The position numbers were made by a program, and so were the translations under genes. Source: an uncultured Porphyromonadaceae bacterium (GTDB lineage: Bacteria > Bacteroidota > Bacteroidia > Bacteroidales > Muribaculaceae). Taken from it: a stretch of 50,992 bases of DNA. Shown piece by piece: positions 1-50,992 of this stretch. A model generated the notes under the pieces. The model saw only the letters and a list, made by a program, of their open reading frames with translations. It was not told the DNA's origin and did no database searches. How positions within the stretch are numbered: position 1 is the stretch's first letter; every line of letters starts with the position of its first letter. Location of the stretch: positions 1-50,992 of the forward strand of contig CAMVDK010000001.1 in NCBI GenBank assembly GCA_947166165.1, read 5' to 3'.

Positions 1-1807
1 GGAACTTGTTCCAGAAGCGGCTGTAGATGAGGTGGCCGGTGGCATGCTCGGTGCCGCCCACGTAGAGGTCCACCTGTCGCCAGTACTCGTCCACCTGCCT
101 GTCGACCAGTGCCTTGTCGTTGTGCGGGTCCATGTAGCGCAGGTAGTAGGCGCTCGAGCCGGCGAATCCGGGCATGGTGCACAGCTCGAGGGGCTGGCCG
201 TTGGTGGCCACCCAGTTTTTGGCTCGTCCCAGCGGCGGCTCGCCGGTCTCGGTGGGCAGGAACTTGTCCACCTCGGGGAGCAGCAGCGGCAGCTCGCTCT
301 CGTCGAGGGGCTGCGGCTGGCCGTCGGCATCATACCAGATGGGGAACGGCTCGCCCCAGTAGCGCTGGCGGCTGAAGATGGCGTCGCGCAGGCGGTAGTT
401 CACCTTCACGCGGCCGATGCCCGTCTGCTCGATGTGGGCCTTGGTCTTGGCGATGGCCTCCTTCACCGTCAGCCCGTTGAGCTGCAGGCGGTCGTTGCTC
501 GAGTTGGTCATGATGCCGTCTTTGGCGTCGAAGCTCTCCTGGCTCACGTCGGCGCCCTCGATGAGCGGGACGATGGGCAGGTCGAAGTGACGCGCGAAGG
601 CGTAGTCGCGGCTGTCGTGCGCCGGCACGGCCATGATGGCCCCGGTGCCGTAGCCCGCCAGCACGTAGTCGCTGATGTAGATGGGTATCTCCTTGCCGGT
701 GATGGGGTTGACGGCGTAGCTGCCGGTGAACACACCGCTCACCTTTTTCTCAATCATGCGCTCGCGCTCGGTTTTGTGCTTCACCTCGTCGAGGTAGGCG
801 TCCACGGCCTCGCGCTGGGCGGCGGTCACCACTTGGTCCACATACTCGCTCTCGGGGGCGAGCACCATGAAGGTGACACCGAAAATGGTGTCGGCGCGCG
901 TGGTGAAGATGAGCAGCTGCAAGTCGCTGCCGGCCACGGGGAAGAGCATCTCGGCACCCTCGCTGCGGCCTATCCAGTTGCGCTGTGTCTCCTTGATGGA
1001 GTCGCTCCACTCCACGGTGTCGAGGTCGGCGAGCAGACGCTGGGCGTAGGCGCTCACGCGCAGGCACCACTGGCTCATCATCTTCTGCTCCACCGGATAG
1101 CCGCCGCGGATCGACACCCCCTCGCTCACCTCGTCGTTGGCCAGCACGGTGCCCAGCTTGGCGCACCAGTTCACCATGGTGTTGCCACGGTAGGCGATGC
1201 GGTAGTTCATGAGCGTGTCGTTCTTCTCCACCTTGGTCATGGCCTGCCACTGCTCGGCGGTGAACTGCCGCTCGTCGCCACAGGCTGCGTGGCAGCCCTC
1301 GGTGCCGTGGGCCTCGAAGTGAGCCACCAGCTCGTCGATGGGCCGCGCCTGCTGGCGGGCGGTGTCGTAGTAGCTCTTGAACATCTTCAGGAACGCCCAC
1401 TGCGTCCACTTGTAGTAGGCCGGGTCGCAGGTGCGCACCTCGCGGTCCCAGTCGTAGCAGAACCCGATTTTGTCGAGCTGCTGGCGGTAGCGGGCAATGT
1501 TCTCGGTGGTCGTCACCTCGGGGTGCTGACCGGTCTGGATGGCATATTGCTCGGCCGGCAGGCCGTAGGCGTCGTAGCCCATGGGGTGCAGCACGTTGAA
1601 GCCGCGCTGGCGCTTGTAGCGCGCATAGATGTCGCTGGCGATGTAGCCCAGCGGATGACCCACATGCAGCCCAGCCCCGCTAGGGTAGGGGAACATGTCG
1701 AGCACATAGAACTTAGGGCGGCTCGGGTCCACCTCGGTTTTATACGTCTTGTGGTCGCGCCAATACTGCTGCCACCTTTGCTCAATCTCTTGATGACGGT
1801 ATTCCAT
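1..1807 (-). CDS. leuS: Leucine--tRNA ligase, N-terminal part (runs off the left edge)
   Basis: Not in the ORF track (no stop in window). Manual translation from ATG at 1807: [16 protein letters not shown]...[35 protein letters not shown]...[23 protein letters not shown], the LeuRS HIGH region. Confidence 0.97.
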
Positions 1808-1842
1808 TCTGATTTGTGATGCTGTTTGATTTTGTTTCAAAC

Positions 1843-1960
1843 TGCAAAATTACTGCAAACCGAGCGCAATGCAAAACAAAAGACGAAGTTTTTTGCTTTG
1901 CATTGCCGAGGTGCCGCGTAATTTGGGCGAAGCCAACATTACTGCCGGCCGAGCGCCAAA
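1843..1960 (-). repeat. Intergenic repeat-family copy, related to 7320-7510
   Basis: TGCAAAATTACTGCAAACCGAGCGCAATGCAAA...TTTGCATTGCCGAGGTGCCGCGTAATTTGGGCGAAGCCAACATTACTGC closely resembles the reverse complement of 7360-7510. Confidence 0.75.
1845..1875 (-). promoter_or_regulatory. Bacteroidota sigma-A promoter for leuS
   Basis: On the minus strand TTTG (1875-1872), 19 bp spacer, TAATTTTG (1852-1845); matches the -33/-7 consensus TTTG-N19-21-TAnnTTTG. Confidence 0.75.
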
Positions 1961-2016
1961 TCGATTATTCGATAACTCGAGTGCTCGAATGTTCGAATGC
2001 TCAATCACTCGATAAT
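1961..2016. repeat. Degenerate 8-bp tandem repeat, 7 units with a TCGA core
   Basis: tcgattat tcgataac tcgagtgc tcgaatgt tcgaatgc tcaatcac tcgataat. Confidence 0.75.
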
Positions 2017-2047
2017 CCCCCCCGGAAGAAAAATGGCTGCGCTGCGT

Positions 2048-2079
2048 TTTGGCTGTGACTTATTATTTTCGTAATTTTG
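2048..2079 (+). promoter_or_regulatory. Bacteroidota sigma-A promoter for the acyltransferase gene
   Basis: TTTG 2048-2051, 20 bp spacer, TAATTTTG 2072-2079, about 28 bp before the ATG. Confidence 0.75.
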
Positions 2080-2107
2080 CACGCCGAATCGGATTTAAAC
2101 TCTTGGA

Positions 2108-3073
2108 ATGATTCAAAAAGTCAAGCGACTGTTGAACAACATAGCGTTTCACACCTTGCACGTGGTGTGGCAGCTGCTGTCGCTGCTGCCGCTGCGGGTG
2201 CACTATGTGCTCAGCGACGTGCTGTGCCTGCTGGTGGAGCACGTGCTCCACTACCGCCGCAGGGTGATTCGCCGCAACCTCTCGGCGGCCTTCCCCGAGC
2301 TTGACGAGCGCGAGCGCCGCAAGATTGAGCATGGTTTCTACCGCCACTTTTGCGACGTGGTTGCCGAGTCGGTGAAGATGGCCACCATCAGCCGCAAGAA
2401 CATCCGCGAGCGCATGCTGTTCCGCGGTGCGGAGCAGGTGAACGAAATCATGCGGCAGGGGCAGAGCGTGGCGCTGCTGCTGGGACACTACGGCAATTGG
2501 GAGTGGGTGACCTCGGTTCGCCTGGCTTTTGACGACCCCGACGGCGCCTATGGCCACATCTACCATCCGCTGGAGAACGAGGTGGTCGACCGCCTGTTTC
2601 TTGCTGTGCGCAACCGGATGGGGTCGCAGAGCATCGCCATGCGCGACACGCTGCGGTTCATCCGTCAGGCGCAGGACGAGGGCCGCCCGAGCGTGGTGGG
2701 ATACATCAGCGACCAGGTGCCGCTGTGGCAGAACATCCACCACTGGCTCACCTTCTTCAACCAGGAAACGCCGGTGTTCACCGGCGTGGAGCGCATCGCC
2801 CGGCGCTACGGGCAGGCGGTGTTCTACGTCGACGTGCGCCGCCTGGGCCGCGGGCGCTATGAGTGCGAGCTGCAGCTCATCACCCGTGACGCCGCCTCGA
2901 TGCCCGAGCATGCCATCACCGACGAGTATTTCCGCCGGCTCGAGGCCACCATCCGCCGCGCGCCGCAGTACTGGCTGTGGAGCCACAACCGCTGGAAGCG
3001 CACCCGCGAGGAGTTTGACCGCAACTTCGAGGTGGTGAACGGCCGCGTGGTGGCACGCAAGCAGCCCGAGTGA
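2108..3073 (+). CDS. Lipid A biosynthesis acyltransferase (LpxL/HtrB family)
   Basis: N-terminal membrane segment, YRRRVIRRNL...FPE, catalytic GHYGNWEW, FFNQETPVFTG, PQYWLWSHNRWK. Confidence 0.9.
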   Translation: MIQKVKRLLNNIAFHTLHVVWQLLSLLPLRVHYVLSDVLCLLVEHVLHYRRRVIRRNLSAAFPELDERERRKIEHGFYRHFCDVVAESVKMATISRKNIRERMLFRGAEQVNEIMRQGQSVALLLGHYGNWEWVTSVRLAFDDPDGAYGHIYHPLENEVVDRLFLAVRNRMGSQSIAMRDTLRFIRQAQDEGRPSVVGYISDQVPLWQNIHHWLTFFNQETPVFTGVERIARRYGQAVFYVDVRRLGRGRYECELQLITRDAASMPEHAITDEYFRRLEATIRRAPQYWLWSHNRWKRTREEFDRNFEVVNGRVVARKQPE

Positions 3074-3132
3074 AGCCGAGCGCCGCTCCGCGCCGGTGAC
3101 GACGAGGCCAGCGGTAAAAAGCCGATTATTGA

Positions 3133-3310
3133 AGGTGGGTTCTATACATTGCTGAAATGTAATGAATGGTTTTGGCCGCCTTGGGTTGCTTGCTGGCATC
3201 TTTTGTCTCAACTGCTTGAACCGTAGCCCGCTACTGCCTGGCGCAGCTTGAGCCAAAACCTGCTCAGCAATCAAGCCCAATTCGGCGCAAGCAATTTATA
3301 GAACCCACAT
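3133..3310. mobile_element. 178-bp MITE-like element, copy 1
   Basis: About 20-bp imperfect terminal inverted repeats AGGTGGGTTCTATACATTGC / GCAATTTATAGAACCCACAT; same length as and near-identical to 12611-12788; no transposase. Confidence 0.85.
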
Positions 3311-3353
3311 GAAAAAATTTTCCATTATCCATTGCTGGTTTTCAATTATTTCA

Positions 3354-3361
3354 TACCTTTG
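3354..3361 (+). promoter_or_regulatory. -7 promoter element for the ATPase gene
   Basis: TACCTTTG, with ATTG (one mismatch to TTTG) 19 bp upstream. Confidence 0.6.
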
Positions 3362-3375
3362 CAAAATTAATGGCC

Positions 3376-3399
3376 GTTACTATAACGGGGAATACTATT
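3376..3399 (+). repeat. 24-bp direct repeat, left copy
   Basis: GTTACTATAACGGGGAATACTATT versus GTTACTATAACAGTGAATACTATT at 4750-4773 (2 mismatches). Confidence 0.75.
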
Positions 3400-3408
3400 T
3401 TGTGAGTT

Positions 3409-4725
3409 ATGAAATTCTATGACCGACACCACGAACTGCAAGTGCTGGGCGAAGTGCTCCGGCAAAGCAAACAAGAGGCGCGCATGACGGTGCTGATGGG
3501 ACGCCGGCGCATCGGCAAGACGGAGTTGTCGCTGCGGTGTGGCGACGAGGTTGTGCTGTATTTCTTTGTCAGCAAAAAAACGGAACCGCTTTTGTGCCAG
3601 GACTATGCGGAAGAAATACGCCAAAAGCTCGGTACGCCCATCCTGGGACAACCCAAGACTTTTGCCGAAGTATTCAGGTTCCTGCTCCAGTTGTCAGAAA
3701 ACCGCCCTTTCACGCTGGTCATTGATGAGTTTCAGAATTTCCTCAAGGTGAATCCATCCATTTTCAGCGACATGCAGCGTGACTGGGACTTGCATAAAAG
3801 CCGAAGCCGTTTGAACTTGATTATCAGCGGCTCGGTGTTTACGCTGATGAAAAGGATTTTCGAGGACTACGAGGAACCTTTATTTGGCCGAGCCAACGAA
3901 AAGATGCTGCTGCAGCCATTCTCGACCGACGTGCTGAAGCAGATTCTTGCTGATTTCAATCCTGGCTACATCCCCGAAGACCTACTTGCCCTCTACAGCA
4001 TCACTGGTGGTGTGCCATGGTATGTGGCGTTGCTGCTCGATAAGGGAAACATTTGCCGCGACGATATGCTTGCAGCTCTCACCTGGGAAAATTCGCCTTT
4101 TATTGGTGAGGGGAAAAATATCCTCATCGAGGAGTTTGGCAGCGACTATGTGACCTATTTCTCGATACTGACCTGCATAGCGCGTGGCATGAAGACGCGC
4201 TCCGAAATTGAGAGCGAACTGAACAACAACAACATCGGCAGCTATTTGGTGAAGCTGGAGGATTATTATCACGTCATCACCAAGTCGCTACCCATCTTCG
4301 CTAAAAAGAACAGCAAAAAGGGGAGATATGCCATCCAAGATTGCTTCCTCACATTGTGGTTCCGCTTCTTCTACAAGTATCAGGCACTTGTCGAAAACAA
4401 TGCATTGAAAGCTCTTGGCGACATCATTTATCGCGACTACAGCGGTCTGTCGGGACTGATGATGGAACGATATTTTGCCCAAAAGTTCCGTGAAAAAGGC
4501 CGCTACATCGTGGGTAAATGGTGGGACAGGAAAGGTGACAATGAGATTGACCTGGTGGTTGTGGACACAATCGGCAAGCAGGCATGGGTCTATGAGTTGA
4601 AGAAGCAAAGCTGCCGCTATCGCGAAAGCGTGTTGCAAGCCAAAGTGGGTAAGATGCTGGAGCAAACCCCCGAACTGGCCAAAATGACAATCCATCTCGG
4701 ATCGTTGTCGTTAGAAGACATGTGA
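3409..4725 (+). CDS. AAA ATPase (archaeal-ATPase/DUF234 type) with wHTH and C-terminal PD-(D/E)XK-like domain
   Basis: MKFYDRHHEL start, Walker A GRRRIGKT, Walker B LVIDEFQ, TGGVPWY, C-terminal WWDRKGDNEIDLVVVD...YELK; visibly more AT-rich than its neighbours. Confidence 0.85.
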   Translation: MKFYDRHHELQVLGEVLRQSKQEARMTVLMGRRRIGKTELSLRCGDEVVLYFFVSKKTEPLLCQDYAEEIRQKLGTPILGQPKTFAEVFRFLLQLSENRPFTLVIDEFQNFLKVNPSIFSDMQRDWDLHKSRSRLNLIISGSVFTLMKRIFEDYEEPLFGRANEKMLLQPFSTDVLKQILADFNPGYIPEDLLALYSITGGVPWYVALLLDKGNICRDDMLAALTWENSPFIGEGKNILIEEFGSDYVTYFSILTCIARGMKTRSEIESELNNNNIGSYLVKLEDYYHVITKSLPIFAKKNSKKGRYAIQDCFLTLWFRFFYKYQALVENNALKALGDIIYRDYSGLSGLMMERYFAQKFREKGRYIVGKWWDRKGDNEIDLVVVDTIGKQAWVYELKKQSCRYRESVLQAKVGKMLEQTPELAKMTIHLGSLSLEDM

Positions 4726-4737
4726 CCACACGCCTGA

Positions 4738-4773
4738 ATAGTAACGACGGTTACTATAACAGTGAATACTATT
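4738..4773 (+). repeat. 24-bp direct repeat, right copy, overlapping the inverted repeat ATAGTAAC-gacg-GTTACTAT
   Basis: Read directly from the sequence; pairs with 3376-3399. Confidence 0.75.
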
Positions 4774-4821
4774 GTCGGGCGCTGACGTTGTCGGGCGGCG
4801 GGCAGGAAAAATCAAAACAGT

Positions 4822-4853
4822 TTTGCTTATTCGCCCGCTTTGCACTACCTTTG
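4822..4853 (+). promoter_or_regulatory. Bacteroidota sigma-A promoter for the ABC transporter-purN unit
   Basis: TTTG 4822-4825, 20 bp spacer, TACCTTTG 4846-4853. Confidence 0.75.
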
Positions 4854-4873
4854 CACAAAAAATTCGGGTATTG

Positions 4874-6700
4874 ATGAAAGGATTCTTCCGATTGCTGGCG
4901 CGATTTGTGCCCCCCTACAAGCGCTACCTGGCGCTCAACGTGCTCTTCAACGCGCTGGCTGCGGTGCTCACGCTCTTCTCGTTTGCCCTGATCATCCCCA
5001 TTCTGGAGATGCTCTTCGGGCTCAACACGCAGACCTACGCCTTCATGCCCTGGGGCAGCGGCAAGGTGGACACCGTGGTGACCAACAATTTCTACTACTA
5101 CGTGCAGTGCATCATCGAGCGCTACGGGCAGTCGACGGCCCTGGCCGCCATCGCCCTGGCTCTGGTGGTGATGACGGGGCTGAAGACGGGCAGCGCCTAC
5201 ATGAGCGCCTTCTTCATGATTCCTATCCGCACCGGCGTGGTGCGCGACATCCGCAACCAGATCTACGCCAAAATAGTGTCGCTGCCCATCGGCTTTTTCA
5301 GCAACGAGCGCAAGGGCGACGTGATGGCGCGCATGAGCGGCGACGTGACCGAGGTGGAGAACAGCATCATGTCGTCGCTCGACATGATGTTCAAAAATCC
5401 CATCATGATCATCGCCTGCCTGGGCATGATGATTGCCGTGAGCTGGCAGCTGACGGTGTTCGTGCTCGTTCTGCTGCCGGTGGCTGGAGGCATCATGGGG
5501 GCCGTGGGTAAGTGCCTCAAGCGCGTGTCGCTCGAAGGCCAGAACCAGTGGGGCGTGATGCTGAGCAACATCGAGGAAACCATCGGCGGCCTGCGCATCG
5601 TCAAGGCGTTCAACGCCGAGGGCAAGGTGCGCCGGCGCTTCGAGGGCGAGAATGAGCGCTACCGCTCCATCGTGACCCGCATGAACCGGCGCTACGAGCT
5701 GGCGCACCCCATGAGCGAGTTCCTGGGCACGGCCACCATCGCCATCGTGCTCTGGTTTGGAGGCACGCTCATCCTGAGCGGAACCAGCGCCATCACGGCG
5801 CCCAAGTTCATCTACTACATGGTGATCTTCTACAACATCATCAATCCGGCCAAAGACCTCTCGAAGGCGAGCTACGCCATTCAGCGCGGCATGGCCTCGA
5901 TGCAGCGCATCGACAAAATCCTGAATGCCGACAACCCCATCCGCGACCCCGAGCAGCCGCAGCGGCTGCCGGCCCTGACCCAGGGCATCACCTACCACGA
6001 CGTGCGCTTCCGCTACGGCGACGCGTGGGTGATCGACGGCGTGACGCTCCACATAGCCCGCGGCGCCACCGTGGCCCTGGTGGGGCAGAGCGGCTCGGGA
6101 AAAACCACCCTGGCCGACCTGCTGCCACGGTTCTACGACGTGCAGCAGGGCTCCATTGCCATCGACGGCATCGACATCCGCAAGCTCGCCGTGGCCGACC
6201 TGCGCGCGCTGATGGGCAACGTGAACCAGGAGGCCATCCTGTTCAACGACACCTTCTACAACAACATCACCTTCGGCGTTGACCATGCCACGCACGAGCA
6301 GGTGGAGCAGGCGGCGCGCATCGCCAACGCCTACGACTTCATCATGGCCAGCGAGCAGGGCTTCGACACCAACATCGGCGACCGCGGGTGCAAGCTCTCG
6401 GGCGGCCAGCGGCAGCGAGTCAGCATAGCCCGCGCCATCCTCAAGAATCCCCCCATCCTCATCCTCGACGAGGCCACCAGTGCCCTCGACACCGAGAGCG
6501 AACACCTGGTGCAGGAGGCCCTCAACCACCTCATGGAGGGGCGCACCACGCTGGTGATCGCCCACCGCCTGTCAACCATCAAAAACGCCGACCTCATCTG
6601 CGTGATGCAAGACGGACGCATCGTGGAGCGCGGCACCCACGACCAGCTCATGGCCCGTGGCGGCTCCTACAAGCACCTCGTGGACATGCAGACCTTCTGA
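4874..6700 (+). CDS. ABC transporter fused permease/ATPase (MsbA-like)
   Basis: Multi-TM N-terminal half, Walker A GQSGSGKTT, signature LSGGQRQR, Walker B ILILDEATSALD, IAHRLSTI. Start moved to ATG 4874, downstream of the promoter. Confidence 0.92.
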   Translation: MKGFFRLLARFVPPYKRYLALNVLFNALAAVLTLFSFALIIPILEMLFGLNTQTYAFMPWGSGKVDTVVTNNFYYYVQCIIERYGQSTALAAIALALVVMTGLKTGSAYMSAFFMIPIRTGVVRDIRNQIYAKIVSLPIGFFSNERKGDVMARMSGDVTEVENSIMSSLDMMFKNPIMIIACLGMMIAVSWQLTVFVLVLLPVAGGIMGAVGKCLKRVSLEGQNQWGVMLSNIEETIGGLRIVKAFNAEGKVRRRFEGENERYRSIVTRMNRRYELAHPMSEFLGTATIAIVLWFGGTLILSGTSAITAPKFIYYMVIFYNIINPAKDLSKASYAIQRGMASMQRIDKILNADNPIRDPEQPQRLPALTQGITYHDVRFRYGDAWVIDGVTLHIARGATVALVGQSGSGKTTLADLLPRFYDVQQGSIAIDGIDIRKLAVADLRALMGNVNQEAILFNDTFYNNITFGVDHATHEQVEQAARIANAYDFIMASEQGFDTNIGDRGCKLSGGQRQRVSIARAILKNPPILILDEATSALDTESEHLVQEALNHLMEGRTTLVIAHRLSTIKNADLICVMQDGRIVERGTHDQLMARGGSYKHLVDMQTF

Positions 6701-6721
6701 CCTTCCAACCCCCACACCGAT

Positions 6722-7291
6722 ATGATGAAACGAATCGCCATATTTGCCTCCGGTTCGGGCACCAATGCCGAGAACATCGTGCGCCACTTTGCGCAGAGCA
6801 CCACCGTCGAGGTGGCCGCCGTGATCACCAACCGCCGCGCCGCTGCCGTGGTCGACCGCCTGCGCCCGCTGGGCATCGAGGTGGAATACTACCCCAAACA
6901 GGAATGGCAGCACCCCGCCGCTGTCGCGCGCCGCCTCACCGAAGCAGGCGTCGACCTCGTGGTGCTGGCAGGCTTCCTGGCCGTGGTGCGCGACCCGCTG
7001 CTCACCGCCTTTGCAGGCCGAATCATCAACATCCACCCCTCGCTGCTGCCCAAATATGGCGGCGACGGCATGTGGGGCGGCAACGTGCACGAGGCCGTCA
7101 TCAAGGCCGGCGAGCGCGAGAGCGGCATCACCATCCACCAAGTCACCGCCCAGGTCGACGCCGGCCCCATCGTGGCGCAGTTCACCTGCCCCGTGCTGCC
7201 CGGCGACACGCCCGAAAGCCTCGAGGCCCGCATCCACCAACTCGAGTACCGTCACTACCCCCAGGTGATCGAGCAACTGCTGCACTCCTGA
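6722..7291 (+). CDS. purN: Phosphoribosylglycinamide formyltransferase
   Basis: IAIFASGSGTNAENI, VVLAGFL, INIHPSLLPKYGG, ESGITIH...VDAGPIVAQ. Confidence 0.95.
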   Translation: MMKRIAIFASGSGTNAENIVRHFAQSTTVEVAAVITNRRAAAVVDRLRPLGIEVEYYPKQEWQHPAAVARRLTEAGVDLVVLAGFLAVVRDPLLTAFAGRIINIHPSLLPKYGGDGMWGGNVHEAVIKAGERESGITIHQVTAQVDAGPIVAQFTCPVLPGDTPESLEARIHQLEYRHYPQVIEQLLHS

Positions 7292-7319
7292 CTCTCCGCC
7301 AGCCACAGTCCACCCGCAG

Positions 7320-7510
7320 AAAAGTTGTCCAAGCAAAAAACAGTTTTTTGTTGGCCATTTTCTATGCATTGCGCTCGGATTGCAGTAACGTTGCGCTTCG
7401 CGCGAAGTTACGTGGCTCCTCGGCAATGCAAATAAAAGTTGTCCAAGCAAAAAACAAGTTTTTTGTTGGCCATTTTCTTTGCATTGCGCTCGGATTGCAG
7501 TAACTTTGCA
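7320..7510 (+). repeat. Intergenic repeat with a ~70-bp unit duplicated (7320-7389 and 7434-7504), ending in the hutU promoter
   Basis: AAAAGTTGTCCAAGCAAAAAACA(A)GTTTTTTGTTGGCCATTTTCT(A/T)TGCATTGCGCTCGGATTGCAGTAAC twice; each unit has an internal hairpin. Confidence 0.85.
7478..7508 (+). promoter_or_regulatory. Bacteroidota sigma-A promoter for hutU
   Basis: TTTG 7478-7481, 19 bp spacer, TAACTTTG 7501-7508. Confidence 0.75.
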
Positions 7511-7557
7511 CGCGAAAACCTTTGACCGCGAACTTTTAGCATTAAACCTGAACAATA

Positions 7558-9558
<2,001 letters not shown>

Positions 9559-9591
9559 CGCATCCCGCAAGAGCGAGAGCCGAACATCACC

Positions 9592-9633
9592 ACATCGCCC
9601 CGCAGGTCTCAGACCTGCGGGGCGATGTATTTT
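9592..9633. terminator. Intrinsic terminator hairpin between the convergent hutU and Rpn-family genes
   Basis: Inverted repeat ACATCGCCCCGCAGGTCT-c-AGACCTGCGGGGCGATGT followed by ATTTT. Confidence 0.8.
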
Positions 9634-9658
9634 GCTGTTCTGTGTAGGGAGTTCGGGC

Positions 9659-10603
9659 TCAGTGGGCCGCTGGGGGCTGCTGATTGGCCGCGATGATTTG
9701 GTTGACCTCGTCGAGCGGAATGTCGGTGAATTGAGCGATTTGCTGCGGGGTCAAGCCATTGTGAGCCATGTTCAAGACCATCTCATGCTGGATTTCGGCG
9801 CGTCCCTCGGCAATGCCCTCGGCGCGTCCTTTGGCAATGCCCTCGGCGATGCCTTCCATTTTCCCCTCGCCACGGGCGGTGAATATCTGGTTGCTGATAG
9901 AGTGGCGGTCCATCCAGTAGAAGTCGTAGGCCAGACTTTCCTCGCGGCTCATGCGCGAAAAATCGAGCTTGCGGCGCGCCGCCTGCAAGCCCGGCGCGTC
10001 GGCGTCGTCGGGAATCTCGGAGTTGGCCAGAAAGTAGAGCCACTGGTCGAGCGGGGTCTTCGACCAGTGGTCGAAGTCGTTCACCTTCAGAATGTAATAT
10101 TCGGGATAGAGCTCGTGAATCTCGTTGACGTTGAACTGCTGCCGCTGGAAAGGCGAGAGTTGCAGCAACTCGTTGTTGTGGATGCCACGGAATTCGGTCT
10201 TGCCGTGATAGACCACGTCGCCGGCTTGGCGCAGCGCAAAGTAGACGATGTTGATTGAGTATACTTTCTTGATGTTCTCGTAGTTGTCGCCCTTTTCGAT
10301 ATACTCGGTCACCAGCCGCGAGGCGCCGAAGAGCATGCGCTGGAAGTAGGCATACTCGTTTTCGCCCTGCACTTCGATGAGAAACAGTTCGCCGTGCTCG
10401 TTGGTGGCCAGCAAGTCGACGCGGTTCTGTTTGCTGTTCTCGTGGTCGCGGTTGCTCTCACTCTCTAGCACAGTGTTGATGGTGATTGTTTGGTTGAGCA
10501 GTGTCGACAGGAAACCCTCGAGCACATCGAAGTTGGCCTTGTCGCGCAGCAACCGCTTCAAAGCCCAGTCGAAGCTGATATATGTACGTCGTTTTCTAAC
10601 CAT
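9659..10603 (-). CDS. Rpn-family PD-(D/E)XK nuclease / putative transposase (PDDEXK_2)
   Basis: YISFDWALKRLLRDKANFDVLEGFLS, NRVDLLA...LIEVQ, C-terminal EGIAEGIAKGRAEGIAEGRAE repeats and HTH-like tail; own -7 element TATCTTTG at 10637-10630. Confidence 0.9.
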   Translation of the reverse strand: MVRKRRTYISFDWALKRLLRDKANFDVLEGFLSTLLNQTITINTVLESESNRDHENSKQNRVDLLATNEHGELFLIEVQGENEYAYFQRMLFGASRLVTEYIEKGDNYENIKKVYSINIVYFALRQAGDVVYHGKTEFRGIHNNELLQLSPFQRQQFNVNEIHELYPEYYILKVNDFDHWSKTPLDQWLYFLANSEIPDDADAPGLQAARRKLDFSRMSREESLAYDFYWMDRHSISNQIFTARGEGKMEGIAEGIAKGRAEGIAEGRAEIQHEMVLNMAHNGLTPQQIAQFTDIPLDEVNQIIAANQQPPAAH

Positions 10604-10688
10604 AGCACAGTTCCTTTATGTTCTTGCGGCAAAGATAGCAAAAAATATTGGATTGTGAAAAAAACGGTGCGCGTTTGTTGGTTGGCGG

Positions 10689-12407
10689 TCAGCGCTTGGG
10701 CAGAATATCCGGCTTGGGCTGCGGTTTGGGCTGCGGCTTGGGTTGCGGTTTGGGTTGCGGTTTGGGCTTGTGGTGGTGTTGGGTGGATTTTGGCTGCGCG
10801 GCGGGCGGGAGCAGCCTCACGGGCCGCTCGATTTCCTGCCCGTTGCTCATGGTGAGGATGGCAGTGCCATCGATGGCGGTGGTGAGTCCGTCGACACTGG
10901 TGGTGAGCGTGGTTTCCTGACCAGGCTCGATGGTGGCCACGCTGACGTTCAGGTTGAGTCCATCGGCATTCACGGCAAGGCTTGCCACGAGCGTGTCGCC
11001 GCTCTCGGGGTTGGCGATGGTGGCGCTCACGCGGTTTTCGGTGGGCTCGAGGATGTCGATCTCGGCCATGGTGTCGCGTGGCGGGGTGGCCTCGACGATG
11101 GCGGGGGTCACGGTGTGCTGCCACAGCAGCAGGTTGCAGTCGGCCACAACCTGATAGGTGAATCCGGCGGCCTTGCCGTCGGCTGGCTGCACGTCGGCCG
11201 GTGTGGGCTGATAGGCGAAGCGTGCGGTGCCGCCGGCAAAGTGCTGGTCGAGCGAGTCGATGCGCTCGCCGGTGGGGGTGAGCAGCCTGAAGTGCAGCGA
11301 GTCGCTGCGCAGCGTGGTGGGATAGGCGCATTCCACCTCGAGGGCGGTGATGGTGGTGTCGCCGCTGGCGTTGACCATGAATTCGATGGTGTCGGTGGCG
11401 GCGATGTGCTCAAAGTTGCCGTCCAGTCGGTGCAGCAGTCCCTGGGCGCTGCGCGGGTTGCGCGGCAGCATCACCACGCAGTAGTCGCCGTCGAAGTCCT
11501 CGGTGTCGTTGTTGAGCCAGAACTGCGCGGGCACAAACACCTGTTCCTGGCAGGAATAGCCGACCAGGGTGTCGCCCGGGGCGTAGTGTCGCTTGATGGG
11601 GCCGGGCTCGGGTTTGGCGGTTATCGAGCGCTTGGAGGGGTCTTCGGTGATTTCGATGGTGCGGATGGCGTCTTCGCTGTAGTCGCGCGTGTTGGGCAGC
11701 ATGTTCTTGGGGCGTTTCTCCTTGATCACCCGGCCGTCGGTGCCGATTTTCACCCAGCCGTTCTTGTTCTTGACAAAGGTGTGCCCATTCGAGAACGAGC
11801 AGGCTTCGGTGATTTTGCCGCCTTCCACCTTGAGGGGGGTGTGGGTGGTGTCCCAGTCGCGGGTGATGTAGAGCCACTCGCCGTCGTCGGTGCGCACGAG
11901 AGCGAGCCCGTCGCGGAAGGGTGTGGCCCAGCCGAACTGGCACTGCACCACCACGCGCCCGTCGATGTCGATGTAGCCGATGCGTCCCTGCTCGTTCTGC
12001 ACACACAGGGTACCTTCGGTGATGTAGGGCGTCTTGATGAAATATCCCCGCGGGAAGTTGACCACGCGGTGCCCGTCGTCGAACAGGAGCGCGCGTATTT
12101 CCTTCCCCATCTGCGTGGAGATGTCGATGATGGCGCTCACGCCCTGCCCCAGGTACTGGACGCCGAAGCTCACGCGCTCGCCGCGATAAAGCTCGTTGCC
12201 CTGCGCGTCGACGATGCCGGCGTAGCGCATCGAGTCGTCGTTGAAGATGTAGAGGCCGTGACGGAAGAATTGCAGTCCGTAGTACTGTGTGGGCGGGATG
12301 GCCCACTCCACGGTGTGGGCCTGCGCAGGCGCGCAGGCAGCCAGCATGGCCAGCAGCGCGGCCACACGGGCTAGGAAATGAAACTTGGAGTTATATCGGT
12401 CGGTCAT
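10689..12407 (-). CDS. Exported WG-repeat protein A with a PKPQ-repeat tail
   Basis: Signal peptide (..ALLAMLAACAPAQA), WG-type repeats (GRIGYIDIDGRVVVQCQFGWATPFRDGLALV), beta-rich C-terminal region; paralogue of 14443-16143. Start taken at ATG 12407. Confidence 0.75.
   Translation of the reverse strand: MTDRYNSKFHFLARVAALLAMLAACAPAQAHTVEWAIPPTQYYGLQFFRHGLYIFNDDSMRYAGIVDAQGNELYRGERVSFGVQYLGQGVSAIIDISTQMGKEIRALLFDDGHRVVNFPRGYFIKTPYITEGTLCVQNEQGRIGYIDIDGRVVVQCQFGWATPFRDGLALVRTDDGEWLYITRDWDTTHTPLKVEGGKITEACSFSNGHTFVKNKNGWVKIGTDGRVIKEKRPKNMLPNTRDYSEDAIRTIEITEDPSKRSITAKPEPGPIKRHYAPGDTLVGYSCQEQVFVPAQFWLNNDTEDFDGDYCVVMLPRNPRSAQGLLHRLDGNFEHIAATDTIEFMVNASGDTTITALEVECAYPTTLRSDSLHFRLLTPTGERIDSLDQHFAGGTARFAYQPTPADVQPADGKAAGFTYQVVADCNLLLWQHTVTPAIVEATPPRDTMAEIDILEPTENRVSATIANPESGDTLVASLAVNADGLNLNVSVATIEPGQETTLTTSVDGLTTAIDGTAILTMSNGQEIERPVRLLPPAAQPKSTQHHHKPKPQPKPQPKPQPKPQPKPDILPKR
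10711..10770 (-). repeat. 12-bp coding tandem repeat (PKPQ, about 4 units)
   Basis: GG(C/T)TTGGG(C/T)TGC units on the plus strand. Confidence 0.8.
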
Positions 12408-12610
12408 CAGAAGATTTGTTTGCTGTTTCACCCCGTTGACGGAGTTAGTCGGTTGATAAATAAGTGTCGAAAAAGGAGTTCTTAAAAAAGTTGATTTACA
12501 TCTGGAATAAATTCACATCCCCCACGCGGTGATGTTGTGGATTACAAAAGCGGATGGGCATCAAGGTGTCTTTTTAGTCAAGGCGGCTCAAAGGGTCAAG
12601 TGTATACTAT

Positions 12611-12788
12611 AGGTGGGTTCTATAAATTGCTGAAATGTAATGAATGGTTTTGGCCGCCTTGGGTTGCTTGCTGGCATCTTTTGTCTCAACTGCTTGAACC
12701 GTAGCCCGCTACTGCTTCGCGCAGCTTGAGCCAAAACCTGTTCAGCAATCAAGCCCAATTCGGCGCAAGCAATTTATAGAACCCACCT
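12611..12788. mobile_element. 178-bp MITE-like element, copy 2
   Basis: Perfect 20-bp TIR AGGTGGGTTCTATAAATTGC / GCAATTTATAGAACCCACCT; about 5 differences from 3133-3310. Confidence 0.88.
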
Positions 12789-12865
12789 TAATAAAGATTG
12801 ATTGCGATAGCAGCGATGTTCTTCTACTATTCGCTGGTGGCAAGGGTTGAAGTTGGCCGGTTCGC

Positions 12866-14425
12866 TTATTTCGGCAAACTGGTGTTTTTGCTTTCAATGA
12901 GTTGGATGAATGCTTCGGCATTCTTGGCCGTTGTGGTGTCGTGGGAGTGCTGTGCCAGATTGCGTGCGCGCTTGAAGAATTCGAGCGCTTCGGCATCGTT
13001 GGAGAAGCAGAGCAGCCGGTATCGGGCCAATTCCTGGGCGGCTTGCGTCATATGGGTCAGCAGCGTGGAGTCGTTGGTGCCCAAGGCGGTCAGCTTGTCG
13101 CCGATTTCCAAAATTTTCATCAAGGCGTCGTTGGCCCGCGTGATGTTGTTGTCCGATGCCGGGAAGGTGGCGGCGATGTCGGTGGGCAGTCCGAGCCGGG
13201 CGAGGTTTTTCCTTGCGTTTTCGTTGCCCATGGCGATGCCGAGTGTGCGCTTGCGGGGGTTGTAGATATCGGAGTCTTTGGTGTAATCTACGCCATAGGT
13301 GCGTGCAATTTCGTAGTAGGCGGGGATGTAGTTGAACATTCGCGCCACGGAGTCCATCATCTTCATGCCGTCGTGCGCCTGCACGGGGTCGTGGCTTGAT
13401 GCCAGCTGGAGGGCGCGTTGGAAGAGGGCCACGGTGTCGACGGGTTCGGCAACGGAGGTGGTGTTGCCTCGGTGTGCGAGCAGCGCGATGGCTGCTGCTG
13501 CCACCACCACGGCGGCGATGGCCAGGGTGGCCCACAGGCGAGTGCGGCTGGGTTTGGGCGGGAAGACGTGCTGCTGGGCGGCAAGCACGAGTTGCTCGGC
13601 GGTGGGTCGGCGCGCCGGGTCGCGGTTCAGGCAGGCGGCGATGAGTTTGGCTATGCTGGCGGGCACATCGCGGCCTATGAAGTTGAGCTTCACCTCGCCG
13701 TCGGGCTGCTGCTGTCCGCCGCTCTCGCCGAAGGGCACTTGACCGGTGATGAGCTCGAAGAGCGTGATGCCGAAGGCATAGATGTCGCTGGCGGGCTGCG
13801 GCTTGTCGTTGTCGAAGCGTTCGGGGGGCATGTAGGCTCGTGTGCCGCTGAAGTCGTGCTGCTGGTAGCGGTCGCGCGTCACGCTGATGCCGAAGTCGGT
13901 GATGGCGTAGTTGCCGCTGTCGTCGATGAGCACGTTGGCGGGCTTGATGTCCTGATGCACGATGGGCGGCTCCATGGCGTGGAGGTAGGCCAGTCCGGCC
14001 GCCACATCGCCTACGTATTTCCAGATGTCGTCGGCGGCTGTGAGGCGGCCGGCGAGCGTCTCGCTTGACCCCCGGCTGCAGTAGGGCATGACGAGGTAGG
14101 GTGTCTCGCCGGTGATGTCGAAGTGGGTGGGCTGGATGAGGTTGCTGTGGTGGCAGTTGTATACGATTTTGAACTCGTCGCGGAATCGCTGTTCGCCCTC
14201 GATGTCGAGTGCGTTCTGTGGCCGGTAGATTTTGATGGCAACCTGCATGGCCGTCGTCTCGTCGGGCTTGGCCTCGCCGAGGTTGTCGCGGCCCTCGATG
14301 GGGGTGTCGATGGTGTTGAGGTCGGCGGCGAGCCACACGTCGGCGCTGGCACCGGCGGTGCTCAGCGGCTTGAGGAGCCGGTAGTGTCCTGCAAAGATGT
14401 CGCCAGGTTTCAGGGGGGTGAGCAT
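12866..14425 (-). CDS. Membrane Ser/Thr protein kinase A (Hanks type, non-RD)
   Basis: VAIK, HQDIKPAN, DFG, GTRAYMPPE, SDIYAFG, then TM helix LWATLAIAAVVVAAAAIALLA and a helical extracytoplasmic domain. Start taken at MLTPLKPG (14425). Confidence 0.9.
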   Translation of the reverse strand: MLTPLKPGDIFAGHYRLLKPLSTAGASADVWLAADLNTIDTPIEGRDNLGEAKPDETTAMQVAIKIYRPQNALDIEGEQRFRDEFKIVYNCHHSNLIQPTHFDITGETPYLVMPYCSRGSSETLAGRLTAADDIWKYVGDVAAGLAYLHAMEPPIVHQDIKPANVLIDDSGNYAITDFGISVTRDRYQQHDFSGTRAYMPPERFDNDKPQPASDIYAFGITLFELITGQVPFGESGGQQQPDGEVKLNFIGRDVPASIAKLIAACLNRDPARRPTAEQLVLAAQQHVFPPKPSRTRLWATLAIAAVVVAAAAIALLAHRGNTTSVAEPVDTVALFQRALQLASSHDPVQAHDGMKMMDSVARMFNYIPAYYEIARTYGVDYTKDSDIYNPRKRTLGIAMGNENARKNLARLGLPTDIAATFPASDNNITRANDALMKILEIGDKLTALGTNDSTLLTHMTQAAQELARYRLLCFSNDAEALEFFKRARNLAQHSHDTTTAKNAEAFIQLIESKNTSLPK

Positions 14426-14442
14426 GGTTGATGGTGTGACGG

Positions 14443-16143
14443 TTACTTTTTGATGTCGAAAAGTTCTCTGAACTCTTTGGCACCCATTTTGTTGTCGGCG
14501 TTTTGCTCGACGTGGCGCTTCTTGGTGTGTTCCTTGAGTTTGGGGTTGTAAGGGGTCATGGTGAGTTCGCGCGTGGTGGGCGACTGGCTGTTGCTCAGAG
14601 TGACCGTTGCGAGTGCTTTGAAGCTTCGGCCGACTGGAATGCTGAGTGCTAGCCGCTTGTTGGTGCCAGGAGGCACGGTCTGGGTGGTGGTGCCCAGTTC
14701 GTTGCCTTGCATGTCGGTGATGGAGAATGTGGCCGTGAGCGAGGCGTTGCCGTCGGGGTTGTTGACGTTGGTCCACACGCGCTGCTTGCCGCTGGCGGTG
14801 GTGCGCGCCTGATGAATGCCGCTGACGGTGATTTTCTTGGCATCGACCACATTCACCACTCGCACGTCTTCCCAGAGCAGCAGGTCGTGGTCGGCATAGA
14901 CCTGATAGGTGAGTTCGAGGTCCTCGCCGCTGGTGGCCAACTCGTCGGCCGTGGGCTGGTAGGTGAAGTGGCACACGCCGTCGGCATTGAACTCTTGGCT
15001 GGTTGCCGGCACCGGTTCGTCATTGGCACCGATGATCATGACGCGCAGTTTCGAAGCGTCGAGCGTGGTGGGGTAGTTGAACGAGGCTTTGAAGATGTCG
15101 TGGCTGCCCCGGTGCAGCACCGAGTCGGCGGCCAGGGGGGTGAAGTCGCCATCGATTTTGTGAAGCAGGCCCATGAGGGTATAGTCGTCGGCGATGTGCT
15201 GCGCCACCACCACATAGTCGCCGTCGAAGTTTTGCGCGGTGGAATTAAAGGCATCCTTATTGTAGAACTGGAAATCGAATTTGCTGAACTGGTAAGGGAT
15301 GAAAAGGTTGCCATCGATTTTGTATCCAATCAGGCCTTCGGCCGAATGGTCAATCTGGATGTTGCCGGGATTGGCGATGATTTTGCTTTCGTATTTTTCG
15401 GGATTCTGGTCTTTCTCATATCCGTGTATGTAGCGTTCGTCGAAACAGGAAGCATCGCTGTCGTAGTTCAAGTGCGACGGATGCGGGCGTTTTTTCCCTA
15501 ATGAGTCGATGCGCTGCCATTTTCCCTTCTGCAATACGTAGGTGTAGCCATGCAGAAACTGCTTGCCTTGGGTGATTTCTCCTCCGCTTATTTTGAGTGC
15601 TTTGTGGGTTTTGTCCCAGTCTTTGTGGATATACTTCATCGTTCCATCGTAGTCGGTGACTAGTGCGAATCCGTCGCGGAAAGGCTTGCCATCGAGGAAT
15701 TGGCAATTCACAACCATCTTGCCGTTCAGGTCCATATATCCCACTCGCCCCGATTTGTCTTGCACCGAAATGATGTCGCCGTCGGTGAAGTAATCGCCCT
15801 TCATGAAGAGTCCTGGCGGCACTCGGACCAGTTGTTGTTGGCGATTGAGCAGGCCGATGATTTCATGCCCGGCGTTTCGGTCGGTCACTAAGTATGTGAT
15901 ATCGTCGCCGAGATAAGCCGGATAATTGTCGCCAGTGCTGCTGAAGATGAGTTCGCCATTTGCATTGAATATGCCTGATAAGGGCTCGTCGTTGTAGGTG
16001 AATATATAATAGCCTGGCCGCAGAAAGTGAAGCCGCATGTCTTGCGGCAGGATGGCCCATTCCACGGTGTAGGCAGCGGCTGTAGTGGCCAAGGCCAAAG
16101 TGAGGCTCACGGCCAGCAGGTGCTTGATGCTGATTCGGTTCAT
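14443..16143 (-). CDS. Exported WG-repeat protein B
   Basis: Signal peptide MNRISIKHLLAVSLTLALATTAAA; GRVGYMDLNGKMVVNCQFLDGKPFRDGFALV; shares TVEWAI, FDGDY, YQPT and LLLW blocks with 10689-12407. Confidence 0.78.
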   Translation of the reverse strand: MNRISIKHLLAVSLTLALATTAAAYTVEWAILPQDMRLHFLRPGYYIFTYNDEPLSGIFNANGELIFSSTGDNYPAYLGDDITYLVTDRNAGHEIIGLLNRQQQLVRVPPGLFMKGDYFTDGDIISVQDKSGRVGYMDLNGKMVVNCQFLDGKPFRDGFALVTDYDGTMKYIHKDWDKTHKALKISGGEITQGKQFLHGYTYVLQKGKWQRIDSLGKKRPHPSHLNYDSDASCFDERYIHGYEKDQNPEKYESKIIANPGNIQIDHSAEGLIGYKIDGNLFIPYQFSKFDFQFYNKDAFNSTAQNFDGDYVVVAQHIADDYTLMGLLHKIDGDFTPLAADSVLHRGSHDIFKASFNYPTTLDASKLRVMIIGANDEPVPATSQEFNADGVCHFTYQPTADELATSGEDLELTYQVYADHDLLLWEDVRVVNVVDAKKITVSGIHQARTTASGKQRVWTNVNNPDGNASLTATFSITDMQGNELGTTTQTVPPGTNKRLALSIPVGRSFKALATVTLSNSQSPTTRELTMTPYNPKLKEHTKKRHVEQNADNKMGAKEFRELFDIKK

Positions 16144-16194
16144 AAGTTAAGTAAGGAGTATATTGTTGTAGGAAATGGAGTGCGTATCGTGGGC

Positions 16195-17094
16195 TCATAG
16201 CAGACCGCACATTCGCATAAAGGCAAAGGAGACACGCTTGGCCAGGTGCCGACATCGCAGTGCGAGCGAGGCTTTGGGCTTGTCATCGTCGTCGCCGATG
16301 CAGCTGACGATGGCCACGGTGACGTTGTCGGGTGCTCCGGCGTCGAGGGCGGCTTGCAGCAGTGCGTTGCGGCAGGCGGTGGGGTGGGTGTAGTGGCGAT
16401 AGAGCAGCAGCTCGATTTCGGCGTCGTAGCAGCATCCGAACAGGCCGTCGCTGCACATCATGAGCATGTCGCCCGGCTGCAGGGCCACATCGGCAAAGTC
16501 GGGGTCGCTGGGGCAGTCGATGTCGCCGCAGCCGCGGGTGATGATGTGGTTGTCGGGGTGGTGGAAGGCTTTGCGGCGGGTGATTTCGCCCTTGTCGATG
16601 AGTTGCTGCACGTAGGAGTGGTCGTGGGTCACCTGCCTGAGTCCGCGGCCGGGGCTGAAGTGGTAGCACCGGCTGTCGCCGCACCAGGCCAGGTGTGCCA
16701 CCTGTGGCAGCAGCCAGCAGGCCACCACGGTGGTGCCCATGCCCTGTGTCTCGGGGCGCTCCTGGGCGTGGTGGAAGATGGTGTCGTCGGCCTGCTCGAT
16801 GATGGAGGCCAGCGCGCCTTGCACGGCCTCGTTGCCGCCGGTGTCGGCAGCGGGCTGCAGCAGTTGCTCGAAGGTGTCGATGGCCTTCTGCGAAGCCACC
16901 TCGCCGGCGTTCTGGCCGCCCAGACCGTCGGCCACAATCACCATCATCTGTCCGAGTGTGTGGTAGCCGTCGGAGTCCTGCGTGTCGCCGTGCAGCCAGT
17001 GGTGGGTGGCCACGTCGGTGCACACGGCCACCGCGTCCTCGTTGTTAGGACGCGCACACCCCGTGTGGGTGAGTGCTGAGATAAGGATTTTCAT
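16195..17094 (-). CDS. PP2C/PPM-family Ser/Thr protein phosphatase
   Basis: RPNNED, VADGLGG, GMGTT, GDSRCY, DHS, CSDGL, DNVT motifs. Confidence 0.93.
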   Translation of the reverse strand: MKILISALTHTGCARPNNEDAVAVCTDVATHHWLHGDTQDSDGYHTLGQMMVIVADGLGGQNAGEVASQKAIDTFEQLLQPAADTGGNEAVQGALASIIEQADDTIFHHAQERPETQGMGTTVVACWLLPQVAHLAWCGDSRCYHFSPGRGLRQVTHDHSYVQQLIDKGEITRRKAFHHPDNHIITRGCGDIDCPSDPDFADVALQPGDMLMMCSDGLFGCCYDAEIELLLYRHYTHPTACRNALLQAALDAGAPDNVTVAIVSCIGDDDDKPKASLALRCRHLAKRVSFAFMRMCGLL

Positions 17095-17119
17095 GAGGGG
17101 GATGCGGTTTGGCGGAGGT

Positions 17120-18676
17120 CTACAGGTAATGCTCGATGACTTGGATGTAGTTGTCGGCCAGCGAGGCGGTGGACTTGTCGCCCACGGTGATGGCGTGCTG
17201 CTTGGCCAGCCGGAAGTATTTCACGGCTTCGGCCTTGTCGTTGGTGCAGAACATGTTGTAGCAGCCCAGCATCCAGGCTGCGTCGAGCATCTGCCGGGCG
17301 TAGGCGGGGTCGTTGATGCTCAGGATGGTGAGGCAGGCGTTGTTGGCCTTGGTGTTGTGTTCGATCGACTTGGGGATGTCGCGGTCAAAGTCGCCGATGT
17401 CGCCCGCGCTAGCCTTGAGCTTCGCCAGGGTGTTGCGGGCGTTGATGTTGCCCAGTTCCACGCCCAGTGCCCGTTTGAGGCGGTTGTAGCGCGCCGAGTC
17501 TTGCACGAACACCATGCCATAGGTGCGCGCGATTTCGTAGTAGGCGGGCACGAAGTGGTAGCTTTGAGCGATGGTGTCGATTTGGCGGAATGCCTGCTCG
17601 ATGTCGGCGGGCCTGTCGCTGCGTGCCGCGGCGATGGCCTGGTCGAGCAGCACCTGCGGGTTGGCGGAGGCTTCTTGCCCGGCACCGTCGGCTGCACTGT
17701 GCTTGCCCTTGTGCCAGGCTAACAGGCCGATTCCAGCAGCCAGGACCACGGCGGCGAGGCTGGCCATGCCCCACTTGATGGCGCGGTTGCGCTTGGTGTG
17801 CAGCGGGAAGGTGCGCGCGCGGGCGGCCTGCACGATGAGGTCGGCCGTGGGGCGCTGCGCGGGGTCCTTGTCGAGGCAGGCGGCAATGAGCCGCTTGACA
17901 TCGGCCGCCACGGGTCGGTCGCCGTAGTTGAGCATCACGCGTCCGTCGGGCTGCGAGCTGCCGCCGTTCTCGCCATAGGGGATGTGGCCGGTGATGAGCT
18001 CGTAGAGCGTGGCCCCGAACGAGTAGATGTCGCTGGCGGGCTGCGGCACGTTGTCCTCGACGAAGCGCTCGGGGGCCATATAGGCCAGGGTGCCGCTCGA
18101 AAAGTCGAACAGGTCGCGGTGCCCGAGTTCGGAACTGATGCCGAAGTCGGTGATGGCGTAGTCGAAGTCGTCGGTCACCAGCACGTTGGCGGGCTTGATG
18201 TCCTGATGCACGATGGGCGGCCGCCGGGCGTGCAGATAGGCCAGTCCGGCAGCCACGTCCTCGATATACTTCCAGATGTGGTCGCCCGTCAGGTTGCCCA
18301 CGAGCAGCTCGGTGGAGCCGTGGGCGCAGAAGGGGAGCACCAGGTAGGGCGTGCCCTGCCAGATGTCGTAGTGGGTGGGCTGAATCAGGTTGCCGTGGTG
18401 GCAGTTGAACACGATTTTGAATTCTTCGCGGAATCGCTGTTCGCCTTCGATGTCGAGCGCGTTCTTTGGCCGGTAGATTTTAATGGCCACTTTGAGTCCG
18501 GTTTGCTCGATTTCGCTCGGAGTGCGCTCGGAGAGGGCGTCGTCGTCGTACGGCGACACGTCGACGGTGTTGAGGTCGATGGCGAGCCACACGTCGGCGG
18601 TGCCGCCGTCGGTGCTGAGTGCATCGAGCAGACGGTAGTGCCCGTCGAAGAGGTCGCCAGGATAAAGGTTCAGCAT
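17120..18676 (-). CDS. Membrane Ser/Thr protein kinase B (Hanks type, non-RD)
   Basis: VAIK, HQDIKPAN, DFG, GTLAYMAPE, TM WGMASLAAVVLAAGIGLLAW, C-terminal domain paralogous to kinase A (PAYYEIARTYG). Start taken at MLNLYPG (18676). Confidence 0.9.
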   Translation of the reverse strand: MLNLYPGDLFDGHYRLLDALSTDGGTADVWLAIDLNTVDVSPYDDDALSERTPSEIEQTGLKVAIKIYRPKNALDIEGEQRFREEFKIVFNCHHGNLIQPTHYDIWQGTPYLVLPFCAHGSTELLVGNLTGDHIWKYIEDVAAGLAYLHARRPPIVHQDIKPANVLVTDDFDYAITDFGISSELGHRDLFDFSSGTLAYMAPERFVEDNVPQPASDIYSFGATLYELITGHIPYGENGGSSQPDGRVMLNYGDRPVAADVKRLIAACLDKDPAQRPTADLIVQAARARTFPLHTKRNRAIKWGMASLAAVVLAAGIGLLAWHKGKHSAADGAGQEASANPQVLLDQAIAAARSDRPADIEQAFRQIDTIAQSYHFVPAYYEIARTYGMVFVQDSARYNRLKRALGVELGNINARNTLAKLKASAGDIGDFDRDIPKSIEHNTKANNACLTILSINDPAYARQMLDAAWMLGCYNMFCTNDKAEAVKYFRLAKQHAITVGDKSTASLADNYIQVIEHYL

Positions 18677-18734
18677 GAATTGAATTGGTGATGAATGCGT
18701 TAAAAGGGCGTCGAGGCCGCCGCGGGGAGGCGCG

Positions 18735-19775
18735 TCAGTTGAGGTGGATGAGTGTGCCGGGGCGCGGACGGGTGGAGGTGTCTTTGAGCCCGTTGAGCCC
18801 GGCAAGTTTTTTCACCTTGATGCCGAAGAGCTGCGAGATGCTGTGCAGCGTGTCGCCCGGGCGGGCGGTGTAGCTGTTGCGGGCACCTTCATATTTGTCG
18901 CGCTTCGTGTCGAGATACACGATGTCGCCCTCGGTTAACTGGTTCTCTCCCTTGACCTCGTTGAAGCGGAAGAGCAGCTTCTTGTCGCTGATGTCGTAGT
19001 CGCGGCATACGTCGCCAAGCGTGCGTCCGGGCATGAGCACGATGCAGGGCACGCCGTTCTCGATGAGCTTGTAGTTCTCAACGGCGTGGTCGAGCCGCTG
19101 CTCCTCGGCGGTGATTTGGTCGTCGTTGAGCGTGACGAGGTCTTCGTCTTCGAATTCGGGCACGCTGTCGGTGTGCACGAGTCCGTTGTCGTTGTTGACG
19201 ATGGTGGTGCGGCGAATGATGCGGCGCACCACCACACGGCGGTCGCTGCCTCCTTGCAGCTTGCGCCCGTTGTTGATTTTGTAGAGTTGGAATCGCTCAA
19301 TGATGCCGATGAGCGACTCGGCATAGTCGGGGGCGGTGGCATAGCCGCAGGCTTTGATGCCGAAGGCCCAGCTGCGGTAGTCCCACCGGCTGTAGTTGTG
19401 CAACTTGCCGTAGCGCTGCGAGCTGCGGCTCAGCAGGCGTGCGTGGTCTTCGTACGACTCCATCGCGTTATGGTAGGCCTTGAATGTGCTCAGCCCGGGC
19501 TCGTCGTCCTTGGCCTTGGCCGAGCCGGCCGGCCCCACGCCCTTGATGCCGAAGTGGTTGTTGGACCGGCGGGTGAGCAGGCTCTTGCCGCAGCCGCTCT
19601 CGAGGATGCCTTGCGCCAGGGTGATGGAGGCGGGAACGCCGTATTTGTACTCCGTCTGCAAGGCCGCGTTCTGATACATGTAGATGTAGGCCCAAGCGTC
19701 GTCGTTGTATCCCGCCCGGCAGGCGAAGACCGTTGTCAGGGCGCACAGGGCCGCAAGGAGCAAGCGATGTTTCAT
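18735..19775 (-). CDS. Exported GH73 glucosaminidase/muramidase with C-terminal LysM domains
   Basis: Signal peptide; YGVPASITLAQGILESGCG, NNHFGIK, GYATAPDYA; LysM YTARPGDTLHSISQLFGIKVKKLAGLNGL. Start 19775. Confidence 0.9.
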   Translation of the reverse strand: MKHRLLLAALCALTTVFACRAGYNDDAWAYIYMYQNAALQTEYKYGVPASITLAQGILESGCGKSLLTRRSNNHFGIKGVGPAGSAKAKDDEPGLSTFKAYHNAMESYEDHARLLSRSSQRYGKLHNYSRWDYRSWAFGIKACGYATAPDYAESLIGIIERFQLYKINNGRKLQGGSDRRVVVRRIIRRTTIVNNDNGLVHTDSVPEFEDEDLVTLNDDQITAEEQRLDHAVENYKLIENGVPCIVLMPGRTLGDVCRDYDISDKKLLFRFNEVKGENQLTEGDIVYLDTKRDKYEGARNSYTARPGDTLHSISQLFGIKVKKLAGLNGLKDTSTRPRPGTLIHLN

Positions 19776-19815
19776 GATGGATGTGGTTGAAGGTGGGCGT
19801 GGTTGGGGAAAGATG

Positions 19816-21006
19816 TCACTTGATGGCATGGTTGCCCTGCATGGCGATGGCGTAGAGCTCGCAGCCGCGGGTGATGGTGGGCTCGATTTTCGAGAACAGG
19901 TTGACGATAGCCTTGGCGATGAGATTGGCGAAGAACTTGGCTGGCGAGAAGTCGAAGTGGTCGCACAAGAGTCCGAAGATGATGGCCACGACGATGCCGA
20001 CGATTGCAGCCACGATGGTTGCCGGTCCGGCGAGGACGCCCGCCGCCACGAGTCCGAGCACGACGAGCTCGGCCAGCAGTCCTCCAATCAGCGCGTCGGC
20101 CAGAGCGGCGAGGTTGGTCTCGAACCGCGACCACCACACGTTGTCGATAGGCTGGCCGGTGAGCAGCAGGTAGGCCAGGATGCACAGGTCGCCAATCACG
20201 TCTTTGAGTATCCATATCCACTTGACGGGCTTGGCGAGGCCTTTGGCAATAGAGCCAGCCTTGGTCTTCATGAAGTTGTCGACTTTTTTCTGGAAATCGT
20301 ACTTCGAGAGCCAGGTCTCGAATCGCTTGCCGACGGGCAGCGCCTCGTTCACCTTGCGGGTGTGCACACCCTTGAGGGCCCGCTCCTGGTGCATGTGCTG
20401 GACGCCGTTGGCGTAGACCGTCTCTTCGGCAGCCAATGCCTGCCATTTCTGGAAGCTCGTCTTGATGGCTTCCATCTTGGGGTTGATGCGCACGGTGTAC
20501 CATTTGATGACATCGTTGGGACTCTTGGTGCGCAGGTCGCGCAGGAGTTTGAGTTCGCTGACCACGCCTATGATGAGGTCCTTTGTGGGGTCGATGATGT
20601 AGGTGGTGAGCCAACCAGGCAGAATGGTGGTGCTGCCGGTGTAGGCCGGCTCGGCGGTGAGCATCTGCTGGTAGGCTTTGGGGTCGGCGGGGGTGGCGGT
20701 GGGCGCGGAGCGCTTCAGGATCTTTGGCGCGGCGCACATGGAGGGCAGGTTGCGGTAGGCGCGGTCCACCTCCCGTATCACCGTGTCGGAGAGCACGGGC
20801 AGCCCCATGCCGTCGCTGGTGAGCGACGCTTGCCGGTTCCAGCTCACGAACAGCTTGATCACCGCGGCGGTCTTCTTGCCGTAGATGCCGTCGGGGGTCA
20901 GCGAAGGCCAGTTCAGGTTGCGCACGCCGCTGATGGTGTTGAGCTTGTACTGCACCTCCTTGACGCGCGTGTCGAATTTGTTGTGGTTTGAAACTTTGAT
21001 GTCCAT
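19816..21006 (-). CDS. Hypothetical protein: N-terminal peptidoglycan-binding-like domain plus C-terminal hydrophobic helices
   Basis: VKEVQYKLN...LTPDGIYGKKTAAVIKLF resembles PG_binding_1; C-terminal ALADALIGGLLAELVVLGLVAAGVLAGPATIVAAIVGIVVAIIFGLLC. Start 21006. Confidence 0.6.
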   Translation of the reverse strand: MDIKVSNHNKFDTRVKEVQYKLNTISGVRNLNWPSLTPDGIYGKKTAAVIKLFVSWNRQASLTSDGMGLPVLSDTVIREVDRAYRNLPSMCAAPKILKRSAPTATPADPKAYQQMLTAEPAYTGSTTILPGWLTTYIIDPTKDLIIGVVSELKLLRDLRTKSPNDVIKWYTVRINPKMEAIKTSFQKWQALAAEETVYANGVQHMHQERALKGVHTRKVNEALPVGKRFETWLSKYDFQKKVDNFMKTKAGSIAKGLAKPVKWIWILKDVIGDLCILAYLLLTGQPIDNVWWSRFETNLAALADALIGGLLAELVVLGLVAAGVLAGPATIVAAIVGIVVAIIFGLLCDHFDFSPAKFFANLIAKAIVNLFSKIEPTITRGCELYAIAMQGNHAIK

Positions 21007-21032
21007 GGTGTGGGGGGGTGTGGGTGGAAACG

Positions 21033-22859
21033 TCAGGGGTTGGTGTCGTCGAGGTTGACAAGTTTCACGGCCACGGGCATGGTCAGGCACGATTTGCGGT
21101 CGATGCGCTGCTGGAGCAGGGTGTCGAGTGAGATGCGTGTGGCCTGGTCGAAGTTCTTGCGGTCTTTGAACTCGATGTCGATGTAGAGCCCGCGTTGCAG
21201 CCCTTGTCCTCCCTCGGCACCGGCGACGTTGATTTTCACGAAGATGCGCTTGAACTCCTCGCGCCCGAAGTAGGCCATGATTTCCTTGCGCAGGAAGGCG
21301 TCGATGTCCATGCGGGTGAACAGCCGGTCGGCGGTCAGGGTGTGGTAGCGCAGCAGCTCGTAGCGCTGGTCGGGCGAGGCCTTGTCGCGTCCGCCCATGG
21401 CTCCCACCACCACTTCGGCGCTGCGCTCGAGCGAGGCGTTGTGCTGGCACTCCATGAGCATGCCGGCCTCGATGGCGTTGGCGGCGGCTCCCTGTGTGGT
21501 GAGGAAGGCCACGCGCACCGAGCTCGAGCCGCTGTTGGTGGCGTCTTCGACAGCGATGTTCTTCATGGCGAAGGTGCCGCTGTCGTAGTTGTAGCGCCGG
21601 TTGGTGCCTTTGACGGCCTTTCCGAGCGCGGTGATGGTGGAGCGCAGCGAGCGAATGGTCTCGCCGTCCTTGATGCCATTGTAGTCGATAAAGGCGTAGT
21701 AGTCGTCGACGAAGCGGTTGTAGAGCATGCGCACGTCGCGGAACAGGTCGCCGTTGTTGTAGACGGCGGCGTCGAAGTCGCGCACGATGAAGTCGCGGTC
21801 GTTGGCGGGGAATCCTTGCCGCTGGGCGTCGTTGCTCTGCTCCACCACGTTGAGGAAGAAGGCGTCGTCGTGCTTCTGCAGCTTGGCGATGGGTGCCGAG
21901 GGGGTGAGCGTGACCGTGTTCAGGTCCACATTGGCGACGGGCACCACGTTGAGCTCCACGCGGCAGGCGTCGGGCACGTCGAAGCCCTCGGGGAAGTCGA
22001 GCCGGAGCCAGAGCGAGTTGCCCTTGAAGTGGTCGAGCTGGTGGCTCTCGAGCCAGTGCTCAAAGGCGTGGGGATAGGGCCTGGGCTTGAACAGGTCGCG
22101 GTCGGTGACCGGGTCGGTGATGTAGAGCAGGCAGGCGTTGTTCATGTCGAGCAGCTGCTCTTTCCAGGCCTCGACGTAGGCAAAGAACCGTCCGGAGGCC
22201 TGCTGGGCGTCGAAGGGTTCGAGCATGTCGATGTCCTCGAGGCGTTGCATGGTGGCGAAAGCGAGCTGCTGCTTTCCGCTGCCCACCACGATGCGCGCCG
22301 GGGCCACACCGCGCGTGCCGCGCACCAGCAGGCTCAGTCCGCGCAGGCACTCCACTTCGGCGGTGGTGGTGATGCCCACGTAGAGCTGGCTCGCGTTGGG
22401 CATGTCGATGTCGATCACCTCGCCCTGGTGCCGCAGGCAGCGCTTGCCCAGGGTGTAGAGGTCGGTGTGGGCCACGAGCTGCGTGGCGAAGATGGGGGCG
22501 AAGTTGAGCGCCGGCAGGGCGGGTGTATGCTTGGGGTCGGCCTTGGTCTTGAAGGTGGTGTCGGCGCCCAGTGTCACCAGCTCGTTGCCCGGGCGCTGCT
22601 TCACCTTGGCCTCGACCAGGGCGATGGCGGGCATGGCCTCGATGCTCTGCCGGGGGACGAAGTCGTCGGCAAAGCGCTGGGCGATGCGCTCGCTGGCACC
22701 GTCGGCAAAGTCGCTGATTTTCTGGCACTCGTGAAGCAGGGCCACGAGCATCATGCGCTGCACGGGGTCGAGCTGGCTGTAGTCGGCGGGTTGCCCGCCG
22801 GTGAGCTGTCGGGCCTGCTCGAGGGCTTCGTTGAGGCGTTTTTCTAGTTCAATGTCCAT
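21033..22859 (-). CDS. tssF: T6SS-iii baseplate protein TssF (divergent)
   Basis: About 608 aa, N-terminal LDPVQRMMLVALL, LWLRLDFP...LNVVPVAN, AMGGRD...LRYHTLTADRLFTRMDI; follows tssG-tssK-tssE. Confidence 0.75.
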   Translation of the reverse strand: MDIELEKRLNEALEQARQLTGGQPADYSQLDPVQRMMLVALLHECQKISDFADGASERIAQRFADDFVPRQSIEAMPAIALVEAKVKQRPGNELVTLGADTTFKTKADPKHTPALPALNFAPIFATQLVAHTDLYTLGKRCLRHQGEVIDIDMPNASQLYVGITTTAEVECLRGLSLLVRGTRGVAPARIVVGSGKQQLAFATMQRLEDIDMLEPFDAQQASGRFFAYVEAWKEQLLDMNNACLLYITDPVTDRDLFKPRPYPHAFEHWLESHQLDHFKGNSLWLRLDFPEGFDVPDACRVELNVVPVANVDLNTVTLTPSAPIAKLQKHDDAFFLNVVEQSNDAQRQGFPANDRDFIVRDFDAAVYNNGDLFRDVRMLYNRFVDDYYAFIDYNGIKDGETIRSLRSTITALGKAVKGTNRRYNYDSGTFAMKNIAVEDATNSGSSSVRVAFLTTQGAAANAIEAGMLMECQHNASLERSAEVVVGAMGGRDKASPDQRYELLRYHTLTADRLFTRMDIDAFLRKEIMAYFGREEFKRIFVKINVAGAEGGQGLQRGLYIDIEFKDRKNFDQATRISLDTLLQQRIDRKSCLTMPVAVKLVNLDDTNP

Positions 22860-22870
22860 GATTGCGGGTT

Positions 22871-23401
22871 CTATGCGTTGGAACGTCGTTTGAGCGTGGG
22901 CTCGACCATGAAGGTGACCACCTTCCGGTAGTCGAGGCTGTCGATGCCGTCCTTGATGCGCCCGGTGACCACCACGTTGACCATGTATTTCGAGTTCACC
23001 CTTCGGTAGCGCTTGCTGGCCACGGGCACGGCGAGTTCGATGCTGGTGTTCACGTCGAGCAGCATGGGTGCGTAGGCGCGCAGGCTGTTGGTCACGCTCT
23101 GCTGGCACTGCTGGCGGGTGATTTCGTCGTTGATGCTGCACTGCTGCCCGTTGTTGAAGTCGCGGTGGCTGACGTTGGAGAACTCGTGGCTCCAGTACTC
23201 GAACCCGAAGTCGGGGTCGGCGGCAAATCCGCCGCGCGGGGTGAAGACAACGAGTTCGACCATGTTGTCGACCACGGCCACGGTGTCGCGCAGCTCACGT
23301 TTCAGCTCTAGCGGCTGCACGACTTCGGTCACGTTGCGGTGCAGCTCGGTGGAGAGGTAGGTGCGCTCCACGTAGCCCAGGGGGGTGCTGAGGTAGGTCA
23401 T
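22871..23401 (-). CDS. tssE: T6SS baseplate TssE / gp25-like protein
   Basis: DNMVELVVFTPRGGFAADPDFGFEYW...VTNSLRAYAPML is the GPW/gp25 pattern; directly before tssF. Confidence 0.7.
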   Translation of the reverse strand: MTYLSTPLGYVERTYLSTELHRNVTEVVQPLELKRELRDTVAVVDNMVELVVFTPRGGFAADPDFGFEYWSHEFSNVSHRDFNNGQQCSINDEITRQQCQQSVTNSLRAYAPMLLDVNTSIELAVPVASKRYRRVNSKYMVNVVVTGRIKDGIDSLDYRKVVTFMVEPTLKRRSNA

Positions 23402-23417
23402 TGTCAACGAATGGGCG

Positions 23418-24410
23418 TCAGACGGTGAGGATGCGGATGCTGTCGGGTTTTGCCGGTGGTGGCGTGGGCGCGGGCTTGGGCTCAGGACGGCGCGGCGGAG
23501 CAGGCTGGGGCGCGGGCTCGGCGGCCGGGAAGGCGTCGATGCGCTCGGCGATGGCGGCGCACAGGCTCAGTCCCTGGATGATGAGTTGCCGCACGTTCTG
23601 CTCCGAATAGGGGGCGTAGGCATAGTTGAGCCAGTCGCCGGCCTCACTGAGCGCGATGTGGTGGCTCACCTGGCATGCGCCCACGAAGGTGCCCACGCAT
23701 TGCTGCACGAGTCCCAGCAGTTGCATGGGTGTGAGGGTGTCGCGCTGCTTGTCGGCGGTGATGCGCAGCGTCCGCAAGTGCGGCAGCAGCAGGGCAATCA
23801 CGTCGCGTCCGGCGCTGTCGAGCTGAGCCAGGGCGCTTCTCTCGATGGCGGCGAGCTGGTTGAGCAACTGCTCGAGCAGCTGCACGAAGGCGGGGTGCGA
23901 CGACACGAACAGGCACGGAGGCACGAAGTCGATGTCGTCGACCTGCCACGACACGTTGTGCACCAGCCGCGCCACGGGCAGCGCGTTGCCGGGCAGCGCG
24001 GAGTCGGCCCGCTGGAGCTGCAGCCGGTAGGCGGGTTCGCAGCAGCCGTCGTTGGTGGGACGCAACTCGCCGTCGGGCACGGCGATGGTGAGCAGATAGG
24101 GCTGACCGGAATCTTCTTTCGGCAGCGGCACGCGGGTGTCGAAGTTGCTGGTGAAGCGCGAGTCCCAGCTCACCTCCACAAGGTGGCCGCCGCGCGTCAG
24201 GCCCAGGCACTCCATGCTCTCGACCTCGGCGAAGTCGGTGCTGATGTTCACGCTCACCTTGAAGGGTCGCAGGCCGGGAAAGAGACCGAAGCGTCCGGCG
24301 GCGGCCAGCGCCAGGGCTTGGCCGATGTGGGCGGCGGTGTGGGCGTCGGCGTGGCGGAAAATCTCTTCGCTGAGCCGCATGCCCTTTTTCCAGTTGATTG
24401 TTTTAGGCAT
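23418..24410 (-). CDS. tssK: T6SS-iii baseplate protein TssK
   Basis: N-terminal INWKKGMRLSEEIF, ECLGLTRGGHLVEV, FVPPCLFVSSHP; Pro-rich tail. Confidence 0.78.
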   Translation of the reverse strand: MPKTINWKKGMRLSEEIFRHADAHTAAHIGQALALAAAGRFGLFPGLRPFKVSVNISTDFAEVESMECLGLTRGGHLVEVSWDSRFTSNFDTRVPLPKEDSGQPYLLTIAVPDGELRPTNDGCCEPAYRLQLQRADSALPGNALPVARLVHNVSWQVDDIDFVPPCLFVSSHPAFVQLLEQLLNQLAAIERSALAQLDSAGRDVIALLLPHLRTLRITADKQRDTLTPMQLLGLVQQCVGTFVGACQVSHHIALSEAGDWLNYAYAPYSEQNVRQLIIQGLSLCAAIAERIDAFPAAEPAPQPAPPRRPEPKPAPTPPPAKPDSIRILTV

Positions 24411-24476
24411 ATCGGAGATGTTTTTTTAAATTCGTGATGCGGATGCAGGGGGTGCCGCGGCGAGGCTGACACAGGC

Positions 24477-25364
24477 TCAAAGGTTGGTGTTGTAGGCCAG
24501 GAAATTGTGGCGTTCGGTGTCGTTGAGCCTGACGGCGGGCGCGCCGTCGGTCCAGATGTCGAACACGAGCTGCTGCTCGATGCCCAGGAACCAGTCCTGC
24601 ACGAATTGTCGCATGCGCTCGAGCTCGTCGACGGTGTCGAGAAAATGCTCGTCGCAGAGGTCGTCGCTCCAGTAGTGGATGGAGAACACGGTGGCGGAGT
24701 AGTCGAAGTCGTTGCCGGCGAAGCACTCGTCGAGCGCGTCGCCCATGCTGCACGGGTAGCGCGGCTCGGGGTCGTGGTGGGTGAGCGTGCGCTGGTCGAC
24801 GCGCAGGGTGAGTCCCTCGTCGGCGAGCACCTTGCGGAGCATGAGCGTGAGCAGCGTGCGGTTGCCGCGTATGCGTCGGCAGGCGGGCAGGAAGGGCAGC
24901 AGCGCGGCTATGAAGCGGTTGGCGCGTTGCTCGTCGGTGAGCCGGTCGCCGATGATGTGCTGGAGCACGGTGTTGCCGTGGCGGGTGTGCCGCTCGATGC
25001 GCTGCCTGATGTCGGTGCGCAGCAGCAGGAGCAGGGCGTCGAAGGGCGCGAAGAATTGCAGCGCGTGCTCCACTTCCAGCTTCTGACGGTCTACCTCGTT
25101 GGTGAAGGCGTTCTCGTCGCGCGACTCGTCGAGGCCGGCAAAGCGGTCCACGGTGTGGAACATGTATTCGGGCAGCGCGTCGTAGAGGCTGGCGCGCGCC
25201 AGGAGCAGCGTGGCGGCCTGCGGGTCGTGGGGGTCGTGCTCGATGGCCGCCACGTCGCCGGTGGCGTTGCGCTGGTGGGTGCTGGTGTGGCGCACCTGCA
25301 GCCGCATCCCGCAGTCGTGGGTCAGCAGCAGTTCGGCGTTGATGTCGTCGGGCAAATGCTTCAT
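24477..25364 (-). CDS. tssG: T6SS-iii baseplate protein TssG
   Basis: LARASLYDALPEYMFH and ALQFFAPFD match the Bacteroidota TssG pattern (RxxxYDxLPExxFH; FFxPFE). Confidence 0.78.
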   Translation of the reverse strand: MKHLPDDINAELLLTHDCGMRLQVRHTSTHQRNATGDVAAIEHDPHDPQAATLLLARASLYDALPEYMFHTVDRFAGLDESRDENAFTNEVDRQKLEVEHALQFFAPFDALLLLLRTDIRQRIERHTRHGNTVLQHIIGDRLTDEQRANRFIAALLPFLPACRRIRGNRTLLTLMLRKVLADEGLTLRVDQRTLTHHDPEPRYPCSMGDALDECFAGNDFDYSATVFSIHYWSDDLCDEHFLDTVDELERMRQFVQDWFLGIEQQLVFDIWTDGAPAVRLNDTERHNFLAYNTNL

Positions 25365-25389
25365 GGGGCGAGGGGTGGGTTGACGGCGG

Positions 25390-26580
25390 CTACGTCAGGT
25401 CGCCGGTGAGCTCGACGAAGAACTGCCCGCGGTCGGTGGTCACCTGCAGCACGTCGAGGGGCGGGATGCCCACTTGCTGCAGCGTGAGGTCGCCGTAGGG
25501 GAAGTCGTAGTCGAGGTTCTCGTAGAAGTGCTTGTGGAAGAGCGTGCGGTAGCTGAGCTGCCGCAGCTCGCGGTCGGAACTGATGTGGTGGTCGAGTCGC
25601 GACTCGGGGATCATCACGCGGAATTCGCGCTCGGGGTTGTCGCAGGCGATGAAGTCGATAAACTTGTTGTTGCACATGTTGATTTCCACCGCCTTGACGC
25701 CGAGTTCCTGCCGGAGCACATCGAGCGCGCGGGTCACGGTGAGCGAGGCTTTGAGCCTGGGGCACTCGCGCACGGGCTCCCAGCGCCGGTGTGCCGGGCA
25801 GTTGCTCTTCCAGGAGGCGAAGTTGTAGACCTTGGTGGTGCAGTTCATGCCCTCGTAGCGGAGCATCTTGCCGGTGAGCGATTTGAACGGTGTGGGCTCG
25901 CCGGACTCCTGGTGGATCACCTTGAGTGCCTCCTGCACCTGCATGGCACCGATGATGGATGCGCTCACGGGCGTGGTGGCCACCCGTCCGGCGCTGGACT
26001 GTGTGCGCACCACGTCGGCGCAGCCCGTGCGCAGCATGATGTGGTTGAACTCCTCGCGCGAGAGTCCGCATTCGTAGCAGTTCACCCCGGGCGCGTAGAC
26101 GCGCACCACGCCGGTCAGGTTCTCGATGCTGCCGTCCACCCAGGTCTTCCCGGCGCGCATGCACAGGCGGTTGAGCTGGTAGCGCGCCAGCCGGCTGTCG
26201 AGGCAGCCAATCACCACATCGGCGCGGCGGTAGATTCCGAACCCCACCTCCGAGAACAGATTGCCCACGATGGCGTCGACGCGGATTTGCGGGTTGATTT
26301 CCATGGCGCGCTCGGCCACCACCTGCGCCTTGTAGGCATGGCTGAAGGCGTCCTGCTCGCGGAAGAGCACCGAGCGCGTGAGGTTCGACACCTCGATGCG
26401 GTCGAAGTCGACCACGGTGATGTGCCCCACGCCGAAGAGGGCCAGGTTCTTCACCACCTCGTTGCCCAGCGCTCCGGCGCCGGCTACAAGCACGTGGGCG
26501 TTCTTCACGCGGTCCTGCTTGAACCACGAGAGCAGGGTGTAGACCCCCTCGCCCCATTCATATTTACGTTCGTCGGCCAT
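25390..26580 (-). CDS. E1-like ubiquitin-activating enzyme (ThiF/MoeB/E1 family)
   Basis: VAGAGALGNEV, DFDRIEVSNLTRSVLF, GCLDSRLAR, CYEC, candidate catalytic Cys in RTGC, CPAH, C-terminal extension ending LTLQQVGIPPLDVLQV. Confidence 0.9.
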   Translation of the reverse strand: MADERKYEWGEGVYTLLSWFKQDRVKNAHVLVAGAGALGNEVVKNLALFGVGHITVVDFDRIEVSNLTRSVLFREQDAFSHAYKAQVVAERAMEINPQIRVDAIVGNLFSEVGFGIYRRADVVIGCLDSRLARYQLNRLCMRAGKTWVDGSIENLTGVVRVYAPGVNCYECGLSREEFNHIMLRTGCADVVRTQSSAGRVATTPVSASIIGAMQVQEALKVIHQESGEPTPFKSLTGKMLRYEGMNCTTKVYNFASWKSNCPAHRRWEPVRECPRLKASLTVTRALDVLRQELGVKAVEINMCNNKFIDFIACDNPEREFRVMIPESRLDHHISSDRELRQLSYRTLFHKHFYENLDYDFPYGDLTLQQVGIPPLDVLQVTTDRGQFFVELTGDLT

Positions 26581-26586
26581 AATGCG

Positions 26587-28989
26587 TCAGTCTTTTTCGA
26601 TGTAAAGGAACACGGTGTCGCCAATCTGGAAGGAGTCGCCGTTGGCGAGCACATGCTCGCCATTAACTGGCAGCTCGTTGCGCTGGTTGAACATCACGCC
26701 GGTGGCCAGCGGCTTGATTATGGGCAACTTGCGCGTCTGCTCGATGTAGAGCTGCGCGTGCTCCTTGGCCACCTTGTTGCTCACCTCCCAGTTCATCTGG
26801 ATTTCGCAGTCGCCAATCATGCCTATGGTCACCATGCGTCCGCCACCGGTGGCGTTCATCCACTTGTGAATGGGAATCTCGGTGCCCTGCTTGGAGCCGT
26901 TCTGGATGACGAGGAAGTAGCGCTCGGCCATCATGCGCACGGTGGCAATCGAGGCTCCGAGCCCGCCGCCGTAGATGATGAAGTTGAGCAGCATGGTCAT
27001 CCAGGGGCTCTGCGAGCTGGAGAATCCCGAGAACATGAGCACGATGAATCCGATCACGGCTGCAGCGAGTCCGCCGAGCAGCGCGCTCTTCAGAGGGATG
27101 GAGCTGCCTATGCACAGGCTGAGCGAGAAGCACACCGAGAAGAGCAGGTAGGCGGGCAGCGAGCAGTACCAGGGAATCACGGTGCCGTTGAGCGCGCCCA
27201 CCCACAGGCTGAACAGCCATCCGCCCAGGGCGAAGGCCGCCATGCCTATCAGCGCCGAGAGCAGCGACAGGCCCACGATTTTGAGCACAATCAGGGCGTT
27301 CTTCTGCCGGTACTCGTCGTTGTAGCGGAAGATGAACGAGAGGAAAAATCCCAGCAGCAGTCCTATGGCCAGAAACGCGGCCACCTTGGTGACGCACTCG
27401 TTCCACACGGGGCTGGAGCCGTCGAGGGCGGCGCCCACAATCCGCTTGGCCATCGGCGCGAACAGGTTGCCGCGGCCAATGAGCTCGTACACCACCCAGC
27501 TCACCAGCGCCGCCACGATGCCGGCCAGCGTCTGGCTCACGTCGCGCATCGACTCGCGGGTGAACATCAAGTTCCAGTCCACGTGGGGTTGGATGCCGGT
27601 TTTGCAGCTCTGCCCGTAGTCGGTGCAGTGGAAGCCGTTCTGCTGCCAGCAGTGGATGTGCATCAGGTGGTTGCACTTCTGCACCACCTTCTGTCCGGGC
27701 AGGATGTCTTGCGCGCAGTAGCGGCATATGATGCGGTTCACGCCCGGCTTGGGCACGTAGGGTTTGTAGTATTTCACGGCAAACGACTTCTGCTTGACGA
27801 GCGGAATGATGATTTTGGCCACGATGAAGAAGAAGGCGAAGGTGAGCAGGGCCACGAGCAGGGCCATGAGGTATTTCATCACGGTGCTGCCGCCGTCGTT
27901 GTCTTCGGGCGGGAAGGGGTTCTCGCTGGTGCCGATGGTCATCTCGCCGCTGCCGATGTCGTTGCCCTCCCACGAGGCCAGGTAGCGCACAGTGTTGCCG
28001 TTGTACACCTTGTTGGCCTGCACGGCGTAGATGATGTCGTAGTCGTAGGCGGCGTCGTCGACCGTCTGCTGGAAGTCGGCCATGGCCTGGTTCATGTCGG
28101 TGGTGGAGAAGAACTTGCCCACGCGGCGCTCGTCCACCACCTGCCCGTCGGAGTCCTTGGGTTTTGACACAAACACGAGCGACTCGCGCATCATGTCGTT
28201 CACCTCGCCGGTGTTGTAGAGGAAGGCGTAGACTCTGGGCGCGGCGGCCGAGAACTTGTAGTCGCGGATTTTCAGGAAGTCGGCGTAGTCCTCAAGCACG
28301 GGATACTGGCTTCCGTTGGCAATCACGAAGAGGAAGTTTTTGCCCGGGTTCTTGGCGGCACGGTCGGCAATGGCGGCGTTCTTGGTGTAGCCGCTCTCGA
28401 GCTTGAGGCTGTCGCTGAGGGTGGCCGTCTCGAATTCGAGCAGCTTGGCCAGCATGCCGCTGTAGAAGTAGTTCTCGCTGCTGGGCTTGTTGAGCTTTTC
28501 CTTGAAGGCCGGCAGTGTGGCCTTGGTCACCACTTCGCTGGAAGTGACGGCGTCGCCGTAGAAGGCCAGGTACACACATCCCTCGGGGGCCGAATTCACG
28601 AGTTCCTCGATGGCGGTGTAGATTTTATCCTTGTCGGGGATGTTGAGGTCGACCAGCACCAGGAAGGTGTAGTCTTCGCCGATGCGCTGTCCGCCGCCCT
28701 TTCCCACCGCCTTGACGGTGATGTTTTTGGAGTCGATGCGGTGCTCAAAGTCGTTGATGTCGACCGCGTCTTCGAAGAGGTAGAGCTTGTCGCGCAGCTC
28801 GTTGGGCGCGATGCCGCGAATGGGGTTGCCGCTGGCGTCGAGCAGCTTCACGTGCAGGGCGATGCTGTCGGGCTTCTGCGCGGCAGCAATGGTGGTTTTG
28901 CCGCAGAACTGGATTTGTTTCACTTGCTGCGCCTGCAGGGGCAGCGCCAGGCACAGCAGCAGCCATGCCGCCAGGCAGAGGCGCATCAT
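26587..28989 (-). CDS. Multi-pass membrane protein: exported N-domain, RING-like finger, TM bundle, C-terminal FHA (candidate E3)
   Basis: Signal peptide; TM MKYLMALLVALLTFAFFFIVAKIII; CRYC-x13-CNHLMHIHC-x7-C-x6-C; about 6-7 further TMs; FHA-like VTIG...CEI...VAKEHAQL...LANGDSFQIGDTVF. Start 28989 overlaps the upstream stop (ATGA); alternative start 29007. Confidence 0.75.
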   Translation of the reverse strand: MMRLCLAAWLLLCLALPLQAQQVKQIQFCGKTTIAAAQKPDSIALHVKLLDASGNPIRGIAPNELRDKLYLFEDAVDINDFEHRIDSKNITVKAVGKGGGQRIGEDYTFLVLVDLNIPDKDKIYTAIEELVNSAPEGCVYLAFYGDAVTSSEVVTKATLPAFKEKLNKPSSENYFYSGMLAKLLEFETATLSDSLKLESGYTKNAAIADRAAKNPGKNFLFVIANGSQYPVLEDYADFLKIRDYKFSAAAPRVYAFLYNTGEVNDMMRESLVFVSKPKDSDGQVVDERRVGKFFSTTDMNQAMADFQQTVDDAAYDYDIIYAVQANKVYNGNTVRYLASWEGNDIGSGEMTIGTSENPFPPEDNDGGSTVMKYLMALLVALLTFAFFFIVAKIIIPLVKQKSFAVKYYKPYVPKPGVNRIICRYCAQDILPGQKVVQKCNHLMHIHCWQQNGFHCTDYGQSCKTGIQPHVDWNLMFTRESMRDVSQTLAGIVAALVSWVVYELIGRGNLFAPMAKRIVGAALDGSSPVWNECVTKVAAFLAIGLLLGFFLSFIFRYNDEYRQKNALIVLKIVGLSLLSALIGMAAFALGGWLFSLWVGALNGTVIPWYCSLPAYLLFSVCFSLSLCIGSSIPLKSALLGGLAAAVIGFIVLMFSGFSSSQSPWMTMLLNFIIYGGGLGASIATVRMMAERYFLVIQNGSKQGTEIPIHKWMNATGGGRMVTIGMIGDCEIQMNWEVSNKVAKEHAQLYIEQTRKLPIIKPLATGVMFNQRNELPVNGEHVLANGDSFQIGDTVFLYIEKD

Positions 28990-31259
28990 CTTTTTCGTCT
29001 TGTCCATATCTTTAAGTCTTCTAATTTGTTTACACCATAATAGTTCTCGTCGCTGCACAGTTCTCCGCCGTGCACCGGAATGGCGGTGAGCTCGTCGGTG
29101 CTGGTGGAGTAGAAGAGCACGAAGTGCAGCTTGGCCAGCTCGTCGGCCACGGTGCGCCGGATGGAGGGCAGGCTGCGGTGGCTGTCCACCACCAGGCATC
29201 CCACGAGTTCCTTTCCGGCCAGGGTGCGCTCGCTGGTCACGCGGTCGGCCACATATTCGGCCAGGTCGCCCTTGGTGCGCGTGTATCCCTGCACGTAACC
29301 CACCAGTCCGGTGGTGGGCGCGGCGGTGAGCTGCGTGATGTCGATCACCGTGCCGTTGCTCAGTTCCACACCGCGGCACTCGTCGCGGCGCGAGTGGCAG
29401 CCCGTGAGTGCGTTGAAGTAGTCCTGCGGGTTGAAGGCGCTGCGCTCGCTGGCAATGGCCCACTGGTAGAGCTCCTCGAGCGAGTACATGCGCTGCAGGT
29501 CGCCCTGAGCGGTGACCGTGCCGTCGCGCTTGAAGGTGAAGATGCCCGTGGTCTGGTCGGGCGTGAGGATGTCGACCACCATGGCGGTGAGGAAATAGGG
29601 CTGTGTGGGGTGCTTGAGCTGGTTGTGCACGTTGTTGTCGCTGCTGGAGAAGAACACGCCCAGGCCCGGGTGTGAGTGCACCCAGCAGGTGAGGTCGTAC
29701 TGCAGCCCGCTCTCGCGGCGCAGACGGCGCAGCTTCTCGTTGACGCTGAGCTTGATTTTCCCGCCGAAGTTCAGCTCATATTCGGCAAAGACGGCATCGT
29801 CGCCGGGCATGACCACCTGCTCGAGGGTGACGTCGAACTTGTCGCTCTGTCCGTCGAGCACCCATCGTCCGAGCACCATGCAGCCGTCTTCCTTGGGGTT
29901 GGCGGGGTTGCGGAGGTCTTCGGCATACATGTTGTAGATTTCCTTGACGCAGGTGTTCTTGATGTAGATGCGGCGCACGGCCGAGTCGGGACACATGTCG
30001 GCGGTCTCGATGCAGAGGTAGCTGTCGTTGCCCTCCACGTCGCTGATGTCCTGCCGCTTGAGCACCGAGGTGGTGCGTCGGCGCACCACGATGCCGTCGG
30101 CGCCACCGCCTGCTGTCTGTCGGCCGGTTGCGGCCGGCGCCGTGGGGCCGCCCGTGGCGGGAGCCGATGTGGGCGTGGCGGGCCGGCGGTTGCGCCCCTG
30201 GCCCTTGTTGCGGTAGATCCAGTAGGCCCCGCCGGCCAGCAGGGCCAGCACGGCGAGCATGGCGAGCAGCGCGGGCCAGTTGCTCCCCTTTGTGGGTGGT
30301 TCGACGGGCTTGTATTCCACATTGGCCATCTGGCTGAGCTTCTGCAGTTGGTCGTTGCGCCGGTCGAGGTGTGGTATGACCAGGTTGCGCAGTTCGTCGC
30401 GCGTCGCGCTCATGTCGGCGATGTCGCCTTTGCTGTACCGGCCCAGGAAGTCGTCGATCATCTGGTCGCATCCGTCGCTTTGCTTCTGGAGCGTTTCGCG
30501 TTCCTGCTCGATGTAGGCTTTGATATTGTTGGCCAGCACGTATTGCTGCTTCTGGCCGTCGCTCATGCCGGCGAATTCGCCCACAAGGCGGTCGATGTAG
30601 GCCTGCTGCTCGGCGATGTCGTCGGCGTTGTAGAAGGGCAGGGTGGCGAGGTGGGTGGCGAAGTCGGACTTGATTTGCTCAAGCGGGATGGACTCGCGCA
30701 TGGGTTGATTGTCGGTGACAGTCGGTGTTTCTCTGGTATTCTCCCGCTCGCGCTTGTCGTTGTCTTTGCGCTTGCTGTTGTCGGCCACGGCGGGTTTCTC
30801 GGGCTCGGATGGCTTTTCGGTTTTGTTTGTGGTGACAGGGTTGACGACAACCGGCTCGGTGGGCGGGGTGGGTTCGGGTGTCTTCGTTTGTGGCGGAGGT
30901 GCCGGTGTACCCTTCAACCGCGAGGCGAGTTCTGAGGCTTTTTTATCACGGATGCCGCTGTTGTACAGAAGCCTGATGTTGTCATCATCGCCTTTGAAAC
31001 TGAATCGGATTTCTCTTGCAGTGGCGAAGCTTTTCTCCGAGTTTTTACTGATGCTTGCCACATGCTTGCCGTTTCTGTAAACGTTGATGACATCGGCGGT
31101 GGTGTTCTTGACCGTAAAGTTCTTGAAGTCTCTTCCTGTTGGCGTCAACTCGGCGTAGAGATCGACGCCGCTGGCTCGAGAGATGAGTTGCCTGTCGGCG
31201 GCGTGGCCCGCTATGGATAAACACAGGAGCAGAAGGCTTAAAAGGATATATCTATTCAT
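28986..31259 (-). CDS. Single-pass membrane JAB/MPN+ (JAMM) metallo-isopeptidase
   Basis: Signal peptide MNRYILLSLLLLCLSIAGHA, TM WPALLAMLAVLALLAGGAYWIY, then KEDGCMVLG...WVHSHPGLGVFFSSSD (E...HxHx7Sx2D). Start 31259. Confidence 0.85.
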   Translation of the reverse strand: MNRYILLSLLLLCLSIAGHAADRQLISRASGVDLYAELTPTGRDFKNFTVKNTTADVINVYRNGKHVASISKNSEKSFATAREIRFSFKGDDDNIRLLYNSGIRDKKASELASRLKGTPAPPPQTKTPEPTPPTEPVVVNPVTTNKTEKPSEPEKPAVADNSKRKDNDKRERENTRETPTVTDNQPMRESIPLEQIKSDFATHLATLPFYNADDIAEQQAYIDRLVGEFAGMSDGQKQQYVLANNIKAYIEQERETLQKQSDGCDQMIDDFLGRYSKGDIADMSATRDELRNLVIPHLDRRNDQLQKLSQMANVEYKPVEPPTKGSNWPALLAMLAVLALLAGGAYWIYRNKGQGRNRRPATPTSAPATGGPTAPAATGRQTAGGGADGIVVRRRTTSVLKRQDISDVEGNDSYLCIETADMCPDSAVRRIYIKNTCVKEIYNMYAEDLRNPANPKEDGCMVLGRWVLDGQSDKFDVTLEQVVMPGDDAVFAEYELNFGGKIKLSVNEKLRRLRRESGLQYDLTCWVHSHPGLGVFFSSSDNNVHNQLKHPTQPYFLTAMVVDILTPDQTTGIFTFKRDGTVTAQGDLQRMYSLEELYQWAIASERSAFNPQDYFNALTGCHSRRDECRGVELSNGTVIDITQLTAAPTTGLVGYVQGYTRTKGDLAEYVADRVTSERTLAGKELVGCLVVDSHRSLPSIRRTVADELAKLHFVLFYSTSTDELTAIPVHGGELCSDENYYGVNKLEDLKIWTRRKR

Positions 31260-31302
31260 AAGATTGAGATTATCGAAGTGAGGGGTGGTTGGTTTGTTGC
31301 TG

Positions 31303-32712
31303 TCAGATGGAGATGGTGCCGTCTTTGTCGCGGTTCTTCTTGATTCGCGCTCCTTGAGCGGCCCGCCGCGCTTTGTCCTGCAGCGACTCGTTGGCTCGGT
31401 TGGCCTTTCGCTGTGCAGCAGTCTCGGCTGTCGTTTCGGGCGTTTCGGGCGTGTCGGCGTGGCCGGTCGCGGGTTCGGCGGGCTGGTCGTTGCCGCGTCC
31501 GCGCCTGAAGGCGTTTCGCGCGGCTTGTCCGGCCTGGTCCATTTTGCCACGCACGGCGTTTTCGGCCGCTCGCTCGGCTTGGTGCACTTTCCGGTCTACG
31601 GCACGCCGTGCGGCGTGGGTCACCTTGTTCTCGGCCTGCTGCATGGCGCGGTCCTGCAGTTCCTGCATCGAGCGGGCCTGTGCGCGGTTGCGCAGGCTCT
31701 GCATCACCTGGTTGCCCACGAAGAGCAGCACGGCCAGCAGTCCGCCCAGGCCGAACATCCACCAGGTCTTCTTCTTTTCGTCCTCCAGGCGTTTTTGGTC
31801 GTCTTCGTGCTGTTTTTGGGCTTGAGCTTCAGCCTCGGCCTTGTCGGCGGCCAATTTGAGGGCTGCGGCATTCTTCTTGGCGTTGACCTGGCTCTCGATC
31901 TGGTTGATTTTCTCCAACTGCTCGGGCGTGGCGTAGGGTTTTGCGCCGGCGAGTTCGACAAAGAGTTTCGATGCTTCGTCGTTGAGCTGGTCGCCGGAGA
32001 GCGACAGGCAGGCTTCCATTTTGGCAATCAGGCTTTGGACATCGACACCAGCGTTGCCGTTGTCGCCCGGCAGGGGTACGCCTTCTCCTCCCTCAACGAC
32101 GCGCTCTTCGACCACCTCTTCGGTGGTCGAAGTGCCGCTGCCTTTGGCGTTGGCCTGCGCATTGCCGGTTTGATTGTCGGTGCGCTTGGCCTTGGGCTGT
32201 GGAGCAGGCGGCGTGAGGTCGATGGTGAGCGGCTGCGAGAACTTGGCGATGATTTTGTGCTTGTGGGAACCCTTGTTGTGCACCAAGAAGACGGGCAGGC
32301 TCACGCTGGGGTTCTCGTTGCCAGCCAGGGAAAATGTCATGGTGTTGTATTGCCAGATTTCGCAATAGCCGTCGGTGGCACTTGTCACCGTGGCGTTGTT
32401 GGAGGAGAAAGTCTCGAGGTCGTGGCCGTTCCAGTCGATTTTTTCATCCTTGCTGAGTTTCTGCGAAGTGAAGAAAGCGAGTCCGAGTTCCTTCTCAGCT
32501 ATTTTTGCATGGCTGTGTCCCCTGCTTTTGATGTAGGGGTTGCGGGTGAATTGCACCATCATCTCCTGCCCCGAGCGCTCGACTGTGTAGTAGACCTCCA
32601 CCTGGTCGCCGTCGGTGGTGACGAGAGTCTCTTTTTTTTCGGGAGTCTGGGTGGCCAGCGCCAGGGCGGCCCACAGCACGGCAAGCCCGATGACTGAGAT
32701 GCGTTTCATCAT
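31303..32712 (-). CDS. Hypothetical bitopic membrane protein with coiled-coil segments
   Basis: Signal peptide MMKRISVIGLAVLWAALALA, Ala/Glu/Lys-rich helix, TM WWMFGLGGLLAVLLFVG, Ala/Arg/Gln-rich tail; ATGA overlap with the upstream gene. Confidence 0.7.
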   Translation of the reverse strand: MMKRISVIGLAVLWAALALATQTPEKKETLVTTDGDQVEVYYTVERSGQEMMVQFTRNPYIKSRGHSHAKIAEKELGLAFFTSQKLSKDEKIDWNGHDLETFSSNNATVTSATDGYCEIWQYNTMTFSLAGNENPSVSLPVFLVHNKGSHKHKIIAKFSQPLTIDLTPPAPQPKAKRTDNQTGNAQANAKGSGTSTTEEVVEERVVEGGEGVPLPGDNGNAGVDVQSLIAKMEACLSLSGDQLNDEASKLFVELAGAKPYATPEQLEKINQIESQVNAKKNAAALKLAADKAEAEAQAQKQHEDDQKRLEDEKKKTWWMFGLGGLLAVLLFVGNQVMQSLRNRAQARSMQELQDRAMQQAENKVTHAARRAVDRKVHQAERAAENAVRGKMDQAGQAARNAFRRGRGNDQPAEPATGHADTPETPETTAETAAQRKANRANESLQDKARRAAQGARIKKNRDKDGTISI

Positions 32713-33989
32713 TTGATGCTGTTGTAATATTTCATGAATGTCTTCCCTGCCTTGCCGTGAGCCTTGGCGCATTCAAGCAGTTTGTTGGCTTCGGCTTTCG
32801 CTTGCTTGCCCTTCATGGCCAGGCTGGCGATTTTCTGGTTGAATTGGGCCTGCGAGTAGTTGCAGTAGCTGCATGGCTTGTGGCCGCCCACGATGGTGTT
32901 GTAATACTCTTGCGCTTTTTGCACGTTGTCTTTGTGATGCTTGGCACATTTCAGCATTTCGGTCGCTTGGTTCTTTTGTGCTCGGGTGGCGCTGCCGGAG
33001 TTGGAGACTTTCGTGGCCAGGCTTTGCAGGTCTCTGACCGCGTGTCCGCAATACTTGCAATTGTGCTTCTGCTCAGGCTTTGGCGGCTTTATTCGGCATT
33101 TTTTGCAAGTGTAGTGGAGGTCGTCGCCGTTGACAAGGTCGATCGAGGTGCCGATGCGCTGGATCAGGTCGTTGGCGGCGGTCCATCGCTTGGTCTGCGG
33201 GGCGTAGCGGTTCCTGAGCGTTTCGGCGCGGCTTTTCAGGATGGTGAGCTGCGAGATGACGCCCGCTTTCTGGTTCTCAAGCGATGGGGAGTGATTCTTG
33301 CCCACGCAGAACATGGGCTTCTGCGGGTCGATGCCCAAGCCGGCGAATTGGCTCTCGATGTCCTGCAGCTCGGTGTCGGGCTGGGCGGAGCCTTCGACGG
33401 TGATTTTGAAGTCGTTGGCGGCCCAGTGGCTGATTTTCACCTCTTTCTCGCTGCTCTTGTCGCTGAGGTAGGCGGGCAGATGGAAATTGCAGGAAGTGCC
33501 ATATGGCACGGCGATGCGCGCGAATTGCAGCGACTCTTTGCTGCGAACCACGGCCACCTCGCTATTGAAGGCCTTGCTCTTGCTGTTTGCCGCAGAGGCC
33601 ACAAACCAGGCGTAGTCTAGTGGTTCGCGCTCTTCTTTCTTCTTTTTGGTGAAGCGCTTGACGATGTCGGCTTTTTCGTTGTCGAACTTGATTTTGGGGT
33701 TCTTGAATTTTTTCACCTTGTCGATGTAGTCGAAACTGTCGTTGAAGACGACTAGGGTGAAATAGTCGGGGCTTTGGTTGTTCATGACCAGCGAGAGCAT
33801 GAGTCCTCCGCCGTCGCCGTCGTCATAAGGCTCGCCCTGAATCACGAGTTCAAAATCTTTGCAATCGAACGTGTGCGAGAGCTTGTTGTCGCTCAGGGTT
33901 GTGGAGTAGGAGCCTTGCGCGCTGGCCAGTGGGGCCATCGAGCACAGGCACAGCAGTGCCGCTATGGAGTGGGTGCAGATTGGTTTCAT
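32709..33989 (-). CDS. Hypothetical exported protein with Cys/His C-terminal repeats
   Basis: Signal peptide MKPICTHSIAALLCLCSMAPLASA; two C-terminal units CxYC...CAKxH; ATGA overlap with the E2 stop. Confidence 0.7.
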   Translation of the reverse strand: MKPICTHSIAALLCLCSMAPLASAQGSYSTTLSDNKLSHTFDCKDFELVIQGEPYDDGDGGGLMLSLVMNNQSPDYFTLVVFNDSFDYIDKVKKFKNPKIKFDNEKADIVKRFTKKKKEEREPLDYAWFVASAANSKSKAFNSEVAVVRSKESLQFARIAVPYGTSCNFHLPAYLSDKSSEKEVKISHWAANDFKITVEGSAQPDTELQDIESQFAGLGIDPQKPMFCVGKNHSPSLENQKAGVISQLTILKSRAETLRNRYAPQTKRWTAANDLIQRIGTSIDLVNGDDLHYTCKKCRIKPPKPEQKHNCKYCGHAVRDLQSLATKVSNSGSATRAQKNQATEMLKCAKHHKDNVQKAQEYYNTIVGGHKPCSYCNYSQAQFNQKIASLAMKGKQAKAEANKLLECAKAHGKAGKTFMKYYNSIK

Positions 33990-34654
33990 ATCGTGAAGGT
34001 TTTTTTGTTGGGTTTGTCGGGTGTGGGGTCGGTGGGTGCTGAGGGTGGCGCGGGCGGCTGCTGCGCGGGCTGGTCGTCGTCGGCGTCCTTCTGCGCGAAG
34101 CGCACCCATCCGTTGGGCTCGGCCTCGTCGCGCACCCACTCGGCCACACCCTGGTCTTCGGGATAGGGGTAGGTGTTCTGCGCGTGGTAGAGTTTGTACT
34201 TGAGATACATCTCCACGCGTAGCACGAGGTCGCGCAGCGAGGCGAGTACGCCCATCTCCTTGATGGTGAGGCACACGTGGCCCTTGAAACTACCCGACGA
34301 ACGGATGTTGGGGTGCCAGATGTCGCTGATGAAGGTGAAGATGGGGTTGCCGTCGGCCGAGGGATAGTTGTTGGGCAGCACGATGCTCATCTTGTGCAGG
34401 TCGCCGAAGATGGGCTTTCGCGGTGCTGGGCCGTCGGCCACGCCCACAATGGAGCGCACGCGGTAGCGTATTTCGTATTCGGTGGGCAGGCCCACCACGT
34501 TCTTGCGCCGCACGATGTAGCTGATGCTCGGCTGGCGCGGGTTGGCGGCGCGGCGCTTTGTGCACAGCTCGTCGAGGGCGAACCATTCTTGCCACAGGCG
34601 CATGTCGCGGCCCGAGAGCTCTTTCTGGTTGAAACGCTTGAGTGCTTCGTTCAT
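33986..34654 (-). CDS. E2 ubiquitin-conjugating-enzyme-like protein
   Basis: IVLPNNYPSADGNPIFTFISDIWHPNIRSSGSFKGHVCL: UBC-fold YP...P, HPN and downstream Cys. Confidence 0.88.
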   Translation of the reverse strand: MNEALKRFNQKELSGRDMRLWQEWFALDELCTKRRAANPRQPSISYIVRRKNVVGLPTEYEIRYRVRSIVGVADGPAPRKPIFGDLHKMSIVLPNNYPSADGNPIFTFISDIWHPNIRSSGSFKGHVCLTIKEMGVLASLRDLVLRVEMYLKYKLYHAQNTYPYPEDQGVAEWVRDEAEPNGWVRFAQKDADDDQPAQQPPAPPSAPTDPTPDKPNKKTFTI

Positions 34655-34730
34655 ATTGTCAGGATGGGGTGTTTGTTGTCGAATAGGTGGTTTGACAAGG
34701 TGGTGCGGAGGGGGCGTGCGCCGTGGGTCG

Positions 34731-34753
34731 GCTCCCGCCGGCGTGGCGGGAGC
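34731..34753. other. GC-rich hairpin between the Ubl and E2 genes
   Basis: GCTCCCGCC-ggcgt-GGCGGGAGC; no U-tract on the minus strand. Confidence 0.55.
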
Positions 34754-34777
34754 GCACCCGGGGCGGCTCGTGGCGCG

Positions 34778-35101
34778 TCAGCCGGCGATGGGCACCGAAA
34801 TCAGGTGGAGCAGGTCGCCCGAGAGCACGTTGTAGTCCTCGAGGATGAGCTCGCGGCCATACTCGTCCTCGTAGTCGAGGATGGTGAGGTCGTCGTCATC
34901 GAGCCCGAGCAGATACTGCACGGGGTTGCCGCCGCCGTCCATTTTGGGCAGCTCAAACACGTTGACGATGCTTTCCACTTGTTCGCGGAGCGACTTGTAG
35001 GGGTCTTGGATTTTGATTTCCACTTCTTCGTACTCGCTTCCGTCGATGGTGAGCCGGATGATGAAGTCACCTTCGTGCAGGTCAGACATATTGTCAATCA
35101 T
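34778..35101 (-). CDS. Ubiquitin-like (beta-grasp, YukD/EsaB-like) protein ending in Gly
   Basis: 107 aa, very acidic; LPKMDGGGNPVQYLL...LILEDYNVLSGDLLHLISVPIAG-stop resembles ubiquitin [22 protein letters not shown]; adjacent to the E2. Confidence 0.8.
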   Translation of the reverse strand: MIDNMSDLHEGDFIIRLTIDGSEYEEVEIKIQDPYKSLREQVESIVNVFELPKMDGGGNPVQYLLGLDDDDLTILDYEDEYGRELILEDYNVLSGDLLHLISVPIAG

Positions 35102-35161
35102 AATGATGCTATTTAAAAGTTGTTATTGATTAATCGTGTGGTTGGTGCTCGCGATGGGGGC

Positions 35162-36028
35162 CTACTGGATGCGTCCGCCTTTGAGGTAGAACAGCTGGTG
35201 CATGTAGTAGAAGTCGGTCTGCTCGTCGCCGGAGAGCTTGATGGCGTGCTGCTCGTTGTCGGGCTCCAGGGGGTTGTAGTGGTCGGTGTAGAGCCAGGCG
35301 TCGGAGCAGTTGGCCAGCGCCGAGAAGAGCATGCGGTCGTCCGGGCCCGTGAGCCGGCGGGTGATCTCGGTGCGGTATTTCCCGTTGCTGTCGGGCAAGG
35401 TTTTCGACCGGCCTTTGTCGAAGTCTATGCGATAACTGTTGGGCTGCTCGTCGGCCGCGGCCATGATGGGCAGGTAGTCGATTTGCAGCACTAGGCATTC
35501 GTTGGGCATTGTGATGGAGTCGGTCCAGAAGCGGATGCACAGCTCGGGCGTGTCGATGGTGCCGTCGACGTTTTTGTTGATTCTGAAGAACACCACTGCC
35601 GGCCTGCTGGTGCAGGTGTCGACGCTGGCGGGCTGGAAGTGCCATTCCGACTCGGCGATGCGCTCCATGAGCTCGTCTTGCGTTTCCGCCACGCTGATTT
35701 CGTCGTCGAGCGGGTAGCGTTCCCTCCACGTCTTGTATTGGTCGCCGTAGCTCACATTCATGGCGTCGATTAGCGAATCGGACGCCTGGCGGTTCTTGAT
35801 TCGCAGGTTGGTTTCTTCCCCTTTCTGGTAGCCCACCGAGTTTTCGTAGCCTTTCCCTTTTTTCTGTTTGTCGGGCTTGGCGTTTTCCTTTTCGGGCTTG
35901 GGGCAGTTGCACGTTTGGCAAGTGCATTGGCAGCCGCAGTTGGTGGCGGGCTGGCTTTGGGCGCTGGCGGCGGGCGCGAGCAGGGCGGAGGCCGCGAGCA
36001 GGGTGAGCAGGGTGAGCGTTGGTTTCAT
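35162..36028 (-). CDS. Hypothetical exported protein with Cys-rich N-terminus
   Basis: Signal peptide MKPTLTLLTLLAASALLAPAASA followed by NCGCQCTCQTCNC. Start 36028. Confidence 0.68.
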   Translation of the reverse strand: MKPTLTLLTLLAASALLAPAASAQSQPATNCGCQCTCQTCNCPKPEKENAKPDKQKKGKGYENSVGYQKGEETNLRIKNRQASDSLIDAMNVSYGDQYKTWRERYPLDDEISVAETQDELMERIAESEWHFQPASVDTCTSRPAVVFFRINKNVDGTIDTPELCIRFWTDSITMPNECLVLQIDYLPIMAAADEQPNSYRIDFDKGRSKTLPDSNGKYRTEITRRLTGPDDRMLFSALANCSDAWLYTDHYNPLEPDNEQHAIKLSGDEQTDFYYMHQLFYLKGGRIQ

Positions 36029-36060
36029 GTTCGTCGGTGTTTTGGAGATGAGAGTGAAGT

Positions 36061-37125
36061 TCACCATACCCAGGCTCCACTGGGCTGGCGGTAGTTGGCG
36101 CTGCGGTGGTGCTCGAACTGGTTTTTGAACACGATGAGCTGGAAGCACTCTTCGTCGATGAGCACGGGTTGCTGGAGTCCGTAGCGCATGAGTGCGAGTT
36201 CGTAGTGGTGCTTGTCGGGGTCGAAGTGCAGCAGCAGGTCGACGCGCGAATCGCGGTGGGCACCGTAGATTCTGGCGAAGATGGGCGCGAGGAGCTCGGC
36301 GTCGAGCCAGAAGTAGGCGGTCCACTCGCTGCTTAGGTTGTGCCAGGCCACGGCGATGCGCTCGGGCATGCCGGCCATGTGGTGGCGCGTGAGCGTGTCG
36401 TCGTGCAGGCGGTGCAGGGTGCCGTCGGTGCAGGCGATGTGCAGGTGGTCGAGCTCGTGGGGCGCGTCGTCGTCGGTGGCGGTGTGTGGCTGCCAGCGTG
36501 GGTCGCCGTCGGGCCGCCAATGCTCGAAAAGGGGCATCAGGCGGTAGCAGTACTGCGCCATGAGCCGGTCGAACAGGTTGCGGGGCGGCAGGCCGTTCAG
36601 GCGCAGGTTGTGGCACACGCGGGTGTCGTTGTTGATGTAGAAGTCGCAGTTCTCGTCGAGCGTCGTGGTGGGGTTGCCGGGCATGAAGCGGGCCATGTCG
36701 ACCTCGGCAGGCTCGCCCTGCAGCCAGCACACGAGCACAGCTTTGTTGGCTCCCCGCAGCCACAGGGCCACCTGTCCGTAGGGCGCCATGCCCACCACGA
36801 TGTGGGTGAACAGCGGCTCGCCGGTGTCGGGGTCGGAGAGTTGCCACAATTCCTCCATGCGTTCCGTGGGCAGGTCGGCCTCAAGGCTGTAGAACTGCCG
36901 CTCCACAATCGAAAGCCACACCATGTCGAGCCGCCGTGGCATGGGAAACAGCTCCTGCTCAAGCAGATGGGAGGAGATGATTTCGCCCCACGCGCCTCTG
37001 TAAGGATACCTCTTCGGCACCTCCAGCGCCTCGTCGGGCTTATACCAGAGCAGGGCAAAAAAGGTGTCGGCCGGCCACAATTCCGGAGCCGAGCCCGAAA
37101 CAAGAATGTTGTACGTTTTTGCCAT
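36061..37125 (-). CDS. DUF2931-family protein, probable Tle1 immunity protein
   Basis: GAWG...PMPRRLDMVWLSIVERQFYSLEADLP...IVVGMAPYGQVALWL; directly downstream of the DUF2235 effector. Confidence 0.75.
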   Translation of the reverse strand: MAKTYNILVSGSAPELWPADTFFALLWYKPDEALEVPKRYPYRGAWGEIISSHLLEQELFPMPRRLDMVWLSIVERQFYSLEADLPTERMEELWQLSDPDTGEPLFTHIVVGMAPYGQVALWLRGANKAVLVCWLQGEPAEVDMARFMPGNPTTTLDENCDFYINNDTRVCHNLRLNGLPPRNLFDRLMAQYCYRLMPLFEHWRPDGDPRWQPHTATDDDAPHELDHLHIACTDGTLHRLHDDTLTRHHMAGMPERIAVAWHNLSSEWTAYFWLDAELLAPIFARIYGAHRDSRVDLLLHFDPDKHHYELALMRYGLQQPVLIDEECFQLIVFKNQFEHHRSANYRQPSGAWVW

Positions 37126-37149
37126 CGGTTAAGCGTTTTGATGAGAGGC

Positions 37150-40100
37150 TTATTTGCGATTGCTGACGCCCACGATTCCGGAGTCCTTGAACATGCCGTC
37201 GTGAATCTGCGGGGCGGTGGGGTCGGCTTCGGTGGCTGGTGTGACCTCGGGTTCGGGCTTTTTCTCGGCGATGTCGGCTCCGCTCACGTGGCAACTGATG
37301 GGCGAGGGGTCCTCGTTGTAGTCGAACATGTAGGCCGATTTCTTGGGCTTGAAATCGCCGTTTCCTGCCGTGTCGCTCGACTTTTCGCCCTTGTAAATGC
37401 GCCGTGCGATGATGGCCTTCTCTTTGTCGAAGATGAACGACGGCCCGTTGACGAGTTCGTTGTCGGCTGCACTTGCCATTTGCTCGTTCATGGAGAAGTG
37501 CAGGTATTTGCATCTCAGTCGGCGGTATTCGGCATCGTATTTTGGCACGCAGAAGTGCCGTCCGGTGGACATGACTTTGCCTTTGAGCGACTCGTAGAAG
37601 CTCTGCAGATCGTTTGGAATCGTAGAGAACTGCGGCGGGATTTCGTCGAACGCTTGGGCGGCCTTCATGCAGGCCCACTGCTGCATGAGTTTCAGCGGCA
37701 GATTGCTGTAGCCGGGGGCGGCATACTTGTAGAGACCGATGTTCTCACGCTCCCAGTTGCCGAAAATCTTGGTTTTGTTGATGATGATGGTTTCGCCCCG
37801 GTCGATGACCTCTTGTTTGGCCCGTCCGTTCCAGGTTTTTTCCTCGGTGGGGGCGGTGTGGTCGCCAATCCATCCCAGCGCATTCATGCTGTCGACGTTC
37901 ACTGGCAGCAGCAGCGTGCTGGTGCTGGTCTTGTCGGCGCATGGGTAGTAATTGTAAAAGACCACATCCTTCCTGATGGGCTCGACCAGGAAAGGCTTCT
38001 TCTCTTCGGTGAAGAGGTCGCCGATGGCCTTGCAGGTGTCGAGCGACTTGTCGAGCGACTGCTTCATGTCGTCGAGCAGGTCGCTCACGCCTTCGTTGAT
38101 GTCGCCTATGACGGTTGCGTTCGGGTCGTTGATGCGTTGCTTGATGTGCTCAATGGCGTGGCCGATGCCCTCGCCCATTTTCTTGCACGATTCGCCTGCC
38201 TTCATGGCTCCCTTGATGGTGTCGACAGTGTCGGAAACGGCCTCTTTGCCCTTTTTGAAGAGGTCGACCACGTCGCTTGCCGAATCGATGTCGTCGGCTT
38301 GATCGATGAACTCCGACACATTCTCGTAGGCCGATTTTCCCGACTTGTAGGTGCCCATGACTTCTTTGACCCCCTCGGCGATTTCCCGGGAGTCGCCGAG
38401 CAGATTTTTGAGTAAATGCCCGCCGGAGTCGCCGCCTTTTGCGTCTCCATCTTTAGCGACGTCGCTTTTAGAGCCACCGGCGTTCTTGATATCGTCGGGC
38501 ACTTCGTCGTTGGTCTGGATGAGCATGTCGCAGAGGCGGTGTGCGGCCGTGTTGCTGTGGTCGATGATGCCTTTCGCGCTGTCGTAGGTCTTCACGGTCG
38601 CGGCCAGTGCGGAGGGAATGCCCACCAGCGCCCCGGCAACCGATGTGGATGCTTCGATTCCCTCGACAACGTCCTTGACCGACTCTACCATTGTCATGGC
38701 CGATTTCACGGCCTTGTAGGTTTCGGTGCCGATTTCGACGGCCAGTTTGATTTTCTCGACCATGTTGGCCAGCACCTCACCGCTGTTGGCCGTGGCTTCG
38801 CAGTTGATGATCTTGAAATTGTCGAGACCGAAACCACAACCACCACCGATGTCGGCATGGCACCCGGGCATGAATATCTCGGTGCCGTTGCCCAGTGAGT
38901 TCTGTATGTCGACCAGCGAGAAGTTGACGCGGTTCTCGTCGAGAGCGCACAGATGCAGCACGGCGTCGGCCTTTTCGGTGGCATACAGTCCGAAGTCGTC
39001 CACATTGCAGTCGTGGTAGATGGACTTTTTCCACTTCTTGAACTCGTCTTCGTCTTTCAACTTGATGGTTTCGGAAACGACGATGTTGAGCGGGTCTCGG
39101 AGCACCCCGATCGAAGCCACGGTGTCGAAGATGCCCAATGTGCGCACGTTCTTGTCGATGATTTTGGAGTTTGAGTCCTCTTTGTGCACGGGAAGGAACT
39201 TGGCGCTGCCGGTGATCATCTCGAAGTCGGCTTTGCTGATTTGGTAGGCCTGGTCGGGATTGATGGCATAGGTGAGCACGCGTGCCGAGGTGGCGCCACG
39301 GCTGAACCCGTAGATGTCGAAGTGGACGTGGATTTCTTCGACACCCGCCTGCGTCTGGTACTTCTCGCAGATGGTTTTGATTCTGCCTGCTATTCGGCGG
39401 CATTTTGCTGTCACGCCGGTGCCTCCGGCGCCGAATCCCAGCCCCCACACTTCGCTTTTCATTTCGCCTAGCCGGCCGGTGGTGGTCATGACCGTGTCCG
39501 ACCCGCTGCCTTCGATGTAGAGCTGATGATGGAACTCCCGCTTGTCGCCGTCTTGCTGCTCGTCTTGCTTGGTCGAAGTTTTGTAGATGCTGCTCAGAAT
39601 GGCGGGGTTGGTGTAGTTGGCTCCTTGTGCGAACGAGAACATGCCGCTTTTACGTCCAGGCATGAGACTCTGTTCGAAGAATCCCCGTTTCTGGGTGGGG
39701 TCGGCCATCTGGTCGAGCCGCTTGCTTAATTCACCTTTGCCGATTTTCTTGAAAAAGCCGTCGCTTTCTTGTATCCGGGTGTCCTGCGAGAGCGACGACC
39801 AGTTGTAGTCGTCGTTGTCGGCCACGGTGGTCTTGTCGAACGAAGCGTCGGCCGTCGTGGCAGAGCCGTAGATCCGGTCAAGCTCCGAGACGGTGAAAAT
39901 CTTCTTCTCGTCGCCGGTCATGAGGTCGCCCGCCTGGTTGCGGTCGAGCGTGAGGAAAGCCTCGAAGCTGTTGATGCCGTGCTTCTTCAAGTCCTTGGCG
40001 TGTTTTTTGTAGATTTGTTCCCTCCGATAGAATTGCCCCATCATCGACTGCACTTTGTTGTTGTTGGTGCCGTCGAAGAAGATGCCAAAATACAGGTCGA

Positions 40101-40167
40101 TGGTTATCGACTGGCGCTTGTCTTGCTCCGAGGTATTGGGGACGTTGGCGTCGATGACGTTTGCCAT
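37150..40167 (-). CDS. T6SS phospholipase effector, Tle1/DUF2235 family
   Basis: GIFFDGTNNN, YIEGSG, GFSRGATSAR (GxSxG), LGIFDTVAS, DENRVNF, PGCHADIGGG; follows vgrG and the PAAR-like gene. Confidence 0.88.
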   Translation of the reverse strand: MANVIDANVPNTSEQDKRQSITIDLYFGIFFDGTNNNKVQSMMGQFYRREQIYKKHAKDLKKHGINSFEAFLTLDRNQAGDLMTGDEKKIFTVSELDRIYGSATTADASFDKTTVADNDDYNWSSLSQDTRIQESDGFFKKIGKGELSKRLDQMADPTQKRGFFEQSLMPGRKSGMFSFAQGANYTNPAILSSIYKTSTKQDEQQDGDKREFHHQLYIEGSGSDTVMTTTGRLGEMKSEVWGLGFGAGGTGVTAKCRRIAGRIKTICEKYQTQAGVEEIHVHFDIYGFSRGATSARVLTYAINPDQAYQISKADFEMITGSAKFLPVHKEDSNSKIIDKNVRTLGIFDTVASIGVLRDPLNIVVSETIKLKDEDEFKKWKKSIYHDCNVDDFGLYATEKADAVLHLCALDENRVNFSLVDIQNSLGNGTEIFMPGCHADIGGGCGFGLDNFKIINCEATANSGEVLANMVEKIKLAVEIGTETYKAVKSAMTMVESVKDVVEGIEASTSVAGALVGIPSALAATVKTYDSAKGIIDHSNTAAHRLCDMLIQTNDEVPDDIKNAGGSKSDVAKDGDAKGGDSGGHLLKNLLGDSREIAEGVKEVMGTYKSGKSAYENVSEFIDQADDIDSASDVVDLFKKGKEAVSDTVDTIKGAMKAGESCKKMGEGIGHAIEHIKQRINDPNATVIGDINEGVSDLLDDMKQSLDKSLDTCKAIGDLFTEEKKPFLVEPIRKDVVFYNYYPCADKTSTSTLLLPVNVDSMNALGWIGDHTAPTEEKTWNGRAKQEVIDRGETIIINKTKIFGNWERENIGLYKYAAPGYSNLPLKLMQQWACMKAAQAFDEIPPQFSTIPNDLQSFYESLKGKVMSTGRHFCVPKYDAEYRRLRCKYLHFSMNEQMASAADNELVNGPSFIFDKEKAIIARRIYKGEKSSDTAGNGDFKPKKSAYMFDYNEDPSPISCHVSGADIAEKKPEPEVTPATEADPTAPQIHDGMFKDSGIVGVSNRK

Positions 40168-40209
40168 GGCGGTGAATGGTGTTTGTGGCAGGCGGCGATT
40201 GTGGGGGTG

Positions 40210-40638
40210 TTATTTGTTGAATCGCTGCTTGCTCTCTTTGTTCACATACTGCGTGCCTTCGGCCACTTGGCCGTCTTGCTCGATGGTGATCACTCCGCCC
40301 CACTGGCACATGCATTTGCAACTCTTGAGTAGCGCGGGGGCGTTCTGCACCAGATAGTCGGTTTTGCCGGGAATCCAAGGGCCGGTGGTGCCCGGAATGC
40401 AGGGCATGGGCGTGAGGGTGCCCATGGCTTCGGAGGTGGCCGTGCCGGTGGGCGGGTAGGTCACCGTTTGGCAAGGGCCGAAACTGGGGATGTTGGCGAG
40501 GGGCTGGTAGTCCATGATGTTGGCCATCAGTTGTCCTGCCAGCCACACGGTGCGGTCGGGGAGCACCACAAGCCGGGCGGGCATCGACCCGAAGGTGCAC
40601 TTCATCACAGCACCGGCACAAACGTAAGAGTCAGGCAT
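40210..40638 (-). CDS. PAAR-like spike-tip protein (DUF4280)
   Basis: YVCAGAVMKCTFG, NIPSFGPC, PCIP...W, SCKCMCQWGGVITIEQDGQ. Confidence 0.9.
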   Translation of the reverse strand: MPDSYVCAGAVMKCTFGSMPARLVVLPDRTVWLAGQLMANIMDYQPLANIPSFGPCQTVTYPPTGTATSEAMGTLTPMPCIPGTTGPWIPGKTDYLVQNAPALLKSCKCMCQWGGVITIEQDGQVAEGTQYVNKESKQRFNK

Positions 40639-40683
40639 ACGAATAGGGTTGAATTGCGGCCACCAAGCGGCCTTCTTTATGCA

Positions 40684-42699
40684 TTAGTTCACCTTCACCA
40701 TGGCGGCCTTGATGTCGATTTTGCTGCCGGCGTTGAGGGCCATGTCGTTCTGGGCCTTGGCGTGGTGGGTGGTGGAGTATTCCATGAGTTTCTGCTGCGC
40801 CTCGACGCGGATGTCCTCGGCGGTGACCTGCAGTTTGTGCTTGACCTGCTCGTCCTTGTTGTCGTCGACCTTGACAAACTGGTTCTCGGTCACGGTGAGC
40901 GAGTCGTTGCGGTCGATGCTCGTGGAGCGGTCGTGGCCGGCGTGCTCGCGGATGTCGTTGTCGGCGGTGCGCTGCATGTCGTGGCTGGCGGCGATGAAGA
41001 TGTCGTTGTCGGCGCTGGCGTTGATGTCGTGGCCGGCGTGCATGATGATGTCGTGCTTGGCATAGAGCTCGATGTTGCCCGTCGACTCGAGTTTGATGAG
41101 TTTCTTGTCGGTGGAGAAGGTGAGGATGTAGTTCTCCTTGCCGTGGTCGTAGATGCGGATGTATCCGCCCTGCCCCTGATCCCAGATTTCGACGGTGTGT
41201 CCGTTGCGCGTGCGAATGGCCTTGACCTGGTTGTCGCCGGGCAGCCAGGCGCTGTCGGGGTTGCCGGGGCCGTTGTATAGGGTGCCGCTCACGTAGGGCC
41301 GCTCGGCGTTGCCGCCCTCGAAGTCGACCATCACCTCCTCGCCGATTTCGGGGATGAAACTGAAGCCCTTGCCTCCGCCGGCATAGGGCTGGGCGATGCG
41401 CAGCCAGGGCGTCTGCATGTTGCCGTCTTGCTGGGCCTGCCAGTCGAACTGCACGCGCACACGTCCGAGCGAGTTGGGGTCTTCGTTGTCGGTGACGCGA
41501 GCGCGGCACGAGGGTGCCACGGCATAGACGTCGGTGTTGCTGTACGGGGGCCAGTCGCACTTGCTGGGGATGCCGGTGAAGGCGTTGCTGTACACGCGAC
41601 TGTCGTCGAAGTTGTGCACCAGCGCAGTGATGAGGATTTCGTCCTGCTGCACCTCGCTGTGCCCCGAGAGCGAGTAGTCGGTGATGTAGTTGTCGCGCAC
41701 CACGAGAATGCCGCCCAGGCGCAGGTGCGAACTGTAGGTGTTGCCGGAGTAGGTCACCATGCCGGCTTTCTCGCCGCGTGCCTGCGTCTTGGTGGAGATG
41801 TCGAGGATGGTCTTGCGCCCGTCGTCGTCGGCATAGCCTCCCGACTGCAGGTGCTGCACGGTGACCTTCGACATGCGCTGCTGCGAGGCCTCGAAGGTGC
41901 GGTCGCTCAGGCTGTTGTAGGAGCGCTGCATCTCGGGCAGCCCTTCGCGCAACTCGCTGTCGAAGGCGTTGTAGGACGAGGCCACGTGCTGGAACTCGAC
42001 GTGCTCCATGCGCAACTCCACGTGGTAACTGGGAATGTCCTGGCCGGGGTAGGTGAGCATGACCTGGTCTTGCTCCACGAGATTGCCGAACACCAGTTGC
42101 CGCCCGTCGTGGTAGAACCACTCGCCGTAGCGCTGCGCCAGCCGGCGCAGGAACTGATAGTTGGTCTCGTTATACTGCACACAGTAGGGAATCACCTCGG
42201 TGTAGTGCGGGTTGACGGTGGTCTCCATTTCGCCGGCGTAGTCGCTCAGCACGTCGTCGACGATGTCTTTGAGCGTCATCATTTCAAACGACTTGCAGGT
42301 GGGGTTGTCGTTGAGTAGCGCGTCGTGGCTGTGCGCCTGGATGCTGATGTTGAACTCAGTGCCCGAGCGGCTGCCGGTGGCCGAGAGGATGATGCCCTTG
42401 AACTCGACCTCGGCGGTCTTGTCGCCGCTGGAGCCCAGCGACTCCTGCTCGATGTTCTCGGTCTCGAGCGAGAGGGTGATGTCCTTGCCGATGATTTGTC
42501 CGCACACGTCGAACTGCACCTCCTGCATATGCTCTTCGGGACCTCGGTGCAGCAGCATGGAGAGCGCCGAAGGTTGCAGCAGTTGCTCGGTGAGCGAGAA
42601 ACTCTCCATGTGGTAGGGGATGCCGCCTATTTCGATGTCGAACTCGTGCGACTGTGTGCCGTCGATCGACACCTTGATGCTCTTGATGGAAATTGACAC
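40684..42699 (-). CDS. vgrG: T6SS spike protein VgrG (TssI)
   Basis: YCVQYNETNYQFLRRLAQRYGEWFYHDG, DNEDPNSLGRVRVQFDW, TPWLRIAQPYAGGGKGFSFIPEIGEEVMVDFEGGNAERPYV, C-terminal beta-helix repeats; GTG start. Confidence 0.95.
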   Translation of the reverse strand: MSISIKSIKVSIDGTQSHEFDIEIGGIPYHMESFSLTEQLLQPSALSMLLHRGPEEHMQEVQFDVCGQIIGKDITLSLETENIEQESLGSSGDKTAEVEFKGIILSATGSRSGTEFNISIQAHSHDALLNDNPTCKSFEMMTLKDIVDDVLSDYAGEMETTVNPHYTEVIPYCVQYNETNYQFLRRLAQRYGEWFYHDGRQLVFGNLVEQDQVMLTYPGQDIPSYHVELRMEHVEFQHVASSYNAFDSELREGLPEMQRSYNSLSDRTFEASQQRMSKVTVQHLQSGGYADDDGRKTILDISTKTQARGEKAGMVTYSGNTYSSHLRLGGILVVRDNYITDYSLSGHSEVQQDEILITALVHNFDDSRVYSNAFTGIPSKCDWPPYSNTDVYAVAPSCRARVTDNEDPNSLGRVRVQFDWQAQQDGNMQTPWLRIAQPYAGGGKGFSFIPEIGEEVMVDFEGGNAERPYVSGTLYNGPGNPDSAWLPGDNQVKAIRTRNGHTVEIWDQGQGGYIRIYDHGKENYILTFSTDKKLIKLESTGNIELYAKHDIIMHAGHDINASADNDIFIAASHDMQRTADNDIREHAGHDRSTSIDRNDSLTVTENQFVKVDDNKDEQVKHKLQVTAEDIRVEAQQKLMEYSTTHHAKAQNDMALNAGSKIDIKAAMVKVN

Positions 42700-42800
42700 G
42701 ACGGGTTAGTTGATGGTTGATAAATGATGGTTCATGTAGCCGGGAGCCAGTCAGCGCGGGTGGGCCTGTCGCCGCCGTAGCGGCTCTCGCGTCAAGCGTC

Positions 42801-43262
42801 TCAGAAGAATCTCTCCTCCACCCACTTCTCGAAGTTGAAGTCAGTGGCCTGCCGCTCGTCCCACTCGTTGAAGAAGATGGCGCTGTCGTTGGCGCCGATG
42901 CGTATGCCCTGGGCGCTGATGGTGAGCGTGGTGTACATCAAGCGGCTGTCGTTGTCGTTGAAGTAGTCCTTGAGCTGGATGCAGTAGGCGTTGGTGAAGG
43001 CCACGGTGCGGTAACTGCGCTTGTTGTTGTTGCTGAACACCACGAAGCGGAACACGCCGGAGTGGACACCGGTTTTGTTGAACATCCACTTGTGGAAGAA
43101 GAGGTCGTCGTCGTTGGTCGACGGGATGACGAAGGTGATGCGTCCGCCCTGCGGGCGCGAGGTGGGCTTGCCGGTGTCGTCGACTTGCTGGCTGAACTCG
43201 TAGGAGCACTCCACCACGCCGTAGGTGCGGCCGGCTATTTTCAGTTTTCCTTGCAGTGCCAT
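42801..43262 (-). CDS. tssD: T6SS-iii tube protein TssD/Hcp, copy 2
   Basis: YGVVECSYEFSQQVDDTGKPTSRPQGGRI...FHKWM...FTNAYCIQLKDYF...LTISA. Confidence 0.9.
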   Translation of the reverse strand: MALQGKLKIAGRTYGVVECSYEFSQQVDDTGKPTSRPQGGRITFVIPSTNDDDLFFHKWMFNKTGVHSGVFRFVVFSNNNKRSYRTVAFTNAYCIQLKDYFNDNDSRLMYTTLTISAQGIRIGANDSAIFFNEWDERQATDFNFEKWVEERFF

Positions 43263-43346
43263 GATGGGAAGGGGGATTAGACGTTAGCGGTTCGGTGCGC
43301 TGGCGCGCCTTGAGTGGCGGTGCCAGCATGGTTCATGGCCCTCAGG

Positions 43347-43374
43347 GGCACCGCAGCGCGGCGGCTGCGGTGCC
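43347..43374. other. GC-rich hairpin between the two tssD genes
   Basis: GGCACCGCAGC-gcggcg-GCTGCGGTGCC, extendable by the flanking TCAGG/CCTGA. Confidence 0.6.
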
Positions 43375-43423
43375 TTCCTGACGGCTCATGGGGTGAGGGT
43401 GTTGTGCCACAGGGCCACTGGAA

Positions 43424-43831
43424 TCAGTTGTCGATGGTCCAGCGGTTGTTGTGACGGGCGTTGCCGATGGAAATCTCCTTGGCCGAGATGGTGAACTCCT
43501 CGTACTGCTGAGTCTCGTTCTTGTTGTCGTAGGTCTCGGCATACTCCACGAGGTAGCCCTCCTTGAAACTAAGTTTCTTCATCTCGCCGCCCTGGCGGTT
43601 GGGATAACTGATGCTGCCGCTCTTGCTCATGTAGGTGTCGATCATCCACTCGAGGATGTCGGTGTTGCCATCGTCGTTGGATTTCACCTTCACATAGATC
43701 TTGCCGCCGCGAGTGGTGCCGGTGGGCTGTCCCTCGACGTCGGTCTGCTGGTTGAGTTCGTAGCGAACGTACATCACTTCGCGTTCGGCGATGCCGTCGG
43801 CGTTCAAAGTCACGGTTCTTGTAGAAGCCAT
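43424..43831 (-). CDS. tssD: T6SS-iii tube protein TssD/Hcp, copy 1
   Basis: YELNQQTDVEGQPTGTTRGGKI...ILEWM...KSGSI...KKLSFKEGYLVEYAETY...FTISAKEISIG; directly follows tssC. Confidence 0.9.
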   Translation of the reverse strand: MASTRTVTLNADGIAEREVMYVRYELNQQTDVEGQPTGTTRGGKIYVKVKSNDDGNTDILEWMIDTYMSKSGSISYPNRQGGEMKKLSFKEGYLVEYAETYDNKNETQQYEEFTISAKEISIGNARHNNRWTIDN

Positions 43832-43905
43832 AATGATAGATGATTAAATGGGGGAAAGGAATTGATTTTATAAAACAAACACGATGATTGTCGGTTCAAG
43901 GCGCG

Positions 43906-45300
43906 TCAGTCGCGGTTGGACACCTTGGGGTCGTCCCAGTTGGTGCCGGCGTCGCCCTTGTGGCCGGTGAGCTCGATGAGGAAGTTCTTGGCGGCGAAGA
44001 AGGGCTTGAGGTCGACCTGGATGTTGATGTCCTTGGTCTTGGGGTCCTGGTCGATTTTGATGAGTTTGTAGTTCTCGATGAGTTTGCCCGGGCCCTTGTA
44101 GTCGCTCAGGAAGTTGTGCACGGCCTCGGTGAGCTCGGCGCGCACCTGCGAGTCCCAGTTGGTGAAGGCCTCGTCGTTGAAGAAGTTCTGGAACACCTTG
44201 CCAATCCAGTCGAACACGCGCACGATGGGGTACTCCTGTAGTCCGAGCGTGGCGCCGTTGTAGAGCGAGCGGTTGCTGAAGGCCATCACGCGTCCGTCTT
44301 CCTCGACCATGGGCACCACGCCGAGGTCGATGAGCGCTGCGATTTCGCCCTTGCGCAACTTCATGCGTGCGCCCTTGGCGTTGTCGAGGGTGCCGTATTT
44401 CTTGCCGGCGGCACCCTGTGCGATGACCACCTCGTCGGTGTTGGTCATGCGTCCGGCCAGGGCGGCCGAGCCGGGAATGTAGAGGTTCTCGTCTTCTTCG
44501 GCCACCTCCGAGCGCTTGCGCCCGAGCAGGTAGTTGCAGGTCATCACCACATTGGCCATGTAGGCGTCCTGGCTCTGCATGTTGGCGTCGTCGAGGGTGT
44601 CCTTCAGGGTCTCGAAGTCGGGCATGTCGCTGAAGTCGGTCACCATGATCACCTTGTTGTTGTAGGCGGTCTTGCCCCACATGCGAATGGTGTCGGCCTC
44701 GCCGATGCTGCCAGGCATGACGAGCAGGCTGTAGTTGTTCTTCAGACTCAGGCGGTCGTAGTATTCCTCCAGTTCGTAGCGGATGGCCTTGGTGTCGTCG
44801 GAGTCGTGGGTGGCGAGTTCGCTCTTGTCGACGTTCATCAGCGTGAGGCAGTCCACCTTGCCCTGTCCGGCGTTGGCGAAGAAGGAGTCGAGCGAGCGGT
44901 AGGTGATTTCGAGGTCGCGGATCTCGTCGCGCAGGGTGAAGAGGTTCTGCTGGATGTTGGCCTCGGCCTTGGCGCACTTCTCCTTACACTGCTCGATGAC
45001 CTGCTGTGTGTCGCTTTGCTCGTTCTCGAGAATTTCGATCCACAACTCGAGTTCGTTGCGCAGTTTCTGGCGAGCATCGGCGAAGGTGGAGTCGTTGAGG
45101 AAGATGTTCTTGGCCGCTTTCTTTCGCGGGTCCATCTTGTCGACGCCACCAATCAGGTTCTTCACCATGGTGAAGCCGCCGAATTTCTTCAGGCCGTCGA
45201 TGCTGTCCTGCAGCACGGCGGCGGGGTTTTCGATTTTCGCCCGTTCGCGAAGCTCAACGGCCTCGCCCTGGGGCTGTTTTTGCATGTCTTCTGCTGCCAT
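43906..45300 (-). CDS. tssC: T6SS-iii sheath large subunit TssC (DUF5458)
   Basis: MDPRKKAAKNIFL, LEITYRSLDSFFAN, YDRLSLKNNYSLLVMPG, NVVMTCNYLLGR, MAFSNRSLYNGATLGLQEYPIVRVFDW, PFFAAKNFLIELTG. Confidence 0.92.
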   Translation of the reverse strand: MAAEDMQKQPQGEAVELRERAKIENPAAVLQDSIDGLKKFGGFTMVKNLIGGVDKMDPRKKAAKNIFLNDSTFADARQKLRNELELWIEILENEQSDTQQVIEQCKEKCAKAEANIQQNLFTLRDEIRDLEITYRSLDSFFANAGQGKVDCLTLMNVDKSELATHDSDDTKAIRYELEEYYDRLSLKNNYSLLVMPGSIGEADTIRMWGKTAYNNKVIMVTDFSDMPDFETLKDTLDDANMQSQDAYMANVVMTCNYLLGRKRSEVAEEDENLYIPGSAALAGRMTNTDEVVIAQGAAGKKYGTLDNAKGARMKLRKGEIAALIDLGVVPMVEEDGRVMAFSNRSLYNGATLGLQEYPIVRVFDWIGKVFQNFFNDEAFTNWDSQVRAELTEAVHNFLSDYKGPGKLIENYKLIKIDQDPKTKDINIQVDLKPFFAAKNFLIELTGHKGDAGTNWDDPKVSNRD

Positions 45301-45370
45301 ATCGTTTTTCTGTTTTTTTAGTTTTCGGTTTTGGGTGATGGGTAGTCCGGCGTTGTGGCGCCGGTGGGTG

Positions 45371-45826
45371 TCAGTCGGCCTGTTCGAGCTCGGCGAGCAG
45401 GGCCTTGAGCGCGTTGGCGAGTTGGCCGCGCGCGGCGGCGTCTTTGAGCGCGTTGCGCAGGGTCTTGTTCTTCTCGAGCTGGCGCACCACGGCGTTGTAG
45501 GCGTTGATTTTGGCCTGCTCGCCGCTGAGCTGCTCGCTTTGGGCGATCAGGGCGTCGTCGTCGAAGTCTTTGAGCGAGCGGAAGTCGAAGTCCTCGCTCA
45601 CCGTGCCGCCTTCCTCGGTGTCGAGCTCCACGCCCTCCACGCGGGGCTGGAAGTGCTCAAACACATCGTTCATGCTCTTGGCCTTGAAGGGTTCGCGGTC
45701 TTCTTCGCTGGTGGGGGCATCGCTGGTGAACTGGTCCACGTAGAGCGTGCGGTTCTGGGGGAACTCGATGATGCCGTCTTGTGCCTCGGCATCGAGCACC
45801 TTGGTGATGACTGTTTTTCTTGCCAT
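45371..45826 (-). CDS. tssB: T6SS-iii sheath small subunit TssB
   Basis: IEFPQNRTLYVDQFTSDAP, VFEHFQPRV...FDFRSLKDF; directly upstream of tssC. Confidence 0.85.
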   Translation of the reverse strand: MARKTVITKVLDAEAQDGIIEFPQNRTLYVDQFTSDAPTSEEDREPFKAKSMNDVFEHFQPRVEGVELDTEEGGTVSEDFDFRSLKDFDDDALIAQSEQLSGEQAKINAYNAVVRQLEKNKTLRNALKDAAARGQLANALKALLAELEQAD

Positions 45827-45899
45827 AGTTGTTGGGGATTATTGAATTTGATGTTTTGTTATTCTTGCTTGTTCGGGCGGTGGCTGTGCCGCTCGTGGT

Positions 45900-48155
45900 T
45901 CAATCCGGGGTGTCGATGTCCCAGGTGATGGCGTTCTGCTGCTCGTCGAATCGCATGGTGACGGTGTCGCCGGGGTTGATGTCGCCGGCAATGATGAGCT
46001 TAGACAGCGGCCGGCGGATCTCCTTGCGGATGATGCCCAGGATGGGGCGTGCGCCGTAGTGCGCGTTGAAGCCCACGCGGGTGACGTACTGCCGGGCGGT
46101 GTCGTCGATCACGAGCGAGATGTTCTGCTCGGTGAGCGCCTTGAGCAGGTTCTTGATGTGGATGTCGAAGATGCGGTCGATCATGGCGGGCGTGATGGGC
46201 GAGAAGGGCACAATCTCGGTGAGGCGCGCCAGGAACTCGGGCCGGAACTGGCCCTGCATCACCTCGAGCATCTGGTCGTGGGTGGGCACCTGGTTCTGCT
46301 CGAAGGCTTTGAAGATGTAGTCGCTGCCTATGTTGCTGGTGAAGATGATGAGCGCGTTGCTGAAGTCGCCCACCCGGCCCAGGCGGTCGTGCAGCTTGCC
46401 CTCGTCGAGAATCTGCAGGAAGAGGTCGAACACCGAGCGGTGGGCCTTCTCGATTTCGTCGAAGAGCACCACGCTGTAGGGGTGCTGGCGGATCTGGTTG
46501 ACGAGCAGTCCGCCCTCTTCGTAGCCCACGTAGCCCGGAGGGGCACCGTAGAGCAGCGCCACGGAGTGCTCCTCCTTGTACTCGCTCATGTCGAAGCGCA
46601 GGATGTTGCTCTCGTCGTTGAACAGGAACTCGGCCAGGGCCTTGGCGAGCTCGGTCTTTCCGGTGCCGGTGGGGCCGAGGAAGAAGAACGAGCCCATGGG
46701 CTGTCCCTTCTTGTTGAGTCCCGAGCGTGACTCGTAGATGGCGTCGAGGATGCTCTTGATGGCGTGGTTCTGTCCCACCACGCGGCGGTGGAGAATCTCG
46801 TCGGCTCCGGTGAGCCGCTCGCGCTCCTCGCTCTGGATGTTGCCCATGGGTATGCCAGTCATCTTGGCCACCACGTCGCGCACGTCGTCCTTGCGCAGGC
46901 GCTGGTCGGCGGGGGCTTCGGCACCGGTGAGGGCGGCCAGCTCGCCGGCCACCTTCACGGCGGCCATGGCGCGGTCGAGCAGGTCGAGGGCCGACGAGGG
47001 CAAGTGCCGCTCGGGCATGTAGCGTTTGGCCAGGCGCACGATCTCGGCAGGCACTTCGCCATCGATGGGCAGGTGGTGGAAGGCTTCATAGCCCTCGCAC
47101 TTGCTCTTTACGATGTCGATGGCCAGTTGCTCGCCCGGCTCGTCGAGGGCGATTTTCTCGAAATAGGCTGTCAGCTCGCGGTCCTTCTCGATGTCCTTGG
47201 TGAAGCCGTCGACGGTGGCGGTGAGCAGCACCTGCAGGGTGCCTTGCTGCAGCAGCCGCTTGAGGCCCGGCAGGATGCCCGAGAGCACCGACTGCTTGTC
47301 CTCCACGCGGTGGAAGTTTTCAATCACCAGCAGCGGCTGTGGCATGGCGGCCAGCCCCTCGGCCACCTGCTTGAAGCGGTCTTCGATTTCGCCCTTGTAG
47401 GTCACGCCCTGGCTGAGCATGATCAGGTCGAGCTCGTGGGGGTGGATGGCCTCTAGCGAGGCGGGCATCTGGTGGGCGGCTATGCGCCGGCACAGCTCGC
47501 CAATGAGGCTGGTCTTTCCCACGCCGGTCTCGCCCACGATGAGCACGTTGGCGCGGTCCTTGCGCGCTAGCACCTCGACGATGGAGCGGATCTTGTCGTC
47601 GAAGCCGATCATGGGCTGCTGTGGCACATCGGCCAGCAGCGAGGTGCACAGTCCGGCCTGTGCGGCAGCCAGCGGTGCGGCGGCTGGAGCGGCCTGCCGG
47701 GTGGCTGTGGCGGCGGGGCCGTCGCCCAGGGTGGCCAGCACGGTGGCGGGCTGCAGGGGCATGGTCTTGAGCTGCTCGTAGCTGAAGCCCACGCCGGGCG
47801 AGAGCACGGCGGCGAGCAGGCACACCACGTTGGGCTCGGCGATGCCTCGCTCGTCGGCGAGCGTCATGGCCTGCTTGACCACACTGCGGCTCGCGTCCGA
47901 GAGCTCGGCGCTCTTCATGCCGTAGGGCGAGCGCGGGCACTGCTGCATGCGCATGTCGGCCCAGTCGACCAGGTAGTAGTAGTCGGAGGCCAGGGTGTCT
48001 TCGATGAAATTGTACAGCCCCACGTTCTTGTGCAGCATGGCGCGCAGCAGGTGGGCGGGTTCAATCTGTGGGCACTTGTTGTCGGTGGCAAACGATTGCG
48101 CGATGTGCAGCAGTCCGCCAGGCAGCTGCTGCAGGTAGTCAAGATATTTGCTCAT
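45900..48155 (-). CDS. tssH: Clp/Hsp100 AAA+ ATPase TssH (ClpV-like)
   Basis: Clp-N domain, D1 GETGVGKT and GVTYKGEIEDR, D2 GPTGTGKT, RFDMSEYKEEHS, GAPPGYVGYEEGG, VVLFDEIEKAH; no ClpB middle domain; directly precedes tssB. Confidence 0.88.
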   Translation of the reverse strand: MSKYLDYLQQLPGGLLHIAQSFATDNKCPQIEPAHLLRAMLHKNVGLYNFIEDTLASDYYYLVDWADMRMQQCPRSPYGMKSAELSDASRSVVKQAMTLADERGIAEPNVVCLLAAVLSPGVGFSYEQLKTMPLQPATVLATLGDGPAATATRQAAPAAAPLAAAQAGLCTSLLADVPQQPMIGFDDKIRSIVEVLARKDRANVLIVGETGVGKTSLIGELCRRIAAHQMPASLEAIHPHELDLIMLSQGVTYKGEIEDRFKQVAEGLAAMPQPLLVIENFHRVEDKQSVLSGILPGLKRLLQQGTLQVLLTATVDGFTKDIEKDRELTAYFEKIALDEPGEQLAIDIVKSKCEGYEAFHHLPIDGEVPAEIVRLAKRYMPERHLPSSALDLLDRAMAAVKVAGELAALTGAEAPADQRLRKDDVRDVVAKMTGIPMGNIQSEERERLTGADEILHRRVVGQNHAIKSILDAIYESRSGLNKKGQPMGSFFFLGPTGTGKTELAKALAEFLFNDESNILRFDMSEYKEEHSVALLYGAPPGYVGYEEGGLLVNQIRQHPYSVVLFDEIEKAHRSVFDLFLQILDEGKLHDRLGRVGDFSNALIIFTSNIGSDYIFKAFEQNQVPTHDQMLEVMQGQFRPEFLARLTEIVPFSPITPAMIDRIFDIHIKNLLKALTEQNISLVIDDTARQYVTRVGFNAHYGARPILGIIRKEIRRPLSKLIIAGDINPGDTVTMRFDEQQNAITWDIDTPD

Positions 48156-48214
48156 ATCGTTTTATGATTGATGTGATTTAGGAGTGACGGCGGGGCGGCG
48201 CTTGGCCGGGTGGG

Positions 48215-48892
48215 CTATGGCTCTTGGTCCACTTTCTCGAGGAATGCCGTGGGGACGTAGGCCGTGGTGACGAGCCCGACACCGGCCACGTGGATCACCA
48301 CGCGCTGCTGTCCGGCCACGCGGGCCACGAGTCCCTCCACACCGCAGAAGGCGCCCTGGGTCACGCGCACGCGGTCGCCGCTGCGGAAGTGGCATCGTCC
48401 CGGAGCCACAAGCATGATGTGCTCGTTGTGGCTGCGGGTGGTGAGGATGAAGTTCTCCATCTCGCGCTCGGGAATCACCAGCGGTGGGTTGAAGCCGTCG
48501 GCGTTGCGGTCGAGGCGGTTGTAGTAGAACTCGAGGTAGTCGAGTTGGGGCGTGTGGCGCACGAGCTGCCGGGCGTCGGCTTCGGTGACGTAGGCAAACA
48601 CCATGTTGGGGATGAGCGACTCCAGACACAGCCGCAGCTTGTTGCCTAAGCGGCGCTTGGTGTAGCGCCGGGCCACGTAGGCGTAGAAGCCTCGCGCCAC
48701 AATCTGTTCGGCGGCCTGCTGCTCGCGGCCATAGGTGGCCCGCAGGGCGAACCACTGTTTGCCAGGCGCGGGCGCATACCTCACGGACACCCCTTCGCCG
48801 CCCACGGCCTCGGGGAGGGCATTGAGGACGGCCTCAATGCTGCGAGGAGTTTCGCTTCCTCGGAGGGTGTCCACATTAGACAATGTGACCAT
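48215..48892 (-). CDS. UpxY-family NusG-paralogue transcription antiterminator
   Basis: WFALRATYGRE, SLIPNMVFAY, NPPLVIPEREMENFI, KOW motif GDRVRVTQGAFCGVEGLVARV; start codon uncertain. Confidence 0.88.
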   Translation of the reverse strand: MVTLSNVDTLRGSETPRSIEAVLNALPEAVGGEGVSVRYAPAPGKQWFALRATYGREQQAAEQIVARGFYAYVARRYTKRRLGNKLRLCLESLIPNMVFAYVTEADARQLVRHTPQLDYLEFYYNRLDRNADGFNPPLVIPEREMENFILTTRSHNEHIMLVAPGRCHFRSGDRVRVTQGAFCGVEGLVARVAGQQRVVIHVAGVGLVTTAYVPTAFLEKVDQEP

Positions 48893-49134
48893 GCTGCACC
48901 ACTTGTAGCTATGGTGTCGGCAGCGAGTAGCTAGTAGAATCGGCTATAATCCGACACGCATCCTTCAGAGCGTCAACTCGGTGACGCTTTTCCTGGGCAG
49001 TTCTCATTCCATCCTTCACCAGCCTGATTTCTGGTCAAGGTGCAGTGATAGGTGGGTTCAAAAATCGGGTTTCCGAGCCAAAATTGAGGGCAGAACTCAG
49101 TTTCACCCCCTACCGAAGCCCGTGTTTCCGTGTG

Positions 49135-49165
49135 CAAAGTTATGATTTTTTGTTATATTGGCCAA
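49135..49165 (-). promoter_or_regulatory. Probable promoter of the UpxY-T6SS operon
   Basis: Minus-strand TAACTTTG (49142-49135) with TTGG 19 bp upstream, in an AT-rich patch; gives a leader of about 235 nt before the UpxY ORF. Confidence 0.65.
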
Positions 49166-49310
49166 TATCCCCTCAATTTTTAACATTCGTTAACGAATGA
49201 TTGATGCAGTTATTGCTCGCAATGTGCGGGCGAGCCGGTGCGTGTTGTGCTCGGGGGGGGGGAGACTGGGAGTGCGGCTGGCGGTGGGGCTTGCGATGGA
49301 TGGCCGCGCC

Positions 49311-50723
49311 CTACAGGACGGTTGGCTGCGTGGTGGGGGTGTGGGTACTGAGGATGCGCAGGGGCTTGGGGTAGAGGTTGTTGGCCCGGTTGCCGAGGTT
49401 GTTGACCCATCCGAGGGGGGCGCCGCGGTGGGTGATGAGCACGTGGCCGCGTGGCGCGTCGACGGCGATGGCCTCGCCGCGCAGGTAGCGCAGCGCGGTG
49501 GGATAGTCGACGTCGCACTGGGCGAAGGCGTCGCCGCGTCGGGCGCTGCTCAGCGCCAGGCAGTGGTCGGGGATGAGTTTGTGGCCTCGGGCGGTGGCCA
49601 GGGCGATGCCGCTGTGCAGCACGGTGGTGGCGGCGCGCAGCTGCTGCACCAGGGGGAGCCACTGCCGCGGCACGGCCTGCACGAGGTCGCCTTGCTGGAT
49701 GACGGCATAGAGGTCGGGGCAGTCGAGCCACTGCGCGGCGCTGGCCGCGGTGGCCTGGGCTGTGGTGCTGCCGGGGGGCGTGCGCCGCGCCCGGCCTCCG
49801 GGCTTGCCGGGGTCGGGTTGCCGGCCGTGGGCGGCGGGCGAGTGGTCGGCGGGCTTGCGCAGCACGGCCATGAAGAGGCCCTCGCCGCGCGTGCGGTGGG
49901 GCATGAAGCGGTAGGCGGGCAGCGCGCTGCCTATGGCGGGCTGGATGCCCCAGGCGGTGTCGATGTCGACGGCCACGGGTTCGGCGCCAAAGGTGGCGGC
50001 GATGTGCTCCACCATGAGTTCGTTTTCCTGCCGGTTGTAGGTGCAGGTGCTGTAGACGAAGAGTCCGCCGGGGCGCAGGGCGTTCCACACGTCGGCGACG
50101 ATGGGGCGCTGGCGTGCGGCGCACTCCTCGACGAGCGCCGGTGTCCACTGCCGTGCGGCCTCGTCGTCCTTTCGCATCATGCCCTCGCCGCTGCAAGGCA
50201 CGTCGGCCGCCACGATGTGGAATGCGCCCGTGAGCGGTGCGAAAGCCTTGGGTGCGGCGCTGGTGACCACGGCGCAGGGGTTGCCCCATCGCACCACGTT
50301 GTCGGCGAGCACGCGGGCGCGTTGCGGCACGATTTCGTTGGCCACCACGAGCGAGCCGGCGGGCAGCGCGTCGAGGGCGGCGGTGGTCTTGCCGCCGGGG
50401 GCGGCGCAGAGGTCGAGGCAGCACACCGGCTCGCTGCCGGCGAGGTGCCGCAGCACGTGGTGGATGAACATCGACGAGGCGTCTTGCACATAGTATCGCC
50501 CGCTGTGCAGGTCGGGGTCGAAGGTGAAGGCGGGGCGCTGCGTGCAGTAGAAGGCGTCGGCGCACCAGGGCACGCGCTCGGATCCTGGCGGCACGGCGGC
50601 TCCTCGGCGCACGTTGACGCGCACGCTCACGCTGGGCTCGCTGCCCTCGATGGCATCGCGCAGCTCAGCCCATTCGTCGGGCAGCAGTTCCTGCAGTTGG
50701 GCGATGAAGGCTTCGGGTAGCAA
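49311..50723 (-). CDS. RsmB/RsmF (NOL1/NOP2/Sun) rRNA cytosine-C5 methyltransferase
   Basis: YYVQDASSM, LDLCAAPGGKT, VANE, DVPCSGEGM, YSTCT, RFMPHRTRGEGLF, NRANNLYPK; TTG start. Confidence 0.92.
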   Translation of the reverse strand: MLPEAFIAQLQELLPDEWAELRDAIEGSEPSVSVRVNVRRGAAVPPGSERVPWCADAFYCTQRPAFTFDPDLHSGRYYVQDASSMFIHHVLRHLAGSEPVCCLDLCAAPGGKTTAALDALPAGSLVVANEIVPQRARVLADNVVRWGNPCAVVTSAAPKAFAPLTGAFHIVAADVPCSGEGMMRKDDEAARQWTPALVEECAARQRPIVADVWNALRPGGLFVYSTCTYNRQENELMVEHIAATFGAEPVAVDIDTAWGIQPAIGSALPAYRFMPHRTRGEGLFMAVLRKPADHSPAAHGRQPDPGKPGGRARRTPPGSTTAQATAASAAQWLDCPDLYAVIQQGDLVQAVPRQWLPLVQQLRAATTVLHSGIALATARGHKLIPDHCLALSSARRGDAFAQCDVDYPTALRYLRGEAIAVDAPRGHVLITHRGAPLGWVNNLGNRANNLYPKPLRILSTHTPTTQPTVL

Positions 50724-50796
50724 GGCTTGATGAAGTGGAAGGTTGATGCTTGGCGGTGGAGAGTGCAGCCGGGGCCTGATGCCCCATGCCGGCGGG

Positions 50797-50992
50797 CTAC
50801 ACGAAGATGTAGTTGCGAATGATCCAGTAGCTGCCTATGCCCACAATGTAGCCCACAAAGGCCACCCATGTGATGCGCTTGAGATACCATCCGAAGGTGA
50901 TTTTCTCGAGTCCCATGACCACGACTCCTGCGGCGCTGCCGATGATGAGCATCGAGCCGCCCACGCCGGCACAGTAGGCCAGCAGCTGCCAG
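50797..50992 (-). CDS. NhaD-family Na+/H+ antiporter, C-terminal end (runs off the right edge)
   Basis: Manual translation: WQLLAYCAGVGGSMLIIGSAAGVVVMGLEKITFGWYLKRITWVAFVGYIVGIGSYWIIRNYIFV-stop. Confidence 0.85.
   Translation of the reverse strand, partial: WQLLAYCAGVGGSMLIIGSAAGVVVMGLEKITFGWYLKRITWVAFVGYIVGIGSYWIIRNYIFV

What the first reader, a model, noticed from the sequence alone, without database searches (positions are those of the whole stretch)
10689..49142. Candidate new system: a T6SS-iii locus with an embedded ubiquitin-like cascade and a kinase/phosphatase module
Seen: 27 co-oriented genes in the order upxY-tssH-tssB-tssC-tssD-tssD-vgrG-PAAR-tle1-imm-hyp-Ubl-E2-hyp-hyp-JAMM-RING/FHA-E1-tssG-tssK-tssE-tssF-PGbd-GH73-kinase-PP2C-WG-kinase-WG. 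The ubiquitin block splits the T6SS core (tube, sheath and spike upstream; baseplate downstream), and E1 ends 25 bp before tssG. Established: the Bacteroidales T6SS architectures GA1-GA3 do not, as far as I know, carry E1/E2/RING/JAB genes, and characterised bacterial Ubl systems (CBASS Cap2/Cap3, Bil) act in antiphage defence. Inference: Ubl conjugation controls assembly, firing, cargo loading or recycling of a contractile injection machine. Because Bil ubiquitinates a phage tail component and the T6SS is tail-derived, the machine itself (VgrG, baseplate, sheath) is a plausible substrate.
Basis: partly seen in the sequence, partly recalled or inferred. Interest (0 to 1): 0.96.

Follow-up and report, generated by a model that had tools for sequence, protein, structure and literature searches.

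The report
Ubiquitin cascade built into a T6SS
This gut Bacteroidales type VI secretion gene cluster has no detectable copy of the usual membrane-anchor genes and instead carries a conserved, complete ubiquitin-style tagging set whose ligase and de-tagging enzyme are predicted membrane proteins, so this bacterial nano-weapon is likely anchored or switched by reversible ubiquitin-like tagging, which is untested.

Summary
In detail: 29 co-oriented genes (not 27), with Ubl-E2-hyp2-hyp3-JAMM-RING-E1 between the PAAR/effector genes and tssG. It is not a one-genome accident: 78 of 80 GTDB loci with this E2 have T6SS core genes within 10 kb, in fixed order, and all catalytic residues and RING ligands are invariant. 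In one draw of 301 Bacteroidaceae genomes, 13 carry the E2, always near a tssC, and none of the 273 tssC-negative genomes do. These systems have no detectable TssN, TssP or TssR (the essential T6SS-iii membrane complex). The RING and JAMM proteins are predicted inner-membrane proteins with periplasmic domains. Best model: a membrane ubiquitination cycle that stands in for the anchor or gates baseplate docking; conjugation and substrate are untested. Against: two sister T6SS loci lack both anchor and cascade, and the module also occurs without a T6SS (twice beside an eCIS). Kinases are accessory. RNA and complex-prediction tests were inconclusive. Not described in the papers searched; a published T6SS-iii search model requires an anchor gene and would skip these loci. 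This scan has noted the same system before on other DNA.

The parts
48215..48892 (-). upxY, NusG-like antiterminator heading the operon
   Evidence: NF033644 111.6 bits, cut-off 100; upstream of tssH in 5 of 7 relatives checked
45900..48155 (-). tssH/ClpV ATPase
   Evidence: AAA_2, ClpB_D2; 67-72% identical in relatives
45371..45826 (-). tssB small sheath
   Evidence: VipA weak hit
43906..45300 (-). tssC large sheath, in a clade apart from TssN-bearing systems
   Evidence: PF17541 447.7 bits; tree
43424..43831 (-). tssD/Hcp 1
   Evidence: PF17642
42801..43262 (-). tssD/Hcp 2
   Evidence: PF17642
40684..42699 (-). vgrG spike
   Evidence: Phage_base_V, Phage_GPD; TIGR01646 above cut-off
40210..40638 (-). 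PAAR-like DUF4280
   Evidence: PF14107
37150..40167 (-). Tle1-like antibacterial phospholipase effector (variable cargo)
   Evidence: PF09994; GFSRG motif at 287; BLAST hit in 21 of 80 loci
36061..37125 (-). DUF2931 immunity-like protein
   Evidence: PF11153; hit in 57 of 80 loci
35162..36028 (-). hyp1, signal-peptide protein, not conserved
   Evidence: 1 of 55 full-flank loci
34778..35101 (-). Ubl, 107 aa, beta-grasp fold, ends ...PIAG with no extension
   Evidence: AlphaFold pLDDT 86; Foldseek and VIA matches to ubiquitin-like domains, Z up to 10.4; terminal Gly in 81 of 86 ORF hits
33986..34654 (-). E2 (UBC fold), HPN motif and Cys128
   Evidence: invariant in 84 of 84; PDB matches are eukaryotic E2s such as UBE2K, E about 1e-4
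32709..33989 (-). hyp2, conserved signal-peptide protein, predicted periplasmic, Cys-rich C-terminus
   Evidence: family profile vs window E 4.7e-37; position conserved
31303..32712 (-). hyp3, conserved predicted single-pass inner-membrane protein with cytoplasmic tail ending ...TISI
   Evidence: family profile vs window E 2.7e-66; hydrophobic segments 5-23 and 319-337
28986..31259 (-). predicted membrane-anchored JAMM/MPN+ deubiquitinase: signal peptide, periplasmic domain, TM 330-348, cytoplasmic JAMM
   Evidence: E457, H528, H530, S538, D541 invariant in 79 of 79; hydropathy
26587..28989 (-). predicted membrane RING-H2-type E3: signal peptide, periplasmic vWA, TM1, RING (C422-C462), six more TM helices, C-terminal FHA-like domain lacking the pThr-binding residues
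   Evidence: 8 ligands invariant in 81 of 81; zf-RING_16 in 29 and zf-RING_2 in 20 of 59 members; model pLDDT 86; vWA matches
25390..26580 (-). standalone ThiF/MoeB-family E1: GxGxxG, Zn site C168/C171/C261/H264, predicted catalytic C187
   Evidence: PF00899 E 8.5e-52; C187 in 78 of 78
24477..25364 (-). tssG baseplate, 25 bp after E1
   Evidence: family profile hits canonical TssG
23418..24410 (-). tssK baseplate connector; no tssN beside it
   Evidence: TIGR03353 E 1e-9, below cut-off; VasE weak
22871..23401 (-). tssE
   Evidence: family profile; the ORF at this position in G233 hits GPW_gp25
21033..22859 (-). tssF
   Evidence: family profile hits canonical TssF
19816..21006 (-). 3-TM protein, putative peptidoglycan-binding by position only
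   Evidence: no Pfam hit; proteins at this position elsewhere have PG_binding_1
18735..19775 (-). GH73-LysM cell-wall hydrolase with signal peptide
   Evidence: PF01832, PF01476; downstream of tssF in 9 of 10 window-clade loci checked
17120..18676 (-). membrane Ser/Thr kinase 1 (accessory)
   Evidence: Pkinase; catalytic motifs present
16195..17094 (-). PP2C phosphatase (accessory)
   Evidence: NF033484 206 bits, cut-off 230
14443..16143 (-). WG-repeat secreted protein 1
   Evidence: PF14903 weak
12866..14425 (-). membrane Ser/Thr kinase 2, paralogue of kinase 1
   Evidence: Pkinase; 74-90% DNA identity blocks with kinase 1
10689..12407 (-). WG-repeat secreted protein 2, behind a 458-bp gap; may not be co-transcribed
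   Evidence: PF14903; gap

Best explanation
The seven-gene block (Ubl, E2, hyp2, hyp3, JAMM, RING, E1) is a conserved part of a T6SS lineage in which TssN, TssP and TssR are not detectable, and it likely works as an inner-membrane ubiquitination switch that stands in for that anchor and gates baseplate docking. Inferred steps: E1 adenylates the Ubl's terminal Gly and passes it via Cys187 to E2 Cys128. The membrane RING protein, whose periplasmic vWA domain would assemble with or sense hyp2, hyp3 and the JAMM ectodomain, would then direct transfer to a lysine on the cytoplasmic face of the scaffold or on the connector TssK. That would supply, reversibly, the beta-grasp docking surface that canonical systems carry as a fused domain of TssN. 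The membrane JAMM would remove the tag to release or reset the baseplate. Shown: gene content, order, invariant catalytic residues, predicted folds, co-inheritance, no detectable TssN/P/R. Inferred: catalysis (about 0.85), action on the T6SS (about 0.7), an anchor or docking role (about 0.5), TssK or hyp3 as the substrate (about 0.3).
For: 78 of 80 GTDB loci have T6SS core genes within 10 kb, 54 of 55 with full flanks, in fixed order; 38 of 39 full-flank metagenome loci. One draw of 301 Bacteroidaceae genomes: E2 in 13, each 6-17 kb from a tssC; 0 of 273 tssC-negative genomes; all 13 genomes with canonical tssC carry TssN. TssN over cut-off in 0 of 54 module genomes; TssR in 0 of 60 non-canonical vs 13 of 13 canonical genomes; full-length TssP in 0 of 37 vs 11 of 11. 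A second gene order (E1-tssGKEF-Ubl-E2-two ORFs-RING, no JAMM) in a deep TssC clade keeps the cascade after rearrangement. E1, RING, JAMM and hyp3 divergence tracks tssG (rho 0.74-0.79) and E1 tracks tssC (0.70), while the immunity gene does not (0.12). Catalytic residues invariant. RING and JAMM are the conserved multi-domain membrane proteins of the core. TssN has a beta-grasp cytoplasmic domain like EccD and co-purifies TssK (PMC10781749, passages); the Ubl's top VIA match is the EccD5 Ubl domain, tied with ubiquitin. A noncovalent Ubl controls T7SSb assembly (PMC12637312, abstract and passages).
Against: G655 and G645, the sister clade on the TssC tree, have the tube, sheath, spike and baseplate genes but no E2, no RING protein and no TssN or TssR, so a locus of this lineage can persist without either anchor. 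The module also occurs without T6SS-iii: G051, G470, G922 and G1103 have no TssC, and L204, L231 and L233 have none in the fetched flanks. No sequence homology between Ubl and TssN (hhalign 0.6%) or between module proteins and TssN/Q/O/P/R candidates. No outer-membrane lipoprotein counterpart of TssR was identified. JAMM is missing from 4 loci of the second architecture. E2 and Ubl divergence tracks tssC poorly (rho 0.18; loci were chosen by E2 similarity). Most genomes are incomplete MAGs (the window's is 83% complete) and related genomes are not independent. The bacterial inner membrane has no proteasome partner, and no conjugate has been seen.
Confidence: 0.5

Rival explanations
1. Regulation only. 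The module is a portable envelope-sensing ubiquitination circuit (periplasmic sensor, membrane E3, membrane DUB) that switches T6SS expression, assembly or firing, but is not the physical anchor; the machine docks by other means.
For: Free-standing copies exist among FHA/trypsin/WG signalling genes (L051, L231) and in other Bacteroidia. In G922 and G1103 it sits head-to-head with an eCIS locus, and eCIS particles are released rather than membrane-anchored (recalled). G655 and G645 keep the machine genes without it.
Against: TssN/P/R were not found in any module-bearing T6SS genome except G685, which also has a canonical T6SS. A pure regulator would be expected to occur with canonical anchors too; 0 of 14 canonical tssC loci have the E2 nearby.
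Confidence: 0.27
2. Cargo tagging. The cascade marks effectors, VgrG or Hcp for loading, or contracted sheath for TssH/ClpV recycling.
For: Ubl-E2 follow the effector/immunity region directly in the main architecture; lambdoid tail-assembly clusters carry a Ubl and a JAB (PMC1779556, passages); the eCIS-linked copies lie next to PAAR and eCIS-core toxin genes.
Against: In the second architecture Ubl-E2 lie after tssF, away from the cargo; module divergence tracks tssG better than vgrG (E2-vgrG rho 0.36); large periplasmic domains on the E3 and DUB are not explained.
Confidence: 0.09
3. Defence. A Bil-like system that modifies incoming phage tails or foreign injection machines and travels with the T6SS as a conflict island.
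For: Characterised bacterial E1/E2/Ubl/DUB operons are antiviral (10.1101/2023.09.26.559546, passages); membrane sensors could detect envelope puncture (inference).
Against: No PADLOC match for Ubl, E2, JAMM or RING, and only generic ThiF-domain hits for E1; genes are interleaved with and overlap T6SS core genes in two fixed orders; E2, Ubl and E1 are as conserved as tssC (mean identity 0.73-0.79 vs 0.78), unlike fast-evolving defence genes (recalled).
Confidence: 0.09
4. No conjugation. The Ubl is a noncovalent YukD-like adaptor or a ThiS/MoaD-type sulfur carrier, and the enzymes do something else.
For: Free-standing homologues of the Ubl match YukD PF08817 (3 of 3 tested, at or above about the cut-off); E1 is ThiF/MoeB-like; YukD acts noncovalently.
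Against: Terminal Gly in 81 of 86 ORF hits, E1 Cys 78 of 78, E2 Cys 84 of 84, JAMM motif 79 of 79 and RING ligands 81 of 81 are all kept; sulfur-carrier pathways have no E2.
Confidence: 0.05

Closest known systems
T6SS-iii of Bacteroidota, architectures GA1-GA3 (Coyne 2016, PMC4714493; membrane complex TssNQOPR, Bongiovanni 2024, PMC10781749)
   Same: Homologous TssB, C, D, E, F, G, H, K, VgrG and PAAR-like genes; Tle1-type effector and immunity gene in a variable region.
   Different: No detectable TssN, TssP or TssR; tssG and tssK are adjacent with no tssN between; separate TssC clades (416-454 and 339-354 bits vs 715-759); UpxY rather than TetR at the head; seven-gene ubiquitination block; no 'ubiquitin', 'ThiF' or 'JAB' in the GA paper's supplements.
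Eukaryote-like Ub/E1/E2/small RING/Rpn11 operon of Ca. Caldiarchaeum subterraneum, and predicted bacterial RING-E3 operons (Burroughs, Iyer and Aravind 2011; not held, recalled and seen only as a citation)
   Same: Free Ubl, standalone E1 with catalytic Cys, UBC-type E2 with HPN motif, RING, Rpn11-like JAMM; the Ubl's top Foldseek hit is Caldiarchaeum ubiquitin.
   Different: Here RING and JAMM are large membrane proteins with periplasmic domains, the Ubl ends in a single Gly, and the set is embedded in a secretion-machine operon. Whether the 2011 paper lists the free-standing Bacteroidetes form could not be checked.
BilABCD type I/II, Bub and CBASS Cap2/Cap3
   Same: E1, E2, Ubl and JAB deubiquitinase; single conserved terminal Gly.
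   Different: Those have no RING E3 in the passages read and act in antiviral defence or stress; no PADLOC hit for the E2, JAMM, RING or Ubl here.
T7SSb YukD/EsaB and T7SSa EccD; TssN cytoplasmic domain
   Same: A beta-grasp protein used in assembling a secretion membrane complex; fold match to the EccD5 Ubl domain Z 10.4, rmsd 2.5, 82 aligned; homologues hit YukD.
   Different: Those are noncovalent or fused and have no E1, E2, E3 or DUB.
Eukaryotic membrane-embedded RING E3s such as Hrd1, MARCH, RNF43 (recalled)
   Same: Luminal or extracellular domain, TM bundle and cytoplasmic RING-H2.
   Different: Architecture analogy only; no homology outside the RING was tested; vWA and FHA domains differ.

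Membership tests
T6SS-iii (GA1-GA3 type) | Tube, sheath, spike, baseplate and ClpV genes homologous to Bacteroidota Tss proteins | tested here: met
T6SS-iii (GA1-GA3 type) | Membrane complex TssNQOPR, with TssN beside tssK/tssG | tested here: not met
   TssN 0 of 54, TssR 0 of 60, full-length TssP 0 of 37, with canonical controls 13, 13 of 13 and 11 of 11; own genome negative for TssN, TssR, TssO (83% complete). TssQ was not searched genome-wide; TssO only in the own genome.
T6SS-iii (GA1-GA3 type) | TssC in the GA clade | tested here: not met
   separate clades with 100/100 support for the canonical group
T6SS-iii (GA1-GA3 type) | Hcp secretion and contact-dependent killing | not testable with these tools
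   needs culture experiments
Canonical E1-E2-RING E3-DUB ubiquitination cascade | beta-grasp modifier with free C-terminal Gly | tested here: met
Canonical E1-E2-RING E3-DUB ubiquitination cascade | E1 with adenylation motifs and catalytic Cys; E2 with HPN and Cys; JAMM E-HxH-S-D motif | tested here: met
   invariant columns
Canonical E1-E2-RING E3-DUB ubiquitination cascade | RING with 8 zinc ligands | tested here: met
   C-x2-C-x13-C-x-H-x2-H-x2-C-x7-C-x6-C in the window, ligands in 81 of 81; last pair spaced x6, not x2; first pair lost in 4 free-standing homologues
Canonical E1-E2-RING E3-DUB ubiquitination cascade | Isopeptide conjugation to a target lysine | not testable with these tools
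   needs biochemistry
BilABCD / CBASS type II | Family-specific E1/E2/JAB profiles, CD-NTase or Bil operon context, no RING | tested here: not met
   PADLOC: no hit for E2, JAMM, Ubl, RING; E1 hits only over the ThiF domain; no CD-NTase among the window's Pfam hits
BilABCD / CBASS type II | Phage protection | not testable with these tools
   needs plaque assays
Phosphothreonine-reading FHA / TPP regulation | FHA Arg (GR) and Ser (SxxH) for pThr binding | tested here: not met
   position 724 is M/K/A and 741 is A in 79 of 81
TssN homologue (split or diverged) | Sequence homology of Ubl or the RING TM bundle to TssN | tested here: not met
   hhalign probabilities 0.6% and 1.1% on shallow profiles; the shared fold alone does not show descent

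The most novel reading that the evidence does not exclude
A new T6SS subtype, about as frequent among sampled Bacteroidaceae species as the canonical kind, in which a membrane-embedded RING ligase and a membrane deubiquitinase replace the TssNQOPR anchor and dock the baseplate by reversible covalent ubiquitination: the first secretion machine run by its own E1-E2-E3-DUB cycle. The same module would have been recruited separately to eCIS loci in another Bacteroidia order, making ubiquitination a general control for contractile injection machines.
Probability: 0.45. Interest if true: 0.96.

Novelty: new variant of a known kind. Interest (0 to 1): 0.87.

Why it matters
It challenges two current views: that every Bacteroidota T6SS uses the TssNQOPR membrane complex, and that complete bacterial ubiquitination pathways serve phage defence. 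The published T6SS-iii detection model requires at least one of tssN/O/P/Q/R (supplement of PMC10781749), so this lineage would be invisible to it, although it made up 13 of 30 tssC loci in a draw of 301 Bacteroidaceae genomes. It offers a bacterial RING E3 pathway with a membrane ligase, a membrane DUB and a short list of candidate substrates, in cultured strains (Xylanibacter muris PMUR, Bacteroides hominis Tbg-374). That makes the open question of what bacterial RING E3s do directly testable, and bears on the origin of membrane-anchored ubiquitin signalling and on antagonism in rumen, mouse and human gut communities.

Tried and rejected
Complex prediction of RING residues 400-800 with TssK gave 'no answer' (score 0.00, mark 0.32); it is not evidence either way. 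Transcription test in the X. muris locus: contigs from four RNA libraries cover much of the locus and one spans the E1/tssG junction, but a prophage-like control stretch was covered as well (25, 15 and 29 of 30 bins in three of the same runs), so DNA carry-over cannot be excluded: inconclusive. The window's own expression was not tested. Ubl as a split-off TssN domain, and hyp2/hyp3/JAMM/RING as diverged TssQ/O/P/R: no similarity. Four weak TssN hits in module genomes: the one scanned is DsbD, and the other three match the same profile stretch in ORFs of similar size. Three weak TssP hits in non-canonical genomes cover only part of the profile. Kinase-to-FHA signalling: rejected as the core mechanism. 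Phage origin: only 2 weak E2-like matches in IMG/VR, with no other module gene. The protein atlas gave no result for hyp2 or hyp3. The sigma-70 scan is ill-suited to Bacteroidales; it found one minus-strand terminator-like site in 22000-41000, inside the tle gene, and none at the imm-Ubl or E1-tssG junctions, weak evidence only. Whether the two module-bearing TssC clades form one clade is unresolved without an outgroup. Burroughs 2011 could not be read.

Full report
What is in the window. The window is one whole contig of a 2.9-Mb, 83% complete genome. Its closest named E2 relatives are labelled Muribaculaceae (P0009; L009). From 48892 down to 10689 lie 29 minus-strand genes: upxY, tssH, tssB, tssC, tssD, tssD, vgrG, PAAR-like, tle1, immunity, hyp1, Ubl, E2, hyp2, hyp3, JAMM, RING, E1, tssG, tssK, tssE, tssF, a 3-TM protein, GH73-LysM, kinase, PP2C, WG, kinase, WG. 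Gaps are -4 to 161 bp except 458 bp before the last gene, and E1 ends 25 bp before tssG. GC3 of the ubiquitin genes (0.76-0.91) lies within the range of the other genes of the locus (0.72-0.93). Housekeeping genes flank the locus, and tblastn found no second copy of the T6SS structural genes or of Ubl, E2, JAMM or RING elsewhere in the assembly.

The enzymes look intact. Across related loci the E2 HPN motif and Cys128 are kept in 84 of 84, E1 Cys187 and the zinc ligands in 78 of 78, the JAMM residues E457, H528, H530, S538 and D541 in 79 of 79, and eight RING ligands in 81 of 81. Of 86 Ubl ORF hits, 81 end in Gly (ORFs touching locus ends were dropped). The Ubl model (pLDDT 86) is a beta-grasp fold; its top Foldseek match is Caldiarchaeum ubiquitin, and its top VIA matches are the EccD5 Ubl domain (Z 10.4, rmsd 2.5, 82 aligned), tied with ubiquitin and others. 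The E2 profile finds eukaryotic E2 structures. The RING protein model (pLDDT 86) shows a signal helix, a vWA domain, one TM helix, the RING, six more long helices in the hydrophobic region and a C-terminal FHA-like domain; this places RING and FHA in the cytoplasm and vWA in the periplasm (inference from topology). The FHA lacks the Arg and Ser that bind phosphothreonine (residue roles recalled). JAMM and hyp3 each have a signal peptide and one TM segment, and hyp2 a signal peptide only. The window's hyp2 and hyp3 belong to families conserved at this position.

The link to the T6SS is conserved. A GTDB scan with the E2 alignment confirmed 106 loci and returned the best 80, from Muribaculaceae, Prevotella-like, Bacteroides, Alistipes-, Barnesiella- and Cryptobacteroides-labelled genomes. 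Of these, 78 have a T6SS core gene within 10 kb; 54 of the 55 with full flanks do, and all 55 have Ubl, JAMM, RING and E1 in the window's order. A metagenome scan gave 38 of 39 full-flank loci, 58 of 80 overall; these are redundant strains, not independent events. A less biased test used one draw of 301 Bacteroidaceae genomes (its centre, G475, is included by construction). TssC was found in 28 genomes (30 loci), TssN over cut-off in 13, and the E2 in 13. The 14 high-scoring tssC loci lie in exactly the 13 TssN genomes. Of the 16 other tssC loci, 13 have the E2 6-17 kb away, one is on a contig that ends after PAAR (G585), and two lack the module (G655, G645). None of the 273 tssC-negative genomes has the E2. 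G685 carries both kinds of system. Four loci show a second order, E1-tssGKEF-Ubl-E2-two ORFs-RING, without JAMM; they group with G233, which has the window's order, in a deep TssC clade. Pairwise divergence of E1, RING, JAMM and hyp3 follows tssG (rho 0.74-0.79) and E1 follows tssC (0.70) across the variable cargo region, whereas the immunity gene does not (0.12); E2 and Ubl follow tssC poorly (0.18). The distribution is narrow: 3 of 400 other genomes drawn evenly over the order and 2 of 330 over the phylum.

The canonical anchor is not found. PMC10781749 (passages, section 11 and supplement passages read) shows that TssNQOPR are essential in B. fragilis, that TssN has a beta-grasp cytoplasmic domain and co-purifies TssK, and that tssN lies between tssK and tssG. 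Here tssG and tssK are adjacent. TssN scored over cut-off in 0 of 54 module-bearing genomes (50 of my 80 loci plus 4 others). TssR was found in 0 of 60 non-canonical against 13 of 13 canonical genomes, and full-length TssP in 0 of 37 against 11 of 11. TssO was searched only in the window's genome and TssQ not at all. Most genomes are MAGs, but the set includes the complete B. hominis chromosome. No module protein resembles a Tss membrane protein by sequence. The paper's statement that all T6SS-iii carry the complex rests on a model with tssN/O/P/Q/R as mandatory genes, at least one required, which would exclude these loci.

Results against a simple replacement model. G655 and G645 are sister to the window's clade and have sheath, tube, spike, baseplate, kinase and WG genes, but no E2, RING, TssN or TssR; an M23 peptidase gene sits between PAAR and tssG in G655. 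They may be decaying, anchored otherwise, or proof that the cascade is dispensable. The module also exists alone: G051 (96% complete) and G470 have no TssC, and L204, L231 and L233 have no T6SS gene in the fetched flanks. On a quick E1 tree G470 nests among T6SS-linked copies, suggesting loss of the machine, while G051, L204, L233, G922 and G1103 form a separate clade, in four of which the first RING ligand pair is lost. In G922 and G1103 (one genus of another order, 100% complete, no TssC) the module lies head-to-head with PAAR, eCIS-core toxin genes and an eCIS structural cluster. This is one event, not two, but it is a second tie to a contractile machine; G051 has an eCIS-like cluster on another contig.

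The kinase module is accessory. GH73 plus at least one kinase follow tssF in 9 of 10 window-clade loci checked. No kinase ORF was recognised next to G233 or the second-order loci inspected, and kinases are present in the two loci without the cascade.

Mechanism. I commit to a membrane ubiquitination switch at the point where the baseplate meets the envelope. The RING, JAMM, hyp3 and hyp2 proteins are the conserved envelope proteins inside the core of a machine that has no detectable TssNQOPR, they co-diverge with the baseplate genes, and E1 stays next to tssG in both gene orders. Canonical systems present a fused beta-grasp domain on TssN, and T7SSb uses a free noncovalent Ubl for assembly (PMC12637312, abstract and passages); a conjugated, removable Ubl would give the same kind of surface under enzymatic control. 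A lead for substrate choice: E2 (76 of 84), hyp3 (53 of 81) and TssK (31 of 31) in relatives end in Ile after a flexible linker, whereas the canonical TssK proteins seen end in ..NILD or ..SFIG and those of G655/G645 in ..KKHH; the window's own TssK ends in Val. This is inherited similarity and only a hint. None of the catalytic or binding steps was shown here.

Novelty. Ten full-text searches were run. Three conjunctions returned nothing. The others returned 3 to 37 papers, whose titles and abstract starts do not describe this locus; only 30 of 37 were listed. Passages were read from PMC4714493 (no 'ubiquitin' or 'kinase' in the main text; no ThiF, ubiquitin or JAB in 5 supplements), PMC11601603, the Bil preprint, PMC11354881, PMC1779556, PMC8195603 and PMC3482391; none places such a cascade in a T6SS. 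Burroughs et al. 2011 on prokaryotic RING operons was not available and may list the free-standing form; most subscription journals and bioRxiv supplements are not covered. Eight earlier notes of this scan report the same system in other genomes; they are not independent evidence and I retested their main claims. Verdict: a real, widespread, apparently undescribed T6SS architecture; the gene-level facts are strong and the mechanism is a prediction.

Noticed in passing
G922:C65:67500-113000 (L296, L289, L290) and G1103:C11:568500-634000 (L299, L291, L292): A homologous module (nSTAND1 ATPase, E1, YukD-like Ubl, E2, membrane JAMM, vWA-TM-FHA protein with a degenerate RING) sits head-to-head with PAAR, eCIS-core toxin genes and an eCIS structural cluster in genomes without T6SS-iii TssC.
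   Followed up: partly
G655:C6:26000-48000 (L164, L165) and G645:C33:21000-44000 (L166, L167): T6SS loci of the sister clade with no TssN or TssR and no ubiquitin module; they carry kinases, WG proteins, a PG-binding protein and (G655) an M23 peptidase. How or whether they anchor is unexplained.
   Followed up: partly
G051:C685:1500-27000 (L008, L092): Free-standing module followed by an SrfC-like (Virul_Fac) protein, a subtilase, a second JAB protein and ORFs whose N-termini resemble the Ubl; its Ubl has a 4-residue extension after the Gly.
   Followed up: partly
L051:469-18317 and L231: Muribaculaceae copies of the module without T6SS genes, inside a cluster of FHA-trypsin, FHA, WG-repeat, LysM and lipoprotein genes.
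   Followed up: partly
window 33986-34654, 31303-32712, 23418-24410 and homologues: E2, hyp3, TssK and some TssE proteins of these loci end in a short tail with a terminal Ile; E2s and the ATPase of the free-standing form end in K-x-I-x-I-like tails. Possibly a shared docking motif.
   Followed up: partly
window 12611-12788: Perfect 21-nt inverted repeat 136 nt apart in the gap before the last WG gene, MITE-like; a 12-nt piece of it recurs upstream of upxY.
   Followed up: no
window 9659-10603: PD-(D/E)XK Rpn-family transposase-like gene directly after the locus, in the same orientation.
   Followed up: no
G685:C23 and G685:C35/C17: One genome carries both a canonical TssN-type T6SS and the JAMM-less ubiquitin-type T6SS.
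   Followed up: partly
L014, L020, L061, L063, L220, L222, L260: Some loci have two Ubl-like ORFs in tandem; a few extra copies do not end in Gly.
   Followed up: no
L073:17418-18161 and L051:16313-17083: An extra signal-peptide protein of about 250 aa with no Pfam hit is inserted between RING and E1 in some loci.
   Followed up: no
window 34655-34777: GC-rich stem-loop-like sequence without a U tail between Ubl and E2; could favour the Ubl part of the transcript. Not folded.
   Followed up: no
PMC10781749 supplementary file 4: The published MacSyFinder T6SS-iii model lists tssN/O/P/Q/R as mandatory with at least one required, so anchor-less loci cannot be detected by it.
   Followed up: yes

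Follow-up and report, generated by a model that had tools for sequence, protein, structure and literature searches.

The window, as we call the whole stretch of 50,992 nt that was analysed, carries genes for a ubiquitin-like protein (Ubl), an E2, a JAB peptidase, a RING protein and an E1, with catalytic residues intact, within a Bacteroidales T6SSiii locus (Table 1). From sequence, we consider the RING protein likely to be the E3 for the neighbouring Ubl, E1 and E2. On balance we favour a model in which this protein serves a replacement membrane anchor as both E3 and scaffold, and in which Ubl conjugation controls the docking of the baseplate.

Table 1. Features of the locus, in window coordinates, with the basis of the assignment where one was recorded.
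Positions	Strand	Feature	Basis
36061..48892	-	upstream T6SSiii genes: upxY, tssH, tssB, tssC, two tssD, vgrG, DUF4280, Tle1-like effector, DUF2931	
34778..35101	-	ubiquitin-like protein, 107 aa, Gly end (PIAG)	
33986..34654	-	E2 (UBC fold), HPN and Cys128, C-terminal tail ending in Ile	
32709..33989	-	exported protein, family not assigned, signal peptide, without TM	
31303..32712	-	single-pass membrane protein, basic cytoplasmic tail ending in Ile, no Pfam family	
28986..31259	-	membrane-anchored JAB/MPN+ peptidase, signal peptide, TM 327-345, E457, H528-S-H530	
26587..28989	-	vWA-TM-RING-6TM-FHA protein, 800 aa, predicted membrane E3 and scaffold	translation
28930..28989	-	predicted cleaved signal peptide, residues 1-20, then Gln21	hydropathy; cleavage inferred
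28045..28677	-	periplasmic vWA, about residues 105-315, beta-strand segments either side, incomplete MIDAS	
27802..27879	-	TM1, residues 371-396, out to in	K/R 4.5 after vs 0.6 before
27604..27726	-	RING-H2-type finger, C422 C425 C439 H441 H444 C447 C455 C462	
26926..27537	-	TM2-TM7 bundle, residues 485-688, and one extra helix at 508-521	
26590..26925	-	cytoplasmic FHA, degenerate pThr site, residues 689-800	
25390..26580	-	E1 (ThiF family), GxGxxG, CxxC, predicted catalytic Cys187	Pfam ThiF E 8.5e-52
24477..25364	-	TssG; tssK directly after, no tssN between	
23418..24410	-	TssK, Pro-rich C-terminal tail	
22871..23407	-	TssE-like (gp25-like)	position; weak HMM match to a gp25, E 0.0022
21033..22859	-	TssF-like	position and size
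10689..19775	-	downstream accessory genes: glucosaminidase-LysM, two Ser/Thr kinases, PP2C, two WG-repeat proteins	

The RING gene, its Cys/His motif and its domain order had been described in an earlier, sequence-only reading of the window, and all three are confirmed. The reading frame is open throughout, its ATG shares bases with the stop codon of JAB, the gene upstream (ATGA, 28986-28989), and A20 and Q21 of the protein are nearly invariant (alignment A1). The homologue set comprises 825 of 7998 scored candidates. Where that reading counted about six or seven TM helices after the finger, the bundle is indeed present, and we refine the count to six after the finger and seven in total.

The exact motif is C422-x2-C425-x13-C439-N-H441-x2-H444-x2-C447-x7-C455-x6-C462. 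Its ligand order, C3H2C3 (C-C-C-H-H-C-C-C), is that of the RING-H2 type, and the last pair is C-x6-C, not the canonical C-x2-C, with a similar widening in homologues. Across 120/120 close homologues, whose best local identity is 49–70%, neither the eight ligands nor W448 vary, and the eight ligands are intact in 113/122 rows of a deep alignment (16–70% identity), so the motif did not arise by chance. Five homologues are without ligands 1, 2, 5 and 6 (one of them retains ligand 1) and keep ligands 3, 7 and 8. Joint loss of those four is what a cross-brace predicts, and we conclude that a zinc site was lost in one clade. A hydrophobic residue occupies position 424 in at least 115/122 homologues, and position 456 is Pro in 90/122 and Thr in the query; E2-binding RINGs have a hydrophobic residue and a Pro at the matching positions.

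Modelling predicts that the finger adopts a cross-brace RING fold. The top Foldseek rows for the model (pLDDT 76.8) were the RINGs of RNF38, RNF13, RNF12 and Ark2C, with prob 0.89–0.97 and E-values above 0.03. The top six rows of a VIA search were RING E3s, the best with rmsd 4.2 Å over 67 aligned residues and Z 6.4; the Z-scores are modest (5–6), and a Z below 8 alone is not diagnostic. A profile of the finger aligned ligands 1–7 in register with Pirh2 and HRD1 (E 0.001–0.003). We rejected LIM, C1 and PARP-type fingers, which scored under the RING rows and do not fit the pattern of ligand co-loss. The sequence-only reading had staked its RING-H2-like finger on conservation of the ligands and on a cross-brace fold; the counts above bear out the first, and the Foldseek, VIA and profile matches, together with the co-loss, support the second. 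It had also proposed profile searches. RING-family HMM scores for the protein and its homologues all fell under the curated cut-offs, and for Prok-RING_1 (PF14446), a family whose bacterial members carry TM helices, the query had no match and the best homologue reached 22.7 bits against a gathering threshold of 29.1 bits. Many homologues score over the Pfam FHA cut-off, which the query itself does not reach (E 0.0034).

Loop charges predict that the RING and FHA are cytoplasmic, in agreement with the topology the earlier reading expected, and on their basis we rejected a periplasmic finger (K/R 4.5 after TM1 vs 0.6 before it). The vWA, which that reading had called weak, turned out to be real: Pfam vWA is above cut-off in 11/24 distant RING-family homologues scanned, and the model matches ArnB with Z 16.9 and rmsd 2.6 Å over 166 residues. 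The first Asp of its MIDAS, D114, is kept in 121/122 homologues and the remainder of DxSxS is variable (D-L-N-I-P in the query, T/S at position 116 in 106/122, S at position 118 in 31/122). The FHA model has the FHA fold, with Z of about 15 and rmsd 1.4–1.8 Å over 94–98 residues against FHA structures (DgcB: Z 15.4, 1.8 Å, 98 aligned); a PDB sequence search with the FHA returned nothing relevant.

G107 of the Ubl is invariant in 28/28 sequences, HPN and C128 of the E2 in 37/37 (Pfam UQ_con E 4.6e-6, slightly under the cut-off), and the JAB motif and the E1 motifs are present in 25/25 and 69/69, respectively. Ubl members weakly match YukD (11/28 at E up to 1, best 1.3e-5), Rad60-SLD and ubiquitin, and the Ubl profile matches ubiquitin chains. 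The RING gene has JAB upstream and E1 and tssG downstream in 18/18 GTDB loci, so that a linked JAB is found in these and in the window. Of the metagenome loci that extend over 9 kb upstream, the E2 was present in 48/48, and Ubl, E1, TssG, TssK, TssE and TssF in 47/48. Ubl, E1, E2 and RING, with their catalytic residues, are thus linked as in tri-ligase operons, and this linkage and the finger support the E3 role that the sequence-only reading had given the protein, which we likewise infer. The exported protein has a weak profile likeness to c1 of a second architecture, architecture 2 (prob 35). In TssK and the partner membrane protein the last residue is Ile almost without exception, which makes these ends candidate docking tails.

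The tail and baseplate core genes of T6SSiii are present in the window locus (TssE weakly), and the family HMMs of its TssG and TssF-like proteins each match a canonical tssN-adjacent gene, at E 1.6e-23 and 6.5e-22. Missing is tssN. The tssG-tssK gap is at most 93 bp in 70 loci, and the tssN that adjoins tssK in canonical GA1-3 loci was not found in RING loci. TssN scored over the cut-off in 0/21 and 1/9 RING-bearing genomes (mostly drafts, and interrelated) and is absent from the window's own genome; in the sole positive, G1008, other contigs encode a second, canonical T6SS. As a control, TssN was found in 6/7 genomes with canonical TssC, none of which has the RING gene. TssO and TssR had no match in the window's own genome (83% complete), the TssR model having recovered just 2/5 canonical controls. 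The TssC of RING loci is divergent from that of canonical T6SSiii. The available part of PMC10781749 places tssN between tssK and tssG and describes a ubiquitin-like cytoplasmic domain of TssN that docks TssK in B. fragilis. Because these loci are without tssN, the RING protein may be structural as well as catalytic. Neither HMM nor hhalign matched the Ubl or any membrane protein of the locus to TssN, TssP or TssR, and we dropped such homology, in what is a weak test with few canonical sequences; comparison of the Ubl with a TssN profile of three sequences showed no similarity (prob 0.4). Since the Ubl has no detectable similarity to TssN, the idea that tssN was replaced rests on analogy.

In the model we favour, the E1 would activate the Ubl, which would pass from Cys187 of the E1 to Cys128 of the E2. 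The cytoplasmic RING would bind E2~Ubl at the membrane and promote transfer to a nearby lysine, and the substrate would most likely be the anchor complex itself (the RING protein or its single-pass partner) or TssK. The membrane-tethered beta-grasp domain could then substitute for the ubiquitin-like cytoplasmic domain of TssN and dock TssK, which would make baseplate docking conditional, and also reversible in loci with JAB. The exported partners would be bound by the periplasmic vWA, and the FHA may bind unphosphorylated peptides, possibly the Ile-ending tails of TssK, the E2 and the single-pass partner. We offer tentatively, and would not be surprised to see fail, the wider proposal of a deep T6SS lineage whose TssNQOPR anchor was replaced by a membrane RING E3 complex, with the docking site made by conjugating a free Ubl where canonical systems have a fused domain, and with substrates recruited via C-terminal Ile tails.

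The RING protein could instead be an E3 for cargo handling or quality control, tagging effectors, spike and tube for loading or spent parts for TssH/ClpV, with the anchor built of other proteins. We think this unlikely. It would suit the genomic surroundings of the cassette, which adjoins an eCIS-type locus (PAAR, eCIS-core proteins) in G556 and SrfB/SrfC in G013, and the place of the Ubl gene immediately after the effector-immunity block in architecture 1. These two genomes, together with G133 and G737, have the cassette and no TssC match, so the cassette is not T6SS-specific. However, an E3 for cargo does not account for the missing tssN, for E1 and Ubl genes interspersed among tssG-K-E-F, or for the membrane location of both RING and JAB.

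We find it quite improbable that the protein is mainly a structural membrane hub, its finger a zinc-binding interaction module and any Ubl binding non-covalent, as for YukD/EsaB or the EccD domain of type VII systems. Such a hub would fit the YukD matches, the sub-threshold RING scores, the zinc site lost in one clade and architecture 2, where JAB was not found in 80/80 loci, nor in G1008 and G1013 with the JAB query used. A non-covalent role, however, needs none of the near-complete constraint seen on the E1, the E2 and the terminal Gly of the Ubl.

The sequence-only reading proposed a receptor-like sensor, in which the FHA reads phosphorylation by the operon kinases and turns Ubl transfer on; we hold this to be very improbable. 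Kinases do lie downstream in 12/18 GTDB loci, and FHA-kinase control is established in proteobacterial T6SSs according to the available part of PMC13584744. However, the FHA site of the window's clade has G-M and A-x-x-H (G723-M724 and A741-K-E-H744 in the query, just as that reading stated), and the two pThr motifs, G-R and S-x-x-H, occur together in just 4/122 homologues, which argues that the FHA is probably phospho-independent, a possibility it had also raised. Architecture 2 retains RING, E1, E2 and Ubl, and neither kinase nor PP2C was found in 80/80 of its loci or in two complete loci; the downstream accessory gene set of the window was not found there either. With no kinase found in architecture 2 and the pThr motifs rare, we rejected the kinase-FHA link as a general mechanism.

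We give least credence to a Bil-like anti-phage defence module carried as cargo of T6SS islands: characterised bacterial ubiquitination systems are antiviral in the available part of PMC11601596 and the cassette is found without T6SSiii, but PADLOC models (PADLOC 2.0, 2023 library) match none of RING, E2, Ubl or JAB and give partial ThiF-region matches alone for the E1, and cassette and baseplate genes are intermixed, in two distinct arrangements, across TssC lineages that are deeply split.

The best structure and profile matches of the finger are eukaryotic membrane RING-H2 E3s, and the window protein resembles these (PA-TM-RING RNF13/ZNRF3/RMR1; HRD1/gp78) in its extracytoplasmic domain, TM and cytoplasmic RING-H2. 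It differs in having a vWA instead of a PA domain, a C-x6-C end, a C-terminal FHA and a RING in a loop ahead of six more TMs. The likeness is one of layout, not a claim of common descent. Among bacteria, Burroughs, Iyer and Aravind reportedly predicted in 2011 prokaryotic Ubl/E1/E2/RING/JAB "tri-ligase" operons and a Prokaryotic RING finger family 1 (PF14446). Like these operons, the window brings Ubl, E1, E2, RING and JAB together as a full set at a single locus, and it shares with PF14446 the widened last ligand pair and, through homologues, sub-threshold matches; unlike them it has H2-type ligands, a vWA-7TM-FHA layout, a membrane-anchored JAB and a place among T6SSiii baseplate genes. The prokaryotic Ubl system in the available part of PMC7159879 is tied to vWA-MoxR-FtsH ternary systems, unlike the window locus.

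With T6SSiii, as the available parts of PMC10781749 (TssNQOPR) and of PMC4714493 and PMC8102008 (GA1–GA3) describe it, the locus shares homologues of TssB, C, D, E, F, G, H, K and VgrG and, in some form, a polytopic inner-membrane hub, helical single-pass proteins, a periplasmic vWA and a ubiquitin-like domain. It departs from the canonical systems in lacking tssN between tssG and tssK, in its TssC, in membrane proteins without detectable homology to TssN, TssP and TssR, and in having a free Ubl and conjugation enzymes rather than a fused ubiquitin-like domain. Bil, Bub and type II CBASS have similar E1/E2/Ubl/DUB sets, there shown to conjugate proteins; as described in the available parts of PMC11601596 and PMC11601603, these systems lack both a membrane RING and secretion genes, the characterised pathways (CBASS, Bil, Bub) have no RING E3, and the known roles, including those of Bil and CBASS, are antiviral.

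We found no paper describing the window architecture (the architecture lists of Burroughs 2011 and 2012 lie outside this comparison). If the wider proposal of a replaced TssNQOPR anchor is true, ubiquitin-type conjugation assembles a bacterial secretion machine, and a bacterial membrane RING E3 is at work. The locus encodes the whole Ubl-E1-E2-RING-JAB cascade, whose output can be measured as Hcp secretion, sheath assembly or killing. This opens to experiment whether prokaryotic RINGs act as true E3s and what anchors a T6SS that has neither TssJLM nor TssN. It also suggests a class of T6SS, in Bacteroidales of the rumen and of animal and human guts, that would escape GA1-3 surveys.

A plasmid search with one distant homologue gave no match, and the ESM Atlas, searched via homologue P0039, matched solely unnamed Bacteroidota FHA clusters. 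We dropped an assignment of the distant clade to Firmicutes, as its loci have T6SSiii baseplate genes and two of its GTDB members are in the family of G404. Isolate genomes carrying the locus include Xylanibacter muris PMUR and Palleniella intestinalis PINT.

The RING protein is encoded by a gene whose ATG overlaps the stop of the JAB gene upstream, and its nearest named homologues are from Muribaculaceae. Every motif that the sequence-only reading had quoted is in place in the translation. We modelled it with AlphaFold2 from an alignment of 122 rows (pLDDT 89.8, pTM 0.77), and the model predicts, in order, a signal helix, a periplasmic part with a vWA domain between beta segments, TM1, the finger, six further membrane helices and a beta-sandwich. 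Searching by structure identified residues 105–315 as vWA (Z 16.9, rmsd 2.6 A, 166 aligned) and residues 689–800 as FHA (Z 15.4, rmsd 1.8 A, 98 aligned), and many distant homologues score above the Pfam cut-offs for both. The vWA-like N-domain first put forward as a weak pattern is real.

Positions of the proteins and features discussed, in window coordinates
Feature	Position	Strand	Remark
RING protein	26587-28989	(-)	800 aa; translation
Finger ligands 1-8	27604-27726		C422, C425, C439, H441, H444, C447, C455, C462
TssK	23418-24410		examined for C-terminal Ile
Single-pass partner	31303-32712	(-)	examined for C-terminal Ile
E2	33986-34654		examined for C-terminal Ile
Variable protein after tssF	19816-21006	(-)	396 aa
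Kinase-PP2C-WG-kinase-WG duplication	10689-18676	(-)	

For the topology we took the mean Lys+Arg per loop across 31 homologues. The counts are 0.6 before TM1 and 4.5 after it, then 4.4, 0.1, 1.8 and 0.6 in loops 3-4, 4-5, 5-6 and 6-7, and 2.3 after TM7; loop 2-3 is neutral (2.2 K/R and 3.0 D/E across 30 residues). Because the loop charges alternate, and given a cleaved signal peptide, we predict seven TMs with the RING and FHA both cytoplasmic, where the sequence-only reading expected them.

All eight finger ligands are invariant in 120/120 close homologues (the best 120 of 825 matches). Used as query in a word-free search, the finger region gave 153 cluster representatives, and 116 of the 150 listed are 730–890 aa long. 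In the deep alignment 113 of 122 rows keep the eight ligands intact. Of the nine exceptions, Asp takes the place of ligand 2 in three, and in one the alignment shows no ligand 8. The other five come from one clade (proteins P0176, P0247, P0248, P0251 and P0269) that has lost ligands 2, 5 and 6, with ligand 1 also gone in four, and has kept 3, 7 and 8. The missing ligands are those of the first site of a cross-brace, a pattern that a LIM-type arrangement would not predict, and the loss was probably a single event. It recalls SP-RING or U-box-like degeneration.

RING-H2 E3s came out on top when the finger model (pLDDT 76.8) was searched with Foldseek (E 0.04–0.1) and with VIA (Z 6.4, 5.5, 5.3, 5.2). 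In the finger profile, ligands 1–7 align with Pirh2 and HRD1, and the last ligand pair is spaced C-x6-C. No RING family of Pfam is above cut-off for the query or its homologues, and for the query itself FHA too is only sub-threshold. The scores are individually modest, and it is their combination with the gene context that makes a RING-type fold likely, in line with the RING-H2-like finger originally proposed.

G723 of the FHA is kept in 121/122 homologues, and the next residue is K (58), R (34) or M (12). S-x-x-H is found in 10/122, only four of which also have the G-R motif. Although its sequence is well conserved, the FHA probably does not read pThr, as the phospho-independent FHA of the earlier reading would have it. 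In the vWA MIDAS the first Asp is the sole consistently kept residue.

The operon begins upxY-tssH-tssB-tssC-tssD-tssD-vgrG-DUF4280-Tle1-like-DUF2931-orf, continues with Ubl-E2-orf-orf-JAB-RING-E1-tssG-K-E-F-orf and ends with glucosaminidase-kinase-PP2C-WG-kinase-WG. We named TssE, F and G by position and HMM matches to canonical-locus genes. The Ubl Gly is invariant (28/28), the E1 has GxGxxG and CxxC-x14-17-C in 69/69, the E2 has HPN and Cys128 in 37/37, and the JAB motif is present in 25/25, so going by its catalytic residues the cascade looks functional. A signal peptide and then a TM precede the catalytic domain of the JAB protein. The variable protein after tssF has a weak N-terminal peptidoglycan-binding-like segment and several C-terminal hydrophobic segments, and may be an effector that acts on membranes or an anchor in the cell wall. 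In the duplication at the end of the operon the kinases are ~51% identical and the WG-repeat proteins ~33%.

The feature is real and conserved. JAB-RING-E1-tssG is present in all 18 GTDB loci, and Ubl and E2 in the 16 that have enough upstream sequence. An extra ~0.8 kb (~0.9 kb in L006), absent in the window, separates the RING gene from E1 in loci L004, L006, L007, L009, L012, L013, L014 and L016. A second, deeply divergent architecture, E1-G-K-E-F-Ubl-E2-c1-c2-RING, was found in the best 80 of 240 metagenome matches (L031–L110). Among the 48 of these loci with >9 kb upstream, Ubl, E1 and the four baseplate genes are present in 47 and E2 in 48; JAB, kinase and PP2C were found in 0/80. The complete loci of genomes G1008 and G1013 match this order, and no JAB, kinase or PP2C was found there. 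Genes for a PEGA-domain protein and an RRF-like protein lie upstream (L031–L110; G1008:C23; G1013:C15).

TssN is described as nearly ubiquitous in T6SSiii, with its gene between tssK and tssG and a ubiquitin-like cytoplasmic domain that docks TssK (PMC10781749). RING-type loci lack tssN. The tssG-tssK gap is at most 93 bp in 70 of them, and TssN reached the cut-off in 0/21 and 1/9 RING-bearing genomes and did not reach it in the window's own genome, which makes 1/30 with G394 and G411, one and the same genome, counted once. The single positive is G1008, where a second, canonical TssC lies on a different contig. Its contigs C17, C23 and C35 carry a canonical T6SSiii (TssN) and a RING-type locus in one genome. 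In the order sample, TssN accompanies canonical TssC in 6/7 genomes (in the seventh, TssC stands on a contig of 6.6 kb), and the RING gene is missing from all seven; all three divergent-TssC genomes have RING and no TssN. In an unrooted TssC tree the 8 canonical sequences are set apart at 100/100 from the 19 of RING loci, which cover two long branches. The groups were themselves chosen on TssC score and presence of RING, which builds part of the split in, and related members do not count as independent. Two tssC-like genes adjoin on contig C6 of G406, and the second of them falls on a long branch.

TssO and TssR had no match in the window's genome, in weak tests. The membrane proteins of the locus have no similarity to TssN, TssP or TssR, so any replacement of the anchor would be by analogy.

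The data show the anatomy of the protein, its conservation, the gene linkage and the missing tssN; the mechanism is inferred from these. We are fairly confident that the RING protein is the E3 of the cascade. Ubl would be handed on by a thioester relay, the RING would catalyse transfer at the membrane through putative E2 binding, the substrate may be the anchor or TssK, and JAB would reverse the conjugation. That the cascade acts on anchoring or baseplate docking is a reading we favour by a little. TssK ends in Ile after a low-complexity linker in 66/71 sequences, as do the single-pass partner (14/14), E2 (15/17) and TssE (9/17) of the window-type architecture and c2 of the second (62/62), whereas Ile is the last residue in 3.9% of the 1358 long ORFs of the window's genome; the sequences are related, so these counts are not independent. 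The window's TssK ends in Val, and three canonical TssK end in Asp. The Ile common to TssK, the single-pass partner and, in the window-type architecture, E2 is a lead for substrate choice, and that the FHA binds such tails is a guess.

Prokaryotic tri-ligase operons and T6SSiii are both known kinds, and we did not find their combination in print. A ubiquitination cassette within a T6SS is described in none of the titles and abstract beginnings searched, although Burroughs 2011 may list the architecture. The word "ubiquitin" is absent from the main text of a 2026 T6SS accessory-factor review (PMC13584744) and of two GA surveys (PMC4714493, PMC8102008). The prokaryotic RING tri-ligase of PMC7159879 differs in context from our T6SS-embedded cassette.

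A role in T6SS only is counted against by four RING-bearing genomes with no TssC match; a fifth is G403, though baseplate genes stand in its RING locus. In G556 (C65; L125, L111) the cassette, with an nSTAND1 NTPase at its head, is transcribed divergently from an eCIS-type locus of sheath, gp19 tubes, gp25, VgrG-like, eCIS-core proteins and PAAR. In G013 (C685; L023, L115), which has no TssC match, it is followed by SrfB, SrfC, an S8 peptidase fusion and a second JAB protein. Its neighbours in G737 are PAAR and large effector-like genes; in G133 it is on a 3-kb contig. Since it accompanies eCIS, SrfB/SrfC and PAAR genes in genomes with no TssC match, the cassette is a portable module, and in many cases its linkage is to machines of secretion or conflict. 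Similar Lys/Ile-rich tails end the NTPase and E2 of G556, and the G737 Ubl extends two residues past the conserved Gly.

The RING gene is uncommon, with 4/400 sampled Bacteroidales genomes, 2/400 in the phylum sample and 9/251 of one family sample, its centre genome included. In the single-contig genome G1045 (C1 ~2867000–2873000; L123) the locus is preceded by genes that by eye look like ICE mobilisation and ParA-type genes, suggesting mobility.
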